This document shows, one piece after another, positions 1 through 64,000 of a stretch of DNA of 64,000 nucleotides. This DNA is from an uncultured bacterium. Its GTDB lineage: Bacteria; Zhuqueibacterota; QNDG01; CAYUAG01. The notes beneath the pieces were generated by a model, which was not told the origin of the DNA, made no database searches, and saw only the letters and a list, made by a program, of their open reading frames with translations. The stretch is taken from NCBI GenBank assembly GCA_964554015.1, contig CAZKMO010000003.1, positions 127-64,126 of the forward strand, given 5' to 3'. Positions within the stretch are counted from its first letter, which is position 1. Each line of letters opens with the position of its first letter. Both the position numbers and the translations under genes were made by a program.

Positions 1-1379
1 TTTATTTCTCTGCTTCTTACTTGAGATAAAATACTTTCAATTGCTTTAAGAAGTTGGGCAGTTTCATCAAATCCGAACATTTGGGCTGAGGCATGCAAAA
101 GTTTACATGCCTGACGGGCTTCCAGAACAGCTCTTCTATTTTTAAAATCTTCCCGTAAGGACTGAATAGCTCTATCAAATCTTTGTAAATCTCCAGCTGC
201 TTCTTCTTTAAATATTTTATAAAAAATTAATCCTGACTGCTTGATTTTTTTTGAACTTCTATCTTCCCTATCTTCATCTATATCAGAATTGAGAATTGAT
301 TCTTTGATATTATACATATCTTCATTAAGAGCATCTGATGAAGATTTGGGGAAATCTTCTATAAGCTGGGATTCAGATTGAGACTGTACAATTCTTTCCT
401 CAATTTTTGTTTCTTTTTGTAATCCGCTTACAATCAACATTACTTTTAAAGTATTACGCAGATTCTTTTGTATAGTAGCACCCCAGATTATTCTGGCATT
501 GGGATCAAGTTTTTCCGTAACAATTTTGATAATTTGTCTTGCTTCTTGTAATTTTAAATTTGGTCCGCCGGTTATGTGAATTAACGCACTTTGGGCACCA
601 GAAATATCCTGTTCCATCATAGGATGTATAATCGCCCTTTGGATTGCCTCATGTATTTTATTTTCTGAATCACTTTCTCCAAAGCCGATAAAAGCATTGG
701 GGCCATCTTTCATTACAATGCTGATATCAGCAAAATCGAGATTTACCAATCCTCTTTTTAATACCATATTGGATAAACCTTCCAGGGCATTAATTAAAAT
801 ATCATCAGAAGCATTAAATGCTTTTTGTAAAGAAAGATCCGGGTAAAGATCAATTAGTTTATTATTCTCGAGTACGATGAGGGTATCCACATATTTCTTG
901 AGTTTTTCCAGCCCAATTTTAGCATTTTCCCATCTGATTATACCTTCTTCAGAAAATGGCATAGTAACAACTGCAACCGTTAAAATACCTTCTTCTTTTG
1001 CTAATTTACCGATAATAGGAGTTGCCCCTGTTCCTGTCCCACCTCCGAGTCCACAGGTTAAAAATAATAAATCGGTTTCCTGGAGCATATCAATTATATC
1101 TTGCTGTGATTCCCGAATAGCTCTTTCACCCAGTTCAGGATCTCCACCAGAACCTAAACCAGCAGTTATGTTTTTTCCGATCAATATTTTTTTATCCGAA
1201 CTCACATCTATTAAATGTTGAGCATCTGTATTAATAGCGATGGTTTCCAAACCTTTCAGCTTATTTTTCATAAGATGATTAATGGTATTATTACCTGCTC
1301 CGCCTATTCCCAACACTCGTATTTGGGTATTATAGGGATTAATTGAGGTTGAATCAGTTTGAAATTGTTGTGTAACCAT
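1..1379 (-). CDS. ftsZ: Cell division GTPase FtsZ, 3' end runs off the window edge. Start ATG at 1379. At least 459 codons are visible, so the C-terminal region is unusually long.
   Basis: Minus-strand translation from 1379 gives MVTQQFQTDSTSINPYNTQIRVLGIGGAGNNTINHLMKNKLKGLETIAINTDAQHLIDVS. The tubulin signature GLGGGTGTG is encoded around 1021-1060. The frame stays open to position 3. Confidence 0.88.
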   Translation of the reverse strand, partial: MVTQQFQTDSTSINPYNTQIRVLGIGGAGNNTINHLMKNKLKGLETIAINTDAQHLIDVSSDKKILIGKNITAGLGSGGDPELGERAIRESQQDIIDMLQETDLLFLTCGLGGGTGTGATPIIGKLAKEEGILTVAVVTMPFSEEGIIRWENAKIGLEKLKKYVDTLIVLENNKLIDLYPDLSLQKAFNASDDILINALEGLSNMVLKRGLVNLDFADISIVMKDGPNAFIGFGESDSENKIHEAIQRAIIHPMMEQDISGAQSALIHITGGPNLKLQEARQIIKIVTEKLDPNARIIWGATIQKNLRNTLKVMLIVSGLQKETKIEERIVQSQSESQLIEDFPKSSSDALNEDMYNIKESILNSDIDEDREDRSSKKIKQSGLIFYKIFKEEAAGDLQRFDRAIQSLREDFKNRRAVLEARQACKLLHASAQMFGFDETAQLLKAIESILSQVRSREI

Positions 1380-1391
1380 ATTTTATACTCA

Positions 1392-1790
1392 TTATTTTGA
1401 TTTATTCTTTTCTTTTAAAAAGGCATACACCAGCTTTCTAAGATCATTCATATCAAATGGTTTTTCTATATATCCTGCTTTTCCCCAGCGATTTAAAGCA
1501 TCAATAACTTCTATCGAACCATGGGCAGTCATTACAATTACTAAGGTGTCAGGATATTTCTTTTTTACTTTATTTAAAAGTTCCCAACCGTTTATTTCCG
1601 GCATCCTCAGATCAGTTATTAACAGATCAATATTCTCTTGAGAAAGTATATCCAGTGCACTTTTTCCAGAATTTGCACACAGTACTTTTATTTTATCATT
1701 ATCTCTTGATAATCTCCGGGATATACTCCAAGTAAGATCTTCTTCATCATCAACAATTAATATTTTTTTATATTCGTTTTTGTTTTGCAT
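1392..1790 (-). CDS. Single-domain CheY-like response regulator. The ORF track starts at a TTG at 1802; the ATG at 1790, preceded by GAGAGGAAAA, is the likelier start.
   Basis: KKILIVDDEED, phospho-acceptor LLITDLRMP, VMTAH and EKPF motifs. Only 12 nt separate it from ftsZ. Confidence 0.85.
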   Translation of the reverse strand: MQNKNEYKKILIVDDEEDLTWSISRRLSRDNDKIKVLCANSGKSALDILSQENIDLLITDLRMPEINGWELLNKVKKKYPDTLVIVMTAHGSIEVIDALNRWGKAGYIEKPFDMNDLRKLVYAFLKEKNKSK

Positions 1791-1832
1791 TTTTCCTCTC
1801 AACAGGTAATTTTATTTTCGTTATTATTTTCG

Positions 1833-1847
1833 GCAAATATTGTACCA
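1833..1847 (-). promoter_or_regulatory. Candidate sigma-54 (-24/-12) promoter driving the regulator-ftsZ unit
   Basis: Minus-strand sequence TGGTACAATATTTGC has GG-N10-GC spacing and a TTGC -12 box. It lies about 45 nt upstream of the ATG at 1790, directly downstream of a sigma-54 activator gene. Confidence 0.45.
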
Positions 1848-1996
1848 AGAATAGTAATCCAGTATACCTGTAAATACTATTTCTATAATTTACTGTAATT
1901 TATAAAGATAGATTGTTATATTAAAAATTTCTGATGTAAAAAATCGTATTTATATAACATTTTTTGGATTATTTCTGACCAATATATTTTATTCGA

Positions 1997-3364
1997 TTAT
2001 TTTAAATCATTCTCTGAAATCTTATAGCTTTTAAGTTTTTCTCGTAAAGTTGAACGAGATATATTTAGAATTCTGGATGCCTTTGATTTATTACCATTTG
2101 TAGTTTTTAAGATATGAAGGATATGCTGTTTTTCCATTTCCTGTAATGATACTTTACCAAAAGATTTGTTTGCTATGGGAAATTTTTCTTCTTGAAGTTC
2201 CATGGGTAAAAAATCCGGAGTTAAGGAATCATCATTACAAAGGATAATACTTCTTTCAATAACATTTTTTAATTCTCTCACATTACCGGGCCAGGAATAG
2301 TTTAAGAGAATATTTTCAGTTTTTTTATCTATTTTTTGGATGTTTTTATTAAACTCTTTGTTGTACAATTGAATATAAAACTTTGCCAATAGTAATATAT
2401 CTTCTTTTCTCTCCCGTAAAGGAGGCATATTAATTTCCATTACTTTTAATCGGTAATAAAGATCATCTCTAAATTTCTGTTGATTTACCAGATCACGCAG
2501 ATCAGTATTGGAGGCAGCGATTACCCGAACATCGATATTAATATCTGTAGTTCCCCCAATTCTTCGAAAAATTTGGGATTCAATAACCCGAAGAATTTTC
2601 GGTTGCAAAGAAAGTTTCATACTGGAAATTTCATCCAAAAATATAGTTCCGCCATGAGCAAGTTCAAAAAGACCCTTTTTAGTATTGCGAGCATCAGTAA
2701 AAGCACCCTTTTCATGACCAAATAATTCACTTTCTAGTAAATTCTCTGGAATTGCACTGCAATTTAATTTAATAAAGGGCTGGTTTGCTCTGTCACTAAG
2801 ATAATGAATAGCATTTGCAACTAATTCTTTACCAGTACCGCTTTCTCCCAGGATTAAAATAGATGTTTTGGGTGTTTTGGCAACAATATTGGTTAAATTT
2901 CTGACATTCTCGATGGATTCACTTTCACCATAAATTGCATTTTCGGGAAAATGCTCCTTATGTTCTTTTCTCAACCTATCAACTTCCCTCTTCAATTGAT
3001 GGGTTTCTAAAATTTTCTTGACATTTAATTTCAATTCATCAAGTTCAAAAGGTTTAACCAAATAATCGTGTGCACCTTTTTTCATGGCGTCAATAGCCGG
3101 TTTGGCATCTGTCATGGCTGTCATCATTAACACTAAAATATCCGGATCCAATTCTTTTATTTTTTCTAATAAATCTATACCATTAATATCGGGAAGTTTA
3201 ATATCTAATATGACCAGATCAATTATTTTGTTTTTAAGAATCGATAATCCCTTTTTTCCCTTGGTAGTAGAATTAACAATATATCCTTCTTTTTCCAAAG
3301 TTTTGGTTAAAGTAAATATCATGTCTTCATTATCTTCAATAATCAATATACTTGCTTTACTCAT
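1997..3364 (-). CDS. Sigma-54-dependent response regulator (NtrC/Fis family): receiver, AAA+ sigma-54 interaction domain and C-terminal HTH
   Basis: ILIIEDNED...ILDIKLP receiver; Walker A GESGTGKE; GAFTDA (GAFTGA variant); ESELFGHEKGAFT; C-terminal ASRILNISRSTLREKLK helix-turn-helix. Confidence 0.9.
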   Translation of the reverse strand: MSKASILIIEDNEDMIFTLTKTLEKEGYIVNSTTKGKKGLSILKNKIIDLVILDIKLPDINGIDLLEKIKELDPDILVLMMTAMTDAKPAIDAMKKGAHDYLVKPFELDELKLNVKKILETHQLKREVDRLRKEHKEHFPENAIYGESESIENVRNLTNIVAKTPKTSILILGESGTGKELVANAIHYLSDRANQPFIKLNCSAIPENLLESELFGHEKGAFTDARNTKKGLFELAHGGTIFLDEISSMKLSLQPKILRVIESQIFRRIGGTTDINIDVRVIAASNTDLRDLVNQQKFRDDLYYRLKVMEINMPPLRERKEDILLLAKFYIQLYNKEFNKNIQKIDKKTENILLNYSWPGNVRELKNVIERSIILCNDDSLTPDFLPMELQEEKFPIANKSFGKVSLQEMEKQHILHILKTTNGNKSKASRILNISRSTLREKLKSYKISENDLK

Positions 3365-5315
3365 TTAATTCTCCTTCAGGTAAAATTATAGTAAATGTCG
3401 TACCCTTATTCAGTTCACTCTGCACATCTATATCACCATGATGATCTTCAATAATTCTATAGACAATTGAAAGCCCCATGCCTAATCCATCAGATTTGGT
3501 GGTGAAAAACGGATCAAAGATTGATTCTAATTTGTCGGAATGAATTCCTTTTCCGGTATCGGTAATATTAATCTGAACAAATGAATCTTGTTTTATCCAT
3601 TTATCTGCTTTTTTTATTAATTTGGGGATGGAAAATTTAATTGGTTTTGCAGATACCGTTATGGATCCATTTTTATTGATGGCATCAATGGCATTAAGCA
3701 TTAAATTTAAAAATACTTGCTGTATTTGTTGGGGATCAATAATCACGATAGGGAGATCATCATCAATATCTTCTATATAATTAATATTATTGGTTTTAAA
3801 TTTTTTGATTATAAGATTTATTACTTCATGAATCACTTTTTTGATATCATATGACTTTCTATCTGGGGGTTTGGGTCGTGCGAAAGCAACGATCGCCTTT
3901 AATAATTCATCTAATCTGTTTACTTGGTTTATAATTCGGGTTAAATATTCTAATCTTGAATCATCCGGTTCAAATTCATCTTTACAGGTCTGGCTTAAAC
4001 TTTTTATTCCAGCCAAAGGATTTTTTATTTCATGAGCTATGCCGGAAGCCAATATTCCCAGGGAAGCCAGTCTTTCCATTCTCTTTACTTCATTATGCAT
4101 CTGTTTTAATTCCGATATATCCCGGAAAGAAATAATGGTTCCAACTTTATTATTTAGATTATCGATTCTATCGGTAGTCGTAAATCCTATGGAAATTTTT
4201 TCTCCGGATTTAACAGTTAATTGAGTTTCACGGCTATACGGTAAAGCTCCTGGCTTGGTAGAACTCATGAGAAGTATATCTACTTCCTTGGGGATAAGTA
4301 CGGATTTTATTTTTTCTCCCAATACTTCCTCAGATTTCCATCCCAATATTCTCTCACCACCGGTATTAAGTGACGTTATAAAACCATTTAAATCAACGGT
4401 GAGCAGACCAGCGTCCATACTCTGAATGATACTTTCGTTAAAATTTTTTAATTCTAAAATTTCATTTTCCATCATTTTTTGTTCTGTAACATCCCGGGCT
4501 ATTCCCATGGAGCCCACAATTGAACCATGTTCAAAAATGGGAGTGATATTAAAGGATAGAATATAACAATCAGAAATATTACTCATGATTTGAGCCTGAA
4601 ATATTCTGGCTCTTCCTTGATGCACCAGCTGATAATTTTTTATGGCTCGTTTACGGTCTTGTTCTAGAATTAATTCTGAAAAATCTCTTTGCAGCCATTC
4701 TTTCTTTTTAAAACCGGTTAAGGGTTTGAACCGATTATTTAAATATACAAATTTTCCATTCTGATCAAGAGTGAAAATAAAATCATTTGCATTTTCAAGT
4801 AAGTCTCTATATCTGTATTCAGATCGCTTTATCTCCTGGCTTAATTCTTTATTTTTTCTTACCGATTCATCTGCAACCATAATATTTTCTAAACACTCAC
4901 GAAACCGCTTAGTATCAGAAAAATAGCTAAACCAGCCGCTAATTCCTAAGGTATAAAATTCCTTACTGTATTTAAAACGAACTTCTCTATCTGAGATAAT
5001 AATAAAAGGAATATTATGATACTCGGCTAATGATTTACTTTGTCTAAACTGTTTAAAGACTGCACAGCCATCCATATCCTCGGTTACGTAATCAGAAATA
5101 ATTAGAGCAGGGCGAATTTGAGGAATTAGTTCAATAGCCTTTGATCCTGAAGATATGGTTATGATCTCAGAATTTGTCTTTTCTAATATTTCTTTTAATT
5201 GATTGGATATTGCCTTCTTTGATTCAATAACCAATAGTTTTTTTTGTTTGAAAAAATCATCCATACTATTCTCGTTTATTATTTCTTTCAACTCATATAT
5301 AGTATTAGTTAGCAC
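3357..5315 (-). CDS. Cytoplasmic sensor histidine kinase: N-terminal receiver-like domain, two PAS domains, HisKA and HATPase_c
   Basis: H-box ASGIAHEIKNPLAGI; N/G boxes NLMLNAIDA, DTGKGI, GLGMGL; PAS-like blocks. Overlaps the downstream gene by 8 nt. Confidence 0.85.
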   Translation of the reverse strand: MLTNTIYELKEIINENSMDDFFKQKKLLVIESKKAISNQLKEILEKTNSEIITISSGSKAIELIPQIRPALIISDYVTEDMDGCAVFKQFRQSKSLAEYHNIPFIIISDREVRFKYSKEFYTLGISGWFSYFSDTKRFRECLENIMVADESVRKNKELSQEIKRSEYRYRDLLENANDFIFTLDQNGKFVYLNNRFKPLTGFKKKEWLQRDFSELILEQDRKRAIKNYQLVHQGRARIFQAQIMSNISDCYILSFNITPIFEHGSIVGSMGIARDVTEQKMMENEILELKNFNESIIQSMDAGLLTVDLNGFITSLNTGGERILGWKSEEVLGEKIKSVLIPKEVDILLMSSTKPGALPYSRETQLTVKSGEKISIGFTTTDRIDNLNNKVGTIISFRDISELKQMHNEVKRMERLASLGILASGIAHEIKNPLAGIKSLSQTCKDEFEPDDSRLEYLTRIINQVNRLDELLKAIVAFARPKPPDRKSYDIKKVIHEVINLIIKKFKTNNINYIEDIDDDLPIVIIDPQQIQQVFLNLMLNAIDAINKNGSITVSAKPIKFSIPKLIKKADKWIKQDSFVQINITDTGKGIHSDKLESIFDPFFTTKSDGLGMGLSIVYRIIEDHHGDIDVQSELNKGTTFTIILPEGELNE

Positions 5316-6768
5316 ACTGCAAAGTAAAATAAAATATTGATCCTCTCCCTAAAGTACTGTTAACTTTAAGTTCGGAATTATGTTGATCAATAATTTCCTT
5401 GGTTAAAGCCAAACCTAATCCAGAACCAAATTCACTGTCTTCATCAGTATGATTAACCCGGTAAAATTTTCTGAATATTTTATCCAAAGAATCTTCCGGT
5501 ATTCCATATCCATTATCAATAACACTAATAGTTATAACTTTATCTTTTTGTTCCAGCTTAATAGTGATTTCAGAACCGGAAGGGCTGTATTTAATGGCAT
5601 TGGATATTAAATTCTGTATTACTTGTTCAATAAGTTGTTGATCACCATAAGCCAAACAAATATGGGGTAAACAAGTTTTCTCAATTTGTATGTTCTTGCT
5701 CTGGGCAGTTGACATATATGAAGTAATAATCTTATCAACCAATTGTTCAATATTAAAGGGATGGATTTGGATTTGAATTTTACCTTCTTCCAGTTTGGAA
5801 AGATCGAGAAATTTATTTACCAATTTAACCAATCGTGATGTTTCATTTAAAATGATTGTAGAATATTCTTTGACCTTAACATTCCTGACATTTAAATCAC
5901 GAAGCAGATCACTAAATCCATAAATAGAGGTTAAAGGTGATTTTAGTTCATGGGCAACCATAGTCACCAGTTCAGATTTCATTTTATTGGCTATATATTC
6001 ATTAGTAATATCTCTTATCACAGTGACGATTCCTACAAATTCATTATTATCACTATAGATTCTGGAACCTGATGCCTGAAAATATTTTTTTGTGGCTATA
6101 TTTTTAATCCGCAAATCAAATATAATATCTTCAGTTTGTTTTCCATCCCGCAATTTTTTAAAAAGATTTAAAATTTGTTTAATTTTGATAATTTTTTTTA
6201 AATTTTGATTAAATACTTCCTTTTCCGTAAAACCAAATAATGTTTCAGCAGCTGGATTCACCATTAAAATCCTATATTGAGTATCTGTTACAATAACGCC
6301 ATCTACAATATTGCGTAAAATTCCTTCAATTTTATTCTTGGCATTAATAATTCCAGATAGGTCTATTTTTTTTATTCTCTCCATTTCATGAGCCATATAG
6401 ATAAACATTTTCTGAATTCTGTCCATATATTTATTTTTAGTAGCAGGAAAATTATTATTAAATTTACCCCTGGCAATATCAGTTGTATTATAAATTAATA
6501 TTCCTAAGGATTTACTTAACAGCAGTAAACAAAAATAAGTTATAATGAAAGATAAAAAAATAAGGATAGGAAAAAATGTAATATAGTTTTTTAAGCCGCA
6601 ATCATTTATAAAAGAAAAAACTGTATCTGACTGGGTTTCAATAGGTATTATTTTTACATCTATTAAAAAAATGAATAATAGTATTAACAATAGTAAAAAC
6701 ACCAGGTTTATAAACCAGATTCCAATAAAGGTTAATTTGTTGTATTTTATTTTTTTAAAAAAATGCAC
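5305..6768 (-). CDS. Membrane-anchored sensor histidine kinase (transmembrane N-terminus, PAS, HisKA, HATPase_c)
   Basis: Hydrophobic N-terminus; H-box MVAHELKSPLTSI; NLISNAIKY, DNGYGI, GSGLGL. Confidence 0.85.
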   Translation of the reverse strand: MHFFKKIKYNKLTFIGIWFINLVFLLLLILLFIFLIDVKIIPIETQSDTVFSFINDCGLKNYITFFPILIFLSFIITYFCLLLLSKSLGILIYNTTDIARGKFNNNFPATKNKYMDRIQKMFIYMAHEMERIKKIDLSGIINAKNKIEGILRNIVDGVIVTDTQYRILMVNPAAETLFGFTEKEVFNQNLKKIIKIKQILNLFKKLRDGKQTEDIIFDLRIKNIATKKYFQASGSRIYSDNNEFVGIVTVIRDITNEYIANKMKSELVTMVAHELKSPLTSIYGFSDLLRDLNVRNVKVKEYSTIILNETSRLVKLVNKFLDLSKLEEGKIQIQIHPFNIEQLVDKIITSYMSTAQSKNIQIEKTCLPHICLAYGDQQLIEQVIQNLISNAIKYSPSGSEITIKLEQKDKVITISVIDNGYGIPEDSLDKIFRKFYRVNHTDEDSEFGSGLGLALTKEIIDQHNSELKVNSTLGRGSIFYFTLQCAN

Positions 6769-6787
6769 TGCACATCCTAATCTTACA

Positions 6788-7753
6788 TTAAAGAGTTTCG
6801 GATCGGTTTCTTCCCTTATTTTTTGCTTTGTAAAGTGCCTTATCTGCTAATTGAATTATCTGTTCTTCGTCCTCCACATCATCAGGAAAAGTGGCTATGC
6901 CTATACTAATGGTTATTTTTTCCCCCGGTAATCTGTTTCTTAAATGAAAATCATATTCTTCGACTAAAATGCGCAATTTTTCGGCTACTATACTAGAGGC
7001 CTTTTTATTAGTCCCGGGTAGGATTATGGCAAATTCTTCTCCTCCATAACGGGCAATGGTATCTACTTCTCTGAGATTTACAGTTAATAATTCAGCAAAT
7101 TGTTTAAGAACCCTGTCACCATTAGGGTGACCAAAAGTATCATTATAACGTTTAAAATGATCTATATCTATCATTAAAAGCGAAACCGGCAGTTTAAATC
7201 TCTTAGATCGTATGATCTCATAATGAATTTGATTTTTAAAAGCTCGGTAATTAAATAATTCTGTCAGTCCATCTGTAACTGCCAATTTTTTTAACTTTTC
7301 CTTAACAATTTCTAACTCATTATATTTTTGCTCTAGGGTTTTATGAAGATGTTTAATACGTATCAAGGATTTAACCCTGGTTATTAATTCTACCCGGTTA
7401 TAAGGTTTAGTAATGAAATCATCCGCTCCTGCACTGGTTCCCTTGATTCTTTCATCGTCTCCCCGTAAAGCCGTAACCAGAATTATGGGGATAAAACTGG
7501 TATTTTTAGATGATTTTAATTTTTTACAAATGGTAAATCCATCAGTATCCGGAAGAACTATATCTAAAATTATTATACTGGGAGAAAATTGATTCACTTT
7601 CTTTATTGCCTCAACTCCGGTTGAAGCCATTTCTATATCATATCCTTCGGAAGAAAGATAGGTTTTTAATAATAAACGATTATTGGTCTCATCATCAACA
7701 ACAAGAATAATATCTTTTTTATCTGATGAATTTTTATTTTTACTATCATTCAT
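6788..7753 (-). CDS. Response regulator with GGDEF output domain (PleD-like diguanylate cyclase)
   Basis: Receiver ILVVDDE...ILDIVLPDTDG; active-site RYGGEEF with an upstream RxxD I-site (REVD). Confidence 0.85.
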   Translation of the reverse strand: MNDSKNKNSSDKKDIILVVDDETNNRLLLKTYLSSEGYDIEMASTGVEAIKKVNQFSPSIIILDIVLPDTDGFTICKKLKSSKNTSFIPIILVTALRGDDERIKGTSAGADDFITKPYNRVELITRVKSLIRIKHLHKTLEQKYNELEIVKEKLKKLAVTDGLTELFNYRAFKNQIHYEIIRSKRFKLPVSLLMIDIDHFKRYNDTFGHPNGDRVLKQFAELLTVNLREVDTIARYGGEEFAIILPGTNKKASSIVAEKLRILVEEYDFHLRNRLPGEKITISIGIATFPDDVEDEEQIIQLADKALYKAKNKGRNRSETL

Positions 7754-7765
7754 GAAATTATGGTA

Positions 7766-9217
7766 TTAACTATCTTTCTGGAATTTGACATCCAGATCCC
7801 TGGCAGCCATTCCTTCATTCAAACGAAAAACAGGCGTTTTAGTAGGAGCATTCCTGACAATTTCAGGATTTTCCTCGGTTTCCCGGGCAATGGTGATCAT
7901 CGCATCGATAAACTTATCCAGTTCTTCTTTGGATTCGGTTTCAGTTGGTTCTATCATCAAAGCTTCTTGAACAACAAGAGGGAAATAAACAGTAGGTGCA
8001 TGAATGCCAAAATCCAGTAAATGCTTTGCCATATCCAGGGTTTTAACCCCTTTTTCTTTTTGCCAGTTTCCCGAAAGTACAAACTCATGCATGGCATGCT
8101 GGGTATAAGGAAGGAGGTAATACTTTTCTAATTTTCTCATAACGTAATTGGCATTAATTATGGCATTTTTGCTCACCTTTTTTAGACCTGTAGATCCAAG
8201 CATTCTTATATATACATAGGCTTTAACCATTATGTTAAAATTTCCAAAAAATTCATGTATTCTTCCAATTGATTTTGGTCTGTCATAGTCAAAAATAAAT
8301 GTATTATTTCTTTTGGATATTACGGGGACAGGGAGATAATCAGATAATTCTGAGGTAACCCCAACTGGTCCGCTGCCTGGTCCACCTCCCCCGTGAGGTG
8401 TGGAAAAAGTTTTATGAAGGTTAAAATGGACAATATCAAATCCAATATCTCCCGGACGCACAATTCCCAGCAAAGCATTTAGATTAGCTCCATCCATATA
8501 AAGAAGGGCACCAATGTCATGCATTAAGGAAGCAATTTGTTTAATATCCTTTTCAAATAACCCCAGCGTATTGGGATTAGTAACCATAAAACCAGCAACA
8601 TCCTTATTGAGTTTTTTCTTTAAATCATCAACATCGATGAGACCTTTATTATTGGATTTTACTTGAACCAGATCATAACCAGATACAGTTACATTAGCCG
8701 GATTAGTACCATGAGCTGAATCTGGAATGAGTATAGTTTTGCGAAGATTACCCTTGGTATCATGATAAGCTCGAATAATTTTAATACCGGTTAATTCGCC
8801 TTGAGCACCAGCTGATGGTTGTAAGGTAATCTCCTCCAATCCCGAGATGATCTTAAGATATTCACTAAGTTCACCCATTATCTGAATTGCTCCCCAGATA
8901 TCCTCTTGATGCTGAAATGGATGTATTTCTGTAAAACCTGGTAAAGAGGAAAGTTTATCATTAATTTTGGGATTATATTTCATAGTACATGAGCCCAAGG
9001 GATACATTCCCTTATCAATATGATAATTTAAGTTGGAAAGATGAATAAAATGCCTAATTACGTCAGATTCACTTATTTCAGGTAAGTCGGGATTTTCATT
9101 TCTAGAAAATTTTGAAGGGAGTATATCTTCCAGAGATTTTTCCGGAATATCCAAGGGGGGTAAAGTAAAACCACTTCGATTTTTCACACTAATTTCAAAT
9201 AAAAGAAATTCTGACAA
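7766..9217 (-). CDS. gcvPB: Glycine dehydrogenase (decarboxylating) subunit 2 (P-protein C-terminal half)
   Basis: N-terminal MSEFLLFEIS... is typical of GcvPB, and the length (483 aa) fits the family. Confidence 0.8.
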   Translation of the reverse strand: MSEFLLFEISVKNRSGFTLPPLDIPEKSLEDILPSKFSRNENPDLPEISESDVIRHFIHLSNLNYHIDKGMYPLGSCTMKYNPKINDKLSSLPGFTEIHPFQHQEDIWGAIQIMGELSEYLKIISGLEEITLQPSAGAQGELTGIKIIRAYHDTKGNLRKTILIPDSAHGTNPANVTVSGYDLVQVKSNNKGLIDVDDLKKKLNKDVAGFMVTNPNTLGLFEKDIKQIASLMHDIGALLYMDGANLNALLGIVRPGDIGFDIVHFNLHKTFSTPHGGGGPGSGPVGVTSELSDYLPVPVISKRNNTFIFDYDRPKSIGRIHEFFGNFNIMVKAYVYIRMLGSTGLKKVSKNAIINANYVMRKLEKYYLLPYTQHAMHEFVLSGNWQKEKGVKTLDMAKHLLDFGIHAPTVYFPLVVQEALMIEPTETESKEELDKFIDAMITIARETEENPEIVRNAPTKTPVFRLNEGMAARDLDVKFQKDS

Positions 9218-9338
9218 TTCAATCTCCAGTAAAAATTTTATACATTTCAGTTCTTATAATATCAAAATATTATCTTGTTTTGTCAAGTCTTTTCAGCTAT
9301 TATTTTTGCTTACCTTGGGAAAAAATAAGTATTTTTCA

Positions 9339-11123
9339 TCAGGCTATTTGTTTAATAACAGAAGGTACTGTTTGTTGTTTATTAGCTTGAATATGAAAAT
9401 CCCAAAGAATTTGAATTATTTTTCTGGCTGAGACATTTTCTAATATATCTTTGGCAATCTCTTCACATTCGGTAATTTTTAAAACTCTAATTCTTTCTTT
9501 CAGTTCTGGAATTAATAAAGGTATTAAACTGAAATTTCTTAAACCAAAACCCAATAAAAGACCGGTATATAAAGGATTGGCAGCAAGTTCTCCACATACA
9601 GAAACAGGTTTTCCATAGTTGTTTGCTACTTTGATAATATTATTTATCAATCTTAAAACAGCAGGATTATTAGGATTATAAAACTTTGCTACTTTTTCAT
9701 TGTTTCTATCCACTGCCAGAGTATACTGAATAAGATCATTAGTGCCAATACTAACAAAATCTGTAAATTTTATTATTTGATCAATTACAATAGCTACCGA
9801 AGGTACTTCTATCATTATACCTGATTTAATACTCTTATCAAAAGGAATATTTTCAGAAATCAACTCATCTTTAGTCTCTTCTACAATTTTATTTATTTTT
9901 ATAACCTCTTCATAACTTGAGATCATAGGAAATAATATGCGAACATTCCCAAATATGCTAGCACGAAGGATGGCTCTCAACTGTGCTTTAAATACATCTT
10001 CCTCTTGAAGAAATATGCGGATAGATCTCCATCCCAAAAAGGGATTTCTTTCTTCTTTTACATTCTGAAAAGGAAGAAATTTATCACCCCCTAAATCCAA
10101 GGTACGTATAGTAACGATCTTATCCTTCATTTTCGTAACTGCAGTTTTGTAAATTTCAAACTGTTCCTCTTCGGTAAGCAGTCTTCCGGCTATGAGAAAA
10201 GGTAATTCAGTTCGGAATAATCCTACTCCATCGGCTCGATATTTCAAGGCTAAATTTACATCTGAAATCATGGCAATATTTGCTTTTAATGATATCCAGG
10301 CACCATCGCTGGTTACAGGATCCAATTCCCGGTCTTTATCCAATCGCTGTAAATAAATATCAAAATTCTTTTTTCTTTGTTGATAGACTTTAAGTAGTTG
10401 TTTAGGAGGTTTTATGTGTAAGGTACCACTGTTCCCATCCACAATCACTTTATCGCCATTGTTTACTCGGTCAGTTAGTTTTTCTATTCCCACAATAGCA
10501 GGAATTCCCATGGATCGGGCCAGAATGGAGGTATGGGATGTCTCTCCTCCTAATTCTGTAATAAAAGCGACAATTTTTGATCGATCTATCCGTATAGTAT
10601 CAGAAGGTTTAAGATTATGTGAAACAATTTCTGAATTTTTTTGATGAGGTATTTTAACCTCTTCAGATTGCAGAAGAATTTTTAATATTCTTACTGCCAC
10701 ATCTTCAATATCTATGATTCTCTGCTGAAAGTAGTCATTATTCATTTTTTTAAATGAAGTTCGAAGTTTTTCAATCTTTTCCCGTAGTAAAAATTCAGCA
10801 TTTTTTTTAATTTTTTTTATAGCAGCCGGCATATCCTCCTGAAAAAAAGTATCTTTTAATATAGTCAATTGCGCTTCAAAAATTTGTGCTTCTTTGTCTC
10901 CGATATCTTTCTTAACTCTTTCCTGGTATTCAATAAGCTGCCGATTTACATCTTTCAATGCCAGGCGATAGCGGCTTATTTCCTCCTCAATGTTGCTTTT
11001 TTTTAAAGAGATTTCAATGATTTCATCCCACGGACTTTCCAGAATAACCACAGTTCCAATGGCTATACCTTCTGAAACAGGTAATCCTTGTACAGTAACT
11101 TCATTGTTAGTCTTATTATTCAA
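9339..11123 (-). CDS. ptsI: Phosphoenolpyruvate-protein phosphotransferase (PTS enzyme I)
   Basis: Phosphohistidine region GGETSHTSILARSMGIPAIVG and PEP-binding SIGTNDLIQYTLAVDRNN; 594 aa. Confidence 0.85.
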   Translation of the reverse strand: MNNKTNNEVTVQGLPVSEGIAIGTVVILESPWDEIIEISLKKSNIEEEISRYRLALKDVNRQLIEYQERVKKDIGDKEAQIFEAQLTILKDTFFQEDMPAAIKKIKKNAEFLLREKIEKLRTSFKKMNNDYFQQRIIDIEDVAVRILKILLQSEEVKIPHQKNSEIVSHNLKPSDTIRIDRSKIVAFITELGGETSHTSILARSMGIPAIVGIEKLTDRVNNGDKVIVDGNSGTLHIKPPKQLLKVYQQRKKNFDIYLQRLDKDRELDPVTSDGAWISLKANIAMISDVNLALKYRADGVGLFRTELPFLIAGRLLTEEEQFEIYKTAVTKMKDKIVTIRTLDLGGDKFLPFQNVKEERNPFLGWRSIRIFLQEEDVFKAQLRAILRASIFGNVRILFPMISSYEEVIKINKIVEETKDELISENIPFDKSIKSGIMIEVPSVAIVIDQIIKFTDFVSIGTNDLIQYTLAVDRNNEKVAKFYNPNNPAVLRLINNIIKVANNYGKPVSVCGELAANPLYTGLLLGFGLRNFSLIPLLIPELKERIRVLKITECEEIAKDILENVSARKIIQILWDFHIQANKQQTVPSVIKQIA

Positions 11124-11141
11124 AATAATTCCTATAAAGGT

Positions 11142-11639
11142 TTAGTGGGTAGAATAAATTTTTTCGAGTTTTTTTAATTTAGAGTTTATTACTGCTTTTT
11201 TAAGAGGAGAAATGTGATCAATTATAAGTATTCCATTGAGATGATCAATTTCATGCTGAAATACTTTGGCGGCTAAATTTTCCACATTTATTTCAGAAAT
11301 TTTATTATTTTCATCGGTAAATCTTACCTTTATTTTAATCGGCCGTAGGACAGGTACGGTTATATCCGGCAAACTTAAGCATCCTTCCTCAATTTCATCC
11401 TGTTCTTTACTCATTTCGATTATTTCCGGATTGAATAGAATTAAAGGGCCTTCACCGTAATCAACTATAATTATTTGTTTAGAAATCCCTATTTGGGGAG
11501 CGGCCAGACCGATTCCTTCATAGCTATACATGGTATCAACCATTTCATGGGAAATCTGCAGTATTTCTTTGGTGATTATATCAACCGGTGCCGCTTTTTG
11601 ACGTAAAATAGGATCAGGATATATTTTAATTTTATTCAT
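11142..11639 (-). CDS. def: Peptide deformylase
   Basis: GIGLAAPQIG, EGCLS and QHEIDHLNG motifs. Confidence 0.9.
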   Translation of the reverse strand: MNKIKIYPDPILRQKAAPVDIITKEILQISHEMVDTMYSYEGIGLAAPQIGISKQIIIVDYGEGPLILFNPEIIEMSKEQDEIEEGCLSLPDITVPVLRPIKIKVRFTDENNKISEINVENLAAKVFQHEIDHLNGILIIDHISPLKKAVINSKLKKLEKIYSTH

Positions 11640-11660
11640 AAAAACCTCTATTTACAGTAA

Positions 11661-12947
11661 TCATTTATTTTTTAATATTTTATTGACCATTTTTATAGCG
11701 CAGTATTCTCCACACATGGAACAGACATCTTGAGTATGTGGTTTGCCTTCCTCCCGTAACTTCTGAGCTAAATCTGGATCAAGGGATAAATCAATCTGTT
11801 TTTTCCAGTCAAGCTCTTTCCTGGCTTGGGAAATTTGGTTATCCCACTCAATTGCACCCGGTAATCCTTTACTTATATCCCCTGCGTGAGCAGCAATTCT
11901 GGCAGCAATGACTCCTTGTCTAACATCTTCTTTATTGGGAAGTTTTAAATGTTCACCCGGTGTTACATAACAGAGGAAATCAGCACCATTTGCAGCTGCA
12001 ATACTTCCTCCAATAGCTGAGGTGATATGATCGTATCCCGGTGCTATATCTGTTACTATGGGCCCTAAAACATAAAATGGAGCATTATCACATATTTGTT
12101 TCTGTAATTTAATATTTGTTTCAATTTGATGTAATGGTATATGCCCAGGTCCCTCAATCATGACCTGAACATTTTTATCACGGGCTTTTTTAGTCAACTC
12201 ACCCAGGATAATCAACTCTGTGATTTGGGCACGATCAGTGGCATCATGCACTGAACCTGGTCTTAATCCATCACCCAGACTTAAAGTAACATCATATTTA
12301 TAAGCAATTTTCAGTAAACGTTCAAATTCCTCATATAAGGGATTTTCCTTTTCATTAGCTATCATCCAGGTAGTAAGAAATGATCCTCCCCTACTGACAA
12401 TATTAGTCAATCTGCCCTGTTTAGTAAGTCTTTCTATGCTTGCCAGAGTAACGCCGCAATGTACCGTGAAAAAATCAACTCCTTCTTCAGCTTGCTGTTC
12501 TAAAACCTGGAAAATGTCATCAGAAGTCATATTAATAAGCGCACTTTTCTTTTCGATGGTTTCAATAACTGTTTGATAAATTGGTACGGTTCCAATCACC
12601 ACTGGTACCTGTTGCATTATTTTTTTTCTGATTTCCCTTAAATTTCCTCCGGTGGAAAGATCCATTATGGTATCTGTTCCTGCTTTCACTGCAACTTTTG
12701 CTTTTTCTACTTCTTTTATTATATCTGCATAATCCTGAGAAGTTCCAATATTAGCATTCACTTTGGTTCGAACTTGTTTCCCCACCGCCACCGGTTTTAT
12801 ATTGTTATGCTTTTTATTTTTTAATATAACCACTTCACCTTGGCTGATCAGCTTTATTAAATGATTTATTTCAATATTTTCATTTTTTGCCACTGCTTTC
12901 ATTTCTGAAGTAATTTTATTATTTCGAGCTGCTTCTAATTGTGTCAT
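11661..12947 (-). CDS. thiC: Phosphomethylpyrimidine synthase ThiC
   Basis: Radical-SAM ThiC family with C-terminal CSMCGEYCA cluster motif; 428 aa. Confidence 0.88.
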   Translation of the reverse strand: MTQLEAARNNKITSEMKAVAKNENIEINHLIKLISQGEVVILKNKKHNNIKPVAVGKQVRTKVNANIGTSQDYADIIKEVEKAKVAVKAGTDTIMDLSTGGNLREIRKKIMQQVPVVIGTVPIYQTVIETIEKKSALINMTSDDIFQVLEQQAEEGVDFFTVHCGVTLASIERLTKQGRLTNIVSRGGSFLTTWMIANEKENPLYEEFERLLKIAYKYDVTLSLGDGLRPGSVHDATDRAQITELIILGELTKKARDKNVQVMIEGPGHIPLHQIETNIKLQKQICDNAPFYVLGPIVTDIAPGYDHITSAIGGSIAAANGADFLCYVTPGEHLKLPNKEDVRQGVIAARIAAHAGDISKGLPGAIEWDNQISQARKELDWKKQIDLSLDPDLAQKLREEGKPHTQDVCSMCGEYCAIKMVNKILKNK

Positions 12948-13117
12948 CTTTTAAACCTTACCCTTCCCTATTAACTATTTTTGTATTTTAATGTACAAAA
13001 ATATCCCATCAAATTCAATACAAAATTTCTGGAATGATGATTGGCTTTATACTAAAAAATAGTTATTTTTAAGGTAGAGTTGATATAAATAATTATATAT
13101 AAATAAAGGAGGTACCA

Positions 13118-14803
13118 ATGAAAATTTTGAGAATATTTCTTATCAATCTTTTTCTTGTTACTCTGGTATTTGCTTCTGACAGAATTACCGGTAAAACCTT
13201 TGCTACCCGTTCCAGGGTTATGGCACAACAGGGAATGGCTGCAACCAGTCAACCCCTGGCTACCCAAGTAGCTCTAGATATTCTAAAACAAGGAGGAAAT
13301 GCTATTGATGCTGCCATCGCAGCCAATGCTATGTTAGGTCTGGTGGAACCTACTGGAAACGGTATTGGCGGTGACTTATTTGCCCTTGTTTGGCATGCCA
13401 AAACCCGAAAGCTTTATGGATTAAACGCAAGCGGGAGATCACCATATTCTCTTACTTTTGATTATTTTAAGGAAAATGGATATTCCCGAATTCCTGCGCA
13501 TGGTCCCTTACCAGTTACAGTTCCGGGATGCGTGGCTGGCTGGTTTGAACTTCATGATCGTTTTGGTAATCTTCCCATGAAAGATATACTATCACCAACC
13601 ATAGAATATGCCCGAAAAGGATTTCCGGTAAGTGACTTAATATCCTATTATTGGCAACTCAGTGCAAAATACCTGCAAGATTATCCTGGATTTAGAGAAA
13701 CTTTTCTGCCTGCTCCCCTACCGGGAGAGATATTTAAAAATCCCGCACTTGCTAATACTCTGGAAAAAATTGCAAATAAAGGAAGAGATGTCTTTTATAA
13801 AGGAGATATAGCACGAACCATAGCTACTTTCGTGCAGGAAGTAGGGGGATTTTTATCCTATAATGATTTTGCTGATCATGAATCGAACTGGGTGGAACCG
13901 GTATCCATACATTATCGAGAATATGATATTTGGGAATTACCCCCAAATGGGCAGGGAATTGCCACCTTACAGATATTGCAGATTTTAGAAAAATTCGATC
14001 TTAAAAAAATGGGCTTTGGTAGTAAAGAGTATATCCACTACTTTATTGAAGCCAAAAAACTTGCTTTTGAAGACAGGGCTAAATTTTATGCTGATCCTGA
14101 TTTCAATACAATTCCAGTTCAGGAATTGATTTCTGAAGAGTACGCAGCAAAGAGAAGAAGCCTTATTAATCCAAATAAGGCAGCCAAACAATATAATTCC
14201 GGGGATCCGATTCTGGATAAAGGTGACACTGTTTATTTAACGGTTGCCGATAAATATGGTAACATGGTTTCCCTGATCCAAAGTAATTATCGAGGTATGG
14301 GAAGTGGGCTCTGTCCCCCTGGATTAGGTTTCGGACTGCAGGACAGGGGAGAATTATTTAATCTTGAAGAAGGTCATTTTAATACTTATGCACCTCATAA
14401 ACGTCCCTTTCATACCATAATACCTGCCTTTATCACCCGAAATGGAAATCCCTTCCTGAGTTTTGGAGTTATGGGAGGTGCAACCCAACCCCAAGGACAA
14501 GCACAAATTATTATCAATATGATAGATTTTGGTATGGATGTGCAGGAAGCAGGTGATGCTCCCCGAATACTTCATCAGGGATCCTCACAGCCCACTGGAC
14601 AAATTATGCATGATGGTGGTATTGTTTCTTTGGAATCCGGATTTGATTATGAGGTAATCCGTGAACTGGTTACAATGGGACATACTATACAAATTAATGT
14701 GGGAAGCTTTGGTGGATATCAGGGTATTCAGTATGATTGGAAGCATAAAGTTTACTATGGTGCGTCTGAATCCCGGAAGGACGGTCAAGCTGCCGGGTAT
14801 TAA
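13118..14803 (+). CDS. ggt: Gamma-glutamyltranspeptidase with signal peptide
   Basis: Signal peptide MKILRIFLINLFLVTLVFA; nucleophile region DTVYLTVADKYGNMVSLIQSNY; strong RBS AAGGAGG upstream of the ATG. Confidence 0.88.
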   Translation: MKILRIFLINLFLVTLVFASDRITGKTFATRSRVMAQQGMAATSQPLATQVALDILKQGGNAIDAAIAANAMLGLVEPTGNGIGGDLFALVWHAKTRKLYGLNASGRSPYSLTFDYFKENGYSRIPAHGPLPVTVPGCVAGWFELHDRFGNLPMKDILSPTIEYARKGFPVSDLISYYWQLSAKYLQDYPGFRETFLPAPLPGEIFKNPALANTLEKIANKGRDVFYKGDIARTIATFVQEVGGFLSYNDFADHESNWVEPVSIHYREYDIWELPPNGQGIATLQILQILEKFDLKKMGFGSKEYIHYFIEAKKLAFEDRAKFYADPDFNTIPVQELISEEYAAKRRSLINPNKAAKQYNSGDPILDKGDTVYLTVADKYGNMVSLIQSNYRGMGSGLCPPGLGFGLQDRGELFNLEEGHFNTYAPHKRPFHTIIPAFITRNGNPFLSFGVMGGATQPQGQAQIIINMIDFGMDVQEAGDAPRILHQGSSQPTGQIMHDGGIVSLESGFDYEVIRELVTMGHTIQINVGSFGGYQGIQYDWKHKVYYGASESRKDGQAAGY

Positions 14804-15092
14804 GTTTTTGTTTGTTTAAACCTATTAGAGAGGGTCTGTAAAAAAGTAGGAAAAAATTTTAAACGCAGAACCCGACAAGAACGACATAAAAGCTGTAATA
14901 AATTAATAATTATAGATTTATTTTATGATGAACTTTATGACTTCTCTGCCCGCACTGCGTTTTTTTAAATGCCCCTTTTTCAATAAATGCAATTATAAAG
15001 TGTTTACTCTTCAAAAATTTATTTATTAATTCAATTTTAATAGAGTGCTATCGTAATAAAAAAACGGGCGTTTTTAATATTTAAGTGATCTT

Positions 15093-15659
15093 CTATAGTA
15101 ACATCAATTCTATTAGCTTATCTTTTATCTGATCCGGATTTAATACATAATCAACACATCCGGTTTCAATTGCTTCTTTGGGCATACCGAAAATAATACT
15201 TGAATATTTATCCTGAGCTATGGTTGTTCCATAGATATGGTTAATATGAATAATTCCTTCTCTTCCATCTCGTCCCATTCCTGTTAGAATAATTCCTATA
15301 ATTTTCATATTAATTTTACTAACAACTGATTTCATAGTGACATCAATGGAAGGACAAACAAAATTAACCTTTTCACCTTTATATAATTTTATATTGGTAT
15401 TATTAATTAATTCAAGATGGTATTCACTGGGTGCTATATATACTTTTCCGTTGGTAAGCTCTACCCCATCCTCAGGAATAATCACTTCCATCTTAGTCAA
15501 TCCATCTAACTCTTTGGTAAAAGATTTATTTACAAATTCAGGCATATGCTGAATAAGGACTATTGCTCCATTTAGTACTGGTAATTCGGAGAATATTTCT
15601 CTTAATATACGAGGACCTCCTGCTGAAGATCCAATTATTGCAATCTTTGATGCTGCCAT
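15093..15659 (-). CDS. cheB: CheB methylesterase catalytic domain. It is in the same reading frame as the upstream receiver ORF and separated from it only by one TAA.
   Basis: IAIIGSSAGGPRIL is the typical CheB methylesterase N-terminus. No RBS of its own. Confidence 0.8.
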   Translation of the reverse strand: MAASKIAIIGSSAGGPRILREIFSELPVLNGAIVLIQHMPEFVNKSFTKELDGLTKMEVIIPEDGVELTNGKVYIAPSEYHLELINNTNIKLYKGEKVNFVCPSIDVTMKSVVSKINMKIIGIILTGMGRDGREGIIHINHIYGTTIAQDKYSSIIFGMPKEAIETGCVDYVLNPDQIKDKLIELMLL

Positions 15660-15668
15660 AGTGTAATA

Positions 15669-16043
15669 TTATTCCAAATACGATAAATATTTCTTAATGA
15701 GTTTTATTAAATCCTCGGAATCAAAAGGTTTGCGGATATAATCCAGTACATACTCTTTTAAATTATCCATTTTTTCGCCAGGCTGATCCTTCCCGGTTAA
15801 CATAAGTATAATCACATTCTTTATATAGCCACGTTTAACAATTTCGTTTATAGTATCCCAGCCGTCCATTTCGGGCATTATTATATCCATTAATATTATT
15901 CCCTTAAATCCTTTTTCTAGCTCTTTCAGACATGCCTTACCACTTTCTGCAGTTCTAACCGTTAAGTTATTCCGGATAATAATTTTTTTACAGGTTTTCA
16001 AAACCGCTAAATCATCATCAACAATCATGACTTCTTTTTCCAT
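15669..16043 (-). CDS. cheB: CheB N-terminal receiver domain, ended by a TAA at 15669-15671
   Basis: VMIVDDD...ILMDIIMPEMDG...LMLTGK...RKPF receiver motifs. Confidence 0.8.
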   Translation of the reverse strand: MEKEVMIVDDDLAVLKTCKKIIIRNNLTVRTAESGKACLKELEKGFKGIILMDIIMPEMDGWDTINEIVKRGYIKNVIILMLTGKDQPGEKMDNLKEYVLDYIRKPFDSEDLIKLIKKYLSYLE

Positions 16044-16071
16044 AAAGATTTCTCCTTGAAAAAAATAAGAA

Positions 16072-16578
16072 TTATATAGTCAGCTTTTTCTTTGCTTTTT
16101 TAGGTTTTCTTCCAAATAATGGATAAATTTTAATATGTCTGTCTTTTCCCTCTTTTCCATAACTTTGAGTTTTTATACCATTTCTATTCTTTAAATAATC
16201 GTGGACAACAAATCTTTCATAAGCACCCATGTGTGGCAAGTTTATTATATTACCATTCATTATCACTTCTTGAGCTTTCTGTTCAGCTAGTCTTTTTAAA
16301 TTTCCTACCGGATATACTTTTAAGGTATAATCCTTTTCTCTTTTATAGGTTCTGACTTTATATTCTGAATCGAGTGAAAATTTTTTCTTTATTTGTTTAA
16401 TCTGATAAGAATTTATATTATTAATTACATAAGGCTGTATTGAATCTATTAATTCATTTTTAATTTTATCCATGAGTGTATCAAAATCTTTAATTGATTT
16501 ATTAGTATTATCATTTGATTTCAGGTTAGGTTTTATACTGCTTTGCATTACCAACTCCTTATTATTCAGCATAATCAT
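16072..16578 (-). CDS. R3H-domain (Jag-like C-terminus) nucleic-acid-binding protein with a lysine-rich tail
   Basis: GAYERFVVHDYLKN...IKTQSYGKEGKDRHIKIY resembles the Jag/R3H domain (YERRIIH...TES.GEG..R). Confidence 0.45.
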   Translation of the reverse strand: MIMLNNKELVMQSSIKPNLKSNDNTNKSIKDFDTLMDKIKNELIDSIQPYVINNINSYQIKQIKKKFSLDSEYKVRTYKREKDYTLKVYPVGNLKRLAEQKAQEVIMNGNIINLPHMGAYERFVVHDYLKNRNGIKTQSYGKEGKDRHIKIYPLFGRKPKKAKKKLTI

Positions 16579-16676
16579 AGTTAAAGGAAACTGTCAAGAA
16601 TCTTTAATAATTCTTTTAATTTAATTAAATTAAAAAATTAGATGGAATTTTGCAAGCATTTTGGATTCACATTAAA

Positions 16677-16722
16677 TAAAAAAGGGTTCATTAAAATTTT
16701 CTTCTATTCAATGACCCCTTAT
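16677..16722 (-). terminator. Rho-independent terminator after the outer-membrane/TPR gene
   Basis: Minus-strand stem AAGGGGTCATT / AATGAACCCTT (one mismatch) followed by TTTTTTATTT. Confidence 0.45.
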
Positions 16723-16739
16723 ATAAAAATGAATATAAT

Positions 16740-18098
16740 TTATAATCTGCCCAAATATCTCATTGCTTTGGGGGCATACTCACTGTCAGGATAATTTTGA
16801 ACAAGCTGTTGAAAATTCTTCTTAGCTAATTCGACTTCACCAATTTTTAGATAGGTAACTCCATTCATAATTAAGGCATCGTCAAATTTATAGGAATTAC
16901 TAAAGTTTAAGACTGCTTTGAAAGCCTTTAATGCCTGATTGTAATCACCTAAGGCATGATAACATTCTCCAATCCAGTATTGACAGTTACTTGCTAATTT
17001 ATTATTCGGATTGGAATTTAAAAGATTCTGGAATTGATTAATCGCTTGCGTATATTCTCTGTTATAAAATAACTGCAGAGCACTTTTGTAGGCAGCCGTA
17101 AAATTACCATTATCTACATAGTTACTATAAGTATCACTTTTTGTACTAACACCTTGACCGGAAATTTTTGAAATATATTCTTCATTTTTATTTACCTTTT
17201 GTCGTAATTCACTAATTATCCTGTCACGTTCATTAATTTTATCTCGTAAGTCATCAATTTCATTCTCAACAGATGATTTATTAGTACCTTTGGATTCAGA
17301 GAATAAATCATCTATTGCTCCGGAGCTGGATTCTTCTTCAGCTGCCTGAAAAAGTAAATCCAAGGCTTCATCTTCACTTATTGATTCTTGAGACTGACTA
17401 GTTTTTCCACCTTCTTCTGTATTGAAGATATCATCCAGGGCGATTTCATCTCCGGAAAAAGGATACTCTATTTCTTCTTTTTGTCTGGTATCGCGTCTCG
17501 GGGCATTATTCAAGGCATAACTTAATCCCATTTTCGCAAACCAAAATAAGGGTTTGGTTACTCCTTTGGGTACATCAGAAGTAAAAGTATAATTACCGCT
17601 TCCACTGGCATTAAAGGCTAATTGATCATTTAATTTATAACTCAATCCCAGCCCTCCGGATACAGCGGCATCAAATTTCATATCTTCTTCAATAGGCGGT
17701 ATTTTACTTTCATATTTGGATTTAAATCCAAGTATACCTGCGTTAAAATAGGTTGACAAATTATCTGCATTCATAAAATTATACCCGAGGTTGAATCTAA
17801 AAGCCGGAAACAAGGTTACTTTATTATTATCCCAACCAAAATATTTGTCAGTTGCAGTTATAAATCCAGTACCGGTATTAATAAACAGATTAGGATTAAT
17901 ATTATACTGAAAAAATAATTCTGCTCCCGGACCTAATCCTGCACCCGGACTATTACGAGATGTCCTATCCTGACGACAACCAATAATATTTCCCCCAATA
18001 ACATCGGGATGAACTAATCTTTCAAAGAAATTCTGACTATATACAGAATTTGTTATAAATAATATAGTCAGGAACAAAATTAACTTATTCCGAATCAT
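16740..18098 (-). CDS. Outer-membrane beta-barrel domain fused to an acidic linker, a coiled coil and a C-terminal TPR (CpoB/YbgF-like) domain. The real start is probably M25 (MIRNK...), right after GGAGGAGAGAG.
   Basis: Signal peptide MIRNKLILFLTILFITNSVYS; alternating aromatic/hydrophobic strands; DDLRDKINERDRIISELRQK coiled coil; TPR repeats YWIGECYHALGDYNQALKAF. Confidence 0.55.
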   Translation of the reverse strand: MIRNKLILFLTILFITNSVYSQNFFERLVHPDVIGGNIIGCRQDRTSRNSPGAGLGPGAELFFQYNINPNLFINTGTGFITATDKYFGWDNNKVTLFPAFRFNLGYNFMNADNLSTYFNAGILGFKSKYESKIPPIEEDMKFDAAVSGGLGLSYKLNDQLAFNASGSGNYTFTSDVPKGVTKPLFWFAKMGLSYALNNAPRRDTRQKEEIEYPFSGDEIALDDIFNTEEGGKTSQSQESISEDEALDLLFQAAEEESSSGAIDDLFSESKGTNKSSVENEIDDLRDKINERDRIISELRQKVNKNEEYISKISGQGVSTKSDTYSNYVDNGNFTAAYKSALQLFYNREYTQAINQFQNLLNSNPNNKLASNCQYWIGECYHALGDYNQALKAFKAVLNFSNSYKFDDALIMNGVTYLKIGEVELAKKNFQQLVQNYPDSEYAPKAMRYLGRL

Positions 18099-18150
18099 CT
18101 CTCTCCTCCATATATTTAGATAGCTTAACTTCATAATCACTCTATTACGT

Positions 18151-18166
18151 TGCAAATACTTTGCCA
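18151..18166 (-). promoter_or_regulatory. Candidate sigma-54 promoter for the outer-membrane/TPR gene. It lies inside the 5' extension of the longest ORF.
   Basis: Minus-strand TGGCAAAGTATTTGCA (GG-N10-GC, TTTGCA), about 55 nt upstream of the RBS/ATG at 18098. Confidence 0.55.
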
Positions 18167-18364
18167 TCAATATAAGATTAAATATAAATATAACGCTATT
18201 ACTTTGTTTCTAAAGGAATTACAGTATTAACAAATTTAAGGTATAACATTAACAAAATATATTGTGGATGAATTTTGACCATATATAAACATTGCAATAT
18301 TTAATGTTTATATTAAATATTAAACTCTTATATATATAAAAAAGGGGGAAGGTATTATTTAATA

Positions 18365-19420
18365 TTAAATGGAAGCATCCAAATCAAGCATTTTAGTCCC
18401 TTTGATGTATTCTTTGGAAACCGGTTTGGATATTCGAGCTAGTTTCTGGGTTATACTTTTAATTCTTAAGGCATTATCAATAATAATATTCAAGCGTTTT
18501 CGGATATCCTCATCAGTAATTCTCTCATCCTGAAGAAGAAACTGGGCATGTCCAAGTATCGGGACTAAAGGATTGTTTATGGCATGATTTACCGTAATTG
18601 CAGTTTCAAGAATGGTTGCTAATCTTTCTGAACGTTGTATAGATGAACTATCTACATCTTCCTTTTGGTGCATGGTAAGCGCTAAACAGCCGATTACATT
18701 CCCATTAATATCTTTCATTGGTGATAAAGAAAGACTAACTGGAATTTTATTTTTTGTTTTATCTATTAAAAATGTCTTATAATTGGTTAATTTTCCGTCT
18801 TTGTTGACTGTATTAAATATTTTTAACAGTTCTGAAGATCCATCATTTAATAACTCACTTATATTTAAACCTATTAATTCTTTGAATTTATATTTTAATA
18901 ATCGTATACTTGCTTTATTACAATAAGTAATATATCCCTTATTATCAGCAGTAAATATTGACTCTACTGAACTTTCAAGTACATTTTCCAGAAAATATTT
19001 ACCATTATTCATGGTTTTTTGAAATTTTTTATTGTTCTTGGAGACAACATTTGAAATTATAATTTTGTTAATAAAATTAATTAAATCATTGGTGTGGAAA
19101 GGTTTATTAAAATGTGAGTAGAAACCTTGTTTATTTAAGGTTGACTCGTTTGTTGTGCCATTGGAGGTTAAAAGAATAAAAGGAATATTTTTATGATTAT
19201 TTTGAGAATGTATCTTATTAATAAAATCTTCCGCACTCATGTCGGACAATCTTTCATCTACAAAAATAATATCAAATATATTATTTGAAGATTTTTTTAA
19301 ACCTGAGGATCCACTATCTGCAGTTATACAATGAAAAGATGAATTTGATAAAGTTTTCTGAACATCAGTGCATAGTGAATTATCACTATCAATATATAAT
19401 ACTTTTTTTAATGATTTCAT
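18365..19420 (-). CDS. Signalling protein with an atypical receiver, a PAS domain and a DHp (HisKA) domain, ending without any ATPase domain
   Basis: H-box ITVNHAINNPLVPILGHAQFL sits at the C-terminus with no N/G1/G2 boxes after it. The 4-nt ATGA overlap with the upstream regulator suggests translational coupling. Confidence 0.65.
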   Translation of the reverse strand: MKSLKKVLYIDSDNSLCTDVQKTLSNSSFHCITADSGSSGLKKSSNNIFDIIFVDERLSDMSAEDFINKIHSQNNHKNIPFILLTSNGTTNESTLNKQGFYSHFNKPFHTNDLINFINKIIISNVVSKNNKKFQKTMNNGKYFLENVLESSVESIFTADNKGYITYCNKASIRLLKYKFKELIGLNISELLNDGSSELLKIFNTVNKDGKLTNYKTFLIDKTKNKIPVSLSLSPMKDINGNVIGCLALTMHQKEDVDSSSIQRSERLATILETAITVNHAINNPLVPILGHAQFLLQDERITDEDIRKRLNIIIDNALRIKSITQKLARISKPVSKEYIKGTKMLDLDASI

Positions 19421-19794
19421 ACTCTTTTTTCTAATCTTTCCTCAACCAACTGTTTTAAAGTGAAAAGATCCCAGGGTTTGGATAAATACAAAGTACCATC
19501 TTCTTTATTCTCACTAATATTTCCAAATTTTAGATCAAGATAACCAGAAGTTAAAACTCTGATTGTTTCCGGATTTTTATTGCGAATATCGGTTAATAAA
19601 TCAGAACCTGAGTCATCCGGAAGTTTCAAATCAGTCAGTATAAAATCTACTTTATGTTTTTTCATAATATTTCTCGCCTCTTCTGCTTTCGTTGCTGTAT
19701 ACAATTCATACTCCTCATCTTTGAAAAGATCAACTAGAATGTCGAGTATTTCTTTTTCATCATCGACAAATAACAGGGATTTTACTTTTTTCAT
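19417..19794 (-). CDS. Single-domain CheY-like response regulator
   Basis: LLFVDDEKE, ILTDLKLPDDSG, LTSG and SKPW motifs; RBS GGAGGG upstream. Confidence 0.85.
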   Translation of the reverse strand: MKKVKSLLFVDDEKEILDILVDLFKDEEYELYTATKAEEARNIMKKHKVDFILTDLKLPDDSGSDLLTDIRNKNPETIRVLTSGYLDLKFGNISENKEDGTLYLSKPWDLFTLKQLVEERLEKRV

Positions 19795-19847
19795 TATACC
19801 CTCCGGTTTATAGTAAATATTACCTACTCAAATTCATTTCAAAAAAA

Positions 19848-19862
19848 GCAACATCTATGCCA
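19848..19862 (-). promoter_or_regulatory. Candidate sigma-54 promoter for the regulator / PAS-DHp operon
   Basis: Minus-strand TGGCATAGATGTTGCT (GG-N10-GC), about 50 nt upstream of the ATG at 19794 and directly downstream of a sigma-54 activator gene. Confidence 0.55.
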
Positions 19863-19994
19863 TAAATGTACTAACCGGATAAATATAATGATATCAGGTA
19901 TTTAGATACATTCTAATTACAAAAATTATACTTTAAATATTTTAATAAAAGGCAAGCTTTTCCTGCAGGATACGGATAGTTTTTCCGTTTTGAA

Positions 19995-21365
19995 TTATAT
20001 ATCTATTCCCTCTTTACGATATTCATTTAATTTATTTCGAAGTGTCCTAACACTTATTCCCAAGCTTTCTGCAGTTTCTGTCCTATTACCGTCAAACTGT
20101 TTTAACTTCTGTAGAATCATAACTTGTTCAATTGCTCGTAAAGTCATATCTTTGGAAAAACTATCTGTTTCTTCACGAACATATTGATCCTGAAGAGAAA
20201 AGTGTTTGAGTTCTAAGGTTTTACTCTGAGGACCGGATAATACGACTGCTCTTTCAACACAATTTTCAATTTCTCTCACATTACCCGGCCATTTTCTGTT
20301 GATTAAAATCTGTAATGCTTTATCAGAAATTTTCTTTTCTGCATAATTATTTTCTTTACAGTATAATTTTATAAAATGGTTGATTAATAAAGGAATATCT
20401 TCTCTTCTTTCCGCTATGACGGGTACTTTAATGGGAACAACATTCAACCTATAAAAAAGATCTTCTCTAAATCTATTTTCCTTAACTTCTTTTTTTAAAT
20501 CTTTATTCGTCGTAGCAATTATCCTCACATCAATAGGTATTACTTTACCACTCCCTACTCTTTCAATTTCCTTTTCTTGTAAAACTCGTAAAAGTTTTGC
20601 TTGAAGTCCGAAACTTATTTCAGAGATTTCATCCAAAAGAATAGAACCACCATCTGCCAGTTCAAATCGTCCTTTACTGGTTTTATATGCACCCGTAAAA
20701 GCTCCTTTTTCATGGCCGAATAGTTCGCTTTCCACCAAACTTTCTGGTAAGGAGGCACAATTCGTAGTAATGAAGGGTGCGTTTTTTCTATTACTGTTAT
20801 AATGAATTGATCTAGCAATAAGTTCTTTTCCAGTGCCACTTGGCCCTTGAATTAGTATAGTGGCTTTACTCTTGGCCACCATTTCAATAGTATTAAAAAT
20901 CTTGTCCATTGGTTTACTTTGGCCAATAATATTCTTAAAACTAAATTTTTTATTTAATTCCGACCGTAAATACTTATTCTCATCTTTTAAATCTTCAAAT
21001 TCAAAATATTTTTTTACCACAATTTTAATTTCGTCGATCTCGAATGGCTTGGCAATATAATCAAATGCACCATCTTTCATGGATTTTACTGCACTTTTTA
21101 TGGAACCATAAGCAGTAATCATAATAACACCAATTTCAGGATATTTTGATTTAATTTTTTCGAGAATTTCCATACCGCTAATATCCGGAAGCCGTATATC
21201 AGTTATAACAAGATCAAAGTCATCCGAACTTATCATTTTAAATGCTTGTTCACCATTCTCTGCAGTTTCCACGGTGTATTTTTCTTTCTCAAAGGTATCC
21301 TTTAACAATTCTCGAATCAATTCCTCATCATCAATAACTAATATGTTCTTATTTTTTTTCTTCAA
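19995..21365 (-). CDS. Sigma-54-dependent response regulator (NtrC/Fis family)
   Basis: Receiver ILVIDDEE...ITDIRLPDISG; GPSGTGKE; ESELFGHEKGAFTGA; C-terminal TAESLGISVRTLRNKL helix-turn-helix. Confidence 0.9.
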   Translation of the reverse strand: MKKKNKNILVIDDEELIRELLKDTFEKEKYTVETAENGEQAFKMISSDDFDLVITDIRLPDISGMEILEKIKSKYPEIGVIMITAYGSIKSAVKSMKDGAFDYIAKPFEIDEIKIVVKKYFEFEDLKDENKYLRSELNKKFSFKNIIGQSKPMDKIFNTIEMVAKSKATILIQGPSGTGKELIARSIHYNSNRKNAPFITTNCASLPESLVESELFGHEKGAFTGAYKTSKGRFELADGGSILLDEISEISFGLQAKLLRVLQEKEIERVGSGKVIPIDVRIIATTNKDLKKEVKENRFREDLFYRLNVVPIKVPVIAERREDIPLLINHFIKLYCKENNYAEKKISDKALQILINRKWPGNVREIENCVERAVVLSGPQSKTLELKHFSLQDQYVREETDSFSKDMTLRAIEQVMILQKLKQFDGNRTETAESLGISVRTLRNKLNEYRKEGIDI

Positions 21366-21376
21366 TGATTTTCCTA

Positions 21377-22036
21377 TTATATTTCGATTTTTAAAATATT
21401 AATTCCATCATTTTTTGATAACGCTGAATATTTTCCTTTTAACAAACCTACCATATTTTGGGTAATGGCAAAACATAATCTTGCATAAAGGTATCGGGAT
21501 TCCTTCATTAAATTTTTTATGTAGTCAGATATATCCGTATTATTTTTAATATCTTTTTCGAAATAAATTTTGATTGTAAGTTTTTTTCCCTTGGATAAAG
21601 TAACCAAGATTTTTTTTATTTTGCTATTAATTTCCTGTAAAAATTGTATTGCATTTCTAAAAAGTTCTTCCAAAATATCTTGATCAGATATTATTTCAAT
21701 ATACTTATCTTCAAGAGATTTATCAAAATCAAGCTTTTTTATTAAATCTTCATCATTACTGGATATATTTTTTAAAATTTCTCTAAACAAATATTCGATC
21801 TTCACTTTCTCTTCTTGAAGCTCTCTCATTCTAACCAGAGACATTAATTTTAAGGTTATTTCATTCACTCCAATAACACCATCATTAATTTTTTTTACAT
21901 ATCGCATTTTAGGATCATTAGAATTTAATTCTTTTTCCAGAAGAGTAGCATAGCCACCTATCCCTCCAAGTCCGTTTTTAATTTTATGGATTACATCAGC
22001 AATTAATTTATTAATAAATATATATTTAGTATACAT
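21377..22036 (-). CDS. Small DHp/HisKA-like protein with a degenerate or absent ATPase domain
   Basis: H-box-like ADVIHKIKNGLGGIGGYATLL; possible N-box LFRNAIQFL, but no DxGxG or GxGxG boxes. Wedged between a hybrid kinase and a sigma-54 activator (11-nt gap). Confidence 0.45.
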   Translation of the reverse strand: MYTKYIFINKLIADVIHKIKNGLGGIGGYATLLEKELNSNDPKMRYVKKINDGVIGVNEITLKLMSLVRMRELQEEKVKIEYLFREILKNISSNDEDLIKKLDFDKSLEDKYIEIISDQDILEELFRNAIQFLQEINSKIKKILVTLSKGKKLTIKIYFEKDIKNNTDISDYIKNLMKESRYLYARLCFAITQNMVGLLKGKYSALSKNDGINILKIEI

Positions 22037-22053
22037 AGTTAATTATATGCACT

Positions 22054-24516
22054 TTACTCATTAATATATGAACGAATTTTAGCAAGCAAGGGACGTATTT
22101 CAAAGGGTTTTTCAATAAATCCAGTCACTTTCCGTTTGTAAATATTTTCAATCTTTTCTTTTTCACCCTTTCTGGAAGTGGCAATAATTTTAACTTCAGG
22201 ATTAATTTTCTTAAACCAGGCTAACACCTTTTTTATGGGCATTCCTCTTAAGGCAATATCAAGAATTATCAAATCAATTCGACTTTTATATTTTTTATAT
22301 ATAGCAATTGCTTCTGAACTATTTTCAGCACTGATAACTTTATATCCATAACGGTTAAGCATCTTCCGAGCTGTCTCTCTGATAATTTTTTCACTATCGA
22401 CCAATAAAATAGTTTCTTTGCCCAGTGAAGGTTTAATATCCTTTTTTGTTTCTATATCAGTTGATTTTCTTTTTTGGGCTGATAGATGAATTTTAAATAC
22501 AGTACCTCTGTTCTTTTCACTAAAGACTGAAATAAAACCAGAATGCTTTCTTATTACATTCTGCACCATAGCCAATCCCATACCTTTACTATTTGAATCA
22601 ACATTTTTGGTAGAAAAATCAGGATCAAAAATTTTACTTTTTATTTCATTACTAATACCTTTTCCATTATCACTTATTTCAATCTGTACATATTTTCCTG
22701 GTTTGGCATTATACATTTTACAGACATTAGTATCATTTAATTCAATATTCCGAGTTTTAAAGAATATTTTACCACCATCAGGTATTGCATCCCTGGAATT
22801 TAAGGCAACCTGTAGTATGGCCTGTTGTATTTGACTTGCATCTGCCCTAATCAAATATACATCCGGATTTAATTCTGCATGTATAGATTTATTATTTTCT
22901 AGCGTTCTGGAAAGTATAGTGGCTACTTCTCTGATTAATTCGTTGACATCAAGAGAATCAACTATGTATGAACTTCCCTTTGAATACGCTGAAAGCCGTC
23001 CGGCCAATTCGGAAGCTTTTTCAGCGGAATTGGAAATTTGTATAATATCATCGTAAAATTGATTATCTTTAGATACTTCTTCTTTTAATAAAGAACTGAA
23101 TCCTAATATGGAAGCAAGCTGATTGTTGAAATCATGAACTATACCACCGGTTAAAATACCAAGAGATTCCATTTTTCTAGCTTGTATTAACTGATCTTTT
23201 AAACGTCGTTCATCACTTTGATTAATCCAATACCATAATTCTGATGTAACATTCTCATGTATTATTTTTGCAATTGAGCATTTTATTTCACATCGACTTC
23301 CATCACTGGTGATTATATTTATATCACAAATTTTATTTTTCTTTTCATTATTACTATTTCTTAACTTATTTATTTCCTCTTGTGATTCTGGAGTAAGAAA
23401 ATCAAATATTTTTCTCCCTTTTAGATTTTCTTGAGTGATTTCCAATATTTCACAAATCCATTCATTAACAAATTCAATTTTATCATTTTTTATGCATAAT
23501 ATACCTAAAAGAGGTGAATTATAAATTGATTTTGTTATATCGTCTGATTGGGGAGTTTTATTAATATTTAATTGAATAATTTTTTGAACAGATTGGACAT
23601 TATTTTCCAAGAAGGTAATATCTCGTTCCTCCCACATTTCTTGTTTTTTACCCAAAACGACTATATACCCTTTAATATTATTTTCTTCAGGTATTGGGAC
23701 AATTAGTGATGATTCATACTCAGTTAAAGAAACAAGATAATTTTTCAATTCCTCAGAGGTAATTCCCAAAACAAAATCAGATACGTTTTTTATTAAACAC
23801 ATACCATTTTTATTCACTGAAGCTGATGAAACTTCCGGGCAGGCATCGATCACTCTATTCCAAATTTGTGGACTCCAAAAAATATATTCATCTTTTTTAT
23901 TTTCATAAAGTTTATTGTCATGGGAAGATTTTTTTAAGAAGATATTTCCCAATGATTGTTTATCAGTTACTATCCCTATTTCCCAGGAATCTAAAATATT
24001 TTGAATATCAATCATGATTTTTTTAAGATCAGAGATGCTTACTTCATGATTTACAATTTTTTGAGCAATTTTATTAGAAAAGTCTCTCTCTTGTTCTAAG
24101 CAGGCAAGTTCAGTTATATCCTGAATATATAATCGAATAAATTTAGGTTTCCCGGAATCATCCAAATGTGCCAAACCATTAATTCTTACTGAAAAACTTT
24201 CTCCTTTCCCTTGCATGGTTGCTCTAATACTACGAATATATCCTTTATTGAGGCATTGTTTAAGAGAGTCTTGAATTATTTCTAAATCTTTTTCTATGAA
24301 AAAATCGATAAATTTTTTACCTAAAATCTCAATATCGGAAAAATTCATTTTTTCCTGGGCGGTAACATTACAGGATTCAATCTGATAAGTATCATTAATA
24401 AGAAAATAAAGAATATCAACTTTAGAATAAAATTCTTTATACACCCTTTCCGGAAGTTGGGAAAAATTAAGATTTTTATCAGTTATTTTGGGTTTTAATT
24501 CATCCATTTTTAGCAA
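22054..24516 (-). CDS. Cytoplasmic hybrid sensor histidine kinase (PAS/GAF-like sensory region, HisKA, HATPase_c, C-terminal receiver)
   Basis: H-box GGIVHDFNNQLASILGFSSLL; SDNGKGI, GMGLAM; C-terminal receiver ILLVDSE...ILDIALRGM. Confidence 0.85.
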   Translation of the reverse strand: MLKMDELKPKITDKNLNFSQLPERVYKEFYSKVDILYFLINDTYQIESCNVTAQEKMNFSDIEILGKKFIDFFIEKDLEIIQDSLKQCLNKGYIRSIRATMQGKGESFSVRINGLAHLDDSGKPKFIRLYIQDITELACLEQERDFSNKIAQKIVNHEVSISDLKKIMIDIQNILDSWEIGIVTDKQSLGNIFLKKSSHDNKLYENKKDEYIFWSPQIWNRVIDACPEVSSASVNKNGMCLIKNVSDFVLGITSEELKNYLVSLTEYESSLIVPIPEENNIKGYIVVLGKKQEMWEERDITFLENNVQSVQKIIQLNINKTPQSDDITKSIYNSPLLGILCIKNDKIEFVNEWICEILEITQENLKGRKIFDFLTPESQEEINKLRNSNNEKKNKICDINIITSDGSRCEIKCSIAKIIHENVTSELWYWINQSDERRLKDQLIQARKMESLGILTGGIVHDFNNQLASILGFSSLLKEEVSKDNQFYDDIIQISNSAEKASELAGRLSAYSKGSSYIVDSLDVNELIREVATILSRTLENNKSIHAELNPDVYLIRADASQIQQAILQVALNSRDAIPDGGKIFFKTRNIELNDTNVCKMYNAKPGKYVQIEISDNGKGISNEIKSKIFDPDFSTKNVDSNSKGMGLAMVQNVIRKHSGFISVFSEKNRGTVFKIHLSAQKRKSTDIETKKDIKPSLGKETILLVDSEKIIRETARKMLNRYGYKVISAENSSEAIAIYKKYKSRIDLIILDIALRGMPIKKVLAWFKKINPEVKIIATSRKGEKEKIENIYKRKVTGFIEKPFEIRPLLAKIRSYINE

Positions 24517-24536
24517 CTATTAAAAAATTTGCTTTC

Positions 24537-27005
24537 TTATTGAGATAAAATTTCATCTACTTTTTCAATAAACATCTCTGTCTGAAAAGGTTTTTTAATA
24601 AAATACTCTCCATTCAGCTTTAATAAATCTGGTCGGTCTTCCGGTCCATATCCACTGGTAAAAATTATATCAATCTCCGGTTTAATATTTCTTAAAATTT
24701 TACTTGTTTCCATTCCATCCATAACCGGCATAATAACATCAATAATAACTAATGCTATACTATCTATATTCTTTTTGAAAACTTCAACTGCTTCTTTTCC
24801 ATCTTTTGCTAATAAAACTTTATATCCACCTTTATTCAGCATTCGTTCACCGACTTCACGAATGACATCTTCATCATCAACAAATAAAATATATTTTGAA
24901 TTATCATTTATAACTTTCTTTTTAATATTCGTCTGATTTTCTTTTATACGTGGAAAAAATATTATTACATTGGTTCCCTTTCCAATCTCACTTTCAACCT
25001 TAATATATCCGTTGTGATTTTTGACAATTCCGTACACCATGGACATACCCAAGCCCGTTCCTTCACCTTGAGGTTTTGTGGTGAAAAAAGGTTCAAATAT
25101 TCTTAATTTTGTTTTTTTATCCATACCAAAACCAGTGTCACTAATGGTAATTTTTACATAATCTCCTTGTACTAAATTTGATATATATTCCTTATGAGAT
25201 TGATGCATTGTAATATTTTTAGTAATAATAGTTAATTTTCCACCTTCAGGCATTACATCTCTGGCATTTAAACAAATATTATGTAAAGTTTGGTGAATCT
25301 GACGCGAATCACCATAAATTGACCAAATATTTTTTTCAAGATTTGTTTCAATTATTACTGATTTATCCAAAGAATGGGAAAGAATAGCTACTACATCGTT
25401 TATTAAATTATTAATATTAATCTTAGTTACTTGATATTTTCCGCCTCTGGCAAAAGCAAGTATCCGGTTACTTAACTCTGCACCTCGTTTTGCAGTTTCA
25501 GCAATAGCTTGTATATCATTATAAAAGGGATGATCATCTGAGATTTCACTTAATAATAATGATGAAAATCCTAATATACCTCCTAGAAGATTATTAAAGT
25601 CATGGGCGATTCCACCAGCTAAGGTACCAAGTGATTTTAATTTTTGATTTTCAAGTAATTGTAATTCAAGATTTTTTCGTTCTGATATATCTATAATATA
25701 TCCAAATACTGCATTTTTTTGATTTAGAATTATATTGGATATGTATAATTCACACCAGCACATTTTACCATCTTTTCTAATTAAACGAATTTCATCTCTA
25801 AAGTTGGTTTTTTCACCTTTTTCTAAAAATTCATGATGACTAACAATTTTACTCCTGTCCTCAGCATCCACTAAATCATAAAATTCAATATCGTTCAGTT
25901 CATTCTCTGAATACCCGCTTATGGTTCTAAACATAGCATTGGTAAATTTTATTAATCCATTTTGTACTATGTAGATACCTAATATACTGGACTCAATTAA
26001 TATTCGATATTTTTCCCGGGATTCTCTTAAGATTGTTTCTAGCTCTTTTTTTCTGGTAATATCATTGATAAATGTCTGAATTACATTTTTTCCTTGGAAT
26101 TGAACTAAAGTACTTTTTAATTCTGCATAAAATTTTGTATTATCATTTTTTTTCAATATAGTTTCCAAGGATTCAACATTGTTTTTATTAATTACTTGTG
26201 AAAAATATTTTTTCTGTTTTTTGTACTCACTTTCTCCAGTTAAAAATTGAAATTTAGTATTTAGTAGTTTCTTTTTCTTTATTCCGAACAGTTTACAGGC
26301 TGCTTTATTAATTTCAACTATATCTCCATCTAGGGTATGGACTATAAGTCCATTATTGATACCATCAAATAAAGCATGATATTGTGCTTCTTTTTCTAAT
26401 AATTTTTTTGTGCCTAATTCGATCCTCTCCTCTACTTCTGAAGTCCATTTTTTTAGTTCCTCGTTTTTTTTCTTTAATTCATCGTACAATCGTGCATTTT
26501 GTAATGCGAAAGACAGAACCGAAGAAATAAAGGATATAAATTCACTTATTTTGGATTTATCTCTCCAACCAGAATAATTAATCAACAATAAGACATCAAT
26601 ATAGTCTTTTTTAATATTTATGGGACTAAATATTAGGGAATGACACTGATTATTTTTAAATTGTTCACTGATAAGTTTATCAACTGCAAAATCATCATAA
26701 AAAAGTATATCTTTTTTTACAAATCCTTTTTTTAATAAACTTAACTGAAGTCTGGAATTAATTATTGGTTCTTCATTTAAGGGTGCCGTAGAAATTATTT
26801 TTTGTTTCTTTCGTTTATTCCAATTTAATAATAAAATCTGTTCAGATAAGCTTCGTTTCTGCAGTTCGACTAATATTTTCTTAATTCTCTGCCAAGGATC
26901 CAAAGAGATTCGAAAAATATCTTTTCCACTAACCCAATTAATTAAAGATTGATTGATATCGGATGGTGAAATCGTATTATCTTTCTTTTTTATAAATAAA
27001 CCCAA
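24537..27005 (-). CDS. Cytoplasmic hybrid sensor histidine kinase (GAF/PAS, HisKA, HATPase_c, receiver). Apparent TTG start.
   Basis: H-box GGIAHDFNNLLGGILGFSSLL; SDTGFGM, GTGLGMSM; C-terminal receiver ILFVDDED...IIDVIMPVMDG. Confidence 0.85.
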   Translation of the reverse strand: MGLFIKKKDNTISPSDINQSLINWVSGKDIFRISLDPWQRIKKILVELQKRSLSEQILLLNWNKRKKQKIISTAPLNEEPIINSRLQLSLLKKGFVKKDILFYDDFAVDKLISEQFKNNQCHSLIFSPINIKKDYIDVLLLINYSGWRDKSKISEFISFISSVLSFALQNARLYDELKKKNEELKKWTSEVEERIELGTKKLLEKEAQYHALFDGINNGLIVHTLDGDIVEINKAACKLFGIKKKKLLNTKFQFLTGESEYKKQKKYFSQVINKNNVESLETILKKNDNTKFYAELKSTLVQFQGKNVIQTFINDITRKKELETILRESREKYRILIESSILGIYIVQNGLIKFTNAMFRTISGYSENELNDIEFYDLVDAEDRSKIVSHHEFLEKGEKTNFRDEIRLIRKDGKMCWCELYISNIILNQKNAVFGYIIDISERKNLELQLLENQKLKSLGTLAGGIAHDFNNLLGGILGFSSLLLSEISDDHPFYNDIQAIAETAKRGAELSNRILAFARGGKYQVTKININNLINDVVAILSHSLDKSVIIETNLEKNIWSIYGDSRQIHQTLHNICLNARDVMPEGGKLTIITKNITMHQSHKEYISNLVQGDYVKITISDTGFGMDKKTKLRIFEPFFTTKPQGEGTGLGMSMVYGIVKNHNGYIKVESEIGKGTNVIIFFPRIKENQTNIKKKVINDNSKYILFVDDEDVIREVGERMLNKGGYKVLLAKDGKEAVEVFKKNIDSIALVIIDVIMPVMDGMETSKILRNIKPEIDIIFTSGYGPEDRPDLLKLNGEYFIKKPFQTEMFIEKVDEILSQ

Positions 27006-27051
27006 AGTATACCTAAAAGTTTAATTCAAAAATAGTAATCATTTTTATTTT

Positions 27052-27067
27052 TGCAAAGTTCATACCA
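27052..27067 (-). promoter_or_regulatory. Candidate sigma-54 promoter for the hybrid-kinase operon
   Basis: Minus-strand TGGTATGAACTTTGCA (GG-N10-GC, TTTGCA), about 45 nt upstream of the start at 27005, inside a 400-bp AT-rich intergenic region. Confidence 0.45.
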
Positions 27068-27404
27068 ATTTTACCAAAATTCGTTAGTATATATCTTTTT
27101 TTATCCATAAATAAAATCAATCACTTATTTAAAAGATAAAAAAAGATTCAATACCTTATAAACTAAAAAAATTTAATTTAATATTAAGTCAATATAATAT
27201 TTACTAAATGTTTATTTTTATTGATATCGAAAACCAAAAAAATATGAAAATTTTTTCAAAAATATACCTGCATGGCTAAATTATATTATTATTAAAAATA
27301 AAAATTTACTGTTTTTAATAAGCCTGGATTGAAAATCCTACTATAACATCAATAGTAAATTGAAACTAACCATTTCAGAATGATATTGTATAGTACAATT
27401 CTCT

Positions 27405-28118
27405 TTACTTTCTAATCATGGGTACAAATCGGACAGGCAGCAATTTCTTTTTATAAATTTTCCCATTTACTTTTCGAATTAAAATCAACTCCTGAAAAAC
27501 CGATCCTTTGGGGAGAATCATTCTTCCTTCACTTGCTAATTGATTTACCAGTTTCTCCGGAATCTCAGGTGGAGCTGCTGTAACAATAATGGCATCAAAG
27601 GGTGCTTGTTCAGGCCATCCGTTGTAACCATCACCATATTTGCAATGGACATTATTATATCCCAGTTTGGTAAGAGTTTTTTGGGCTCTAATTTTTAATT
27701 CTTCAACTATTTCCATGGAATAAACGTCACATCCAATTTCTGCTAAAATAGCAGCTTGATATCCTGAACCAGTTCCAATTTCAAGAACTTTTTCACTTCC
27801 GTCAAGATGCAACATCTGGGTCATATAGGCAACAATATAAGGCTGAGAGATAGTCTGCCCATAGCCAATGGGTAAGGGTTCGTCATAATAAGCTTCTGAT
27901 CGATACTTTTCAGGAACAAATAAATGTCGCTTTACATTCTTAAACGCTTGCAATACTAATGAATCTTTAATACCACGACTTATTAATTGATTTTCAATCA
28001 TTGCTATTCTTTTTGCCATATACAGATCACCTGTTTGTTGTTCCGTAAACTTAGTGTTATCTGGATTGCACCGACAACTTAAGAAAAAAAATACTATAAT
28101 TATTCCTCTTCTGATCAC
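27405..28118 (-). CDS. pcm: Protein-L-isoaspartate O-methyltransferase
   Basis: VLEIGTGSGYQAAILAEI SAM-binding motif and LPIGYGQTISQPYIVA. Confidence 0.85.
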   Translation of the reverse strand: MIRRGIIIVFFFLSCRCNPDNTKFTEQQTGDLYMAKRIAMIENQLISRGIKDSLVLQAFKNVKRHLFVPEKYRSEAYYDEPLPIGYGQTISQPYIVAYMTQMLHLDGSEKVLEIGTGSGYQAAILAEIGCDVYSMEIVEELKIRAQKTLTKLGYNNVHCKYGDGYNGWPEQAPFDAIIVTAAPPEIPEKLVNQLASEGRMILPKGSVFQELILIRKVNGKIYKKKLLPVRFVPMIRK

Positions 28119-28675
28119 TTTTTATTCCAGGTTTGTTTGGGATAATTTTGCCAGTGTTGTCTTTGGATTTCATGAATTACAATTCCATATGCTACTGCAA
28201 CATTTATAGAATTTTTAAATCCTAACATAGGAATTTCAACAATATCATCAACTAATTTTAATACCTGGGGTGATATACCCAAGGCTTCATTACCAAGAAT
28301 AATAGATACGGGAAAAGGAAAATTGAAATTCCAAATTATTTTACTTTTATTTGTAGTTTCAAGAGCAATTACCGGTATACCCTGCTTTTGCTGTTTTTTA
28401 ACTGCATCCATCAAAAACGGTTCATATTCACATTGAACATAATCAAGAGTTCCAACAGCTGTCTTTTCCAATTTTTTATGGGGTGGATGCGCAGTTATTC
28501 CACACATAATAACTTTTTCAATTAAAGCACAATCAGAAGTACGAATAATTGATCCCACATTAAAAGCACTTCTTAAATTATCTAGGATCACAGTAATGGG
28601 TGCCTTTTTAATTTTTTTGAATTTTTTGATGGATATATTTGAATCCAGAGTTTTTATTTTTAACTTGGTTTCCAT
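28115..28675 (-). CDS. SpoU/TrmH-family RNA 2'-O-methyltransferase
   Basis: NLRSAFNVGSIIRTSD, ILGNEALGIS and NSINVAVAYGIV motifs; 4-nt overlap with pcm. Confidence 0.75.
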   Translation of the reverse strand: METKLKIKTLDSNISIKKFKKIKKAPITVILDNLRSAFNVGSIIRTSDCALIEKVIMCGITAHPPHKKLEKTAVGTLDYVQCEYEPFLMDAVKKQQKQGIPVIALETTNKSKIIWNFNFPFPVSIILGNEALGISPQVLKLVDDIVEIPMLGFKNSINVAVAYGIVIHEIQRQHWQNYPKQTWNKK

Positions 28676-28687
28676 ATCGCAAAAATT

Positions 28688-29371
28688 TTAAAATTTATTA
28701 TCACAATAATCTGTGACGTTCATTAAAATATCATCAAGATCATGAGTAGTAAATTCATGATTGTTTATTGCTTCCCAAACTGGAGGTCCCATGGAAACAT
28801 AACATTTGGCAAAAGGTTTTGGTATCATAAAATGACACCAGGTATTTAAAATCCATTTTCTATTGGCTGAATAAGTTAAAGGAATTATTGGATATAGTGA
28901 TTTTTTCGATAAAAAAATATTACCCTCTTTTGATTTATATCGCGGACCACGAGGACCGTCTACTGCAATTCCACCTGCCCATCCTTTCTCAAAAGCTCTT
29001 TTTAAATTTATTAATCCTCTGACACCCTGTCTTTTACTTGATCCCCTAACAACTTTATAACCGAATTTTCTACAAATACGGGTAATAATTTCACCAGACC
29101 AGCTTAAATCTATTAAGAGACAAACCGGCCATTGTTTGAAATAAGGTACCAGTAAAAAAAGTCTCCCATGCCAAAAACTATATATTGCCCGGGAACGATC
29201 AAAATTTTTCATCTCCGGATGAAGATAAAATTGGATCTTTAAGCTTTTTATATAAATTTGTATGATAAATACAGACAATGATGATATGAAATCTAAAAAA
29301 CCTTCAGAATAAGTTATCTTTCTGCGAAGCTTTTTTAATTTCTTTTTTATTTGAAATCCAGATATGGACAT
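28688..29371 (-). CDS. DUF374-family protein (lysophospholipid acyltransferase-like)
   Basis: RICRKFGYKVVRGSSKRQGVRGL...GIAVDGPRGPRYKSKEGNIFLSKKSLYPIIPL matches the conserved DUF374 blocks. Confidence 0.55.
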   Translation of the reverse strand: MSISGFQIKKKLKKLRRKITYSEGFLDFISSLSVFIIQIYIKSLKIQFYLHPEMKNFDRSRAIYSFWHGRLFLLVPYFKQWPVCLLIDLSWSGEIITRICRKFGYKVVRGSSKRQGVRGLINLKRAFEKGWAGGIAVDGPRGPRYKSKEGNIFLSKKSLYPIIPLTYSANRKWILNTWCHFMIPKPFAKCYVSMGPPVWEAINNHEFTTHDLDDILMNVTDYCDNKF

Positions 29372-29374
29372 AAC

Positions 29375-29971
29375 TTATAATAAAAATCCAAACTTAATAG
29401 TTAAAACCTGGGGTTTCGATTCCGGATGAAACAAAAGGTGCCATCGTATTTCAAATTGGGTAATATTTTTTCTTCCATAATTATTTGTTAATAATCCTAC
29501 GGTTAATCCGGAGGTGGTAAGGTCTTCCTTAGCATTATCAAATTGCTGAAACAGATTATAATATCCTATCCCTGGTGAAATATAGGAATCAGTATTCAGA
29601 GAAAATTTTAGTTTATAATCAAAACAAATATCACCCCAAAACAAATTAAATTTTAGTTTACTGTTATCTTGTATAACGGAACCTAAATTAAATGTGTATA
29701 ATCCATTTGCGCTTACCTGAAAAGCAAATCGGTTGGTAATTCCAAAATAGGTAACAATACCGCCGCATATTGCAATGGGAGTACGGTAATGGGATATAGG
29801 TATCTTCGGTATACCTATACCCAAATTAAATCCTGGGGTAAACAAATTAATTTTGGATCGAAAAGGATCTGCATAACTGGTTCGGGAAAAAAAGCATAGT
29901 AAAAGGAATATCAATACGACGGATTTTTTTTTCATCTGCTTATACCTGAAAAATTTATTATTAAATTTCAA
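29375..29971 (-). CDS. Small predicted outer-membrane beta-barrel protein with a signal peptide
   Basis: Signal peptide KKSVVLIFLLLCFFSRTSYA; alternating-pattern strands; C-terminal aromatic LTIKFGFLL. Confidence 0.4.
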   Translation of the reverse strand: MKFNNKFFRYKQMKKKSVVLIFLLLCFFSRTSYADPFRSKINLFTPGFNLGIGIPKIPISHYRTPIAICGGIVTYFGITNRFAFQVSANGLYTFNLGSVIQDNSKLKFNLFWGDICFDYKLKFSLNTDSYISPGIGYYNLFQQFDNAKEDLTTSGLTVGLLTNNYGRKNITQFEIRWHLLFHPESKPQVLTIKFGFLL

Positions 29972-30175
29972 TTGTAATAACTAAAGGTAATAAAATGAGT
30001 AATTCTTGTCAATAAAATTATAATATTTATTTTTTATGCAAAATTATTTTGAGATTTGAAAAGTTTGATTTATATTAAAACAAGTCTATGAAAAAAATTT
30101 TATTTGTTTAAAAAATTTATATTAAAAATAATAATTATTATTTTTCTATCATTATCAGTTGCCAAATTGTGATTT

Positions 30176-31105
30176 ATGAAAATATTTTTTACTACAAACT
30201 TTATATTAATAATAGTTATCAAAGTAATCTGTCAAACTATTTCTGTTCCCAACGATACAATTTCGAAACAATCCCCCCAAAAAGTACTATCTGAAAACAT
30301 TTCTTTTGCTGATTCTGTTATTTTTTATGATCCTGGAGCTTTGGGAGACAATACCGGAGAAGAACCTTCTAAACAATATCAAAATGCACAGAAGGCACTG
30401 GGTAAGCCTGATTGCATCTCAGATAAGGACACAGGATTTGTTTCTCTGGGTAACGGAGGAACCATAATTATTAAATTTACTGATAATATTCTTATAAACG
30501 GACCTGGTGCTGATCTGAAAGTTTGTGAAGTCGGTAATGACGAACCTATAAATATTTGGGTAAGTTCTGATAATAAGATATATCTACCCTTAAATAAATC
30601 TGCAGATTCAAACTATACATTTGATTTTGGCACTCAATCTCTAAATGAACATTTTTATACATTTGTCAAAATCAGAGATATTTATGACTTTAATCCCCTT
30701 CCGGATACCTCTGATCACGCCTTAGGCGCCGATATCGATGCTGTGGTAGCCTTAAATACTGCCAAGAGAGTAACTTTTAAAACCGATTCACTTTTCAGTT
30801 CTGAAATGATTGATCTTTCTGAATACGGGAAAAAAAAGTTAACTGACTTAGCCGATAAAATCAGAATTCTTTCTCAACCTGTAGTTATAATTAATGCTTA
30901 CTCACATCAAAAAGCAAGTGAAAGGTATTTGTCCTTGTCAACCTATATGCAAGCAGATATAATTCGTCAATACCTATTTAATAATCAAGAACTTTCCTTG
31001 ACTGAATATCATATTTCGGGTAAAGGATATGATGAGAACCTGAAATATTCAATAATTGAAATTTTAATACAGCAAAAAATAAATGAAAAATCCTTTAACC
31101 GATAA
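30176..31105 (+). CDS. Secreted hypothetical protein with a degenerate OmpA-like C-terminal region
   Basis: N-terminal signal peptide; C-terminus VIINAYSHQKASERYLSLSTYMQADIIRQYL...ISGKGYDEN weakly resembles an OmpA_C peptidoglycan-binding fold. Confidence 0.35.
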   Translation: MKIFFTTNFILIIVIKVICQTISVPNDTISKQSPQKVLSENISFADSVIFYDPGALGDNTGEEPSKQYQNAQKALGKPDCISDKDTGFVSLGNGGTIIIKFTDNILINGPGADLKVCEVGNDEPINIWVSSDNKIYLPLNKSADSNYTFDFGTQSLNEHFYTFVKIRDIYDFNPLPDTSDHALGADIDAVVALNTAKRVTFKTDSLFSSEMIDLSEYGKKKLTDLADKIRILSQPVVIINAYSHQKASERYLSLSTYMQADIIRQYLFNNQELSLTEYHISGKGYDENLKYSIIEILIQQKINEKSFNR

Positions 31106-32168
31106 GATTTATCATTCCCGGAAAATTCCCCGGACTCCTGATATCCGTGGTGATTACTTCCGTGACCAAACTGCTATCATTCATGCCACTCCTTTTCGGC
31201 GATTGAAGTATAAAACCCAGGTATTTTTTTCTCCCCAGAATGATCATATATGCACCCGGATAGAGCATGTACTGCATGTGTCAACCATTGCCAGTACCAT
31301 ATGCAAAGGGTTGAATCTGGATATTGAACTTGCTCAAGCTATTGCTCTGGGACATGATCTCGGACATGCTCCTTTTGGACATATTGGAGAACAAGCATTA
31401 AATAGTTTTACCTCTGATATCGGTGGATTTATTCATGAAATTCATAGTTTAAAAGTGGTGGATCAGATTACCCGTGACGGAAAAGGCCTGAATTTAACTT
31501 TTGCGGTGAGAGATGGTATTGTAGCTCATTGTGGTGAGGATTTTAAACAGACCATTGAACCTATCCGGTACTATCGTGATCTTGACACTATTACTGCCAG
31601 GTTACAATCTCCAGTCACTTTTGAAGGCTGTGTGGTCCGCTTTTCCGATAGAATTGCCTATTTGGGAAGAGATATTGAAGATGCCATAATTATTGGATTA
31701 ATAACTATAAATGATATCCCTACAATAATAAGAAAAAATCTGGGCAGTACCAATGGTGAAATTATTGATAGTCTGGTAAAGGATGTCATTAAAACCTCTC
31801 AGGGGAAAAACCTGATAAGCTTTTCAGATGATAAATACAATCTCATGGTGCAGTTAAAGGAATTTAATTATGGATATATCTACAATCATTCTTCCATTAT
31901 TAAGAATAATGAAATAATAACCCGGCTACTGGAGCAGCTTTATTTTAATCTAATAAAACTATTTAAAAAGGGCGGCTTTGAGGAAAAATTTTATAAAAGT
32001 ACTTCCTTGAATATTATGCAACATTTTGGAAATTTTATCATCAAACGCAAACATCTTTATGAAAAAACAGATCATCCGGAACGGTGTGTGGTGGATTTTA
32101 TTGCCGGGATGACTGATTCCTATGCCTATGAAGCAGCCAGAGAAATAATATTCCCCACACCTCTCTGA
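31083..32168 (+). CDS. HD-domain dGTP triphosphohydrolase-like protein (short-form Dgt)
   Basis: RTPDIRGDYFRDQTAIIHATPFRRLKYKTQVF...TRIEHVLHVSTIA...GHDLGHAPFGH. Confidence 0.8.
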   Translation: MKNPLTDKIYHSRKIPRTPDIRGDYFRDQTAIIHATPFRRLKYKTQVFFSPQNDHICTRIEHVLHVSTIASTICKGLNLDIELAQAIALGHDLGHAPFGHIGEQALNSFTSDIGGFIHEIHSLKVVDQITRDGKGLNLTFAVRDGIVAHCGEDFKQTIEPIRYYRDLDTITARLQSPVTFEGCVVRFSDRIAYLGRDIEDAIIIGLITINDIPTIIRKNLGSTNGEIIDSLVKDVIKTSQGKNLISFSDDKYNLMVQLKEFNYGYIYNHSSIIKNNEIITRLLEQLYFNLIKLFKKGGFEEKFYKSTSLNIMQHFGNFIIKRKHLYEKTDHPERCVVDFIAGMTDSYAYEAAREIIFPTPL

Positions 32169-32421
32169 TGAGATATTCTATTGCAGATTCAAACTATCCA
32201 ATAATATTTATGATTATATTTTTAAAAAGAATTATTTATTTTATTTAATTTATATGTTTATACAATGTAATTTATCTTGTATTTGATATAATCTATTTTA
32301 CCTATTAACGAAAATTACAATTTTTTTTTAAATAAGGTGAAAATAATATGGATACCTAAAAATATCAAGAGATCCTTTTAACCAGAATACATGAAATTAA
32401 ATGATTATTTAATTAAATTCC

Positions 32422-33579
32422 TTATTTTTTAGAAGCAGCTTTCTTTATAATATCCCGGGCAATAATCAAACGCTGAATTTCATTGGTTCCTTCATAAATT
32501 TGAGTAATTCTGGCATCTCGCATATTCTTTTCAATAGGATAAGCAGAAGTTACACCATATTCACCTAATATAGAAACTGCTTCACTGGTTGTCTTCATAG
32601 CAACATCAGAAGCATAAAGTTTACACATGGCTGAAGTACTGGAAAGGTCTTTTTCACCACTATCCATGGCCCGGGCTACAGAATATATAAGAGCACGGGC
32701 AGCTTCTATTTCAGTTGCCATATTTGCCAGTTTATATTGAACTCCCTGATAACCAGTAAGAGGATGTCCGGAATGTTTATGCTCACGGCAAAAAGCAACC
32801 GTATGATCAAGGGTGCCCTGGGCAATACCCAGAGCTTGAGAAGCTACTCCTGGTCTGGAATTATCAAATGTTTTCATAGCTAAAAGAAATCCCATTCCCT
32901 CTCTTCCGATAAGATTATCTTTATGAACCCGGCAATCTTCAAAAATTAATTCACCGGTCACTGAACCTCTTATACCTAATTTCTTCAATTTTTCTCCGTA
33001 GGATAATCCCGGTGTTCCATCTTCTACCCAAAAAGTCGATGCGCCTCTACTCCCTTTTTCCGGATTAGTTATGGCAAAAACTGACATATATTTAGCAATT
33101 CCACCATTGGTAATAAAATGTTTCATACCATTTAAAATATAATAATCACCATCTTTTTTAGCTCTGGTTTTTATAGAGGAAACATCCGAACCAGCATCTG
33201 GTTCAGTAAGACCATAGGCAGCTAATGCTTTTCCCGCAGCTATTTCCGGAAGATACTTCTTTTTCTGTTCCTCAGATCCTCCAATTTGAAGCGGCAATAT
33301 TCCTAAAGCAGTACCGGCAAATCCCAGGGCAATGCCCCCACAAGCCTTAGAGAGTTCTTCGGTCGCTAAAACCAATCCCATTGTACCCATACCCAGACCA
33401 CCATATTCTTTATCCACTAAAATTCTGAAAAAATCTTCTTTCGCCAATATTTCGATGATTTCCCAAGGAAACTTCTCTTCTTGATCACACTCCCTGGCAA
33501 TAGGATTAATTTTTTCTTGAGCAATCTGACGAGCCTTATTACGAATTTTAATTTCCTCTTCTGTCAATAAATAATTCAT
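32422..33579 (-). CDS. Acyl-CoA dehydrogenase (butyryl-CoA dehydrogenase-like)
   Basis: Full-length ACAD fold; C-terminal catalytic region QIYEGTNEIQRLIIAR. Confidence 0.88.
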   Translation of the reverse strand: MNYLLTEEEIKIRNKARQIAQEKINPIARECDQEEKFPWEIIEILAKEDFFRILVDKEYGGLGMGTMGLVLATEELSKACGGIALGFAGTALGILPLQIGGSEEQKKKYLPEIAAGKALAAYGLTEPDAGSDVSSIKTRAKKDGDYYILNGMKHFITNGGIAKYMSVFAITNPEKGSRGASTFWVEDGTPGLSYGEKLKKLGIRGSVTGELIFEDCRVHKDNLIGREGMGFLLAMKTFDNSRPGVASQALGIAQGTLDHTVAFCREHKHSGHPLTGYQGVQYKLANMATEIEAARALIYSVARAMDSGEKDLSSTSAMCKLYASDVAMKTTSEAVSILGEYGVTSAYPIEKNMRDARITQIYEGTNEIQRLIIARDIIKKAASKK

Positions 33580-33590
33580 TCAAAACTCCT

Positions 33591-34337
33591 TTATTTATTC
33601 CCCAAGCCAATTTTACTAATTGCAGCCTGAGCGGCATTTTGTTCTGCTTTTTTCTTACTTTTTCCCTTTCCGATTCCATAACTTCTACCTTCAACAAAAA
33701 CTTCCACTGTAAATGTTTTATTATGATCTGGGCCTCGTTCATTTATAATTCGATACTTGGGAATGGTTTGGGTGGTATCTTGAATATATTCTAACAACTT
33801 ACTTTTATAATTTATCGGTATTGGTTTGTTACGAAATTTTTTAACATCATTAATAATAAATTGTTTAATAAATTTTTTAACTTTATCTAATCCCTTATCC
33901 AGGTAAATAGCACCCACTAAAGCTTCCAAGGCATCGGATAAAATGGTATCCCTATTACGGCCTCCAGATTGGTCTTCCCCCTCACCTAATAGAATAAATT
34001 GATTCAGGTTCATTTGTCTGGCTTTGTTGGCCAAAGCTTCTTGATTGACAAAGAATGATTTGAGTTTGGTTAAATCTCCTTCATCTTTATCTGGAAACAT
34101 TTTATAAAATTCTTCGCAAACAATCAAATCTAAGACAGCATCTCCTAAAAATTCCAACCTTTCATTAGATTCATTTCGTTTCATATTATTATTGAGATAT
34201 GAACGATGGATTAATGCTTTGCGCAACAAAATTTTATTCTTAAATTTATAATGTAAGGTACGAGAAAAAAGATCAAGAATTTTTGTTTGATTTCTCGTAC
34301 CCTTTATAAAATATGTTCTTATAGATCTAAATATCAA
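33591..34337 (-). CDS. rnc: Ribonuclease III
   Basis: ERLEFLGDAVLDL signature plus C-terminal dsRBD (KSKKKAEQNAAQAAISKIG). Confidence 0.9.
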   Translation of the reverse strand: MIFRSIRTYFIKGTRNQTKILDLFSRTLHYKFKNKILLRKALIHRSYLNNNMKRNESNERLEFLGDAVLDLIVCEEFYKMFPDKDEGDLTKLKSFFVNQEALANKARQMNLNQFILLGEGEDQSGGRNRDTILSDALEALVGAIYLDKGLDKVKKFIKQFIINDVKKFRNKPIPINYKSKLLEYIQDTTQTIPKYRIINERGPDHNKTFTVEVFVEGRSYGIGKGKSKKKAEQNAAQAAISKIGLGNK

Positions 34338-34387
34338 TCTTAAATTAAATATTTTATCAAATTATTTTGAATATACCCTAAAAATAT

Positions 34388-35632
34388 CTATTCTACAAAA
34401 CGCTTCAACGCTAAACAGACATTATGTCCTCCAAAACCAAAAGAGTTGGAAAGCACTGCATCTACTTTTTGATCTCTTGCTTTATTGGGGACATAATCTA
34501 AATCACATTCAGGATCAGGATTTTCTAAATTCATGGTGGGAGGAATAATTCCCTGTTCAATAGTTTTTACAGCTGCCACAAATTCCGCAGCTCCGGACGC
34601 ACCTAAAAGATGTCCTATCATCGATTTATTTGAACTAACTGCTATTTTTTTAGCGTGATCACCAAACACACTTTTTATTGCCTTAGTTTCCATGGGATCA
34701 TTGGGAGGAGTAGAGGTTCCATGAGCATTAATATGTTGGATATCATCTATATTTAATTCCGCTGTTTCCAAGGCCCGTTTCATGGCCAGAGCAGCACCTT
34801 TTCCTTCCGGATGAGGGGCAGTAATGTGATAAGCATCACCAGTGAAACCAAAACCAGCCATTTCTGCATATATATTTGCTCCTCTCTTTTTAGCATGAGA
34901 AAGTTCCTCTAAAACAACTATGCCTGCTCCCTCACCTATAATAAAGCCATCTCTGTCTTTATCAAAAGGCCGACTGGCATGTTGGGGATCATCATTACGA
35001 GTTGACAAAGCTTTCATATTACTAAATCCGGCATAAGCCATTTCTGTCATGACACTTTCTGTACCACCGGTTATCATTACATCCGCATCCCCATGAATAA
35101 TATGAAGGTAAGAGACTCCGATACCATGCGATCCTGAAGCACAGGCTGATACAGTAGCATAGTTAGGCCCTAAGAAGCCATATCGCATGGAAACATAACC
35201 AGCTGTTATATCGGGAATCATCATGGGTATAAAGAATGGCGATACTCTATTCGGTCCCCGATTTATTAATTTCTCGTGTTCAATATGATAAACAACCATT
35301 CCCCCAATTCCTGAACTTATTATCACTCCTATACGGATTAGATCTTCTTTGTTCAGATCTAGACCAGCATCTGTAATTGCCATTTCAGAAGCACAAATTC
35401 CATACTGAGTAAACAAATCCATTCGCTTTACTCTCTTGGGTTCAATAAATTTATTCACATCCAAATTCTTCACTTCCGCACCGATTTGAGAAGCATAACC
35501 ATCAATATTAAATCGAGTTACCCTACTTATACCGCTTTTCCCCTTAATCAGAGAATCCCAATGTGAATCTGAATCATTACCGATTGCTGTAATTGCACTT
35601 AATCCTGTTACAACTACCCTGCGATTCGGCAT
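34388..35632 (-). CDS. fabF: 3-oxoacyl-ACP synthase II
   Basis: KAS II fold with active-site Cys in SACASGSHGIG, plus HGTSTP and GHLLGASG. Confidence 0.9.
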   Translation of the reverse strand: MPNRRVVVTGLSAITAIGNDSDSHWDSLIKGKSGISRVTRFNIDGYASQIGAEVKNLDVNKFIEPKRVKRMDLFTQYGICASEMAITDAGLDLNKEDLIRIGVIISSGIGGMVVYHIEHEKLINRGPNRVSPFFIPMMIPDITAGYVSMRYGFLGPNYATVSACASGSHGIGVSYLHIIHGDADVMITGGTESVMTEMAYAGFSNMKALSTRNDDPQHASRPFDKDRDGFIIGEGAGIVVLEELSHAKKRGANIYAEMAGFGFTGDAYHITAPHPEGKGAALAMKRALETAELNIDDIQHINAHGTSTPPNDPMETKAIKSVFGDHAKKIAVSSNKSMIGHLLGASGAAEFVAAVKTIEQGIIPPTMNLENPDPECDLDYVPNKARDQKVDAVLSNSFGFGGHNVCLALKRFVE

Positions 35633-35706
35633 TAATATACCCTCCTTATTGTTACGGAGTCCTGATTTTTTAACATCAAGACTCCTTTTTTCAGTTACTA
35701 ATTTCC

Positions 35707-35946
35707 CTATTTAGATGAAAGTTTTTCTTTTAAATACTCTTCTGCTTTTCCAACCGTGGTCAATTTTTCTGCATCTTCATCCGGAATTTCAATATCAAAT
35801 TCTTCTTCAAATGCCATTATCAATTCAACAGTATCAAGTGAATCAGCCCCTAGATCATCAATAAAAGATGCATCCTTGGTTATCTCACTCGGATCAACTC
35901 CTAAGCGATCAACAATAATCTCTTTGAATTTTTTTTCATCAACCAT
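35707..35946 (-). CDS. acpP: Acyl carrier protein
   Basis: [20 protein letters not shown] phosphopantetheine attachment site. Confidence 0.95.
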
Positions 35947-35997
35947 TGTGTAACCTCCTTTTTTAACTCAACCTTAATTTTGTTAATATTTTTATTT

Positions 35998-36744
35998 CTA
36001 TGCTGTTAGCATTCCACCGTCTATTTGTAAAACTTGTCCAGTTATATAATCTGACCAGGAAGATGCCAAAAACAATACTGCTTTTGCTACATCCTCAGGC
36101 ATGCCAGCACGATTCATAGGAATCTGGGCAAGATAGGCATCTTTTATCTCTTGAGGAAGATGATCGGTCATCTCTGTTTCAATAAAACCGGGTGCTATGG
36201 CATTGACCTGGATATTTTTCCCCCCTAATTCCTTAGCAATACTCCGGGTGAATCCTATCAACCCCGCTTTGGAAGCGGCATAGTTGGATTGACCAGCATT
36301 ACCCATAATACCCACTACAGAAGAAATATTAATAATTTTTCCCCTATTTTGTTTTATCATTCTGCGAATAATCTGTTTGGTACAATTAAAAGCTCCTTTA
36401 AGATTTACCTGTAACACCATATCCCAATCTTGTTCGGACATTCTCATTAAAAGTTTATCCCGGGTAATTCCCGCATTATTGACCAGTATATCAATATTAT
36501 TGAATTTTTCGAAACAACTATCCACCATTGATTTTACCTGTTCAACATCCACAACATCCACTTTTAGGGCAATTGCTTTTACACCTTGTTTTTTTGCTTG
36601 GGAGGCAGTAGATGTTGCGTTTTCTTCATCCAGATCAGCAACCACAACATCACAGCCATGTTGTGCCAAGGAAAGCACAATTGCCTTACCAATTCCTCTG
36701 GCAGCTCCGGTTACAATAGCTTTTTTTCCTTTTAAATCAATCAT
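35998..36744 (-). CDS. fabG: 3-oxoacyl-ACP reductase
   Basis: SDR family: TGAARGIGKAI, NNAGI, YAASKAG. Confidence 0.9.
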   Translation of the reverse strand: MIDLKGKKAIVTGAARGIGKAIVLSLAQHGCDVVVADLDEENATSTASQAKKQGVKAIALKVDVVDVEQVKSMVDSCFEKFNNIDILVNNAGITRDKLLMRMSEQDWDMVLQVNLKGAFNCTKQIIRRMIKQNRGKIINISSVVGIMGNAGQSNYAASKAGLIGFTRSIAKELGGKNIQVNAIAPGFIETEMTDHLPQEIKDAYLAQIPMNRAGMPEDVAKAVLFLASSWSDYITGQVLQIDGGMLTA

Positions 36745-36756
36745 TTTATTTCCTTA

Positions 36757-37674
36757 TTAAAACTTATTTAATTGATCAACCGTCCCGCATCTAACCGACT
36801 GAACCGTTTGGTTAATTCTTCTCAATAGTCCGGATAATACCTGACCTGCTCCCACTTCGATAAATTTTTCTGCTCCGTCTTCAATCATATTTTCAATGGT
36901 AGTAACCCATCTTACGGTATGAGTTAATTGATCATATAAAAATGTCTTAATTTGTTGTTTATTTTCTGTATAAGTTCCTGTTACATTCTGATAAACAGGA
37001 ACTTTACTCATAGAAAAAACAGTACTATTGAGTTTTTCATTGAATTTTTCTACGGCTTCACTCATCAAGGGAGAATGAAAGGCGCCACTTACCGGAAGTT
37101 TAACAATCCGCTTTGCACCCTTTTCTTTAGCTAATTCCATTGCTTTTGAAACACTATTTACAGAACCGGAAATAACTATCTGTTGCGGTGAGTTAATATT
37201 AGCAATTTGTACGATTCCATTTTCTGAAGCATTTTCACATATTCCTCTGACCTCCTCAAATAATAAACCAATTATGGCTGCCATAGCGCCGGGATTTTCT
37301 TCACCTGCTTTCTGCATTAAAGATGCCCTTTGCTTAACCAGCGATAATCCTTCGGCAAAAGAAAAGACTTCCCCGAAAGCCAAAGCGGAAAATTCACCCA
37401 AACTGTGACCCGCAGCCATATGGACTTCAATACCTTTTTCCCTTAATATCTGGGAAATAATAAAACTATGCACATATAGGGCTGGCTGAGTATATCGAGT
37501 TTGTTTCAAACTATCAGCTGGTCCATCAAAAGAAATCTGAGAAATTTTAAAACCTAAGATTTCATCAGCTTCCTGATAAATTTTTTGGGCAGTATCAAAG
37601 GAATCATAAAAATCTTTACCCATTCCCACTAATTGGGATCCCTGTCCCGGAAATATAAAAGCTGTTTTTCCCAT
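36757..37674 (-). CDS. fabD: Malonyl-CoA:ACP transacylase
   Basis: GHSLGE active site and FPGQGSQ N-terminal motif. Confidence 0.9.
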   Translation of the reverse strand: MGKTAFIFPGQGSQLVGMGKDFYDSFDTAQKIYQEADEILGFKISQISFDGPADSLKQTRYTQPALYVHSFIISQILREKGIEVHMAAGHSLGEFSALAFGEVFSFAEGLSLVKQRASLMQKAGEENPGAMAAIIGLLFEEVRGICENASENGIVQIANINSPQQIVISGSVNSVSKAMELAKEKGAKRIVKLPVSGAFHSPLMSEAVEKFNEKLNSTVFSMSKVPVYQNVTGTYTENKQQIKTFLYDQLTHTVRWVTTIENMIEDGAEKFIEVGAGQVLSGLLRRINQTVQSVRCGTVDQLNKF

Positions 37675-37702
37675 ATTTTAGACCATTAATTAAAATAAAC
37701 TC

Positions 37703-38671
37703 TTAATACCGGATCACATTAGCAGCCCAGGTAAATCCTCCCCCAAATGCAGCCAATAGCAGCAAATCACCTCTATTTAATTTTCCCTGATCTCTAGCTT
37801 CGTTCATAGCTATGGGTATGGAGGCAGCGGAAGTATTACCGTATTCAGCAATATTAGAAAAAACTTTATCTTCACTTACTTTTAGCCGGCTCCCAAGGGC
37901 TTTTATTATTCGCATATTTGCCTGATGAGTAATTAAAAGATCAATATCCTTTTTATCGATTTCAGCATATTTTAAAGCATTTTCTGCTGCCTGGGACATT
38001 GACTTCACTGCATGTTTAAAAGTTTCCCTTCCTTCCATCTTAATATAATGCATTTTCTGATCAACCGTATCATGAGAAGTTGGATGGGCAACTCCATTAC
38101 CGGGCATATAAAGCAGATGGGCTAATTTACCATTACTTTTCATATAACTGGATAAAATTCCGGAGGAACCATCAGAAGCTCCCAGAACTGCGGCACCAGA
38201 TCCATCTCCAAACAATACACACGTACTTCGATCTTCCCAGTCAGTAATTCGGGATAACACCTCAGTGCCAAGTACTAATATTTTTTTATTTGGATCATTT
38301 TTAATAATATTATCAGCCAGAATCAAACCGTATAAAAATCCGGAACAGGCAGCAGAAATATCAAATCCAGCAGCATTTTTTGCCCCGATTTTATCCTGAA
38401 TTATACAAGCGGTAGAGGGAAACTGTTGGTCTGGAGTAATACTGGCATTAATTATGATATCAATATCTTCAGCCGAAATTCCCGCATCCCCTAATGCCTT
38501 TATACTACTTTCAGCTCCCAAATCAGAGTTGGTTTTTCCTTTTTCCAAAATATGTCTTCTTTCTATTCCGGAACGCTCCTTAATCCACTGGTCAGATGTA
38601 TCCACCATTTTCTCAAGATCATGATTGGTGAGGACTTGATCTGGAACAGCATATCCCATACCTAAAATCAT
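37703..38671 (-). CDS. fabH: 3-oxoacyl-ACP synthase III. Likely start at MILGMGYAVP.
   Basis: KAS III fold; AACSGF active-site Cys; GFGGGFTW C-terminus. Confidence 0.9.
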   Translation of the reverse strand: MILGMGYAVPDQVLTNHDLEKMVDTSDQWIKERSGIERRHILEKGKTNSDLGAESSIKALGDAGISAEDIDIIINASITPDQQFPSTACIIQDKIGAKNAAGFDISAACSGFLYGLILADNIIKNDPNKKILVLGTEVLSRITDWEDRSTCVLFGDGSGAAVLGASDGSSGILSSYMKSNGKLAHLLYMPGNGVAHPTSHDTVDQKMHYIKMEGRETFKHAVKSMSQAAENALKYAEIDKKDIDLLITHQANMRIIKALGSRLKVSEDKVFSNIAEYGNTSAASIPIAMNEARDQGKLNRGDLLLLAAFGGGFTWAANVIRY

Positions 38672-38681
38672 TGTGGATGGC

Positions 38682-39704
38682 TTACTTTTCACCTATCTCT
38701 CCCTTCTTAACTTTTATCCGCTCATTAATTTGTTGAGTAATATTATTTTTAACCATATTATATGCTTCTTCTATAGCATTCCGGATTGCCCTGGCTGAGG
38801 AACTTCCATGAGCAACAACACAATTACCATTGATACCTAATAATGGTGCTCCTCCATATTCTTGATAATCAAACATTTTAAATATTTTTCTTAAGCTGGG
38901 ACGGAGTAGATACAACCCGATTGTACCCGGTAAATTGCCCCTTATTGTTCTTTTCATACTTTTGGAAAACATACTGGCAAGACTTTCAGCGAATTTAATC
39001 AGCACGTTGCCCACAAAACCGTTGCATACAACCACATCAGCACTCCCCTTCAGGATATCTCTCCCCTCGACATTTCCAATAAAATTAATCGCACTCTTGG
39101 ATAATAATTTATATGCTTGTTGAAGAATTCCTCCTCCTTTGGATTGTTCTTCTCCAATATTTAAAAGACCAACTTTGGGAGAGTGAATTCCTCTGATATA
39201 CTCCATAAATATCGATCCCATTACTCCAAATTGTTGAAAATTAGTAGGTTTAAGATTAACACTGGAACCAACATCCAATAAAAGTCCCGCCCCCTCTTCG
39301 TTGGGAATCAAAGTTCCTATTGCTGGTCTTTCTACCCCCTTTATAGATTTAAGATAGAAATAAGCATTGGTCATTATAGCGCCTGTATTACCAGCACTAA
39401 CAACAGCATTAACCTTATCATCTTTATGAAGACGCATAGCTACTGAAATGGAAGCATCTTTTTTTTCCTTGAAAGCCTTTACCGCTAATTCATCCATTTC
39501 TACATTTTGAGAAGCATGGGCAATAGAGATAGGTAATCTTTTTATAAAATGGTGATGTTTTAATTCTTTTTCCACAGCTTGCTTATCGCCTACTAAGACA
39601 ATTTCGAATCTTTTCGCTGATCTACGAGCTGCTTCAATGGCACCTGTTACTATCTCTTCAGGAGCTTTATCTCCTCCCATGGCATCTACAGCTATCCGTA
39701 TCAT
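38682..39704 (-). CDS. plsX: Phosphate acyltransferase PlsX. Likely start at MIRIAVDAMGGD.
   Basis: IAVDAMGGD N-terminal signature. Confidence 0.9.
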   Translation of the reverse strand: MIRIAVDAMGGDKAPEEIVTGAIEAARRSAKRFEIVLVGDKQAVEKELKHHHFIKRLPISIAHASQNVEMDELAVKAFKEKKDASISVAMRLHKDDKVNAVVSAGNTGAIMTNAYFYLKSIKGVERPAIGTLIPNEEGAGLLLDVGSSVNLKPTNFQQFGVMGSIFMEYIRGIHSPKVGLLNIGEEQSKGGGILQQAYKLLSKSAINFIGNVEGRDILKGSADVVVCNGFVGNVLIKFAESLASMFSKSMKRTIRGNLPGTIGLYLLRPSLRKIFKMFDYQEYGGAPLLGINGNCVVAHGSSSARAIRNAIEEAYNMVKNNITQQINERIKVKKGEIGEK

Positions 39705-39714
39705 TACCAAACCT

Positions 39715-39897
39715 TTATAATTCTCTGGGAACTGCTACTAATCTACCTTTATAATATCCACAATTCGGACAGGCCCGATGGGGAAGTTTTGGTTGATGAC
39801 AGTGTGAACAGGTTCCAATATGAGGTGCACGTAACTTATCGTGAGTACGTCGTTTGTTTCGGCGTGATTTTGAAATTTTTCTTTTTGGTAAAGCCAC
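39715..39897 (-). CDS. rpmF: 50S ribosomal protein L32 (zinc-ribbon form)
   Basis: MALPKRKISKSRRNKRRTHDKL N-terminus with a CxxC...CxxC zinc ribbon. Confidence 0.9.
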   Translation of the reverse strand: MALPKRKISKSRRNKRRTHDKLRAPHIGTCSHCHQPKLPHRACPNCGYYKGRLVAVPREL

Positions 39898-39917
39898 CTA
39901 TTTCTCCTTTAATGCTA

Positions 39918-40448
39918 TCAATCATCAAGCGTAATATTTTTTAATTTATTCCAACGGGGATCTGTAGAGTTATTTTGACACTTACAAGTAATCTTATTAA
40001 GATTAGCTCCGCATTTACTACAAAGGCCCCTGCAGTCTTGTTTACATAATACTTTTGGTGGTATAGAAAGTAATAATAAGTCAAGGATTTCCTGAGTAAT
40101 AGATATTACCTGTGAATGAGGATGTAAAATTTTTACCTCACCGTTTTCACCATTATCCCAGTTATATTTTTTTAAAGAACTTAAAACTGTAATCTTTTCA
40201 GCAATCTTTTTATTAAATATCTCACCACAACGATCACAAATCAAATGAGCAGTGGTAACTACTTCAATTCTAATTATATAATCTTTATCAGTTTTCTCAA
40301 CCTTTGCCTCTACTCTTATCGCCTCAGGAAATCTTTTATCACTCCCATTTGTTAATTGATCAAAAACTGTGGTGAAATCAAAATTTAATTGCCCTCTTTC
40401 TATTTCATGAAGAGCAATTGTTAAATTTTCATTAATTTTTAAAGCCAA
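39918..40448 (-). CDS. yceD: DUF177 / YceD family protein
   Basis: Cysteine-rich C-terminus CDRCGE...CKQDCRGLCSKCGANLN...CKC, in the conserved position upstream of rpmF-plsX. Confidence 0.75.
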   Translation of the reverse strand: MALKINENLTIALHEIERGQLNFDFTTVFDQLTNGSDKRFPEAIRVEAKVEKTDKDYIIRIEVVTTAHLICDRCGEIFNKKIAEKITVLSSLKKYNWDNGENGEVKILHPHSQVISITQEILDLLLLSIPPKVLCKQDCRGLCSKCGANLNKITCKCQNNSTDPRWNKLKNITLDD

Positions 40449-40503
40449 ATTTATTGATTTATTTAATAAGAAGCAAGTTAAAAAGTATAATTAATAATAT
40501 TTT

Positions 40504-41907
40504 TTACCACTTCCCATCTGTCAGATATTGATGAATTGCTTTCGCCGCTTTTCTTCCTGCCCCCATAGCGGAAATAACGGTTGCCGCTCCTGTGGCAACA
40601 TCACCTCCGGCAAACACTCCCTTTTTAGATGTTTTGCCGGTTTCTTCATCAATTATAACTGTACCTCTTTTGCTTATTTCAAGATCCTTGGTAGTATTGG
40701 GAATTAAGGGATTGGGACTATTTCCAATAGCCACCACCACTACATCAACAGGAACTTTAAAGTTTGATCCTTCCATGGGAATAGGCCTTCTTCTTCCCGA
40801 AGAATCTGGTTCTCCTAACTTCATACGAATACATTCAGCATATTTTACCTCGCCCCTGCTATCACCATGATAGGCCACCGGATTGGTGAGTAAATTAAAT
40901 TGTACACCTTCCTGCTCAGCATGATGGATCTCTTCATCCCGGGCAGGCATTTCTTTTCTGGATCGCCTATAAATTATTAAGGATTTTTCCGCTCCCAATC
41001 TTAAGGCAGTCCGGGCAGCATCCATGGCAACATTACCTCCCCCTACGGTAGCAACACATTTTCCCCGGGCAATGGGGGTATCATATTCAGGAAAAAGGTA
41101 TGCTTTCATTAAATTTGCCCGGGTTAAATATTCATTAGCGGAATAGATATTATTAAGATTTTCACCGGGAATGAACATGAACCAGGGAAGTCCGGCACCG
41201 GTACCTAAAAAAACTGCATCGTGTTCTTCTAAAAGTTCATCAACAGTTAATACGGTGCCTATAACAAAATTCTTTTTAAGCTCCACTCCCATCCTGCAAA
41301 GGAATTCAACCTCTCTTTTTACAATTTTTTTGGGTAAACGAAATTCTGGAATACCATATACCAACACTCCTCCAGCTTTATGTAATGCCTCATACATTGT
41401 TACCTTATACCCTAATTGAATGAGATCACCCGCCACGGTAATTCCAGCTGGTCCTGAACCTACCACTGCAATACTTTTTCCAGTAGATTTTTTTCTTTTC
41501 AGCAGAGGTGCCTCTCCCTGTTCAGCCTCCCAATCAGCCGCAAATCGCTCCAGTCTTCCGATTGCCACCGGTTCCATCTTTTTCCCCAGTACACACATTT
41601 TTTCACATTGTTCTTCTTGCGGACATACACGACCGCATACGGAGGGCAGTACATTTTTTTCTTTTAGAATATGAATAGCTTCGCTAAAATTCCCTTCCGC
41701 TATTTTTCCTATAAAACCGGGAATATTGATTTCCACCGGACAACCGTTAACACATAAAGGTTTTTTGCACTGAAGGCAGCGATTAGCTTCCCTAACAGCT
41801 TCTTTCTCAGAATAACCATAGGGCACTTCCAAATTGTTATGGATTCGTTCTTCCGGAGGTTGCTCCCGCATTTTGGTTTTTTTGTCTTGAATTTTCTTAC
41901 CCATCAT
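40504..41907 (-). CDS. GltD-like NAD(P)H-dependent iron-sulfur flavoprotein (NfnB / SudA family)
   Basis: N-terminal CLQCKKPLCVNGCPV cluster motifs; two dinucleotide-binding folds (VAVVGSGPAG, VATVGGGNVAMD). Confidence 0.8.
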   Translation of the reverse strand: MMGKKIQDKKTKMREQPPEERIHNNLEVPYGYSEKEAVREANRCLQCKKPLCVNGCPVEINIPGFIGKIAEGNFSEAIHILKEKNVLPSVCGRVCPQEEQCEKMCVLGKKMEPVAIGRLERFAADWEAEQGEAPLLKRKKSTGKSIAVVGSGPAGITVAGDLIQLGYKVTMYEALHKAGGVLVYGIPEFRLPKKIVKREVEFLCRMGVELKKNFVIGTVLTVDELLEEHDAVFLGTGAGLPWFMFIPGENLNNIYSANEYLTRANLMKAYLFPEYDTPIARGKCVATVGGGNVAMDAARTALRLGAEKSLIIYRRSRKEMPARDEEIHHAEQEGVQFNLLTNPVAYHGDSRGEVKYAECIRMKLGEPDSSGRRRPIPMEGSNFKVPVDVVVVAIGNSPNPLIPNTTKDLEISKRGTVIIDEETGKTSKKGVFAGGDVATGAATVISAMGAGRKAAKAIHQYLTDGKW

Positions 41908-41929
41908 TTATCTCTAATTTTTCTTCTAT

Positions 41930-42748
41930 TTAATGATTAATTTCTTCAGAGTTGGTCTCTTCTTTAATATAAATTCTTCTTCTAGTGAGGAGGAGATCCC
42001 AGTTTATTTGATGCCCATCAAAATCTGGTCCGTCTACACAGGCAAATTTTGTTTCCCCACCTACTTCAACCCGACAGGCGCCACACATACCAGTTCCATC
42101 TACCATTACCGGATTCAAGCTCACTATGGTTTTTATTTGGTCAGCTCTGGTTGCTTCTGATACATCATACATCATAAATGTACATCCAATGGAAATAATT
42201 CTGTCAATAGTTTTCTCCTGTAGAATTATTTCTTTCAGCCGATCAGAATTATGCCCTTTTTTACCTGCAGAGCCATCCATAGTGGAAATTATCAGATCAT
42301 CACTGACCTCACTTAATTTATCCTCCCAGTATAGCAGAAAACTGCTTCTTGCCTCAATTACACTTATTACTTTATTCCCACGACTTTTCATTGCTCTTGC
42401 TACTGGATAAATACTGCCAATTCCATAGCATCCCCCTACACAAACTACGGTACCGTAATTTTTAATTTCAATCATCTTTCCCAAAGGTCCCACAAAAGTA
42501 GGAATATAATCTCCCTTTTTTAATTCTGCCATTTTTCGGGAAGATCTTCCCACTTGCATAAAAACGCAGGTAACAGTACCTTGCTCTCGATCCCAATCAG
42601 CAACTGTCAAGGGAATTCGTTCCCCGTATTCATCAAGCTTAACAATTACAAAATGACCGGGTTGTATTTTTCGAGCAATAAAAGGGTCTTCAACCGTTAA
42701 CAAGTGGATATTAGGAACCAACATTTTCCGCTCAATTATTTTGTTCAT
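41930..42748 (-). CDS. PyrK-like FAD/[2Fe-2S] ferredoxin-NADP reductase-type subunit (NfnA / SudB family)
   Basis: PyrK-like fold; C-terminal cluster cysteines in GTGMCGACRVEVGGETKFACVDGPDF. Confidence 0.75.
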   Translation of the reverse strand: MNKIIERKMLVPNIHLLTVEDPFIARKIQPGHFVIVKLDEYGERIPLTVADWDREQGTVTCVFMQVGRSSRKMAELKKGDYIPTFVGPLGKMIEIKNYGTVVCVGGCYGIGSIYPVARAMKSRGNKVISVIEARSSFLLYWEDKLSEVSDDLIISTMDGSAGKKGHNSDRLKEIILQEKTIDRIISIGCTFMMYDVSEATRADQIKTIVSLNPVMVDGTGMCGACRVEVGGETKFACVDGPDFDGHQINWDLLLTRRRIYIKEETNSEEINH

Positions 42749-45266
42749 ATGTACCTTTCTCTATGTTAACCAGATTTACATTTCCTTTTACTAATCTTCC
42801 ATATACATCATTTCTTCCCAACCAGGTATAAAGAGTTTTATCTTTAACTCTGGAAGTGATCTTCACCATCCGATAAATCAATAATCCATCAGGAAATTTA
42901 AGCAAAACCGTTTCCCCATTCTTCACTCCTGCCTTTTTGGCATCCTCAGGGCTGATTTCAACCTTGCTCTCTGGTAGAACTTTTTCCATATCAGCAATAG
43001 TCTCTGTAAAGGCTCCATTACGATAACTTAAAAGATTCCAGCCAAACATCAAGGTATAAGGATATGACTTGCCCGCCTCACCGGATTTCCCCTTAATTGC
43101 GAAGGGGATAAACGTGCTGTCGGTATCTTTAATTTTGCTCCTGGCAAGATACTTTCCCCCTTTCCCCAATTTTTGGGAGGATAATCCCTTAAAGGCAGGA
43201 AAAGAACGTGCTATTTCCTTAAAAATTTCAGAAGTATTTTTATATTCGGGATCTGTCCTTTTAATTTTCTGGATAATTTTACTGCTGATCCACCAATCCG
43301 GTTTTGTATTGATGTGAGCTTTGACAGCACTTTTTACTCGCTGTACTCTTCCTTCCAAATTAATAATAGTTCCATCTCTCTCCATTAAATGAGAGGCAGG
43401 AAGTATAAGATCAGCTTCTTTTAGGTATGGAGGTGGAAAGACACTTTGAACAACCAGAAAATCCAGTTTGGCTATGCAATCCACCTGGGGGAGTTCACCT
43501 GCTGCATATAAACACTTAATTTTACCGGCTTCCATGTTATTAATAATATCAGTTATATTAGTATCAGTATCACCTATTTCCATCCACCCCCTCAGATTGC
43601 TCTCTCCCACCACGGGCAGAAGTTTACCTTTCTCTAAACTAAGCACTAAATCGCCAAGAGCTGTGAGGGTATCTTTAACTCCCTTCTGCAATGCTATATC
43701 CGGACCGATGAGAAAAGTGAGGGATGAACAAGTTCTTAAAAGAGCATCCAAATCTTCCAGAATATTCCCAGAAATTCCAGTTTTTTTGCTGACCCAGGAG
43801 AGATCAACTTTTTCGATTATTTTTTCTATTTTTTGGGATCCTTTTCCAGATAAATTATTCCGTTCCTTAATCATTTTTAGTAAACCGGCAATAAGGATTC
43901 TGTCTGAATCCGGGTGTATCTGCACAAATAAATCAGCTTTATCAGCAAGTTTTGATTTTCTAAAATCTACTACGATCAGTTTTGTTCCCGCATTTTGGGC
44001 CTGCGCAACCCGAAAAGCTGCAATGGGATGGGAATCGGAAATATCACCCCCCCATATCACCAGTAACTTAGATTTGACTAGGTCATCCCAGGTGGCCAAG
44101 GGGATATGTGCTCTTTGCAGTTCCAGCAGGGCAGTATGGAATTGATTTTGGCTACATAGGGATGAGAGGGCAATATTGCTACTGTGCATGGTTTCCCGGG
44201 TTAATTTGTGCAATAAAAACATGTCTTCAGTGGTATTATGAGGAGAAACAATACAGCCGAATTCTTCTTCCTTATAATTTAAAAATTTTTCCGCAATCAG
44301 AGATAAGGCCTTATCCCAGGAAGTTTCTATCCATCTTTCCTCTTTCTTGATCATGGGATTCTTTAAGCGATCAGAATGTTGCACCTGTTCAGTTATTCCA
44401 AAACGACCTCGCATACAAGCTTGTCCCAGATTTACGGATGAATTCAAAGTGGGGGTTGTGTTGATAAACTCACTGTCCTTGAGATTATAATCCAGAGAAC
44501 ATCCTACCGAACAATAAGGACACAGGGAGCTAATTGAGGTATCTATAACTCCTTCCCATTTACTTCTTTTATCATAAAGTGCACCCGTGGGACAGACATC
44601 CACACAGGCACCGCAAAATTCGCATCCTGCTTCCAGGTGAGATTTATGGAAGGCAGTACCTACTATGGTCCGATCTCCCCGGTTAATAAAGGTCAATACT
44701 CCCTTATTCCTGACTTCATTACATACCCGGACACATCGACCGCATAATATGCAGAGGTTGTAATCGCGGTCAAAAAAGGGATCATCCTGTTCAACCGGTA
44801 ATTTTCTATAGGAAATGGGAAATTCAATAGTATCCAATTTTAAATATTCTACTAGGTTCTGAAGTTCGCAGCTGCCGTTTTGGGGACAGTACTGACAACC
44901 GGTGGTTACTCCCACCTTCCTGATTGTTTTTTGATAGTCGTCGCAGTTATTCCGTTTATCACATACCAGACAGGTATAGGGATGTTCAGATAGGGTTAAT
45001 TGTAAGATATTACGTCTCAGGGAATTAAGCTGATCAGAATTAGTTTTTACCACCATACCATCCTCAACCGGAGTAGTGCAGGCAGTGGGATAGCCACGCC
45101 GTCCTTTAATTTCCACCATACAAAGTCTGCAGTTTCCGGCTGGTTCCAATAAGGGATGGTCACATAAGGTAGGTATATAAATACCGGCTTTTTTAGCAGC
45201 CTGCAGAACCATCATTCCAGCTTTTGCTTTCACTTTTTTGCCATCAATTTCTAAAACAATACTCAT
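42732..45266 (-). CDS. NuoG / formate-dehydrogenase-alpha-like molybdopterin-oxidoreductase-family subunit: N-terminal 2Fe-2S ferredoxin, 4Fe-4S domains and an MoCo-type domain. No obvious Sec or Cys Mo ligand.
   Basis: 2Fe-2S CDHPLLEPAGNCRLCMV; HxxxC...C cluster; two CxxCxxCxxxCP; CPYCSVGC Mop-type 4Fe-4S; VIWGGDISDSHPIAAFRV aligns with FdhF LVFVFGYNPADSHPIVANHV. No in-frame TGA. Confidence 0.65.
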   Translation of the reverse strand: MSIVLEIDGKKVKAKAGMMVLQAAKKAGIYIPTLCDHPLLEPAGNCRLCMVEIKGRRGYPTACTTPVEDGMVVKTNSDQLNSLRRNILQLTLSEHPYTCLVCDKRNNCDDYQKTIRKVGVTTGCQYCPQNGSCELQNLVEYLKLDTIEFPISYRKLPVEQDDPFFDRDYNLCILCGRCVRVCNEVRNKGVLTFINRGDRTIVGTAFHKSHLEAGCEFCGACVDVCPTGALYDKRSKWEGVIDTSISSLCPYCSVGCSLDYNLKDSEFINTTPTLNSSVNLGQACMRGRFGITEQVQHSDRLKNPMIKKEERWIETSWDKALSLIAEKFLNYKEEEFGCIVSPHNTTEDMFLLHKLTRETMHSSNIALSSLCSQNQFHTALLELQRAHIPLATWDDLVKSKLLVIWGGDISDSHPIAAFRVAQAQNAGTKLIVVDFRKSKLADKADLFVQIHPDSDRILIAGLLKMIKERNNLSGKGSQKIEKIIEKVDLSWVSKKTGISGNILEDLDALLRTCSSLTFLIGPDIALQKGVKDTLTALGDLVLSLEKGKLLPVVGESNLRGWMEIGDTDTNITDIINNMEAGKIKCLYAAGELPQVDCIAKLDFLVVQSVFPPPYLKEADLILPASHLMERDGTIINLEGRVQRVKSAVKAHINTKPDWWISSKIIQKIKRTDPEYKNTSEIFKEIARSFPAFKGLSSQKLGKGGKYLARSKIKDTDSTFIPFAIKGKSGEAGKSYPYTLMFGWNLLSYRNGAFTETIADMEKVLPESKVEISPEDAKKAGVKNGETVLLKFPDGLLIYRMVKITSRVKDKTLYTWLGRNDVYGRLVKGNVNLVNIEKGTYEQNN

Positions 45267-45276
45267 GAAATCCTCT

Positions 45277-47091
45277 TTATTCTATAACTATAGCATCAAA
45301 TTTACATACTTCTTTACAGCTTCCGCATTGGGTGCAGAGTGTTTTATCGATAACGTGAGGTTGATTTTTTTCTCCCTTGATAGCTTCAACCGGACATGCC
45401 TTCAGGCAGACCCTACAGCCAGTGCATTTTTGAGTATCAATTCGATAGGTAATCAGTGCCTTACATACACCTGCCGGACATTTCTTATCTTTTATATGCG
45501 CTTCATATTCTTCCGGAAAATACTGTATTGTGGTCAGCACCGGATTAGGGGCTGTTTGACCCAATCCGCACAAAGAACCATTTTGAATGGTTGTTGCCAG
45601 TTCCTTAAGACGGGTCACATCACCTTTCTGTCCCCTCCCTTCTGTGATGGCATTTAAAATTTCCTTCATTCTCTGCAGTCCTACCCGGCAGGGAGTACAC
45701 TTGCCACAGGATTCATCTGCCAGGAAGGATACAAAATACAGGGCAACATCAACCATACAGGTATCCTCATCCATAATAATGAGGCCACCGGATCCCATAA
45801 TAGCACCTGCTTTATTCAATTCCTCATAATCTATGGGCAGATCAATAAGTGAAGCGGGAATGCATCCACCCGAAGGGCCCCCTGACTGTACTGCTTTAAA
45901 TTTCTTACCATTCGGAATACCCCCTCCTATACTATAAATTATTTCCCGCAGAGTAATACCCATTGGTACCTCTACCAGTCCGGAATTATTAATCTTACCG
46001 ACCAGGGAAAAAACTTTTGTTCCCTTACTCTTTTCTGTTCCCAATCCGGAAAACCAAGCACTTCCCTTAAGAATAATCATGGGTACATTGGCCCAGGTTT
46101 CCACATTATTGATATTGGTAGGCTTTCCCCATAAGCCCTTCTCAGCCGGATAAGGAGGTCGTGATCTCGGTCTTCCCACTTTTCCTTCAATGGAAGCCAT
46201 GAGTGCCGTCTCCTCCCCGCATACGAATGCTCCTCCTCCCCGAATTACTTCAATTTCAAAATCAAATCCTGTATTAAATATATTTTTACCCAACAGGCCG
46301 TATACAGTTGCTTGTTGAATTGCCTTCTTAATCCTGTCAACGGCAAGGGGATATTCGTCCCTTACATAGATAAATCCCTGATGTGCTCCCATAGCTTTGG
46401 CCCCAATAGTCATTCCCTCTATTATAGAATGGGGATCAGCTTCCAGGAGAGATCTATCCATATAGGCTCCCGGATCTCCCTCATCTGCATTACAGATCAG
46501 ATATTTTACTTTTCCCTTAGATTTTCGACATAATTCCCATTTCAATCCAGTAGGAAAGCCAGCTCCTCCCCTGCCCCGCAGTCCGGAAGTTTTTATCTCA
46601 GATAGTATCTTTCCAGGAGTCATTGAGGTTAATGCCTTAGCTAAGGCGGCATATCCATCAAAACTTATATATTCATCAATGCTTTCCGGATCCATTCTTC
46701 CCCTGTTCCTGAGTACAACCAAACGTTGATATTTGAAAAATTCAACATCCTGCATAGTGGGAATTTGTTTTTTTTCTTCCGGGGGAATATACATTAACTT
46801 TTTTACAGGATTACCTTTTAAAAAATGTTCTTCCACCAACAAGGGAATATCCTTTTCTTGGAGTTGTTGATAGAAGATATTATCCGGTTGTACAACTGCA
46901 ATTGGTCCCCGTTCGCAGAATCCATGACAATCTGTTTCCCTGACCTGCACTTTATTCTCAAGTCCTTGTTTTTTAATCTCTTGAATAAAAGTATTCTTGA
47001 TATCCCGGGATGCATGAGAATGACAGGATGTCCCTGCACAAATTAGTACTTGGATTTTAGGGGTCGCTTTTTTTGTTTTCATTCTATTCAT
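45277..47091 (-). CDS. NuoF-like NAD(H)-binding FMN iron-sulfur subunit (HydB/HndC/FdhB type) with an N-terminal thioredoxin-like 2Fe-2S domain and a C-terminal 2x[4Fe-4S] ferredoxin
   Basis: GGAGFPTGLKW, CGKCTPCRVG, C-terminal CTGCRVCLKACP and CTQCGSCKEVC. Confidence 0.85.
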   Translation of the reverse strand: MNRMKTKKATPKIQVLICAGTSCHSHASRDIKNTFIQEIKKQGLENKVQVRETDCHGFCERGPIAVVQPDNIFYQQLQEKDIPLLVEEHFLKGNPVKKLMYIPPEEKKQIPTMQDVEFFKYQRLVVLRNRGRMDPESIDEYISFDGYAALAKALTSMTPGKILSEIKTSGLRGRGGAGFPTGLKWELCRKSKGKVKYLICNADEGDPGAYMDRSLLEADPHSIIEGMTIGAKAMGAHQGFIYVRDEYPLAVDRIKKAIQQATVYGLLGKNIFNTGFDFEIEVIRGGGAFVCGEETALMASIEGKVGRPRSRPPYPAEKGLWGKPTNINNVETWANVPMIILKGSAWFSGLGTEKSKGTKVFSLVGKINNSGLVEVPMGITLREIIYSIGGGIPNGKKFKAVQSGGPSGGCIPASLIDLPIDYEELNKAGAIMGSGGLIIMDEDTCMVDVALYFVSFLADESCGKCTPCRVGLQRMKEILNAITEGRGQKGDVTRLKELATTIQNGSLCGLGQTAPNPVLTTIQYFPEEYEAHIKDKKCPAGVCKALITYRIDTQKCTGCRVCLKACPVEAIKGEKNQPHVIDKTLCTQCGSCKEVCKFDAIVIE

Positions 47092-47539
47092 ACTTTTTTA
47101 ATACTTTCTCTAGTTTTTTCTGATTCAGTTTTCCATGAAAATCTCCATCTATCACTACCACCGGTGCCAAGCCACAACAGCCAACACAGCGCACCGCCTC
47201 CAAGGTAAAACGCTTATCTTTGGTGGTTTCACCTGGATTAATCTCTAAATCCCGCTTTAGTTTATCCAGCAGTTTTGCTCCTCCTTTTACATGACAGGCA
47301 GTACCCAGACATACATTAATGGTATGACGTCCCCGGGGAGCCAGACTGAAAACTTTATAAAAGGTTGCCAGCGAATATAAACGTGACAAAGGTACTTTAA
47401 GTTCTTTGGCAACAAGGGATAGTTCCTCTTGAGGAAGATATCCCTTATGTTTCTGAATATCCTGGAGAATGGGAATTAATCCTGATTGCTTTTTTCCGTA
47501 TTGCTCCATGATTTTATTAATTGCTGACAAAAAAAACAC
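47084..47539 (-). CDS. NuoE-like thioredoxin-fold 2Fe-2S subunit (HydC/HoxE type)
   Basis: CLGTACHVKG...VRCVGCCGLAPVV cluster motif. Confidence 0.85.
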   Translation of the reverse strand: MFFLSAINKIMEQYGKKQSGLIPILQDIQKHKGYLPQEELSLVAKELKVPLSRLYSLATFYKVFSLAPRGRHTINVCLGTACHVKGGAKLLDKLKRDLEINPGETTKDKRFTLEAVRCVGCCGLAPVVVIDGDFHGKLNQKKLEKVLKKYE

Positions 47540-47563
47540 CTCCCAGAATTAGTAATAAAATTG

Positions 47564-48076
47564 TTATTCCTTAGGGTAATCATGTATGTTAGAGAGAATT
47601 TTATCCTTGATTGTTTCAATTATTGCCGGCAAAGAAGATTTTATTTCCGGAGTGCAATTCTCATTAAAAGTCGAAATATCCTTGACTACCACTCCGTAAA
47701 TGGTGATATCACCGGTTATATTCATATTTATTTTCCTGGCTAAGCTAATTGCTTCCTTTAAGGATACCTGGTGTCTGGTCCAGGCAGAACCGCCTTTGAC
47801 ATCATTTAAGTTCATTTCAATTAAAGAACCGATGGATTCATCATTAGAAAGAACGGAATCGATTAAAATTACCCTTTTATAATCTGCCATAACATCTATC
47901 AGTTCCAATCCACCCATACTTGCCTCTTGGGTAACAATGTCGGGATTATCCAGGACTTTTTCAAGCTCTCTTACAATATAAATCCCCACACCATCATCAG
48001 AAAGTATGGTATTACCCAGTCCGATAATGAGTGTTTTCCCTTTTCTGTCTTCTGTAGTTAACAAGGAATGCCTCAT
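47564..48076 (-). CDS. NiFe-hydrogenase maturation endopeptidase (HyaD/HybD/HycI family)
   Basis: TLIIGLGNTILSDDGVGIYIV N-terminal family signature; 170 aa; 4-nt overlap with the fumarate hydratase beta subunit. Confidence 0.7.
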   Translation of the reverse strand: MRHSLLTTEDRKGKTLIIGLGNTILSDDGVGIYIVRELEKVLDNPDIVTQEASMGGLELIDVMADYKRVILIDSVLSNDESIGSLIEMNLNDVKGGSAWTRHQVSLKEAISLARKINMNITGDITIYGVVVKDISTFNENCTPEIKSSLPAIIETIKDKILSNIHDYPKE

Positions 48077-48630
48077 ACCTTTTGATATGTATCGATACCG
48101 ACCTTATATAAATCTCCACCCCGAACATCATTGACCACTACTGCAGGAAAATCAACCACTTCCAAACGGCGGATGGCTTCCGGACCCAGATCTTCATAGG
48201 CAACAAACTCAGCTTTTTTTACTGCTTTGGCCATTAAGGCTGCTGCTCCTCCAATAGCGCCAAAATAAACTGCTTTATATTTTTTCATGGCTTCTATAAC
48301 TTCCTGTCCCCGGTTTCCTTTGCCTATCATACCTTTCAGCCCATATTCAATAAGTCGGGGAGCAAAAGGATCCATTCTATAACTGGTGGTGGGACCGATT
48401 GAACCAATCGGTTTACCCGGTTTTGCCGGTGCCGGACCAGCGTAATAAATAATTTGATTTTTCAGATCAACCGGTAAATCCTTCCCCTTGTCCAAGGCAT
48501 CAATTAATCTTTTATGGGCTGAATCTCTACCGGTAAAAATTACACCTGTGATCAAAACGGAATCACCTATGGTAAGATCTTCAACTATTCCATTGGTCAA
48601 GGGAGTAATGATTTTTTTTATCGTTGACAT
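48073..48630 (-). CDS. Class I (Fe-S) fumarate/tartrate hydro-lyase, beta subunit
   Basis: FumA/TtdB C-terminal-domain family: DLTIGDSVLITGVIFTGRDSAHKRL. Confidence 0.85.
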   Translation of the reverse strand: MSTIKKIITPLTNGIVEDLTIGDSVLITGVIFTGRDSAHKRLIDALDKGKDLPVDLKNQIIYYAGPAPAKPGKPIGSIGPTTSYRMDPFAPRLIEYGLKGMIGKGNRGQEVIEAMKKYKAVYFGAIGGAAALMAKAVKKAEFVAYEDLGPEAIRRLEVVDFPAVVVNDVRGGDLYKVGIDTYQKV

Positions 48631-48655
48631 AGTATACTCCTCGATAAATATATAT

Positions 48656-49498
48656 CTAAATTATCACTTCTTTATGACGGGCAACATGGCACTGCATATT
48701 GACTGCGACCGGAAAACTGGCAATATGACAGGGATGCACTTCTATATGTACAGCCAGAGCAGTGGTGCTGCCTCCGAAACCCTGGGGTCCTATTCCCAAC
48801 TTATTAATCATTTCCAGGAGTTCATCCTCAAGATCAGCATACATTTTATCCGAATTTTTTGAACCCAGGGGTCTAAGCAGAGCTCGTTTAGCAATTTCTG
48901 CGCATTTATCAAATGTTCCGCCAATTCCAACGCCAACCACCACGGGTGGACAGGGATTGGCTCCTGATTTTCTCACTCTTTCCACTACAAATTCTTTAAT
49001 TCCTTCAATTCCAGCAGCCGGAGCCATCATCTTCACCTCACTCATGTTTTCACTACCTCCTCCTTTGGGCGCAAAGGTAATTTTGATTTTTTCTCCGGGT
49101 ACAATGTCAGTATGAATGACAGCCGGAGTATTATCACCAGTGTTATTTCTCTTCAGGGGATCGGCAACCACAGATTTACGAAGATATCCTTCTTGGTAAC
49201 CTTGTCTGACTCCTTCATTTATAGCTTCGATAAAATCTCCTCCGGTCAGGTGAACCTCCTGACCTAATTCAATAAAAAAAACTGCATATCCGGTATCCTG
49301 GCATAACGGTACCTTATCATTCTTGGCAATCTCAATATTTTCCAGTATTTTGCTTATTACTTCCCTGCCGGTGGGTGATTCTTCTTTTTTTTCTCTGTCT
49401 TGCAATGTTTTTATAACAACATCATCCAAATAATAGTTAGCGTCGATACAGAGTTTTTTAACTGCCTGGGTAATGACTGAAACATCAATTTCTCTCAT
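48656..49498 (-). CDS. Class I (Fe-S) fumarate/tartrate hydro-lyase, alpha subunit
   Basis: CQDTGYAVFF motif with cluster-ligating cysteines. Confidence 0.85.
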   Translation of the reverse strand: MREIDVSVITQAVKKLCIDANYYLDDVVIKTLQDREKKEESPTGREVISKILENIEIAKNDKVPLCQDTGYAVFFIELGQEVHLTGGDFIEAINEGVRQGYQEGYLRKSVVADPLKRNNTGDNTPAVIHTDIVPGEKIKITFAPKGGGSENMSEVKMMAPAAGIEGIKEFVVERVRKSGANPCPPVVVGVGIGGTFDKCAEIAKRALLRPLGSKNSDKMYADLEDELLEMINKLGIGPQGFGGSTTALAVHIEVHPCHIASFPVAVNMQCHVARHKEVII

Positions 49499-49690
49499 GT
49501 ATTACTCCTTTATATACTTGAAGGTACCTTAATTTTTCTTGTTTAGTCTATTATTGTTCCATCGGAATCGGGATCGATATCGCAATCGTTATTATGATTA
49601 ACTTAATGACTAGGAAATTTTTCTTATGCATGAAATATTTTTCCTTTTTTCAATGCCGATTCCGATACCGACTTTAAATTAAAAAATATT

Positions 49691-51379
49691 TCAAACCGCT
49701 TTATACGGAATATATTCCGGTTTATACATTTTGCTTTTCATAAACTCAAGAATATCTTTTGGTTCTTTCTCCCAGGCTAATCCCTGAGAATAGGCAACTT
49801 GGGCCACTGAAACCGCAATATGGGCCGATATTTCCCGAATATCATCTAAATCAGGATATACCTTTCCTTTTAGCAATGATTTTTTTTCTACCCTTCCTGC
49901 CAAGGTTTTGGCTGCCGCATAAAACATGGAATTGGTAATTCGAGTTGCTTCACATACTATTGCTCCTAAACCCAGTCCAGGAAAAATATACATGTTATTT
50001 CCTTGACCGGTTTCATAGGTCTTTCCCTTATATTTTAGGGGCGGAAAAGGACTCCCGCTGGCATAGATTACCTTCCCATTTGTCCATTTATAGGCTTGTT
50101 CCGGAGTGCATTCACTTTTCGAGGTCGGGTTTGATAAAGCAAAAATTATGGGCCGGTCCACATGCTTATTCATTTCACTTACTACTTCCTGATTGAATGC
50201 TCCTGTTTGGGTGCTAACTCCGATTAAAACCGTTGGCTTAACCGTCTTGACTACCTGTAACAGGTCCAGAGTGTCCAAATCATTTCTGGCATAAGGAATT
50301 TTATGTTCAGCCAGTGTTCCCTTTCGTTTCATACTGACCAATCCTTTGCTATCCAATAACCAGAATTGTTTGCGGGCATCTGCTCGGCATAATCCTTCTT
50401 CCACCATGCCGGCAACAATAAGATCTGCAATACCAATGGAAGCAGATCCAGCCCCATAGAAAACAATTCTTTGATCCTTAAGTTTCTGATCAGTAATCCG
50501 CATGGCCGCCAATAAACCAGCCAGGGCTACGCTACCGGTCCCCTGAATATCATCATTGAAGCAGAGAAGCTTATTCCGGTAACGATTGAGGAGTAAAAAA
50601 GCATTGTCATTGCTAAAATCTTCAAACTGAACCAGGGCTCGAGGCCATCTGTCATGTATGGTTGCCATACATTCATCCATAACTTCAAGAAAATCATTAC
50701 CGGTTAAGCGGAGATGCTTTTCACCCAGATATAAAGGATCATGAAGGAATTTCTCATTATTGGTACCGACATCCACCACAATGGGAAGTGTTTTGCAGGG
50801 ATATAATCCAGCACAGGCAACATAAAGAGCCAGCTTGCCAATGGGAATCCCTATTCCATTTACTCCCAGATCACCTAACCCTAATATCCGGCTTCCATCT
50901 GTTATGACAATTATATCAATTCTATCTTCTGGCCAATTATTTATTCTTTTTTTAATATCACCCTTGGCATTAGATGATATATACATTCCCCGGGGTCTTC
51001 TGTATATATGTCCGTATTCCTGACAAGCTTCACCTACAGTGGGTGTATAGATTATGGGAGTCATTTCTTCCAAATTCTCCAAAATCAACCGGTAATACAG
51101 AATCTCATTACGATCATGAAGTGCTTCTAAGAAGATATATTTTCCCAGATTAGTATCTTTACGGTTATAATTTTCCTTGGCTCGATTCAATTGTTGTTCT
51201 ATAGTGGACTGATGAGGAGGAATCAAACCAAACAAATTTAGTTCTTCCCGTTCGGAATTTGAAAAAGCAGTTCCTTTATTCAGCAGAGGATCTCTGATTA
51301 TATCCAATCCTCGTCTAGTAATAGGAAAGTACTTTAGCCTCTGTTCATCAACTTCAAATCTTTTTAATTCTTGGTTCAT
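49691..51379 (-). CDS. NAD(P)-dependent malic enzyme
   Basis: IYTPTVGEACQEYG, FNDDIQGTGSVALAGLL. Confidence 0.9.
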   Translation of the reverse strand: MNQELKRFEVDEQRLKYFPITRRGLDIIRDPLLNKGTAFSNSEREELNLFGLIPPHQSTIEQQLNRAKENYNRKDTNLGKYIFLEALHDRNEILYYRLILENLEEMTPIIYTPTVGEACQEYGHIYRRPRGMYISSNAKGDIKKRINNWPEDRIDIIVITDGSRILGLGDLGVNGIGIPIGKLALYVACAGLYPCKTLPIVVDVGTNNEKFLHDPLYLGEKHLRLTGNDFLEVMDECMATIHDRWPRALVQFEDFSNDNAFLLLNRYRNKLLCFNDDIQGTGSVALAGLLAAMRITDQKLKDQRIVFYGAGSASIGIADLIVAGMVEEGLCRADARKQFWLLDSKGLVSMKRKGTLAEHKIPYARNDLDTLDLLQVVKTVKPTVLIGVSTQTGAFNQEVVSEMNKHVDRPIIFALSNPTSKSECTPEQAYKWTNGKVIYASGSPFPPLKYKGKTYETGQGNNMYIFPGLGLGAIVCEATRITNSMFYAAAKTLAGRVEKKSLLKGKVYPDLDDIREISAHIAVSVAQVAYSQGLAWEKEPKDILEFMKSKMYKPEYIPYKAV

Positions 51380-51532
51380 GTAACTCCTTTAAAATAGAGT
51401 GAAAAATTATTTATTATGCCACGGTTTGATACAGATAAAATTCAGAAATAATATTAAAGAATAAATAATTACAGAATAAATCCCTGTACATCTGTGGCAA
51501 ATTCACAAAAATTATATATAGAGCGAACATTT

Positions 51533-52195
51533 TTACAACCATTCCACCACTTTTTTTACTAATTTCTCAATTCCTGGGGCAATATCAGCTATTCCGGGAC
51601 CAAGCATATAGGCAGGTGTGGATACAATTCTGTGGTTTTCATCAACAGCTATCTCATCAACTTTACATGGTTTATGTTTTGCCCGAAAAAACTCTATATC
51701 TGAAGCTGTTTTACTGTCATTACCAATAGTAAGTAGAGGATGAATATCAGTATCTTTTAAGGCAACTGCTACTAAAATGGGAGCGATACACATTACTCCC
51801 AGAGGTTTTCTTGCTAGCACGGTATTATGAATGATATTTTTAACATCAGGATCAATAATACAATTGCGTCCTTTCACATCATAATCACTTAAATTTGTAG
51901 CTGCTCCTGCTCCACCGGGCAGAATTAAACCATCGAAATCATTAACGGATACTGAAGTTAAATTCCGTACCTCACCCCTGGCTATTCTGGCTGATTCTAT
52001 CAGTGTATTTCGCTTTTCCGACATTTCATTTTTGGAATTATGATTAATTACCTGGAATTGATTTTTATCTGGTGCAACGGGAATAACATCAACAATTTTT
52101 TTATTCAAAAAATATAAAGTCAGGGTTGCTTCCTGAATTTCTGATCCATCAAAAACTCCACAACCACTTAATAAAACACCAACTTTTTTATTCAT
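51533..52195 (-). CDS. DJ-1/PfpI superfamily protein, ElbB-like
   Basis: VGVLLSGCGVFDGSEIQEA N-terminus typical of ElbB. Confidence 0.7.
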   Translation of the reverse strand: MNKKVGVLLSGCGVFDGSEIQEATLTLYFLNKKIVDVIPVAPDKNQFQVINHNSKNEMSEKRNTLIESARIARGEVRNLTSVSVNDFDGLILPGGAGAATNLSDYDVKGRNCIIDPDVKNIIHNTVLARKPLGVMCIAPILVAVALKDTDIHPLLTIGNDSKTASDIEFFRAKHKPCKVDEIAVDENHRIVSTPAYMLGPGIADIAPGIEKLVKKVVEWL

Positions 52196-52235
52196 AACCT
52201 TTATCTCTATTAAAAAAATTGTTTTCTAAATATAT

Positions 52236-52265
52236 AAAGCCTAATATTCCAAACTATTAGGCTTT
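52236..52265 (-). terminator. Terminator hairpin closing the Hdr-like operon
   Basis: Perfect 11-bp inverted repeat AAAGCCTAATA / TATTAGGCTTT with an 8-nt loop, followed by a T-rich tract; 29 nt downstream of the last MvhD stop. Confidence 0.5.
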
Positions 52266-52293
52266 ATTTATGCTTATCCCTTTTTCGCTTATT

Positions 52294-52719
52294 TTAAATA
52301 AAAATTTTTCTTTTTGCCGGATTTTCACCCATATTTTTTATTTTTTGGGTAAATTCGGTAGTAACTTTGACAAATCGAGCCCCTTCTGCAGCAGAAATCC
52401 AGGCTAATTTCAGTCGTTCAGATTCCAATCCCAGGCACTCAAAAATTTTAGATAAAATAATAAATCTCCGTCGTGTATGGTAATTCCCGGATTGATAATG
52501 ACAATCTCCCGGGTGACATCCTCCGATTAATACCCCATCTGCTCCATGAAAAAACGATTTCACCAGAAAGACCGGATTCACTCTGCTGGAACACATAACC
52601 CGGATTGGTAAAATGGAAGGAGGGTATTTCATACGACTGGTTCCGGCCAGATCGGCTCCAGAATATGTACACCACTTACATAGAAAACTTACTATTTTTG
52701 GCGTAAAATCTGATGTCAT
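52294..52719 (-). CDS. MvhD-like (methyl-viologen-reducing hydrogenase delta subunit / FlxD-type) [2Fe-2S] protein
   Basis: FLCKWCTYSGADLAG...IRVMCSSRVNP...GADGVLIGGCHPGDCHY. Confidence 0.8.
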   Translation of the reverse strand: MTSDFTPKIVSFLCKWCTYSGADLAGTSRMKYPPSILPIRVMCSSRVNPVFLVKSFFHGADGVLIGGCHPGDCHYQSGNYHTRRRFIILSKIFECLGLESERLKLAWISAAEGARFVKVTTEFTQKIKNMGENPAKRKIFI

Positions 52720-52763
52720 TATTATTTATCTCCTCTAAATACGTTAGTTAATAAAATTTATTC

Positions 52764-53891
52764 TTATTCTTCTCCGATTTCTTCAAATTCCTCTTCTTTG
52801 AATATAGTTACCGGCACCTGTTCATTTACATCTCTTCCCGGTATATATTCAAATATTTCCGCTACTTTTTCACCACATTTTCTAAAAATTACTGAAACTG
52901 GTATATCAGACGGGCATACTTCCGTACATTGACCACAGCCAATACAAGAAAAACTCATATGGCTTAATCTTCCTATTTGATACAATATGGTATCCGAGGG
53001 AAGCCGCAGTCCTCCCTTGCGGGATAATTCCTGTTCCATTATAGTATTGTCATAGTCATAGGTAGAGGACTCAAAATCGCAGAGTACACAATAGCATATG
53101 GGACAGACCCGGCTGCAGGCATGACATCCAATACATCTGCCAAATACATCTATCATACCGTCTAACCCGGTATCTTGTATTTTAATCTGTTTAAAAAGCT
53201 CCTCTTTATATTTTTTTCTTCTTTCCCTAATCTGATCATAACCAGTTCTATCAAATTCATCCTCTGTTTTTTCTACTTCAAATCCCTGAAGTATTTCTTT
53301 GGCCTTATCCGAATGTAAAAATATCTTGCAGGTACTATCAGCACCTGTTTCTCCTAGCAGGGAAACCGTTGCATCAGCATTAAAGGGAACAAAATATTCA
53401 CACGCTTTGCATATTTCTCTGATATGCTCAAACTCATTACCGGCGGCAACCGTTTTCCCATAATCAGGGAGCATGGTATCGACTTTATTTTCAACCGTTG
53501 CGGTTAAGGGTAAAGCTCCTCCGCAGGTATAAGAAATTAAGAGAAAATTTTCTAATTTTCCCTGGGAGCGCTTCACTAGTTCAATAAAAGAACGCAGTTC
53601 ACAGGGTTTTATCACTGCTGCTACCGGCATTTCCATTTTAATCATATTGGAAAGCATTTTACCAGCATTAACCGGCATCAAAGGATGTAAAGGTACTACA
53701 TCATGCAATAATTCCGGATCTGTTATCAGGGCATAATCAAATTTGCCCTGTTTTTTTGTTTTACGCAAACTACACACGCCACTCACTTTCTTATTTTTCA
53801 GCAGGTAGGTTAATAAATCAATTAATCCCGCTTCCGTACTCTTTTTTATGGTTAACACCTGATCCATACCTAATCTCCTATGCTTCTGCAT
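52764..53891 (-). CDS. FrhB/FdhB-like flavo-iron-sulfur subunit with a C-terminal 2x[4Fe-4S] ferredoxin (paralog 2)
   Basis: Paralog of the next gene; CKACEYF block comparable to FrhB CKICKDY; CIGCHACSRVCPICYC and CIGCGQCTEVCP. Confidence 0.55.
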   Translation of the reverse strand: MQKHRRLGMDQVLTIKKSTEAGLIDLLTYLLKNKKVSGVCSLRKTKKQGKFDYALITDPELLHDVVPLHPLMPVNAGKMLSNMIKMEMPVAAVIKPCELRSFIELVKRSQGKLENFLLISYTCGGALPLTATVENKVDTMLPDYGKTVAAGNEFEHIREICKACEYFVPFNADATVSLLGETGADSTCKIFLHSDKAKEILQGFEVEKTEDEFDRTGYDQIRERRKKYKEELFKQIKIQDTGLDGMIDVFGRCIGCHACSRVCPICYCVLCDFESSTYDYDNTIMEQELSRKGGLRLPSDTILYQIGRLSHMSFSCIGCGQCTEVCPSDIPVSVIFRKCGEKVAEIFEYIPGRDVNEQVPVTIFKEEEFEEIGEE

Positions 53892-55026
53892 CCTCTACCA
53901 GCTCTTGAATTCCTTTAACTTCCTCCAGTTTAAACGTTTTGAGAGGAATAGGTTCACCCTTATTTTCCCCGCTGGAATAACTGAATTGCTTCTGGGTATT
54001 ATGAGCTACATAACTGAAAATTTCTGCAACCGGAATTGATACTGGACAGGCATCTGTGCATAAACCGCAGGAAACACAGGAAAGACTCATATGCGACATT
54101 CGTCCCACCTGAAACATTATTCTGTTTTGCGGTAAAGAGATACTCCCTCTTTTTTTTGCCTTTAACATCGTTAAGTCGGTTCCAGAAGTTACCGATTCTG
54201 AATCAAAATAACACTGACGGCAGTAACAAATCGGACAGGCACTTTGGCAATTATGACATCCTATACAATCAGAAAAAGTGGCAAGCAAACTGTTGAATCC
54301 TTCCACCATCTTTTTTATTTGGGTAAACCTTCCTTTTTTCTGAGCTGCACGTTTATCTTTTATTTCTTGGATACCGTTAGCCCATGCTGATACAGTGTGG
54401 GAAGCTTCCATACCAATTTCTTTTAATACCAGATTACCTCTATTACTATTGGCTATTAAAAACATAGTATTATTTTGATCATGAAATAAGGTAAAATGCA
54501 GATCACTGACCGGCAGTAGAGAAAATTGATCGCATATCTTACATACTGGTTTTATGGATTTATTCTGAAAATCCAATTTTTTTAAAATATCGTTAAATTT
54601 TTTCTCCCCCTTTTCCGGATCATTCAGATAATCTTCCATGGGTAAAGCACCCGGACAATCATAACTAATGAGAGTAACATTTTCCAAATTAACCTGATTC
54701 AATTTTGAAAGTTCGATAGTTGCCCTGATTTCACACGGCCTCATTAAGGCAGCAATTTTAAGCATAGATTGTCCTTTACGGGAAAAGCTGCTCAAGGCCC
54801 TGGCTCCCTGTATAGGCATTATGGGCGCTGCTGGATCAGCTTCAGTCAGTAATTTTTCATCTTTTACCAGAATCCAGGCATAGGAATCCTTAGCCGGTAC
54901 TCTCATAGGAACCAGTACGGCATCAACAGATTTACTCTGTAGCATCTTTTTTAAAATATCCACTATGGAATCTCTATAATCCTTATTTGAAGAAATTTTC
55001 ACTCCCTTAGTTTGGATTTTCTTCAT
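53878..55026 (-). CDS. FrhB/FdhB-like flavo-iron-sulfur subunit with a C-terminal 2x[4Fe-4S] ferredoxin (paralog 1)
   Basis: N-terminal SIVDILKKMLQSKSVDAVLV resembles FrhB GGIVTGLL...GAVV; CKICDQF as in FrhB; CIGCHNCQSACPICYC and CVSCGLCTDACP. Confidence 0.55.
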   Translation of the reverse strand: MKKIQTKGVKISSNKDYRDSIVDILKKMLQSKSVDAVLVPMRVPAKDSYAWILVKDEKLLTEADPAAPIMPIQGARALSSFSRKGQSMLKIAALMRPCEIRATIELSKLNQVNLENVTLISYDCPGALPMEDYLNDPEKGEKKFNDILKKLDFQNKSIKPVCKICDQFSLLPVSDLHFTLFHDQNNTMFLIANSNRGNLVLKEIGMEASHTVSAWANGIQEIKDKRAAQKKGRFTQIKKMVEGFNSLLATFSDCIGCHNCQSACPICYCRQCYFDSESVTSGTDLTMLKAKKRGSISLPQNRIMFQVGRMSHMSLSCVSCGLCTDACPVSIPVAEIFSYVAHNTQKQFSYSSGENKGEPIPLKTFKLEEVKGIQELVEDAEA

Positions 55027-55037
55027 CGAGTGCTCCT

Positions 55038-56726
55038 TTAACTGATGGCTTCTTTCATTTCTTGGTGTATCTGAATAGTAGTAAAATGTTTAGCACGAAT
55101 AGCACCGGAGGGACAACTCCCCACACAATTACCACATCCCCGACAAATTGCCTCATTAACAACACATATTCCCCGCTCAGGATCAAAAGTAATGGCTCCG
55201 TAACAACATACCTCCCTACAGGTCTGGCATCCCATACAGAAATCTGGGATAATTTCAGAAACCTTTACTTCAGGAATTATCTTCTCACCCGGTATCAATT
55301 GAGTCACTATCTTTCCCTGTACTGCTTTGGCCTGCAATACTGACTCTGATATGCCCTGGGGTCCATGACATCCTCCGGCTATATAAATTCCTTCTAAGGA
55401 AGTTCCTATCGGATTAAGCTGAGAATGCGCTTCCTGAAAAAATTTTGTTGGATGTAAAGGTACATTCAAAAGTTCGGCTAATTCTTCTGTGCCTTCTGCA
55501 GGTACCATGGCAGGGGCAAGAATAATCATATCCAGATCCGCTTCTTTTTTACTCCCATTGACTTCTGTATAGGTGATGTGGGTTTTTTTAGTTGTTATAT
55601 CACTGATGCGTATAAAATCCACCTTCTTTTTTGCCATAGTATCAAAATATTCCTGATCGTATTTATGGGGAAGACATAGATCCTTATAAAAATCTTTGAT
55701 TAAAATAGTATCAGACTGATCTTTTAAATAGGATATAATTTTTAACATATAATTACAGCAAATCCGAGAGCAATACCCTCTATCCTCTCTTCCCACACAA
55801 TGTATCAATCCCACGGATTTGGGCTCTTTTCCTGATTTAAGCACAATTTTACCCTTTGCTTTCATCATTTGTTCAATTTCCAGGGCAGTATAGACATTAT
55901 CATCTTTACCATAAGCATGCTTTTTCAATTTTTCTGTTGGCATTAAGGCAAAACCAGTAGCAAGCACAATAGCACCGACTACAAATTCATTTGCGGTTTG
56001 ATCCTTTTTTGTACTTTTTACTGTTACTTCGAAATTACCAAAAAAACCTACGGCATTTTCTAATTTTGAGTCAGTAAAAACTTCTATATTTTCATTTTCC
56101 TGTATGGCAGTAATTTTCTTTGCCACCAAATCAGTATTATTCTCCTGACGGGGCAATAAATTTTTAAATGACTGGGCATTACCCCCTAAAATAGAATTTT
56201 TCTCAACCAGATACACTCTTCTTTGTTTACTGGCCAGAGAAAGTGCTGTTTCCATTCCCGTTATTCCACCTCCGATAACCAGAACATTGGGATTACTGTC
56301 CAGTTGTTTCTCTATAAGGACAGATTGATGTAAAACCCGGTTTATGGCAGCTTTAATGTAACTAATTGCTTTCTCAGTAGCTTTCTTTTTATCAGGTATC
56401 ATCCAGGCGCATTGTTCCCGGATATTAACCATTTTATACAAATAAGGATTTAACTTGGTTTTTTTGCAGATATTAATAAAGGTAATCTCATGATCCCGGG
56501 GAGAACAGGCGGCAATAACCAGGTGAGTTAATTCATTATCTTTTATCTCCTTTTCTAGATACTCCTTGCCTTCATTAGAACAAAGCAGTTTATAGGGTTT
56601 GATAATTAATTGTTTATTTTTATAATCTTCCGATGATGATATTCTTTCTATAACTTCATCTATATTAATATTATCTGCGATATTGGGACCGCATTCACAT
56701 ATATAAATACCGATTTTCGTACTCAT
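55038..56726 (-). CDS. HdrA-like FAD flavoprotein, long form (N-terminal Cys domain, thioredoxin-reductase-like FAD domain, CSRICC motif, two C-terminal 4Fe-4S motifs)
   Basis: IGIYICECGPNI N-terminus; VLVIGGGITGMETALSLA; GYCSRICCNYM; CMGCQTCREVC and CRGCGNCVGSCP. Confidence 0.8.
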   Translation of the reverse strand: MSTKIGIYICECGPNIADNINIDEVIERISSSEDYKNKQLIIKPYKLLCSNEGKEYLEKEIKDNELTHLVIAACSPRDHEITFINICKKTKLNPYLYKMVNIREQCAWMIPDKKKATEKAISYIKAAINRVLHQSVLIEKQLDSNPNVLVIGGGITGMETALSLASKQRRVYLVEKNSILGGNAQSFKNLLPRQENNTDLVAKKITAIQENENIEVFTDSKLENAVGFFGNFEVTVKSTKKDQTANEFVVGAIVLATGFALMPTEKLKKHAYGKDDNVYTALEIEQMMKAKGKIVLKSGKEPKSVGLIHCVGREDRGYCSRICCNYMLKIISYLKDQSDTILIKDFYKDLCLPHKYDQEYFDTMAKKKVDFIRISDITTKKTHITYTEVNGSKKEADLDMIILAPAMVPAEGTEELAELLNVPLHPTKFFQEAHSQLNPIGTSLEGIYIAGGCHGPQGISESVLQAKAVQGKIVTQLIPGEKIIPEVKVSEIIPDFCMGCQTCREVCCYGAITFDPERGICVVNEAICRGCGNCVGSCPSGAIRAKHFTTIQIHQEMKEAIS

Positions 56727-56743
56727 ATTGTTTACCTCTCCCT

Positions 56744-58030
56744 TTATCCTAATAATGAAAATACTTCTCCGACTGCAGATTCTGCCTGAATAACAGAATC
56801 CTCAATATCTTTGGGCCCTTCTGCGCAGCCAACAGTGAAAATTCCATCCACAGAGGTTTGAACCGTACCGATATACCCTTTCCGGGTTTGAAAAAATCCC
56901 TTGCGGTCACGTTCAATGCCTAAGATATCGGCAAGCTCTTTTGATGTTTTTGCCGGAACCAGAGCACAGGAAAGAATTACCATATCTACGTTCAGGGAAT
57001 TCTTAGAACCTTTGCCAGCAGTTAATTTAACCTGTAATTTTCCGTTATTCCCGGCTATTTGTACAATATCCGGGGCAGACTGAAAAATAAAAGTACTATT
57101 GGAATCTTTTATTTTATTATAAAAGCTCTGATAGCTTTTATTAGGAACACATATATCAGAATAAATATTATATACCGTTGCCTCCGGCAATTTATCTTTT
57201 ATAAAATGGGCATATTTAAAGGAATACATACAACAGACCCCGGAACAATACCCCAGCTCTTTTCTGCCTATACAATGGACTATTGCTACTGAATCAGGTA
57301 ATTTTTTCCCTTTCCGGAGTAACAGTTCACCTGAAGTGGGGCCATTAGAAGCATAGAGTCTCTCGAATTCCATGGAGGTGTAAACATTAGGTAATGTACC
57401 ATATCCAAAAGCAGAAAGTAGCTTACCTCCATATAAATCAAATCCGGTGGCGATTATAATTGCCCCAACCTCGATTTTTACCTGTTCATCCTTATCAGAA
57501 AAATTAATAGCCCCAAACATACAAGCTTCCGCACAGGCATTACAGCTTTTTTTTCCGGATAATCGTAAACAATGCCCGGAATTAATAGCAGGGACATTAG
57601 GAAGGGAACCGTCACAGGGTACATAAATAGCCTTCTTTTTGCCCAGATTTTCTTCCCATTCATTCTGTAAACTAACCGGACAGGGTTCATAGCAGGCTCC
57701 GCATCCAATGCATTCTGTCAAACTTACATATCTAGCTTTTTTATTGATGGTGACAGTAAAATTGCCAACTTGACCGTTAACAGCCTTAACTTCACTTAAA
57801 GTCATAACTTCAATATTATCATTTTGCAGTACATCCTGCTGTACAGGGGCTACCATACAGGTTGAACATTCTAAATTGGGAAAGCTTTCCTCGTTTTTTA
57901 TGGTATTTCCTCCAATGATGGGAAGTTTTTCAACCAGGACAACTTTCTTGCCGGCCTTGGCAAGCATAAGACTTGCCTGCATACCGGCTATTCCTGCTCC
58001 AATTATAAGAACATTATTTGAGTTACTCAT
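56744..58030 (-). CDS. HdrA-like FAD flavoprotein, short form (QmoA-like, inserted ferredoxin only)
   Basis: VLIIGAGIAGMQASLMLA; CIGCGACYEPCP; GYCSGVCCMYS. Confidence 0.75.
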   Translation of the reverse strand: MSNSNNVLIIGAGIAGMQASLMLAKAGKKVVLVEKLPIIGGNTIKNEESFPNLECSTCMVAPVQQDVLQNDNIEVMTLSEVKAVNGQVGNFTVTINKKARYVSLTECIGCGACYEPCPVSLQNEWEENLGKKKAIYVPCDGSLPNVPAINSGHCLRLSGKKSCNACAEACMFGAINFSDKDEQVKIEVGAIIIATGFDLYGGKLLSAFGYGTLPNVYTSMEFERLYASNGPTSGELLLRKGKKLPDSVAIVHCIGRKELGYCSGVCCMYSFKYAHFIKDKLPEATVYNIYSDICVPNKSYQSFYNKIKDSNSTFIFQSAPDIVQIAGNNGKLQVKLTAGKGSKNSLNVDMVILSCALVPAKTSKELADILGIERDRKGFFQTRKGYIGTVQTSVDGIFTVGCAEGPKDIEDSVIQAESAVGEVFSLLG

Positions 58031-58047
58031 TTTAAAATCTCCCTTTT

Positions 58048-58497
58048 TTAATAATAGGGATTTTCATTCAAAGGATTGGGACCTAACTTTTTAATTTTTT
58101 CCGTAAAACTGTTAACTACATCAGCATATCTATTACCTTCTGAGGCTGATATCCAGGCTAATTGAAGCCGCTCCGGATCAATTTTAAGTGTTTTAAACAC
58201 ACTCTTCAACATTGCATATCTGCGGCGGGTATAATAATTCCCCTTATCATAATGACAGTCACCTGGATGACATCCACCAATTAATATACCATCCGCTCCA
58301 TTGAAAAAAGTGGTTAATACCAAATTAAAATCAATCCGACTGGAACACATTACCCGAATAACAGTTAAATTAGGAGCAATCTCCAATTTGGAAGAGCCTG
58401 CTAAGTCCGCGGCTGCATAAGTACACCAATTACATAGGTACCCTACTATTTTGGGAGTAAATTTTTCTTTTCCATTAGATTCCATTTTAAATCCCAT
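58048..58497 (-). CDS. MvhD-like [2Fe-2S] protein
   Basis: YLCNWCTYAAADLAG...IRVMCSSRID...GGCHPGDCHY. Confidence 0.8.
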   Translation of the reverse strand: MGFKMESNGKEKFTPKIVGYLCNWCTYAAADLAGSSKLEIAPNLTVIRVMCSSRIDFNLVLTTFFNGADGILIGGCHPGDCHYDKGNYYTRRRYAMLKSVFKTLKIDPERLQLAWISASEGNRYADVVNSFTEKIKKLGPNPLNENPYY

Positions 58498-58597
58498 TTA
58501 AAAATAAATTAAAATTATATTTCAAACTATTATTTAGTTACAAGAAAGAATCCTTCTTTTATGAAATATATAATATACAGGGTTAATTTATCGTATA

Positions 58598-58822
58598 TTA
58601 AATTTGTATTTGTGCTTTATGTTTTCCCTCGGCATCAGTGGTGCACATCAGTAATGTTTTTCCTGTCTTTTGACACCAGGCTTTAATATCATTGGGAAAG
58701 GATTCACAATCTGCTTGAACTTCCAGAGTATCACCCGGATTTAACTGAGGGAGCATGGCTGCCACTTTTAAAATTGGTTGGGGACATTTTAATCCTAAAG
58801 TATCAAGTGTCTTTACTGCCAT
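58598..58822 (-). CDS. tusA: TusA-like sulfur carrier
   Basis: LDTLGLKCPQPILK carries the canonical CPxP motif; 74 aa. Confidence 0.8.
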   Translation of the reverse strand: MAVKTLDTLGLKCPQPILKVAAMLPQLNPGDTLEVQADCESFPNDIKAWCQKTGKTLLMCTTDAEGKHKAQIQI

Positions 58823-58993
58823 TTTGCCTATCTCCTTTTTTAAAAATTAATTTCATACATGACTGTGAAGGTTATAGGTTCAGGGTTCCCGGTTAATGTT
58901 CGAAATTCTTGATTTAATATAATAACATTTTTTAATCATTATTACAAACTTTTAAGCTGGAAACTTTTAAACCTTAACCCTTAATATATCTGT

Positions 58994-59386
58994 TTAAAAC
59001 GAAAAAGTCAAAGTTGCATCTTTGGCTTCATTGATAAAGGTGGTCGCACCGACTACTTCAATCCCGTCATTTAAATCCTCCCGGGTAAAATCATGCACAT
59101 CAAAGGCTAATTCACACACCAGTAACCTTCCTCCTAAGTTGAGAAAACCTTTGTATAATTCTTCCAGATCCGGAAGTGATGGTGCAGCTTGGTTTAATTC
59201 TTGAAGTTTTCCTTTTTTCATAGCTGGTGCTCCCCCCGGACAAAAGAAAATAATAACGTCATCCCCGCTGGCAACAGCTGATGACCCCAATATAAAAGGG
59301 GGATACACATTTTTGGTTTCTGAACCATTTACGGTAATTGCCATTTTTGCCATCTTTTTACCTCCACTGTTTTTCAGCAGATACAT
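58994..59386 (-). CDS. DsrE/DsrF-like (COG2210-type) sulfur-relay protein
   Basis: KMAITVNGSE...VYPPFILGSSAVASGDDVIIFFCPGGAPAMKKG matches the COG2210 pattern (AII.SSG...A...A.A...G..V..FFTFWG); candidate active Cys in FFCPGG. Confidence 0.55.
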   Translation of the reverse strand: MYLLKNSGGKKMAKMAITVNGSETKNVYPPFILGSSAVASGDDVIIFFCPGGAPAMKKGKLQELNQAAPSLPDLEELYKGFLNLGGRLLVCELAFDVHDFTREDLNDGIEVVGATTFINEAKDATLTFSF

Positions 59387-59459
59387 TGAATATACACATA
59401 ATACAATATTTTCTCAAAAAAAATTCATTCCTTTTCTTACCATTTCTGATTAATTATGA

Positions 59460-59852
59460 TCAATACACTATTGGTCCCAGATTATTTATATCATCAACAA
59501 AATTATTTACAATCTGCTGCAATTTTGCTGATTCCCCTTTATCAACCCATTCCAGTCTCAATCTGTCCGGATTAATACCGATTTGGTAAAGCATCATTTT
59601 TAATAAGGTAATTCTCCCCACAGTTTTATAATTTCCATCATGCTCACATTTTTCCTCAGGACAGGCGGTTATTAACACACCACTCACACCTTTCTGAAAG
59701 GTTTGTAAAATTAATTCCGGTGAAATACGACCGGAACACATGCTTACCAGAAATTTATGCTGATTATCAGTTTGCTGGGATAAGGTTCGGGAAAATTGCA
59801 ATCCCGGATAAGTAGACCAGTTACAATAAAACACAACAGTCTTTGTTTTCAT
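59460..59852 (-). CDS. Divergent MvhD-like protein (first motif CNWS instead of CNWC)
   Basis: VVFYCNWSTYPG...SMCSGRISPE...ITACPEEKCEHDGNY; start overlaps the upstream stop (ATGA). Confidence 0.6.
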   Translation of the reverse strand: MKTKTVVFYCNWSTYPGLQFSRTLSQQTDNQHKFLVSMCSGRISPELILQTFQKGVSGVLITACPEEKCEHDGNYKTVGRITLLKMMLYQIGINPDRLRLEWVDKGESAKLQQIVNNFVDDINNLGPIVY

Positions 59853-60412
59853 TCATTAACTCCTTCCAGAAATTCTTCTACCTGTTCATATAATTCTTTC
59901 TGACTTAAGCCAAATCCTTCCCGGCTGTAGGCTGCACCAGAGGGGCAGGCTGCCACACAGCAACCACAACTCTGGCATTTAACTCTGTCCACTACGATTT
60001 TATCGTTTTTTTCATCATAGGATCTGGCTTCATGTTTACAGACTGAGATACAAATCCGGCAACGACTGCACAGATCATCATTGGTTCGGGAGGTAGTTCC
60101 CAAAGCTTCAAATCCTGCCTCTACAAAATCAGCTTTGGCATCATTTAAAATATCGGTAATATCAACTTTAGCTGAACAGGCAGCATCACAGCGTTTGCAC
60201 ATATAACATTCAAATATTCTTTCAACTATTTCTTCATCCGGTTTGATATTACCCTGAAGCATACCATACAGCATGATTAATTTCCCCCTGGGAGTATCTG
60301 ATTCCCATCCGGTTATTTTAAAAATATGACAGTTTTCAAAACAATAGCCACAGCGTATACATACATGTAATTTATCCTGCCATTTTTTCAAACTTTCAAA
60401 TTTCATTTTCAT
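59849..60412 (-). CDS. HdrC-like polyferredoxin with four CxxCxxCxxxC motifs
   Basis: CIRCGYCFENC, CYMCKRCDAAC, CSRCRICISVC, CQSCGCCVAAC; TGA stop. Confidence 0.7.
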   Translation of the reverse strand: MKMKFESLKKWQDKLHVCIRCGYCFENCHIFKITGWESDTPRGKLIMLYGMLQGNIKPDEEIVERIFECYMCKRCDAACSAKVDITDILNDAKADFVEAGFEALGTTSRTNDDLCSRCRICISVCKHEARSYDEKNDKIVVDRVKCQSCGCCVAACPSGAAYSREGFGLSQKELYEQVEEFLEGVNE

Positions 60413-60430
60413 TCCTCAGTTTTGAATAAA

Positions 60431-61498
60431 TCAATTTAATGCTTCCGCCACTAAATCAAGTACATTTAATACCTTTATTTTTCCATTGTATTCAGCAGCC
60501 ATATTCTTAAGATTTAATTCACAAGTAGGGCATAAGGTTACTAAATAATCTGCCTTGGTCTCCACTGCTTGTTTAACCCGATTGAAAGCTAACTGTTGAG
60601 ATAATTTTTTATCCGTAACCAGTAATCCCCCTCCTCCTCCACAGCAGGTTGCTTCCTTACCAAAGGTAGACATTTCAATAACTTCAGCACCTATTTCATT
60701 CAACAACCATCGTGGTTCGTCAACCATATCCAAACCTCTGGCCACATTACAGGGATCATGATAGGTTACTTTCAGGTTAAGTTTTTTAATCTTATTTTTA
60801 TAATTCGGAAGCAGTTTCACAATTTCATTTATAATATATTTTGCCTTCAAATCAGGATATTTCTTCTTAATGAAAAATACACAGGTAGTACAGGCGCATA
60901 TAATTTCATCATTGGTATCAGGAATAGACTCTCTGAATGTATTTTGCTGTTCAGAAAAACCTTTTTTATTTCCTAAAACCGCAAAGGGCATACCACAGCA
61001 GGTTTCTTCAAAAGTTTTTGGTTTAACTCCTAATTTCTCCAAAATATGAAGATATTTTTCCGAATCCTGTTTTCTCTCCAATAATCTGCACCCTAATAAA
61101 ACAGTTTTTTCCCCTTTAAATTCAGGAGCAGTTAAGTTTTGATTAAAAATATTACCACTCTGTTGAATTTTATCTAAAAGGAGATCGTGTGCTTCATAAT
61201 GATAACCAGCCTCATACAAATCAGCCCGCACGGCCGATATGATATCCGGTATGGAAACATTGGCAGAACATCTTTCTACACAATCCTTACAAAACGTGCA
61301 TTCATATAATTTCTGGGCAATAAAATCGGAAGGTTCTAATTCATCATATAATAAACCATAACTAAGCACAATCTTGCCCCGAGCTCCATCGACTTCCCAC
61401 CCTTGTTCCTGAAATACCGGACATCCTTCAAAACAGTAACCACAGCGTATGCAGCGATTGAGATCATCAACCCAATTTTTTAGATTTTTTGTTTCCAT
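60431..61498 (-). CDS. HdrD/GlcF-type iron-sulfur subunit: 2x[4Fe-4S] ferredoxin plus two CCG domains
   Basis: CIRCGYCFEGCPV, CTFCKDCVERC; CCG domains ...CCGMPF...CTTC... and ...CCGGGGG...CPTCE. Confidence 0.8.
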   Translation of the reverse strand: METKNLKNWVDDLNRCIRCGYCFEGCPVFQEQGWEVDGARGKIVLSYGLLYDELEPSDFIAQKLYECTFCKDCVERCSANVSIPDIISAVRADLYEAGYHYEAHDLLLDKIQQSGNIFNQNLTAPEFKGEKTVLLGCRLLERKQDSEKYLHILEKLGVKPKTFEETCCGMPFAVLGNKKGFSEQQNTFRESIPDTNDEIICACTTCVFFIKKKYPDLKAKYIINEIVKLLPNYKNKIKKLNLKVTYHDPCNVARGLDMVDEPRWLLNEIGAEVIEMSTFGKEATCCGGGGGLLVTDKKLSQQLAFNRVKQAVETKADYLVTLCPTCELNLKNMAAEYNGKIKVLNVLDLVAEALN

Positions 61499-61532
61499 TC
61501 CACCTTTCCCAAAATAGTATTAAGGTAAAAGA

Positions 61533-62975
61533 TTAATTAACGTTATACCGTAATTTAGTAGCAGTAACCCAATCATCAGGAGCATCCATCATCTTCCCTG
61601 GATTTAAAATATTATTAGGATCAAGTGCATTTTTGATGGCTTTCATATAAGGAAGTGAATCCTTTTTTTCCCGTTTAAAGGCAGGGGCTTTAGATAATCC
61701 GATTCCGTGTTCAGCTGAAGTAGTCCCACCCATTTCCATTACATAGTCATAAATTTCCTGCACCGCTTTTTTGGCATTATACCACTGTTTTCCTTTGGTT
61801 GCATCCATAAGAATTTTTGTATGCATACAACCGGAACCGCAATGGCCATAAGCAGTCATTATAACATTATTCTTTTTGGCAATCTCATGAATCCTGCGGG
61901 CCATTTTAGCCATTTTGGAATAAGGTACTGCCATATCATCAGCAAGAGAGGTGCAGGAATACAGATCCTTATACTTTGACAAGGCTGGAAACAGTTTTTT
62001 TCTTCCGGCAAAAAGTTTGGTTCGCGTTTCTGTATCATAGCTGTACTGTATCCCGCTTCCCTTATGTTCTTGACAAATCTTTTTCATTTTTTCAATCTCG
62101 AAATCTACTGCCTCTTTTACCATCCCATCAGCTTCAAACATTAAAATTGCTTCCACATCCGGTAATCCCATATCCATGGCTTTATTCACTGCAGTAATAG
62201 CAACATTATCCATCAGTTCCAGCAGGGAAGGCTGACACCCCCCGGCCATAATGGCAGCTATGGTATCGCCGGCATCTTCTAAGGTATTAAAATTTGCTAC
62301 TCCCAGACAGCGGAATTTGGGAAGGGGAACAAATTTCAACATTGCCTCTACAATGACTCCCAGGGTACCTTCTGAGCCTACTATTAATCTGTCCAATTGA
62401 TATCCAGCTGCTTCCACTCTGGTCCGGGAGCCCAGGTGTACTAAACTTCCGTCAGCCATTACCACTTCCATTCCCAGCAGGGAATCTCTAACAGCACCAT
62501 ACTTCACTGATCGTACTCCGCTGGCATTATTGGCAATTTCACCACCAATGGTCGCCACTCGGCTGGAAGCAGGGGCCACCGGATAAAAAACACCATAGGG
62601 TTTCAAAGCCCTGTTCAAGTCATCATCAATCACTCCCGCTTCTACTCGGCAATATCCATCCTGGAGATTTATTTCCAGAATTTTATTCATCTTTTTTAAA
62701 TCCAGGACAATACCCCCTTTAATAGGTACTGCCTGTCCTGACATTCCTGAACCCGATCCTCGAGGGGTAACAGGAATTTTCTCTGAGTTGGCATAACGGA
62801 CAATCTTCTGTACCTGTTCTTTTGTTTCCGGACGAATCACTACCCAGGCAAATGCCTCATGCACAGATGAATCTGAGCCATACACATATCTGGTTGCCGG
62901 ATCATCCCTGATATTATCTTTTCCTACAATTTTGCTTAATTTGTTAATATCTACTTTTGCCATAATTTTCCTCAA
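61533..62975 (-). CDS. FAD-linked oxidase of the GlcD / D-lactate dehydrogenase family
   Basis: PVTPRGSGSGMSGQAVP...GGIVLDLKKMNKI FAD-binding PCMH domain; C-terminal AEHGIGLSKAP...LDPNNILNPGKM. Confidence 0.85.
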   Translation of the reverse strand: MRKIMAKVDINKLSKIVGKDNIRDDPATRYVYGSDSSVHEAFAWVVIRPETKEQVQKIVRYANSEKIPVTPRGSGSGMSGQAVPIKGGIVLDLKKMNKILEINLQDGYCRVEAGVIDDDLNRALKPYGVFYPVAPASSRVATIGGEIANNASGVRSVKYGAVRDSLLGMEVVMADGSLVHLGSRTRVEAAGYQLDRLIVGSEGTLGVIVEAMLKFVPLPKFRCLGVANFNTLEDAGDTIAAIMAGGCQPSLLELMDNVAITAVNKAMDMGLPDVEAILMFEADGMVKEAVDFEIEKMKKICQEHKGSGIQYSYDTETRTKLFAGRKKLFPALSKYKDLYSCTSLADDMAVPYSKMAKMARRIHEIAKKNNVIMTAYGHCGSGCMHTKILMDATKGKQWYNAKKAVQEIYDYVMEMGGTTSAEHGIGLSKAPAFKREKKDSLPYMKAIKNALDPNNILNPGKMMDAPDDWVTATKLRYNVN

Positions 62976-62996
62976 TAAATTATAATTTTATTACAC

Positions 62997-63410
62997 CTAT
63001 TTTAACAATACTATTTTTGCTCTGGCTTTCGCATATATCTTGTCGTTTTCATCTTTTAGAGTGCTCTTTCCTATTAGCAATTTACCTTTATCTTCCAGTA
63101 TTTCCCCCTGAACAATAAATTCCTTTTTTATAAGAACCGGTTTCAAAAATCGAATCTTCAGTTCTGCAGTCAATCCTAAGGTTTCTTTGGCAGCATATAA
63201 TGCCCATATTATAGCATCATCTAAAATGGCACTGATAATACCGCCATGAACCATATTTTCATATCCGAGATGCTGGCTGCCACCCTGAAACCTAGTTTCC
63301 GATTTTCCCTTGTGCAAGGAAAATTTCAACTGTAATCCACAGGGATTATCCTGTCCGCAGACAAAGCAGTTGGGAAAGGTTGGGATAGATGTGGGTTCAA
63401 TTGTTTGCAT
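62997..63410 (-). CDS. Hotdog-fold thioesterase (PaaI/YdiI family)
   Basis: N-terminal CFVCGQDNPCGLQLKF and HGGIISAILDD. Confidence 0.7.
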   Translation of the reverse strand: MQTIEPTSIPTFPNCFVCGQDNPCGLQLKFSLHKGKSETRFQGGSQHLGYENMVHGGIISAILDDAIIWALYAAKETLGLTAELKIRFLKPVLIKKEFIVQGEILEDKGKLLIGKSTLKDENDKIYAKARAKIVLLK

Positions 63411-63427
63411 TTGATATAATTATAATT

Positions 63428-64000
63428 TTAAGCTGACTTCAGCACTTTTTGCATAGTTATTCCTATATCGGCCGGTGAATCAGTCACAGTTACTCCGCAT
63501 TTGCGTAAAGTATCTATCTTTTCTTTCGCAGTTCCTTTTCCTCCTGCTATGATAGCACCGGCATGTCCCATCCGTTTCCCGGGAGGTGCAGTTCTCCCTG
63601 CAATAAAACCTACTACCGGTTTATTAAATTCCTCTTTTATATATGCAGCTGCTGCTTCTTCATCACCTCCTCCTATTTCACCAATCATTACCACGCCTTC
63701 TGTTTCCGGATCATTTTTAAAAAGTTTTAAGGCATCAATGAATCTGGTGCCTATAATGGGATCTCCTCCCAGACCGATGCAGGTTGTCTGTCCTAATCCT
63801 TGTTTGGTAAGCTGATCAACTGCTTCATAGGTTAAAGTACCGCTTCTGGATATTACTCCGATTTTGCCCGGAGAATGAATAAAACCTGGCATTATGCCAA
63901 TCTTGCATTTTCCGGGAGTAATGACACCAGGACAATTAGGTCCAATCAAACGAACCTTTTTACCCTGTAAAAAGGTAATAACCTTAATCATATCCAAAGT
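63428..64000 (-). CDS. sucD: Succinyl-CoA synthetase alpha subunit; 5' end lies beyond the right window edge
   Basis: [23 protein letters not shown]...[12 protein letters not shown], plus phosphohistidine loop GHAGAII. Confidence 0.85.

Follow-up and report, generated by a model that had tools for sequence, protein, structure and literature searches.

Two Predicted Sigma-54-Wired Two-Component Modules, One of Them Upstream of an Unusual FtsZ Gene, in an Uncultured Bacterium

Results

Gene Content of Islands A and B

The window, that is, the whole stretch of 64,000 nucleotides that was analyzed, carries two groups of signalling genes on its minus strand, which we call islands A and B (Table 1). 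The gene order and domains of island A were as described in the first-pass annotation: a REC-GGDEF response regulator, a PAS histidine kinase, a REC-PAS histidine kinase, an NtrC-type activator, a promoter motif and a single-domain receiver (A5). The first of these genes lies 12 nt after gcvPB, an adjacency that is kept in relatives (synteny in L004, L005 and L007). The island had been given as running from 7753 to 1392; its order stands but its end does not, as the promoter-A operon continues past 1392 into the gene at 1379..1. The order and domains of island B were also confirmed, with two PAS hybrid HK-REC proteins, a 219-aa HisKA-only protein (B3), an NtrC-type activator, a promoter motif, a receiver (B5) and a REC-PAS-HisKA protein without an ATPase domain (B6).

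Both activators have a Walker A motif beside their REC, Sigma54_activat and HTH_8 domains. The L1 loop of activator B is retained as GAFTGA in 15/15 orthologues. In activator A the loop is GAFTDA, as it is in 17 of 18 orthologues (GSFTDA in the other), and this natural variant is also listed for the Desulfovibrio vulgaris activator DVU2106 (PMC4641369). In receiver A5, the DD, phospho-Asp, Thr and Lys positions are intact. At 38% identity to the receiver domains of the activators, against 27% to B5, its sequence is closest to NtrC-type receivers, and for that reason it is likely charged by the island A kinases.

The two islands differ in how phosphate would travel. Judged by its domain content, island A has the layout of an ordinary two-component system, with non-hybrid kinases and no transferase, so the term "phosphorelay", previously applied to both islands, is appropriate for island B only, where hybrid kinases occur with a His-containing pseudo-kinase. 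In B3, His17 is invariant in the alignment (HKIKNGL), and the G1/G2 ATP-lid boxes were not found in a motif check of the protein. In a Foldseek search its model, of mean pLDDT only 69, matched several cytoplasmic kinase cores (ZraS, HK853, CpxA and DivL), with E values from 4e-7. We regard B3 as a candidate ChpT-like histidine phosphotransferase, and the set of two hybrid kinases, His-containing pseudo-kinase and activator fits a true phosphorelay. The genes for B5 and B6 overlap by 4 nt and are therefore placed in one operon; B6 is present in all island-B relatives.

Table 1. Positions of genes, promoter motifs and candidate regulatory sites in the window
Feature	Position	Strand	Details
FtsZ with CheA-P1/Hpt-like C-terminal domain (FtsZ-P1)	1..1379	-	Pfam Tubulin 1e-46, FtsZ_C 4e-29, Hpt 3e-5
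Single-domain receiver A5, 132 aa	1392..1790	-	Pfam Response_reg 1.4e-25
Sigma-54 promoter A (predicted)	1832..1847	-	TGGTACAATATTTGCC; REC start codon ~42 nt downstream
UAS-A, candidate activator-A site	1965..1981	-	TGGTCAGAAATAATCCA; ~117 nt upstream of -24 element
Activator A, NtrC-type sigma-54 activator, REC-AAA+-HTH_8	1997..3364	-	Pfam Sigma54_activat 2.2e-68
REC-PAS-PAS histidine kinase, island A	3357..5315	-	H-box HEIKNPL, G1/G2 boxes; not a C-terminal hybrid
PAS histidine kinase, island A	5305..6768	-	Pfam PAS, HisKA, HATPase_c; canonical H-box HELKSPL, G1/G2 boxes
REC-GGDEF response regulator (diguanylate cyclase type), island A gene 1	6788..7753	-	Pfam Response_reg 2.7e-27, GGDEF 4.1e-49
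Outer-membrane beta-barrel protein with C-terminal YbgF/CpoB-like TPR domain	16740..18098	-	Pfam OMP_b-brl, TPR families; predicted promoter D target
Sigma-54 promoter D (predicted)	18151..18166	-	TGGCAAAGTATTTGCA; ATG 18098 ~53 nt downstream
UAS-A-type motif	18265..18281	-	TGGTCAAAATTCATCCA; promoter D 99 nt downstream
B6, REC-PAS-DHp without ATPase domain	18365..19420	-	H-box VNHAINNPL; C-terminal tail highly conserved
Single-domain receiver B5, 125 aa	19417..19794	-	Pfam Response_reg 8.4e-18; receiver residues present
Sigma-54 promoter B (predicted)	19847..19862	-	TGGCATAGATGTTGCT; REC B5 ~52 nt downstream
UAS-B, tandem candidate activator-B sites	19951..19986	-	GGCAA-N3-TTGCC type
UAS-B proximal palindrome	19951-19963	-	GGAAAAGCTTGCC; 101 nt upstream of -24 element
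UAS-B distal site	19974-19986	-	GGAAAAACTATCC; 23 nt further upstream than proximal
Activator B, NtrC-type sigma-54 activator	19995..21365	-	REC, AAA+, HTH_8; canonical GAFTGA loop
B3 pseudo-kinase, 219 aa	21377..22036	-	HisKA 4.6e-5, no HATPase_c; DHp and CA-like domains
Hybrid kinase 2, island B, PAS-PAS-HisKA-HATPase-REC	22054..24516	-	35.6% identical to kinase 1
Hybrid kinase 1, island B, PAS-PAS-HisKA-HATPase-REC	24537..27005	-	Domain search
Sigma-54 promoter C (predicted)	27052..27067	-	TGGTATGAACTTTGCA; first hybrid kinase (TTG start 27005) ~47 nt downstream
TGAAA-N7-TTTCA inverted repeat ahead of promoter C	27361..27377	-	Present in window, L009, L033, L034

FtsZ-P1

The main cargo of island A is the second gene of the promoter-A operon, which had been missed in the earlier annotation. 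It encodes FtsZ-P1; the start of the window truncates the gene, and the full-length protein has 509 aa (P0001). The gene starts only 13 nt past the A5 stop codon, which places it in the promoter-A operon, and a REC gene is its adjacent upstream gene in every relative. As in other FtsZ proteins (bacterial TIGR00065, archaeal FtsZ1), the protein has an intact GTPase core that bears the GGGTGTG signature and a T7 NxDxxD loop, and the TIGR00065 score of 383.7 is above the equivalog cut-off of 295.2. The best solved structure was that of Methanocaldococcus (M.) jannaschii FtsZ at 352 bits (roughly half identical over ~308 residues), with bacterial FtsZ reaching no more than 263 bits, and by these scores the core is closest to archaeal FtsZ. 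FtsZ-P1 also departs from known FtsZ proteins in its context and its C-terminus. In the loci seen it is never beside ftsA or within a dcw cluster, it shares a sigma-54 promoter and a predicted transcript with a receiver, and a folded helical domain of ~130 aa takes the place of a short terminal tether peptide. In the AF2 model, the FtsZ core is joined by a disordered linker (324-379) to a bundle of five helices (381-508).

The C-terminal domain is similar to CheA P1 and Hpt domains in its sequence profile (Thermotoga (T.) maritima CheA P1 at 5e-11) and its predicted helical bundle. Unlike in those domains, the phospho-accepting His is replaced in all members examined: CheA His45 aligns to Lys426, and a His was found at this column in 0/130 FtsZ-P1 relatives. 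The replacing residue is Lys or Arg in 100/102 of the window's clade and Ser, Ala or others elsewhere. From this alignment, the domain cannot serve as a canonical phosphotransfer domain. A second, distant FtsZ-P1 clade occurs in another operon (SLT, a 778-aa protein, FtsZ-P1) that likewise follows a predicted sigma-54 promoter, a perfect TGGCAT-N5-TTGCA.

Sigma-54 Promoter Motifs

All four GG-N10-GC motifs proposed previously were found on the minus strand, with coordinates within 1 nt. They share the form TGG-N8-TTGC, and each is intergenic and on the gene strand. The -12 box TTGC(A/T) that had been attributed to all four is present in B, C and D, but promoter A has TTGCC. When a weighted TGGCAC-N5-TTGCW motif was scored (cut-off at least 13.5; background of 300 block shuffles), the window had five matches, all on the minus strand, while the shuffles averaged 0.55 and never had more than 3 (0/300 reached four). 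TGGYA-N6-TTGCW was seen three times versus 0.53 expected, and a control motif whose spacing was off by 1 nt had no excess in the window (eight seen versus 7.4 expected). These counts bear out the earlier view that a chance origin is unlikely. Four of the five high-scoring matches are intergenic, on the gene strand, and have a start codon ~40-55 nt downstream; the fifth (60980-60995) is within a coding region. In ~880 kb of related loci, the non-coding matches scoring at least 13.5 were all on the gene strand and all at island positions except one, which lies ahead of the distant-clade FtsZ-P1 operon.

Promoters A and B are widely conserved. TGGTAY-N5-TTGC is kept at promoter A in 20/20 related loci holding the region (one of them with a weaker CGG -24 variant), and TGGCAY-N5-TTGC at promoter B in 24/24 relatives holding the region; the intergenic DNA flanking both is visibly different between relatives. 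Conservation of promoters C and D is limited to the clade of the window (four closely related loci). The first 15 nt of promoter C are identical in L009, L033 and L034, inside otherwise diverged spacers; distant relatives are without promoter C and instead have TGGAAY-N5-TTTGC between two hybrid kinase genes. Promoter D is kept in the same three loci; L010 and L011, which carry another gene at the downstream position, lack it.

Candidate Activator-Binding Sites

In 19 loci, an element matching UAS-A is conserved just behind the stop codon of activator A, at a distance of 123-169 nt from the promoter. Its consensus in distant relatives is GTGGTC-N7-GACCAC, with the left half poorly conserved among them. 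A motif of the same type lies upstream of promoter D, so that the pattern, which was defined after seeing both copies, has two occurrences in the window versus 0.30 expected. At D it is inside a ~60-bp conserved block that also contains the inverted repeat AAACATT-N9-AATGTTT (18287-18309), and it is kept in L009, L033 and L034 (TGGTTA in these relatives). In the relative with both islands on one contig, the island A copy (L012) is TATGGTCAAAATCAATCCAT and the site D copy (L009) is TATGGTTAAAATTCATCCAT. The outer-membrane/TPR protein downstream of D scored 83.7 against TIGR02795 tol_pal_ybgF (cut-off 90.1) and matched CpoB at 3.5e-13. Its start is better placed at ATG 18098, based on the RBS and start codon, which leaves site D outside the coding sequence. 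The motif common to the A and D upstream regions suggests that activator A also controls this outer-membrane/CpoB-like gene. The further candidates C and D of the first-pass annotation are present as motifs; D looks, from its upstream motif, like a target of activator A and not like a part of island B.

The proximal UAS-B site is 91-105 nt from the promoter in 20/20 loci, with the distal site 20-23 nt beyond it in 17, and the distance to the promoter holds in L011 even though the spacer there is enlarged to 554 bp. Ahead of promoter C, the inverted repeat TGAAA-N7-TTTCA is a single match in the window (0.41 expected by chance) and may be a regulator site. Promoter C probably serves to autoregulate the island B kinase-activator operon.

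Discussion

Alternative Explanations

The GG-N10-GC matches could be chance occurrences in AT-rich spacers, or sites that do not belong to sigma-54, in which case sigma-70-type promoters, or transcription running on from the activator genes, would serve the downstream genes. Consistent with this, sigma-70-like hexamer pairs occur in every spacer, an equally good match lies within a coding region, and neither the window nor 877 kb of related loci yielded an rpoN gene; we infer its presence from the activators only. However, the sigma-70-like matches are no more frequent than in shuffles, whereas the sigma-54 motif is ~9-fold above expectation, is always on the gene strand when non-coding and high-scoring, and keeps its exact spacing in dozens of loci whose spacers otherwise vary in sequence, length and GC content. 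Nor do the motifs fit the Bacteroidota-type -7 box, the consensus of which is TAnnTTTG. We find this explanation hardly credible, although with sigma-70-like matches present at chance rate, extra promoters or read-through could operate beside the sigma-54 motifs. That the upstream palindromes are instead intrinsic terminators of the activator genes, with activators encoded elsewhere perhaps acting here, is unlikely. The window's proximal UAS-B was flagged as terminator-like, with a 5-bp stem and then a T-rich tail, and UAS-A is always directly after the activator-A stop codon while its distance to the promoter varies. On the other hand, the UAS-B stem is just 5 bp with a loop of 3 nt, and its T-run is not conserved, being absent in GC-richer relatives, which makes a terminator doubtful; the sites form a tandem pair, and their distance of ~100 nt to the promoter is preserved in L011 as well, although the stop codon is remote there. 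Additionally, promoter D is preceded by a motif of the UAS-A type without any activator gene ending at that place.

The islands were originally described as paralogous, a single sigma-54-wired phosphorelay that had been duplicated. In both, one or more kinases are indeed followed by an NtrC-type activator, then a sigma-54 promoter and a single REC, and the two activators are mutual best matches within the window at 46.5% identity. Such identity is, however, ordinary between any two NtrC-family proteins, and the other cross-island values are at a generic family level (27% for the small RECs, A5 being nearer to the activators' receivers than to B5, and 24-33% for the kinases). The candidate activator sites, the -24 sequence (TGGTAY in A versus TGGCAY in B), the L1 loop, the kinase architecture (non-hybrid versus hybrid plus pseudo-kinase) and the cargo are all different. 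Each island has its own orthologues, 55-85% identical, in many other uncultured MAGs, so any common origin would be older than the lineage. Segmental duplication is, in our view, very unlikely, and the comparison indicates that the islands are not a duplication but independent, anciently separate modules of the same general design.

Proposed Mechanism

Our preferred reading, with a probability of about 0.72 for the whole including the FtsZ of module A and the relay of module B, is that these are two independent two-component modules, in each of which the kinase or kinases act on an NtrC-type activator and the activator on a sigma-54 promoter directly 3' of its own gene. The conservation of promoters A and B in relatives, the candidate sites upstream of each and the REC, AAA+ and HTH_8 domains of the activators support both the sigma-54 wiring and the earlier proposal that each activator drives the gene directly downstream. 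The sequence features, the domain content and their conservation are observed here; we infer all phosphotransfer partners, the activator-site pairing and the role of FtsZ. In module A, the two PAS kinases would phosphorylate activator A, which would bind 1965-1981 and open promoter A for transcription of the receiver and an FtsZ with an archaeal-like core and a CheA-P1-like bundle that is without a phospho-histidine. Activator A would also turn on the outer-membrane/CpoB-like envelope gene via promoter D. In what is the most speculative step, the induced receiver may act on FtsZ via the P1-like domain. In module B, the two hybrid kinases would pass phosphate to B3 and from there to activator B, which would bind the tandem GGCAA-N3-TTGCC sites ~100 nt upstream and open promoter B. 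The products, a receiver and an ATPase-less REC-PAS-DHp protein, probably work as a pair, in feedback or as a phosphate sink. The kinase-activator operon itself would be made sigma-54 dependent by promoter C or, in relatives, by the promoter between the two kinase genes.

Relationship to Known Signalling Systems

Both modules are similar to NtrB-NtrC/glnAp2-type systems, as well as to ZraSR, AtoSC and the D. vulgaris activators, many of which act on adjacent operons (PMC4641369), in that a kinase would phosphorylate a REC-AAA+-HTH activator. They also have palindromic sites ~100 nt upstream of a GG-N10-GC promoter adjoining the activator gene and, in module B, tandem sites ~two helical turns apart. 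They differ in their targets, which are predicted from sequence alone to be a receiver with an FtsZ variant, or a receiver with an ATPase-less REC-PAS-DHp protein, and are therefore signalling or cytoskeletal, not metabolic or transport genes.

In the Vibrio relay, LuxN, LuxQ and CqsS signal through LuxU, a four-helix Hpt, to LuxO, the targets being the Qrr small RNAs. The island B hybrid kinases would likewise converge on a separate candidate phosphotransferase and then on an NtrC-type sigma-54 activator. Unlike LuxU, B3 is a DHp plus CA-like pseudo-kinase, and the predicted island B targets are proteins, not small RNAs. In the CckA-ChpT-CtrA/CpdR relay of Alphaproteobacteria, which is tied to cell-cycle and division control, ChpT has a kinase-core fold without ATP binding. 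The resemblance here is in the path from hybrid kinase to ChpT-type transferase to a transcription factor plus a single-domain receiver, and in a possible link to control of the cell cycle and division. However, B3 has no detectable sequence relationship to ChpT, its listed Foldseek matches are ordinary kinase cores, the terminal regulator of island B belongs to the sigma-54 activators, and the organisms are of another lineage. Overall, with a receiver and an unusual FtsZ behind a predicted sigma-54 promoter, signalling may control the cytoskeleton of this uncultured bacterial lineage.

Predicted sigma-54 promoters in the window

The first-pass annotation had placed four GG-N10-GC motifs of the sigma-54 type in and around two minus-strand sensor-kinase/activator clusters, island A (7753 to 1392) and island B (27005 to 18365). 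All four were found on the minus strand, with the doublets exactly 10 nt apart. The TTGC(A/T) -12 box that had been ascribed to the whole set is present in promoters B, C, and D, whereas promoter A ends in TTGCC. The same annotation considered a chance origin unlikely, and scoring bore this out: with a weighted TGGCAC-N5-TTGCW pattern and a threshold of >=13.5, the 64-kb window contained five matches, each of them on the minus strand, against a mean of 0.55 and a maximum of 3 in 300 composition-preserving shuffles. An off-by-one spacing control, TGG-N9-TTGC, showed no excess in the window (8 vs. 7.4 expected).

Four of the five matches (promoters A to D) are intergenic and lie ~40–55 nt 5' of a start codon, on the same strand as the gene. 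For promoter B, the distance from the GC element to the start codon was 41–71 nt in three relatives. The fifth match falls within the coding region (60431-61498) of a CCG/4Fe-4S protein and is probably due to chance. A Bacteroidota-type reading was discarded by eye, as the -7 box (TAnnTTTG) is missing from each of the four sites. In the spacers, scans for sigma-70 and terminator patterns gave matches at the shuffle level and were uninformative. Rfam and tRNA scans of the window returned none, and a search for an RpoN-box ORF in the window and in 877 kb of related loci came back empty.

Positions of promoters, candidate activator sites and associated features (window coordinates unless a related locus is named)
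Feature	Position	Strand	Sequence	Remark
Promoter A	1832-1847	minus	TGGTACAATATTTGCC	before receiver A5 and FtsZ-P1
Promoter B	19847-19862	minus	TGGCATAGATGTTGCT	before B5 and B6
Promoter C	27052-27067	minus	TGGTATGAACTTTGCA	before hybrid kinase 1
Promoter D	18151-18166	minus	TGGCAAAGTATTTGCA	before OM/TPR gene
Fifth match	60980-60995	minus	TGGTATGCCCTTTGCG	within coding region
UAS-A, window form	1965-1981		TGGTCAGAAATAATCCA	upstream of promoter A
UAS-A-type motif, second copy	18265-18281		TGGTY-N7-ATCCA	99 nt upstream of promoter D
Inverted repeat	18287-18309		AAACATT-N9-AATGTTT	perfect, 7 bp
UAS-B pair	19951-19963 and 19974-19986		GGCAA-N3-TTGCC	upstream of promoter B
B6 C-terminal tail	18365-18430		PVSKEYIKGTKMLDLDASI	
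Distant-clade promoter	L062 6878-6893; L063 ~2575-2590		GTGGCATAAAACTTGCAA	ParA/MinD-like ATPase gene ends there

Conservation of the promoters in related genomes

For comparison, 21 island-A loci from species-representative genomes were retrieved with the FtsZ C-terminal domain as the query, and 29 island-B loci from metagenomes with B6, the last protein of that island; a few further loci came from exact look-up. Directly before the receiver gene, TGGTAY-N5-TTGC was the best sigma-54 match in all 20 loci holding the activator-A/REC spacer, with the variant CGGCAT in one of them. Promoter B, as TGGCAY-N5-TTGC, was present in 24 of the 24 relatives holding the activator-B/REC spacer. The spacers around both promoters vary visibly in sequence, GC content, and length (~165–554 bp). 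In ~880 kb of fetched DNA, non-coding matches with scores of >=13.5 were without exception on the gene strand, and all but one occupied the island positions.

Sites C and D were kept only in the three closest relatives (3/3; loci L009, L033, and L034, with B6 identities of 66–70%), where site C is identical over its first 15 nt although the spacers have diverged. More distant relatives are without C and D and instead have a promoter of the form TGGAAY-N5-TTTGC, located between the genes for the two hybrid kinases. Under either arrangement, the kinase-activator operon of island B would be partly sigma-54 dependent, which points to autoregulation.

Activators and their candidate binding sites

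Both activators consist of a receiver, an AAA+ sigma-54-interaction domain with a Walker A motif, and a Fis-type HTH. The L1 loop of activator B is GAFTGA in 15/15 orthologues. In activator A the loop reads GAFTDA; 17 of its 18 orthologues share this form, and the other has GSFTDA. GAFTDA is among the loop variants expected to keep activity and occurs naturally in D. vulgaris DVU2106, an activator that depends on sigma-54 (PMC4641369).

Upstream of promoter B there is a tandem GGCAA-N3-TTGCC element, the candidate activator site UAS-B. Its proximal copy lies 91–105 nt from the -24 element in 20/20 loci, and a distal copy is located a further 20–23 nt upstream in 17 loci. The terminator scan flagged the proximal copy in the window; this interpretation was rejected, as the T-run is not conserved, the element occurs as a tandem pair, and the distance to the promoter is held in locus L011 despite its 554-bp spacer. 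Five GC-richer relatives (L036, L044, L045, L050, and L051) also have a AAAAACAA motif between the UAS-B pair and the promoter, ~35–45 nt upstream of the -24 element, that might be a DNA-bending (IHF/HU-type) site.

In 19 loci, the stop codon of activator A is followed by UAS-A, the candidate site for this activator, with the consensus GTGGTC-N7-GACCAC. The related pattern TGGTY-N7-ATCCA is present at exactly two places in the window (0.30 expected). Its second copy, upstream of promoter D, appears as TGGTTA in L009, L033, and L034, and one relative contig carries both versions (TATGGTCAAAATCAATCCAT in L012 and TATGGTTAAAATTCATCCAT in L009). Since the UAS-A-type motif recurs upstream of D, we infer, with the reservation that the pattern was drawn up once both copies were already known, that promoter D may be served by activator A. 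Beside this motif there is also a perfect inverted repeat, within a ~60-bp block that is near-identical in the window, L009, L033, and L034; the repeat may be a site for a second regulator. The region upstream of promoter C held an AT-rich inverted repeat only and no assignable activator site.

The gene downstream of promoter D starts at ATG 18098, behind a GGAGGAG ribosome-binding site, and its product has a YbgF/CpoB-like TPR domain (TIGR02795, 83.7 bits vs. a cut-off of 90.1). On its 3' side (15093-16578, minus strand), genes for an R3H protein, a single-domain receiver, and a CheB catalytic domain without a receiver were observed, a trio also present in L009. These genes may belong to the promoter-D transcript, or represent a split CheB.

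Relationship of the two islands and their proposed phosphotransfer logic

The islands had been described as paralogous, with kinases, an NtrC-type activator, a promoter, and a receiver in the same order. Pfam assignments agree with the order: island A encodes REC-GGDEF, PAS-HK, and REC-PAS-HK proteins and the NtrC-type activator, then promoter A and a receiver, and island B has promoter C, two PAS hybrid kinases, B3 (a 219-aa HisKA-only pseudo-kinase), the NtrC-type activator, promoter B, the single-domain receiver B5, and B6. Promoter D and the outer-membrane beta-barrel/TPR gene come after island B. A duplication did not hold up, as all-against-all BLASTP gave cross-island identities only at generic-family level (46.5% for the activators, 27% for the small receivers, and 24–33% for the kinases), lower than the 55–85% identity of island components to their orthologues in other MAGs. 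The island A receiver, A5, is 38% identical to the receiver domains of the activators, which is more than to B5. Further differences between the islands concern the -24 sequence (TGGTAY in A vs. TGGCAY in B), the upstream candidate sites, and the L1 loop.

Each island has its own conserved context and its own orthologues across numerous uncultured MAGs. FtsZ homologues of 50–84% identity were adjoined by island A, and activator-B homologues of 55–85% identity were surrounded by island B, in every context fetched. Several relatives have both islands on the same long contig (e.g., contigs of 749,424 bp and 59,822 bp), and thus the islands coexist across the lineage. Among all the relatives, a few are labelled "candidate division KSB1". 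The REC-GGDEF gene of island A begins 9–12 nt after the gene for glycine dehydrogenase subunit 2, gcvPB, in the window (7753-7766), L004, L005, and L007; because of this short gap, the first gene of island A may be co-transcribed with the glycine-cleavage gene.

The phosphorelay that had been proposed for both islands fits the gene content of island B alone. In island A there is neither a hybrid kinase nor a transferase: one kinase is without a receiver, the other has an N-terminal one, and both have canonical H-boxes (HE.K.PL) and G1/G2 boxes. The P1-like domain of its FtsZ product (see below), being without the histidine, does not count as a transferase. These features mark island A as an ordinary two-component system served by two kinases. 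In island B, both kinases are hybrids with a C-terminal receiver, and B3 is a candidate transferase. This protein has an invariant His17 in an H-box-like HKIKNGL, is without G1/G2 boxes, and had no Pfam ATPase match. Its predicted model, of modest quality because the homology search gave only 8 relatives, aligns over its whole length to the cytoplasmic cores of the kinases ZraS, HK853, CpxA, and DivL (E from 4e-7). These features fit a role for B3 as a ChpT-like histidine phosphotransferase that would hand phosphate on from the two hybrids to activator B.

Promoter B is predicted to drive B5 and B6, the latter a REC-PAS-DHp protein with the H-box HAINNPL and no ATPase domain. By analogy with known kinases, the likeliest role for the pair is feedback or that of a phosphate sink. 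Most positions of the B6 C-terminal tail are invariant at 42% overall identity, and this conservation suggests a docking motif.

FtsZ-P1, a predicted product of the promoter A operon

Behind promoter A lies the A5 gene (132 aa, start at 1790); 13 nt beyond its end begins an ftsZ gene that is cut by the start of the window. We call its product FtsZ-P1. The full-length form, P0001 (509 aa), matched Pfam Tubulin (1e-46) and FtsZ_C (4e-29), and scored 383.7 against TIGR00065 (cut-off 295.2). Signature and T7-loop residues are invariant in the family (among them G110, G112-G114, T115, and G118, and N213, D215, and D218). The family is widespread and falls into 11 or more clusters at 50% identity and over 100 at 90%.

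The FtsZ core of the family scores nearer to archaeal FtsZ than to its bacterial counterpart. The closest solved structure to P0001 was M. jannaschii FtsZ (352 bits), with bacterial FtsZ at 263 bits or less. When 1.84 billion representatives were searched exhaustively, every informatively named cluster among the nearest ones outside the family was archaeal (Altiarchaeum, Loki/Promethearchaeota, Thermoplasmatota, Aenigmarchaeota, and Heimdall/Hodarchaeota). Other near neighbours, unnamed or labelled "bacterium", are 442–889 aa long and have the same C-terminal domain in 10 of the 12 representatives P0244-P0255. The top non-family matches, P0241-P0243, are proteins of 744–840 aa with two tandem FtsZ domains; P0241 is labelled Candidatus Altiarchaeum/Altarchaeum hamiconexum.

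The C-terminal domain (residues 381–508) is modelled as a helical bundle (pLDDT ~90) after a disordered linker. It matched Pfam Hpt at the cut-off score and, in profile comparison, T. maritima CheA P1 at an E-value of 5e-11. A working phosphotransfer domain was considered and dropped: the column of the CheA phospho-histidine (His45) is Lys426 in P0001, and histidine is found there in 0/130 family members. With this residue replaced, the domain has a P1-like fold but cannot serve in canonical phosphotransfer.

The conserved gene context is activator A, REC, ftsZ, thrS, infC, rpmI, rplT, pheST, zapB, and zapA. No ftsA was found next to the FtsZ-P1 gene in any fetched locus, and the protein ends in the folded bundle instead of a terminal tether-binding peptide. 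The otherwise disordered linker has a short conserved motif, (I/M)(F/Y)DIKE(S/T)IL (e.g., IFDIKESIL), before the P1-like bundle (P0001 ~354-364; window ~290-320, minus strand). This internal motif might be a relocated counterpart of the FtsZ C-terminal tether-binding peptide.

A distant FtsZ-P1 clade (40–42% identity, ~580 aa) is encoded in a different operon, which is preceded by a perfect sigma-54 promoter, TGGCATAAAACTTGCA. There, the order is a ParA/MinD-like gene, the promoter, SLT, a 778-aa protein with no Pfam match, FtsZ-P1, and a 266-aa unknown protein, and a 231–234-aa receiver protein is encoded upstream. FtsZ-P1 genes were always beside or near genes for receiver proteins, with a sigma-54 promoter in two unrelated operon contexts. 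The link of this FtsZ type to sigma-54 and to receivers is thus seen twice, in contexts independent of each other. Searches of the literature on both subjects, FtsZ combined with Hpt and sigma-54 control of ftsZ, turned up neither an FtsZ of this architecture nor an ftsZ dependent on sigma-54.

Proposed mechanism and implications

The model proposed here joins the observed sequence features and their conservation with phosphotransfer partners and DNA-binding assignments that we infer. Signals sensed by the PAS domains would cause the kinases to phosphorylate the activator, which would then oligomerise on its upstream site and open the sigma-54 promoter. The output of module A would be the receiver, FtsZ-P1 and, via promoter D, the envelope protein. 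Receiver A5 is probably charged by the same island A kinases, since it resembles NtrC-type receivers; more speculatively, it could exert an effect on FtsZ-P1 by way of the P1-like domain. Module B would be a relay from hybrid kinase to transferase to activator with sigma-54-dependent feedback components.

Taken to its full extent, the model has FtsZ-P1 as a signal-gated cytoskeletal GTPase, made only when the PAS-kinase/sigma-54 circuit fires, on whose His-less P1-like domain the phosphorylated receiver docks and controls FtsZ assembly, together with the co-regulated outer-membrane/CpoB-like protein. We consider this unlikely as a whole, with a probability of about one in five.

The sigma-54 modules are comparable to NtrBC and to a LuxU-LuxO-type relay, and to the numerous D. 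vulgaris activators whose mapped targets are adjacent (PMC4641369). Their wiring of sigma-54 and activator is textbook; the FtsZ cargo is the less ordinary part. The comparative footprints give two cleanly defined pairs of promoter and candidate activator site in an uncultured lineage, and the FtsZ cargo suggests that two-component signalling is directly linked to an FtsZ-type cytoskeleton. On the extended reading above, two-component/sigma-54 control would reach as far as cell division, should FtsZ-P1 be the only FtsZ of the lineage; should it instead be a second FtsZ derived from archaea, it would represent a new inducible FtsZ-based system for membrane or envelope remodelling in bacteria.

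Follow-up and report, generated by a model that had tools for sequence, protein, structure and literature searches.

The receiver and methylesterase reading frames at positions 15093–16043 of the window, the whole 64-kb stretch of DNA from an uncultured bacterium that was analyzed, are almost certainly two real, conserved genes and not a lesion. The first encodes a single-domain response regulator (REC), and the second encodes a stand-alone CheB-type methylesterase/deamidase (CheBc). The pair is most likely a phosphorylation-controlled methylesterase/deamidase split over two polypeptides. The best overall explanation, which we consider highly probable, is that separate REC and CheBc genes form an old conserved module in which REC would be phosphorylated by a kinase and would gate the enzyme in trans. 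The original prediction described this locus as a cheB gene split by a single in-frame TAA. That framing is misleading: the receiver is not of the CheB type, stand-alone proteins are the closest relatives of each half, and nothing was cut, so that the module does not represent a canonical CheB that has been divided. A true two-piece CheB was one of the options listed, and it is the only one with support. The two separate genes stand, but the receiver does not belong to CheB. The supposed defect is an ordinary conserved gene organization.

Gene layout and domain content of the REC/CheBc pair

The features of the junction, all encoded on the minus strand, are:

16072–16578, minus strand: R3H-domain gene, KhpB/Jag-like; longest ORF 168 amino acids; Pfam R3H
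16052–16057, minus strand: Shine-Dalgarno-like AAGGAG, 8 nt 5' of the REC start codon, read from the sequence
15669–16043, minus strand: REC (single-domain response regulator), 124 amino acids; ATG 16043–16041, TAA 15671–15669; Pfam Response_reg
15660–15668, minus strand: noncoding 9-nt spacer TATTACACT from the REC stop to the methylesterase start
15093–15659, minus strand: CheBc (stand-alone CheB-type methylesterase/deamidase), 188 amino acids; ATG 15659–15657, stop 15095–15093; Pfam CheB_methylest
15624–15626, minus strand: catalytic Ser12 of the CheBc triad
15546–15548, minus strand: catalytic His38 of the CheBc triad
15267–15269, minus strand: catalytic Asp131 of the CheBc triad

The coordinates and the common frame of the two ORFs given in the original prediction are borne out by the sequence, which reads as a single continuous translation, ...KKYLSYLE*YYTMAASKIAIIGSSAGG..., with the junction spelled ...LSYLE*YYTMAAS.... 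The ORFs had been placed 12 nt apart; this figure holds if the stop codon is counted, but the actual gap is 9 nt. The gap is unremarkable because tight spacing or overlap is common among neighboring genes in the window (20 of 51 same-strand neighbor pairs are 12 nt or less apart or overlap). CheBc was correctly said to lack a ribosome-binding site: no Shine-Dalgarno-like motif is found upstream of its ORF, and REC has AAGGAG. An R3H-domain gene had also been noted nearby, and the Pfam R3H ORF lies directly upstream of REC at a distance of 28 nt, where it is the first gene of a conserved three-gene block. The operon boundaries of R3H-REC-CheBc are putative and were drawn from gene spacing alone. 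A promoter and terminator scan gave no excess over shuffled sequences and no terminator, and Rfam had no match in the whole window, at the junction, or in the thiC leader.

Sequence comparison identifies CheBc as a stand-alone CheB-type serine hydrolase with the protein-glutamate methylesterase/glutamine deamidase fold. The ORF matches Pfam CheB_methylest (PF01339) over positions 2–174 of 174 (E 8e-54); the domain is complete and is the sole Pfam match. The Ser12/His38/Asp131 triad columns are invariant in an alignment of 24 sequences, and the solved CheB catalytic domains 3sft (E 1e-40), 1chd, and 1a2o (E 4e-35) all match. Homologues were sought in a 5.8-billion-protein collection, and the best 120 were considered. 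Stand-alone proteins of 181–206 amino acids that contain CheB_methylest only make up 119 of these 120, down to 53% identity. The single fused exception is P0082, a receiver plus methylesterase of 318 amino acids. CheBc has the properties of the stand-alone class, with PF01339 as its only domain and a length in the range of ~180–210 amino acids. A canonical CheB carries an N-terminal receiver on the same polypeptide, but here the TAA and the 9-nt spacer intervene. CheBc scores 189.2 bits against the cut-off of 293 for NCBIfam NF001965 and 178.5 bits against the cut-off of 342 for NF009206, and the sum of the CheBc (189.2) and REC (47.2) bits is still below the 293 required by NF001965. A neighbor-joining tree of the catalytic domains, which carries no support values and is indicative, places the module in a clade of 29 leaves composed of 26 stand-alone proteins, one tandem protein, and a nested P0082/P0244 fusion.

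The REC ORF matches Pfam Response_reg (PF00072) over positions 1–110 of 111 (E 2e-23) and is likewise a complete domain. The phospho-acceptor set, D9/D10/D11, D53 (15885–15887), T83, and K105, is invariant across the alignment of 13 orthologues, and the C-terminal motif KKYLSYLE is conserved. With its acceptor residues intact, REC should be phosphorylatable. The acidic pocket, the Asp, the Thr, and the Lys, combined with the lack of an output domain, assign it to the single-domain response regulators of the 3CG4-like type. All of its 120 closest homologues are single-domain proteins (120/120). The best solved relative is PDB 3cg4_A (E 9e-31), the next match has an E value of 7e-14, and CheB's own receiver is absent among the best 60 PDB matches. 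The CheB model ranked 16th when REC was compared with NCBIfam (47.2 bits), behind FixJ, AtoC, and NtrC-type receivers. With a family-specific REC HMM, the receivers of the module scored 215–236 bits, and those that precede a stand-alone CheBc in L007, L008, and L010 scored 141–166 bits. The REC domains of 63 canonical fused CheBs reached only 17–47 bits with this HMM, and the receiver part of the P0082 fusion reached 31 bits. These comparisons place REC in its own receiver family, that of PDB 3CG4, unlike the REC domain of CheB.

Conservation of the junction in orthologous loci

Orthologous loci were fetched from 86% down to 42% identity, archaeal metagenome-assembled genomes (MAGs) included. 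A metagenome-contig search with a single protein matched three loci. A profile search of genome contigs with the family alignment gave, among the matches listed, mostly canonical fused CheBs, and L007–L010 were informative. REC stops at the same place in every orthologous locus fetched, one codon past a conserved K-x-Y-L-S/D-Y-L (...YLSYLx-stop), and a separate CheBc comes after it. The original prediction had proposed an orthologue comparison as a check, and the outcome, the same split at each locus, is the one that it had named as evidence against its own reading. The arrangements of the two genes are:

Window clade (the window, L001–L004, L087, and L096): REC stop to CheBc start 9 nt
L006: REC stop to CheBc start 15 nt
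L099: REC stop to CheBc start 12 nt
L090/L091: 1-nt overlap of REC and CheBc (−1), TAATG
L092/L093: REC stop to CheBc start 17 nt
L095: REC stop to CheBc start 107 nt
L098: REC stop to CheBc start 595 nt, GTG start
L008 (Geobacter MAG): 14-nt overlap of REC and CheBc (−14)
L010 (Methanoculleus MAG): ATGA overlap of REC and CheBc (−4)
L007: CheBc is an ORF separate from REC

REC and CheBc are in frame in 3 of 10 independent lineages, which is the chance rate (1/3), and the in-frame arrangement therefore carries no weight. The in-frame lineages are the window clade (9 nt), L006 (15 nt), and L099 (12 nt), and none has a second in-frame stop in the spacer. In the other seven lineages, the two genes are out of frame or overlap, and the REC stop and CheBc start codons overlap in three. 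The spacer sequence is not conserved in close relatives (TATTACACT versus TATTCCTTT, ATTACTTCC, and AATACTGTT), and its codons are likewise not conserved (YYT, YSF, ITS, and NTV). Comparison of the window with its relatives shows saturation at synonymous sites (dS 1.1 to >2). The dN/dS values for the same comparisons are 0.055–0.074 for REC and 0.055–0.18 for CheBc, and ratios of about 0.05–0.18 indicate that both genes are under strong purifying selection. The junction DNA is identical base for base in L001 (JGI 3300031653) and L002 (Logan SRR8557366), which come from different projects, and the exact CheBc protein is also present on both contigs.

These data bear on two readings of the TAA as damage. 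A recent nonsense mutation that cut a continuous cheB in two and left a pseudogene in the making would fit two in-frame ORFs that are 9 nt apart, the second without a Shine-Dalgarno motif. We assign it a negligible probability because no orthologue has the stop anywhere else, even at 42–45% identity and in archaeal MAGs, and because spacers and frames differ among them. Synonymous saturation at a dN/dS of 0.05–0.18 in both halves argues against it as well, as do the stand-alone closest homologues of both halves and a receiver that is not CheB-like. The proposal of a sequencing or assembly error fares no better. It is consistent with the in-frame arrangement and nothing more, and it is rendered extremely improbable by the identical junction in two independent assemblies and the stop at that position in every relative. 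Such REC/CheB pairs should be neither flagged as a frameshifted or pseudogenized cheB nor merged during annotation, and neighboring in-frame REC and CheB ORFs can be the native state.

Programmed readthrough confined to the window's own clade would produce some 316-amino acid fused CheB-like protein alongside the separate products. The frame is kept in the window clade, L006, and L099 with an uninterrupted spacer, and the joined protein, with an inter-domain linker of ~19 residues, would resemble a short CheB in length. On the other side, three in-frame lineages out of ten are what chance would give, the spacer codons are not conserved, and the junction contains no Rfam or other RNA element. 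The REC stop is TAA with T or A as the next base, a context in which termination is efficient in E. coli. TAA is also the commonest stop in the window, where it ends 37 of 57 ORFs. We consider readthrough in this clade very unlikely, and as a feature of the family it is contradicted by the seven lineages that are out of frame or overlapping. An alternative genetic code with TAA as a sense codon was ruled out by the same 37 of 57 ORFs.

The REC and CheBc homologue lists appear to have at least 27 contigs in common, implying that the two genes are paired on the same contig. Their pairwise identities co-vary across 13 loci with r = 0.92, and the pair is therefore taken to be inherited as a unit, a correlation that would also be expected from plain vertical inheritance. 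REC and CheBc stay adjacent in KSB1-like bacteria, in a Geobacter MAG, and in a Methanoculleus MAG, although every other neighbor differs. This conservation weighs against the idea that REC and CheBc are co-transcribed neighbors of unrelated function, with a constitutive CheBc and a REC that acts, for example, as a phosphate sink. A receiver that is not CheB-like would be expected from such neighbors, and so would the 107- and 595-nt gaps in L095 and L098 and the stand-alone CheBc of L009, which has no REC upstream. We judge unrelated function to be quite unlikely in view of the retained adjacency, the start/stop overlap in three lineages, and the fused REC-CheBc forms in and around the clade. 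A functional link between REC and CheBc is favored because fused forms exist, both as canonical CheB and as P0082 nested in the clade, which is a 'Rosetta-stone' argument.

Genomic neighborhood and the chemotaxis context

The genes around R3H-REC-CheBc vary, with OMP-TPR and GGT genes in the window and nitroreductase, TonB receptor, and transketolase genes elsewhere. The R3H gene is directly upstream of REC in every complete bacterial-clade locus (L003, L004, L006, L087, L090–L093, L095, and L099) and in L089 too. L007, L008, and L010 have no R3H gene, and the pair in these loci is directly downstream of a PAS-HisKA-HATPase sensor kinase. The R3H protein matches Pfam R3H (PF01424) at residues 94–153 (E 1.7e-12), has no Pfam KH or Jag_N match, and scores 39.7 bits against the cut-off of 145 for NCBIfam Jag_EloR. 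Judging from the orthologue alignment, translation may actually begin at Met11, near 16548. An AF2 model (pLDDT 81.6) has a beta-alpha-beta-beta unit preceding R3H. The model aligns with T. thermophilus KhpB/EloR (9lrg) over 143 columns (Foldseek E 3e-6, probability 1.0) with a TM score of only 0.37–0.43. The gene has a dN/dS of 0.16–0.18, and the protein has a conserved basic tail, GRxPKKAKKKL. Its product is presumably a small KhpB-like RNA-binding protein. The conserved AEQKAQE helix of the R3H protein was considered as an MCP-type methylation site, but by eye it does not fit [ASTG][ASTG]xx[EQ][EQ]xx[ASTG][ASTG].

A cluster of two-component genes identified by Pfam lies upstream of the block in the window:

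18365–27005, minus strand: two-component gene cluster
18365–19420, minus strand: REC-PAS-HisKA
19417–19794, minus strand: REC (cluster member)
19995–21365, minus strand: sigma54 response regulator
21377–22036, minus strand: HisKA-only protein
22054–24516, minus strand: hybrid PAS kinase 1
24537–27005, minus strand: hybrid PAS kinase 2

The order of this cluster is kept in L003, L004, and L006 but not in the more distant L090, L092, and L095. Its products are candidate phospho-donors for REC. More two-component genes occur farther along the window at 1392–7753.

The original prediction also stated that no cheA, cheW, cheR, or MCP gene lies in the window, and this was confirmed. CheA, CheW, CheR, MCPsignal, and flagellar genes are all missing among the 58 ORFs of at least 90 amino acids in the 64 kb. 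The 6–20-kb flanks of 13 related loci likewise contain no CheA, CheW, CheR, MCP, or flagellar genes. These counts cover the 64-kb window and the fetched flanks, and che genes may sit elsewhere in the genomes. The main competing explanation is that the pair is a two-piece version of an ordinary adaptation enzyme for chemotaxis, in which CheA phosphorylates REC, CheBc demethylates MCPs, and the genes for both partners lie elsewhere in the genome. In its favor, CheBc is clearly homologous to the CheB catalytic domain and keeps the triad, and stand-alone CheB is known in chemotaxis from C. jejuni, whose CheB lacks the RR domain and functions in that process (bioRxiv 10.1101/2023.01.06.523011). Genes for flagella and MCPs, along with che genes, occur in some KSB1 clades (PMC9012183). 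The lack of such genes in the window and flanks counts against a chemotaxis role, as do the conserved neighbors (a KhpB-like gene in some loci and a PAS histidine kinase in others) and the nearest named relatives of the receiver, which are FixJ/NtrC-type and not CheB or CheY. On balance, we regard a chemotaxis enzyme in two pieces as unlikely but deserving of real weight.

Proposed mechanism and comparison with known systems

In the preferred explanation, an old module of separate genes, we infer that R3H, REC, and CheBc are carried on one transcript. CheBc would probably be translated by coupling, in which ribosomes that reach the REC stop go on to initiate on CheBc, or by initiation independent of a Shine-Dalgarno motif. 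Coupling or such initiation is proposed because CheBc has no Shine-Dalgarno motif and starts 9 nt past the REC stop, and either mode would keep the amounts of REC and CheBc roughly equal. Translational coupling is compatible with the gaps of −14 to +17 nt seen in seven of the ten lineages, and it is not universal because two lineages have the genes 107 and 595 nt apart. A classical sensor histidine kinase, and not CheA, would phosphorylate Asp53 of REC. REC would then gate CheBc noncovalently in trans, closing or opening access to the active site in the way that the covalently attached receiver of canonical CheB does. This analogy to the intramolecular control of CheB comes from gene order alone, with a receiver unlike the CheB REC, and we put the chance that the neighboring receiver controls CheBc in trans at about even. 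If REC does so, the module would be a clean system for studying receiver gating of CheB-type active sites without a covalent linker.

CheBc may act on chemoreceptors whose genes lie elsewhere in the genome or on a protein outside chemotaxis. A substrate outside chemotaxis is a reasonable candidate, although we lean slightly against it; if correct, it would represent a new use of protein glutamate demethylation/deamidation beyond chemotaxis. A more specific proposal is that R3H (or the PAS kinase)-REC-CheBc is a signaling module outside chemotaxis in which the kinase switches the hydrolase via a free receiver in trans, with the KhpB-like machinery as a conceivable target. This proposal is speculative and probably incorrect as a whole.

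Canonical CheB of E. coli and Salmonella (1A2O, 1CHD; NF001965/PRK00742) and the window module have the same catalytic fold, the same Ser-His-Asp triad, and an associated phosphorylatable receiver. Canonical CheB has its receiver fused to the enzyme, whereas the receiver of the module is a polypeptide of its own and belongs to another REC family. CheA and CheR are the partners of canonical CheB; those of the module are a KhpB-like gene or a PAS kinase, without a che context. CheB-CheR-PAS-histidine kinase multidomain fusions, known as Pfam architectures, also tie a CheB-type domain to classical two-component signaling and not to a chemotaxis array built on CheA. These fusions are single large polypeptides that include CheR, whereas no CheR domain was found in the window and related loci.

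Receiver-less CheBs such as that of C. jejuni act alongside CheR, CheA, and MCPs in chemotaxis and are not known to have a dedicated adjacent receiver. Their architecture is the same as that of the window CheBc, a methylesterase domain alone of ~190 amino acids. The window module differs in having a family-specific receiver gene ahead of the enzyme gene and no che genes in the vicinity. Receiver-free CheB domains are already a recognized architecture, and 'CheB, REC-CheB' architectures are tabulated (Table 2, PMC5847659). We found no description of this module in the literature on R3H with CheB or on orphan or non-chemotaxis CheB; no earlier account was found of a CheBc with conserved pairing to a dedicated receiver of non-CheB type, of such a pair linked to either a PAS kinase or a KhpB-like R3H gene, or of its occurrence outside a che context. 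The module is a natural 'unfused CheB' whose receiver comes from another lineage. It occurs repeatedly, in uncultured KSB1-like bacteria as well as in a Geobacter MAG and in MAGs of methanogens, and none of the loci seen has che genes beside it.

The R3H protein shares the R3H domain with KhpB/Jag/EloR (T. thermophilus KhpB, 9LRG), and its model is consistent with a KH-like plus R3H layout. It differs in that it is much shorter, lacks Jag_N, has a sub-cut-off score, and is linked to REC-CheBc; KhpB/Jag genes are typically linked to yidC. The closest solved relative of REC, PDB 3CG4, is a structural genomics entry described as 'CheY-like', and we know of no published function for it. 3CG4 and the window REC are ~50% identical and share the motifs GFxGxxLxDIxMPxMDGWDTI and EYVxDYIxKPF, but the 3CG4 C terminus differs from the YLSYL ending of the window REC.

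R3H gene start and upstream neighbour

Most orthologues of the R3H gene start 10 codons downstream of the start of the longest R3H open reading frame in the window (16548-16578), and a sigma70-like site, TTGACA-18-TATGCT (16597-16568), overlaps this 10-codon N-terminal extension. These two observations point to Met11 (about 16548) as a possible true start of the R3H protein. The count of promoter-like sites around the R3H start was not above that in shuffles. In four lineages (L006, L090, L092, and L099), the R3H gene is immediately preceded by a nitroreductase-family gene, and the two genes overlap in L090 and L092; therefore, the ancestral block may have consisted of four genes that included the nitroreductase-family gene. 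The R3H locus of the window itself lacks this gene.

Intervals flanking the methylesterase gene

The gap between the receiver and methylesterase genes is -14 to +17 nt in other lineages compared to 595 nt in the orthologous locus L098 (624-1218), where the sole called open reading frame in the gap is 45 aa. In the closest annotated relative (L003; GCA_046483025.1), three additional genes (8676-10142) separate the methylesterase gene from GGT: a GIY-YIG gene and two genes that form a nucleotidyltransferase/HepT-like toxin-antitoxin pair. The corresponding interval in the window (14804-15092) is only about 290 nt.

Tandem methylesterases and HisKA proteins lacking HATPase_c

The following open reading frames lie in a distant relative (L007) and in the two-component gene cluster of the window.
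L007 5380-6555, tandem CheB_methylest-CheB_methylest open reading frame, both catalytic domains full
Window 18365-19420, minus strand, 351-aa REC-PAS-HisKA protein, HATPase_c absent
Window 21377-22036, minus strand, 219-aa protein with a weak HisKA match as its sole domain match, HATPase_c absent

The proteins P0241 (405 aa) and P0242 (383 aa) are likewise CheB_methylest tandems with two full catalytic domains in each open reading frame. The first CheB_methylest copy of the L007 tandem has no in-frame ATG, GTG, or TTG start downstream of the preceding stop. Three single-domain receivers and a PAS kinase lie upstream of the L007 tandem.

The two HisKA proteins that lack HATPase_c may be relay phosphotransfer or phosphatase components. 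Both lie between a sigma54 response regulator and a pair of hybrid kinases. This layout is kept in L003, L004, and L006.

RNA elements and redox gene clusters

Rfam searches at the gathering score gave zero matches across the whole window, and a TPP riboswitch was not matched in the thiC leader (12948-13117), even at E up to 1.
11661-12947, minus strand, thiC
42732-47539, NuoEF-like/formate-dehydrogenase-like cluster, near the FlpD/MvhD-like stretch
52294-61498, three FlpD/MvhD-like genes alternating with heterodisulfide-reductase-like Fe-S/CCG and FAD oxidoreductase genes

Such a set of FlpD/MvhD-, heterodisulfide-reductase-, and NuoEF-like/formate-dehydrogenase-like genes is typical of anaerobes that have electron-bifurcating complexes. 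The GC content of the window is 34.9%.

Follow-up and report, generated by a model that had tools for sequence, protein, structure and literature searches.

A conserved REC-PAS-DHp protein lacking an ATPase domain, a candidate signal-gated partner of a co-encoded CheY-like regulator

The analysed window, a 64-kb stretch of DNA from an uncultured bacterium of the Zhuqueibacterota, encodes on its minus strand a 351-aa protein in which a receiver (REC) domain, a PAS domain and the DHp (HisKA) hairpin of a histidine kinase are followed by a short conserved tail. Sequence comparisons show it to be a genuine, strongly conserved DHp protein devoid of a catalytic ATPase (CA) domain and, as judged from its motifs, kinase-incompetent. 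Given that the ATP-binding domain is wholly lost, the protein should be unable to phosphorylate itself, and, with no ATP-binding engine, the removal of phosphate from a small partner regulator or the shuttling of phosphate on it becomes the most likely role, rather than that of a kinase. A more specific proposal, which we prefer but would place somewhat short of an even chance, is that of a signal-gated, kinase-incompetent DHp that dephosphorylates the CheY-like regulator encoded next to it or exchanges phosphate with it; we infer both the receiver partner of the DHp and the dephosphorylation chemistry. The gene and its parts are as follows:

18365..19420, minus strand: REC-PAS-DHp(+tail) protein without catalytic ATPase domain (351 aa; ORF call, Pfam, homologues, AF2 model)
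19070..19402, minus strand: atypical receiver domain, residues 7-117 (Pfam, alignment to RR468)
18677..18994, minus strand: PAS sensor domain, residues 143-248 (Pfam PAS_9 and PAS, Foldseek)
18437..18649, minus strand: DHp (HisKA) helical hairpin, residues 258-328 (Pfam HisKA, predicted helices)
18368..18436, minus strand: conserved C-terminal tail, residues 329-351, ISKPVSKEYIKGTKMLDLDASI (family alignment, AF2 model)

Pfam assigned Response_reg to residues 7-117 (E 1.5e-10), PAS_9/PAS to residues 143-248 (E 9e-14) and HisKA to residues 277-332 (28.5 bits, gathering score 26.9; E 1.6e-6), and gave no match to HATPase_c, with its N, G1, F and G2 boxes, within the 351 aa. The H-box, TVNHAINNPL, occupies residues 276-285 and includes His279 (codon 18584-18586), with Ala280 at position H+1 and Asn283 at H+4. 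In the AF2 model (single chain, pLDDT 75), the DHp helices are predicted at residues 258-297 and 304-328, and a beta-hairpin is predicted at residues 335-345 of the tail. Foldseek searches with the whole model yielded only generic PAS-kinase and receiver matches, and the PAS region matched the PAS/LOV histidine kinases 4gcz and 4i5s. The receiver pocket is unusual in containing D11-S12-D13 instead of DD, along with the acceptor D55, T85 and K106. Among the relatives, position 12 is Asp in only five, and 92 have Asp at the acceptor position, with Glu replacing it in 8, Asn in 6 and Ser in 3 (no acceptor Asp in 17/109, 16%).

The original prediction, made from the DNA alone, had described an H-box histidine in a DHp domain, no N/G1/G2 boxes and a stop about 60 residues after the H-box. 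The first two points are borne out by the Pfam matches and by the homologues described below; the stop, at 18365-18367, also appears genuine, but the C-terminus lies 72 residues past His279. A frameshifted continuation encoding an ATPase domain was sought in all three minus-strand frames from position 18364 to 16700; stop codons occur throughout and no continuation was found, as had been anticipated, and this possibility was rejected. The next gene downstream encodes an OMP beta-barrel/TPR protein. The exact 351-aa sequence has no database record, and the gene context discussed here was drawn from the loci of homologues.

The REC-PAS-HisKA architecture is common to ~115 protein clusters of 351-372 aa (39-95% identity), all of which lack HATPase_c, and the last 96 codons, covering the DHp and the tail, evolve with a dN/dS of 0.01-0.05. 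One trace of a kinase truncated through faulty sequencing or assembly, or through a nonsense mutation acquired recently, might be seen in the tail, whose position in alignments corresponds to the linker and initial strand of a CA domain. However, the stop position is identical in ~115 clusters, which derive from numerous independent assemblies; of the 150 closest representatives, 142 end no more than 30 residues past the match; and the downstream frames are closed. Because the ~115 clusters retain both length and architecture under such low dN/dS values, an assembly error or pseudogene is very unlikely; the comparative data refute it and we regard its probability as negligible.

His279, Asn282, Asn283 (the H+4 residue) and Pro284 are invariant in all 116 family sequences; at H+1, 102 of the 116 (88%) carry Ala and the remaining 14 Glu. 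Within the tail, P333, Y338, D346 and S350 are invariant in the family alignment, and Y338 is at least 90% conserved throughout the wider CA-less family. The positional alignment of the tail with the CA linker and first strand suggests descent from a full kinase, the tail being the counterpart of the DHp-CA linker and the first strand of the lost CA domain. When solved structures were searched for the tail, the alignment never extended beyond 'RISKP' and covered only the helical part, to LvrB (8vc9) and ThkA (3a0r), which are also the nearest solved sequences to the DHp. In both LvrB from Leptospira (REC-DHp-CA) and ThkA from Thermotoga (PAS-DHp-CA), unlike in the protein described here, the CA domain is functional and the H-box reads HE.

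The gene is the second of a predicted two-gene operon and lies next to a set of two-component genes, all on the minus strand:

19417..19794, minus strand: CheY-like single-domain response regulator, 125 aa, co-transcribed (Pfam, family alignment)
19847..19862, minus strand: sigma-54 (-24/-12) promoter TGGCATAGATGTTGCT, ~50 nt 5' of the CheY-like start codon
19950..19988, minus strand: two conserved palindromes (21-locus alignment: GGCAAA..TTGCC-type repeats)
19995..21365, minus strand: NtrC/AtoC-like sigma-54 activator, REC-AAA+-HTH_8, 456 aa (Pfam; NCBIfam AtoC, 495 bits)
21377..22036, minus strand: p219, a 219-aa protein with DHp and degenerate CA, ChpT-like architecture (weak HisKA match, family alignment)
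22054..27005, minus strand: hybrid kinases HK2 (22054-24516) and HK1 (24537-27005) (Pfam, NCBIfam)

The stop codon of the CheY-like gene and the start codon of the REC-PAS-DHp gene overlap by 4 nt (ATGA), which agrees with the translational coupling proposed originally, and this overlap or direct adjacency is conserved in related loci. The CheY-like protein has canonical DD, D, T and K residues, the catalytic ones being invariant in the family alignment; it further carries the motifs LTSGY, which is of the FATGUY type, and KPWD, and its alpha4 is degenerate. Of 21 aligned sequences, 20 have LTSGY (locus L017 has LSSGS), after which comes a linker that does not look helical. Regulators of the FATGUY type, such as SdrG, MrrA, CpdR and Sma0114, carry F/x-x-(S/T)-G-Y at the end of beta4 and a degenerate alpha4, and the single-domain ones are typically phospho-shuttles (PMC9981736). 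Considering gene order and motifs, the CheY-like protein is the probable cognate partner of the REC-PAS-DHp protein. A softer argument for this pairing may be drawn from the interaction surfaces: helix 1 of the CheY-like protein (EEILDILVDLF) is unlike the IRE-type helix 1 of the NtrC-like and hybrid-kinase receivers, and the DHp surface reads VPILGN versus the GGIxGF common to p219 and the hybrid kinases. A relative from the Deferribacteres (31% identity) likewise has a FATGUY-like CheY encoded nearby. These helix-1 motifs were compared by eye only, and no co-variation signal between the DHp and candidate receivers could be obtained, because the DHp is nearly invariant. Against the pairing, the CheY-like gene is missing from locus L011, and a distant family member located in a flagellar cluster has no adjacent receiver.

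The predicted sigma-54 promoter was likewise substantiated: TGGCATAGATGTTGCT (TGGCAT-N5-TTGCT) is the sole exact match to TGGCAY-N5-TTGCW in the 64-kb window, and an equivalent site is present in, and alignable among, 23 of 25 homologous loci. Of the two palindromes, AGGAAAAGCTTGCCT spans 19950-19964 and ACGGAAAAACTATCCGT spans 19972-19988; they lie 90-125 nt upstream of the promoter and are candidate enhancer (UAS) sites, to which the adjacent NtrC-like activator would bind. The operon of the CheY-like and REC-PAS-DHp genes thus appears to be under sigma-54 control, with the NtrC-like activator as its putative driver. Both palindromes were also detected as hairpins in a terminator scan. A strict regular expression for further palindrome copies gave no matches in the window and missed the known pair too; a loose one gave scattered matches without evident meaning and again missed the known pair, and neither is informative on other regulon members. 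The first hybrid kinase is also preceded by a sigma-54-like site; its conservation is limited to the two closest relatives and, for this reason, it is not counted in the system.

Upstream of the operon, the position of the NtrC-like gene and the order of the hybrid-kinase genes are conserved in related loci. HK1 and HK2 each have the organization PAS-HisKA(HDFNN)-HATPase_c-REC, with FTSGY in the HK1 receiver, and their best NCBIfam family is CckA (360 and 275 bits, below the 1000-bit cutoff). In p219, the family of which was assembled from neighbouring ORFs in related loci (a word-indexed homologue search gave only eight close relatives), an invariant His is embedded in VIHKIKNGLGGIGG, and conservation is lacking in the N, G1 and G2 boxes; its AF2 model matches the full DHp-CA cores of ZraS, WalK, HK853, DivL, RetS and CckA. 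The original suggestion that the REC-PAS-DHp protein partners the hybrid kinases has become less likely: a dedicated ChpT-like protein, p219, is encoded in every locus between these kinases and the NtrC-like regulator, and on helix 1 its surface is similar to that of the hybrid kinases, from which the AtoS/NtrB-like DHp of the REC-PAS-DHp protein differs. A relay can be envisaged in which phosphate would pass from the CckA-like hybrid kinases through p219, as a ChpT-like pseudo-kinase, to the NtrC-like activator, which would in turn switch on the sigma-54-dependent two-gene operon, the latter forming a feedback or second-tier branch of the relay.

In the mechanism that we propose, the REC-PAS-DHp protein keeps AtoS/NtrB-type DHp helices and has lost the ATP-binding domain entirely. 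The DHp face (His279, Asn282, Asn283 and Pro284) and the linker-tail would dock the receiver of the co-translated CheY-like regulator and act on its phospho-aspartate, preferably as a signal-gated phosphatase or phosphoryl sink, through either direct hydrolysis or back-transfer to His279, with the conformation of the DHp set by the atypical N-terminal receiver and the PAS domain. The acidic residue at H+1 is needed for kinase activity only, and Thr or Asn at H+4 for phosphatase activity only (Willett & Kirby, PMC3510030); the H-A-x-x-N signature therefore equals the kinase-minus, phosphatase-plus state described there. Whereas CrdS E372A and the equivalent HK853 variants are engineered kinase-minus/phosphatase-plus constructs of bifunctional kinases (PMC3510030), H-A-x-x-N is natural and conserved here. 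The sequence features nonetheless appear compatible with both activities, the H+1 Ala and H+4 Asn with a phosphatase, and the invariant His and FATGUY-type partner with a transferase. The isolated DHp domain of EnvZ reportedly retains phosphatase activity. On the other hand, a HisKA phosphatase does not strictly require an invariant His, a feature that a phospho-accepting role would explain no less well, and the Glu found at H+1 in the CA-less family outside the clade of the REC-PAS-DHp protein would help a nucleophilic His. Given the AtoS-like DHp and the NtrC-type regulators adjoining the genes of some relatives (loci L074 and L034), the NtrC-like protein may instead be the substrate.

A doubtful but substantial alternative is a forward histidine phosphotransferase following the logic of PhyT, ChpT or Spo0B, in which the hybrid kinases or p219 would phosphorylate the CheY-like protein, and phosphate would then move to His279 and on to a terminal receiver. 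This receiver could be the NtrC-like activator, some unlinked regulator or the REC of the protein itself. The His is invariant despite the missing kinase domain, the CheY-like partner combines LTSGY with a degenerate alpha4, and the Glu kept at H+1 in the wider family may be compared with the Asp found there in ChpT and Spo0B. Kinase-dead DHp proteins fed by FATGUY regulators have precedents in Pak-SdrG-PhyT-PhyR (PMC5898713) and CckA-ChpT-CtrA/CpdR (PMC9981736). However, H+1 is Ala in 88% of the clade, no terminal acceptor can be named, p219 is already a candidate transferase in the relay, and the known dimeric transferases are, as a rule, not fused to sensors so diverse. Furthermore, the acceptor Asp of the protein's own REC is missing in 16% of members, and therefore an obligatory internal step from REC to His cannot be general.

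Phosphorylation of His279 in trans, as half of a split histidine kinase served by a CA domain elsewhere, for instance in the neighbouring hybrid kinases, is highly improbable. Such HisKA/HATPase arrangements have been proposed, EnvZ functions with the two domains split, and 1556 of 42417 HisKA proteins in SMART (3.66%) lack HATPase (PMC3591291); moreover, genes for two complete kinases lie 2.6 kb upstream, and docking of a CA domain onto the retained linker-tail is conceivable. Yet Ala replaces the acidic H+1 residue of autokinase chemistry, and none of the conserved clusters contains a stand-alone CA gene: every HATPase_c sits in a complete hybrid kinase, and the only extra CA-fold, that of p219, has degenerate ATP-binding boxes. 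The hybrid kinases, moreover, have an HDFNN DHp, which the AtoS-like DHp does not resemble. The loss of the CA domain and the Ala at H+1 support the kinase-dead state originally suggested.

A purely non-catalytic role, with the DHp titrating a response regulator or heterodimerizing with the DHp of a kinase in the manner of RetS-GacS or PhyT-PhyR, is improbable as well. Regulator sequestration is documented for the PhyT-PhyR complex (PMC5898713), as is DHp-DHp interference elsewhere (PMC8498467), and the receiver of the REC-PAS-DHp protein looks partly degenerate. Invariance of the catalytic H-box residues His279, Asn283 and Pro284 in 116/116 sequences, however, goes beyond the needs of a binding surface, and the DHp is unlike those of the neighbouring kinases.

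Among characterized systems, those closest to the REC-PAS-DHp protein and its CheY-like regulator include PhyT (formerly PhyP) and SdrG of Sphingomonas melonis. PhyT also combines a kinase-incompetent DHp and a conserved His with an N-terminal sensor region, and its partner SdrG is a FATGUY single-domain regulator, as is the CheY-like neighbour here. Whether PhyT acts as a phosphatase or a transferase was long disputed; the phosphatase label was used for a long time, but the protein proved to be a transferase without detectable phosphatase activity (PMC5898713). No sequence relationship between PhyT and the REC-PAS-DHp protein was detected, and the two differ in build: PhyT has a HisKA_2/HWE-type DHp with a degenerate CA and is membrane-anchored, whereas the present protein has a HisKA DHp with a 23-residue tail, is cytoplasmic and carries REC and PAS. 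ChpT from Caulobacter and Spo0B from Bacillus are kinase-derived DHp four-helix bundles that do not bind ATP and move phosphate between receivers, and ChpT serves a CckA-type hybrid kinase and the FATGUY regulator CpdR (PMC9981736). The same cast is present in this locus, although the ChpT-like architecture belongs to p219: ChpT and Spo0B have a C-terminal pseudo-CA alpha/beta domain and no sensor domains, in contrast to the sensors and 23-residue tail of the REC-PAS-DHp protein. The latter had initially been likened to Spo0B, which holds as an analogy but not as family membership; it had no match at E <= 0.01 to the Pfam families SPOB_a (PF14689), HPTransfase or HPt (PF01627), and it has no pseudo-CA.

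Two-component signalling is usually drawn as a kinase and a regulator, and kinase-dead DHp proteins such as Spo0B, ChpT and PhyT are regarded as rare specialisations, all with a pseudo-ATPase domain. In the family described here, the ATPase domain is gone entirely, the catalytic H-box is under strong selection and the sensors are retained. HisKA without HATPase defines the 'incomplete histidine kinases' (iHKs) of P2CS, into which the protein falls; this class is, however, a bookkeeping category without a mechanism, whereas the present subfamily is coherent in its conserved tail, diverse sensors and conserved circuit. A literature search for a REC-PAS-HisKA family without ATPase domain found no specific description. 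The locus, with its hybrid kinases, pseudo-kinase shuttle, sigma-54 activator, FATGUY regulator and DHp-only sensor, offers a compact test system for the role of the H-box His without an attached kinase. Should the protein be a regulated phosphatase or gate, a class of proteins annotated as 'PAS domain S-box protein' or 'hybrid sensor kinase' would do the opposite job, and counting them as kinases in network reconstructions would be an error.

The CA-less DHp-tail group comprises at least ~150 clusters at 50% identity. Among its closest 148 representative proteins, HisKA is recognized in 146 and HATPase_c in only four, with fusions to REC (40), PAS (~39), GAF (~17) and HAMP (9); such diverse sensor fusions are the pattern expected of a regulated activity, not of a passive shuttle. 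It is possible, if doubtful, that DHp-plus-tail constitutes a distinct and widespread two-component output domain, an ATP-free 'sensor phosphatase/transferase' in which the tail replaces CA in receiver docking. If so, many bacteria, especially of the FCB group, would run signal-controlled phosphate drains or gates beside their kinases, with the KSB1-type operon as the first example of a completely specified circuit. The input domains found with DHp-plus-tail (REC, PAS, GAF, HAMP, Cache and Reg_prop/Y_Y_Y) span the same range as those of true kinases.

The minus-strand ORF 18365..19420 encodes a 351-aa protein in which Pfam recognizes receiver, PAS and HisKA domains, with no match to HATPase_c, the ATP-binding catalytic (CA) domain, over its whole length; this REC-PAS-DHp protein has no GHKL domain through which it could bind ATP. 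The features of the locus are as follows.

Features of the REC-PAS-DHp locus (coordinates in the window, residues in the REC-PAS-DHp protein)
Residues 7-117: receiver domain (Pfam)
Residues 143-248 (18677-18994, minus strand): PAS domain (Pfam)
Residues 277-332: HisKA domain (Pfam)
Residues 276-285, minus strand: H-box TVNHAINNPL, His279 codon at 18584-18586
19417..19794, minus strand: CheY-like single-domain receiver, 125 aa
19862..19847, minus strand: sigma-54 promoter, TGGCATAGATGTTGCT
19950-19964 and 19972-19988: two palindromes of the GGCAAA..TTGCC type, ~90-125 nt upstream, conserved in the alignment
19995..21365, minus strand: NtrC-like activator
21377-22036, minus strand: p219, a 219-aa DHp protein
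22054-24516, minus strand: hybrid kinase HK2
24537-27005, minus strand: hybrid kinase HK1

The original prediction of a DHp protein ending soon after its H-box without an ATPase domain was accurate except for the distance, the stop codon lying 72 rather than about 60 residues past His279. It had also anticipated that no ATPase continuation would be found in a shifted frame, and indeed all three minus-strand frames are full of stops up to the next gene downstream, which encodes an outer-membrane beta-barrel/TPR protein. The best NCBIfam model, AtoS, covers just the PAS-DHp part (model positions 258-461 of 616). In the AF2 model (mean pLDDT 75), receiver and PAS folds flank a low-confidence linker (130-144) and are followed by a long helical hairpin (258-297 and 304-328) and a short beta-hairpin (335-345). 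In Foldseek searches, the PAS-DHp part matched PAS/LOV-kinase chimeras and VicK, and the receiver matched CheY-like proteins; by sequence, the receiver is nearest to RR468 and the PAS-DHp part to ThkA and LvrB. No solved chain aligned to the tail past 'RISKP'. Comparison with HK1 suggests that the tail is the positional equivalent of the DHp-CA linker and the first strand of the CA domain.

A search of 5.8 billion proteins yielded ~115 clusters with 39-95% identity and lengths of 351-372 aa, every one with REC-PAS-HisKA and none with HATPase_c, from uncultured 'bacterium' and candidate division KSB1 MAGs. The scores fall sharply, from 270 to 126 to 86 bits, where ordinary PAS kinases start. 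Across the 116-sequence alignment, His279, Asn282, Asn283 (H+4, the fourth residue after the His) and Pro284 are invariant, and the segment TAVAVNHAINNPLVPILGNAQFLLQ and the tail PVTKEYLKGTRMLDIDAST nearly so. The H-box is under strong selection; over the last 96 codons, dN/dS is 0.05 between the window and its close relative L001, and 0.014 between L001 and L006, with synonymous sites near saturation. Judging from these comparisons, the truncation is the native state, and its family-wide occurrence together with the low dN/dS rules out an assembly error or a pseudogene for practical purposes. The residue following the His (H+1) is Ala in 102 of the 116 sequences and Glu in 14. This Ala, along with the absence of a stand-alone CA gene from the conserved clusters examined, makes it very improbable that the protein is one half of a split kinase.

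The N-terminal receiver is atypical, its pocket being D-S-D instead of DD, with Asp at the second position in just five relatives. At the acceptor position, 17 of 109 relatives have Glu, Asn or Ser in place of Asp; therefore, an internal Asp-to-His step cannot be obligatory throughout the family. More probably, the receiver serves for input. In the PAS domain, Cys167 and Asn168 of the motif ITYCN(R/K)A vary little or not at all among family members; a search by eye for a cofactor motif recognized none.

A canonical FATGUY regulator is translated together with the protein; the two genes follow a conserved sigma-54 promoter and lie next to the NtrC-like activator. Both the coupling and the promoter had been predicted: the CheY-like gene and the REC-PAS-DHp gene share an ATGA stop-start overlap, and the promoter, the sole exact consensus match in the 64-kb window, has a counterpart at the corresponding position in 23 of 25 loci. 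Comparison of loci 42-69% identical and of 20 further species genomes revealed a preserved order, namely, hybrid kinase(s), ~220-aa protein, NtrC-like activator, gap, CheY-like gene and REC-PAS-DHp gene, followed by variable genes. The paired palindromes are candidate enhancer sites, as expected for the adjacent AtoC/NtrC-like activator, which would bind there, and the operon is the likely output of this activator. The context is not universal. Locus L011 lacks the CheY-like gene (8796-8983), and its sigma-54 promoter directly precedes the REC-PAS-DHp gene, 69 nt 5' of the start of its stop-to-stop frame. P0115, which of the full-length relatives is the most divergent (28% identity, with HE at its H-box; L085/L086 8001-9074), is encoded within a flagellar cluster, with FlhA, FlhF, FlhG and FliA upstream and FlgF to FlgK downstream, directly after RsbW-like (HATPase_c_2), STAS and GAF genes. 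A second sigma-54-like site, TGGTATGAACTTTGCA (27052-27068, minus strand), ~50-65 nt 5' of the first hybrid kinase, is kept solely in the two closest relatives, L001 and L006, so that the kinase operon may regulate itself, though this would not hold generally.

The H-boxes of HK1 and HK2 read HDFNN, and among NCBIfam families both kinases score best against CckA, well under the equivalog cutoff; the HK1 receiver carries FTSGY. In p219, the His is invariant within DVxHKxKNxLGGIxGF (H+1 is Lys), the N, G1 and G2 boxes lack conservation (EARLSLA at the G2 position), and the AF2 model superposes on complete DHp-CA cores, among them DivL, RetS and CckA; hence, p219 is a minimal DHp and CA-fold pseudo-kinase of ChpT-like architecture. 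Pfam HPTransfase did not match p219, and a word-indexed search gave just eight relatives of this fast-evolving protein. It sits where a shuttle from the hybrid kinases to the NtrC-like regulator would be expected and is a candidate for this role. In the CheY-like partner, all catalytic residues are invariant, and LTSGY is followed by a degenerate alpha4 and KPWD; by these motifs, it bears the FATGUY signature, a mark of single-domain regulators that act as phospho-shuttles, SdrG, MrrA and CpdR among them (PMC9981736).

The DHp face and tail of the REC-PAS-DHp protein may bind a receiver and work on the phospho-aspartate it carries. In CrdS, two homologues and HK853, the H+1 acid is needed solely for kinase activity and the H+4 Thr/Asn solely for phosphatase activity (Willett and Kirby, PMC3510030). 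We tentatively favour a signal-gated phosphatase or phosphoryl sink because the H-A-x-x-N arrangement corresponds to the engineered kinase-minus, phosphatase-plus state, because the diverse sensor fusions in the wider family are expected of a regulated activity, and because p219 already offers the relay a candidate shuttle. A forward transferase resembling PhyT or ChpT is a serious alternative, although on balance an unlikely one: the His is invariant, proteins of this type are fed by FATGUY regulators, and PhyT itself was once misassigned as a phosphatase (PMC5898713). A non-catalytic titrator or heterodimerizer is improbable, as it leaves the invariant catalytic residues unexplained. For the phosphatase or sink, the CheY-like protein is the favoured substrate, given the translational coupling, a very high conservation that parallels that of the DHp domain and a helix 1 that, by eye, differs from those of the NtrC-like and hybrid-kinase receivers; the NtrC-like and hybrid-kinase receivers have common features that, also by eye, agree with the GGIxGF surface found on p219 and the hybrid kinases. 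The NtrC-like regulator is a possible substrate, considering that the DHp domain is AtoS-like and that some distant relatives adjoin NtrC-type genes (L074, L034). Since the operon is probably an output of the NtrC-like activator, its product might provide feedback or a second tier of the relay.

The three characterized functional analogues, Spo0B, ChpT and PhyT, all retain a pseudo-CA domain and come from other sequence families; the REC-PAS-DHp protein lacks their Pfam membership features and is therefore not a member, working at most like them. HisKA proteins without the ATPase are a recognized database class (3.66% of HisKA proteins in SMART, PMC3591291; 'incomplete HKs' in P2CS), and the finding should not astonish a specialist. 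No description of a CA-less REC-PAS-HisKA family was found in the literature searched.

A DHp-pattern scan of the species genomes detected the module 'ETAV(T/A)VNH(E/A)(I/V)NNPL ... EY..GT.M(L/I)D', stopping 72-90 residues past the His, in Zixibacteria, Ignavibacteria, Calditrichota, Latescibacterota, GN15, Armatimonadota and Deferribacteres. With the 96-residue DHp-tail as query, HMMER searched 1.84 billion representatives exhaustively and retrieved 146 clusters with E <= 1e-10, and 142 of the best 150 proteins end <=30 residues past the match. Among the 148 of these 150 on which Pfam domains were counted, HisKA occurs in 146, HATPase_c in 4, REC in 40, PAS in about 39, GAF in about 17 and HAMP in 9, with single cases of Cache or Reg_prop/Y_Y_Y; architectures include REC-REC-DHp-tail, TM-HAMP-DHp-tail and a 1135-aa Reg_prop-PAS-DHp-tail protein. 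Outside the KSB1-like clade, H+1 is Glu. The REC-PAS-DHp protein thus belongs, as one branch, to a sizeable family of CA-less HisKA proteins coupled to the same kinds of sensor that kinases usually carry. The family's size and sensor diversity, along with the completeness of the circuit at this locus, make it a good experimental entry point.

In a Deferribacteres MAG (L027 1424-5315), a 31% identical REC-PAS-DHp-tail gene is preceded by a FATGUY-like single receiver (LMTGY, KPWD) and a complete REC-HisKA-HATPase kinase; therefore, the link to this receiver type reaches past the KSB1-like clade. Zixibacteria, Ignavibacteria and Calditrichota have a sister family (L054 8506-9276; L032 8506-9276; L057 8512-9285) whose members, about 256-260 aa long, combine a GAF-like N-terminus, a CA-less DHp (VNHEVNNPLTAILGN) with the tail and an acidic C-terminus, in conserved synteny with a purF-like gene and an FAD-dependent oxidoreductase, and with no two-component genes within 5 kb. 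In ~560-aa proteins (L047 5470-7149; L073, L082, L084), encoded right after a 505-aa REC-HisKA-HATPase gene, the DHp-tail (VNHQINNPL) is internal rather than terminal, between a GAF-like region and a C-terminal HD-GYP-like domain (HHHEDVNGEGYPD). P0164 (478 aa) carries PAS, the DHp-tail and then, in tandem, a second, complete HisKA-HATPase_c core, and could be a case of the CA-less module alongside a true kinase. Elsewhere in the window, genes for an R3H-domain protein (16072-16578, minus strand), a stand-alone receiver (15669-16043) and a CheB methylesterase domain without its own receiver (15093-15659, minus strand), the last two amounting to a single CheB divided between two genes, form a set conserved in the closest relatives L001, L005 and L006.
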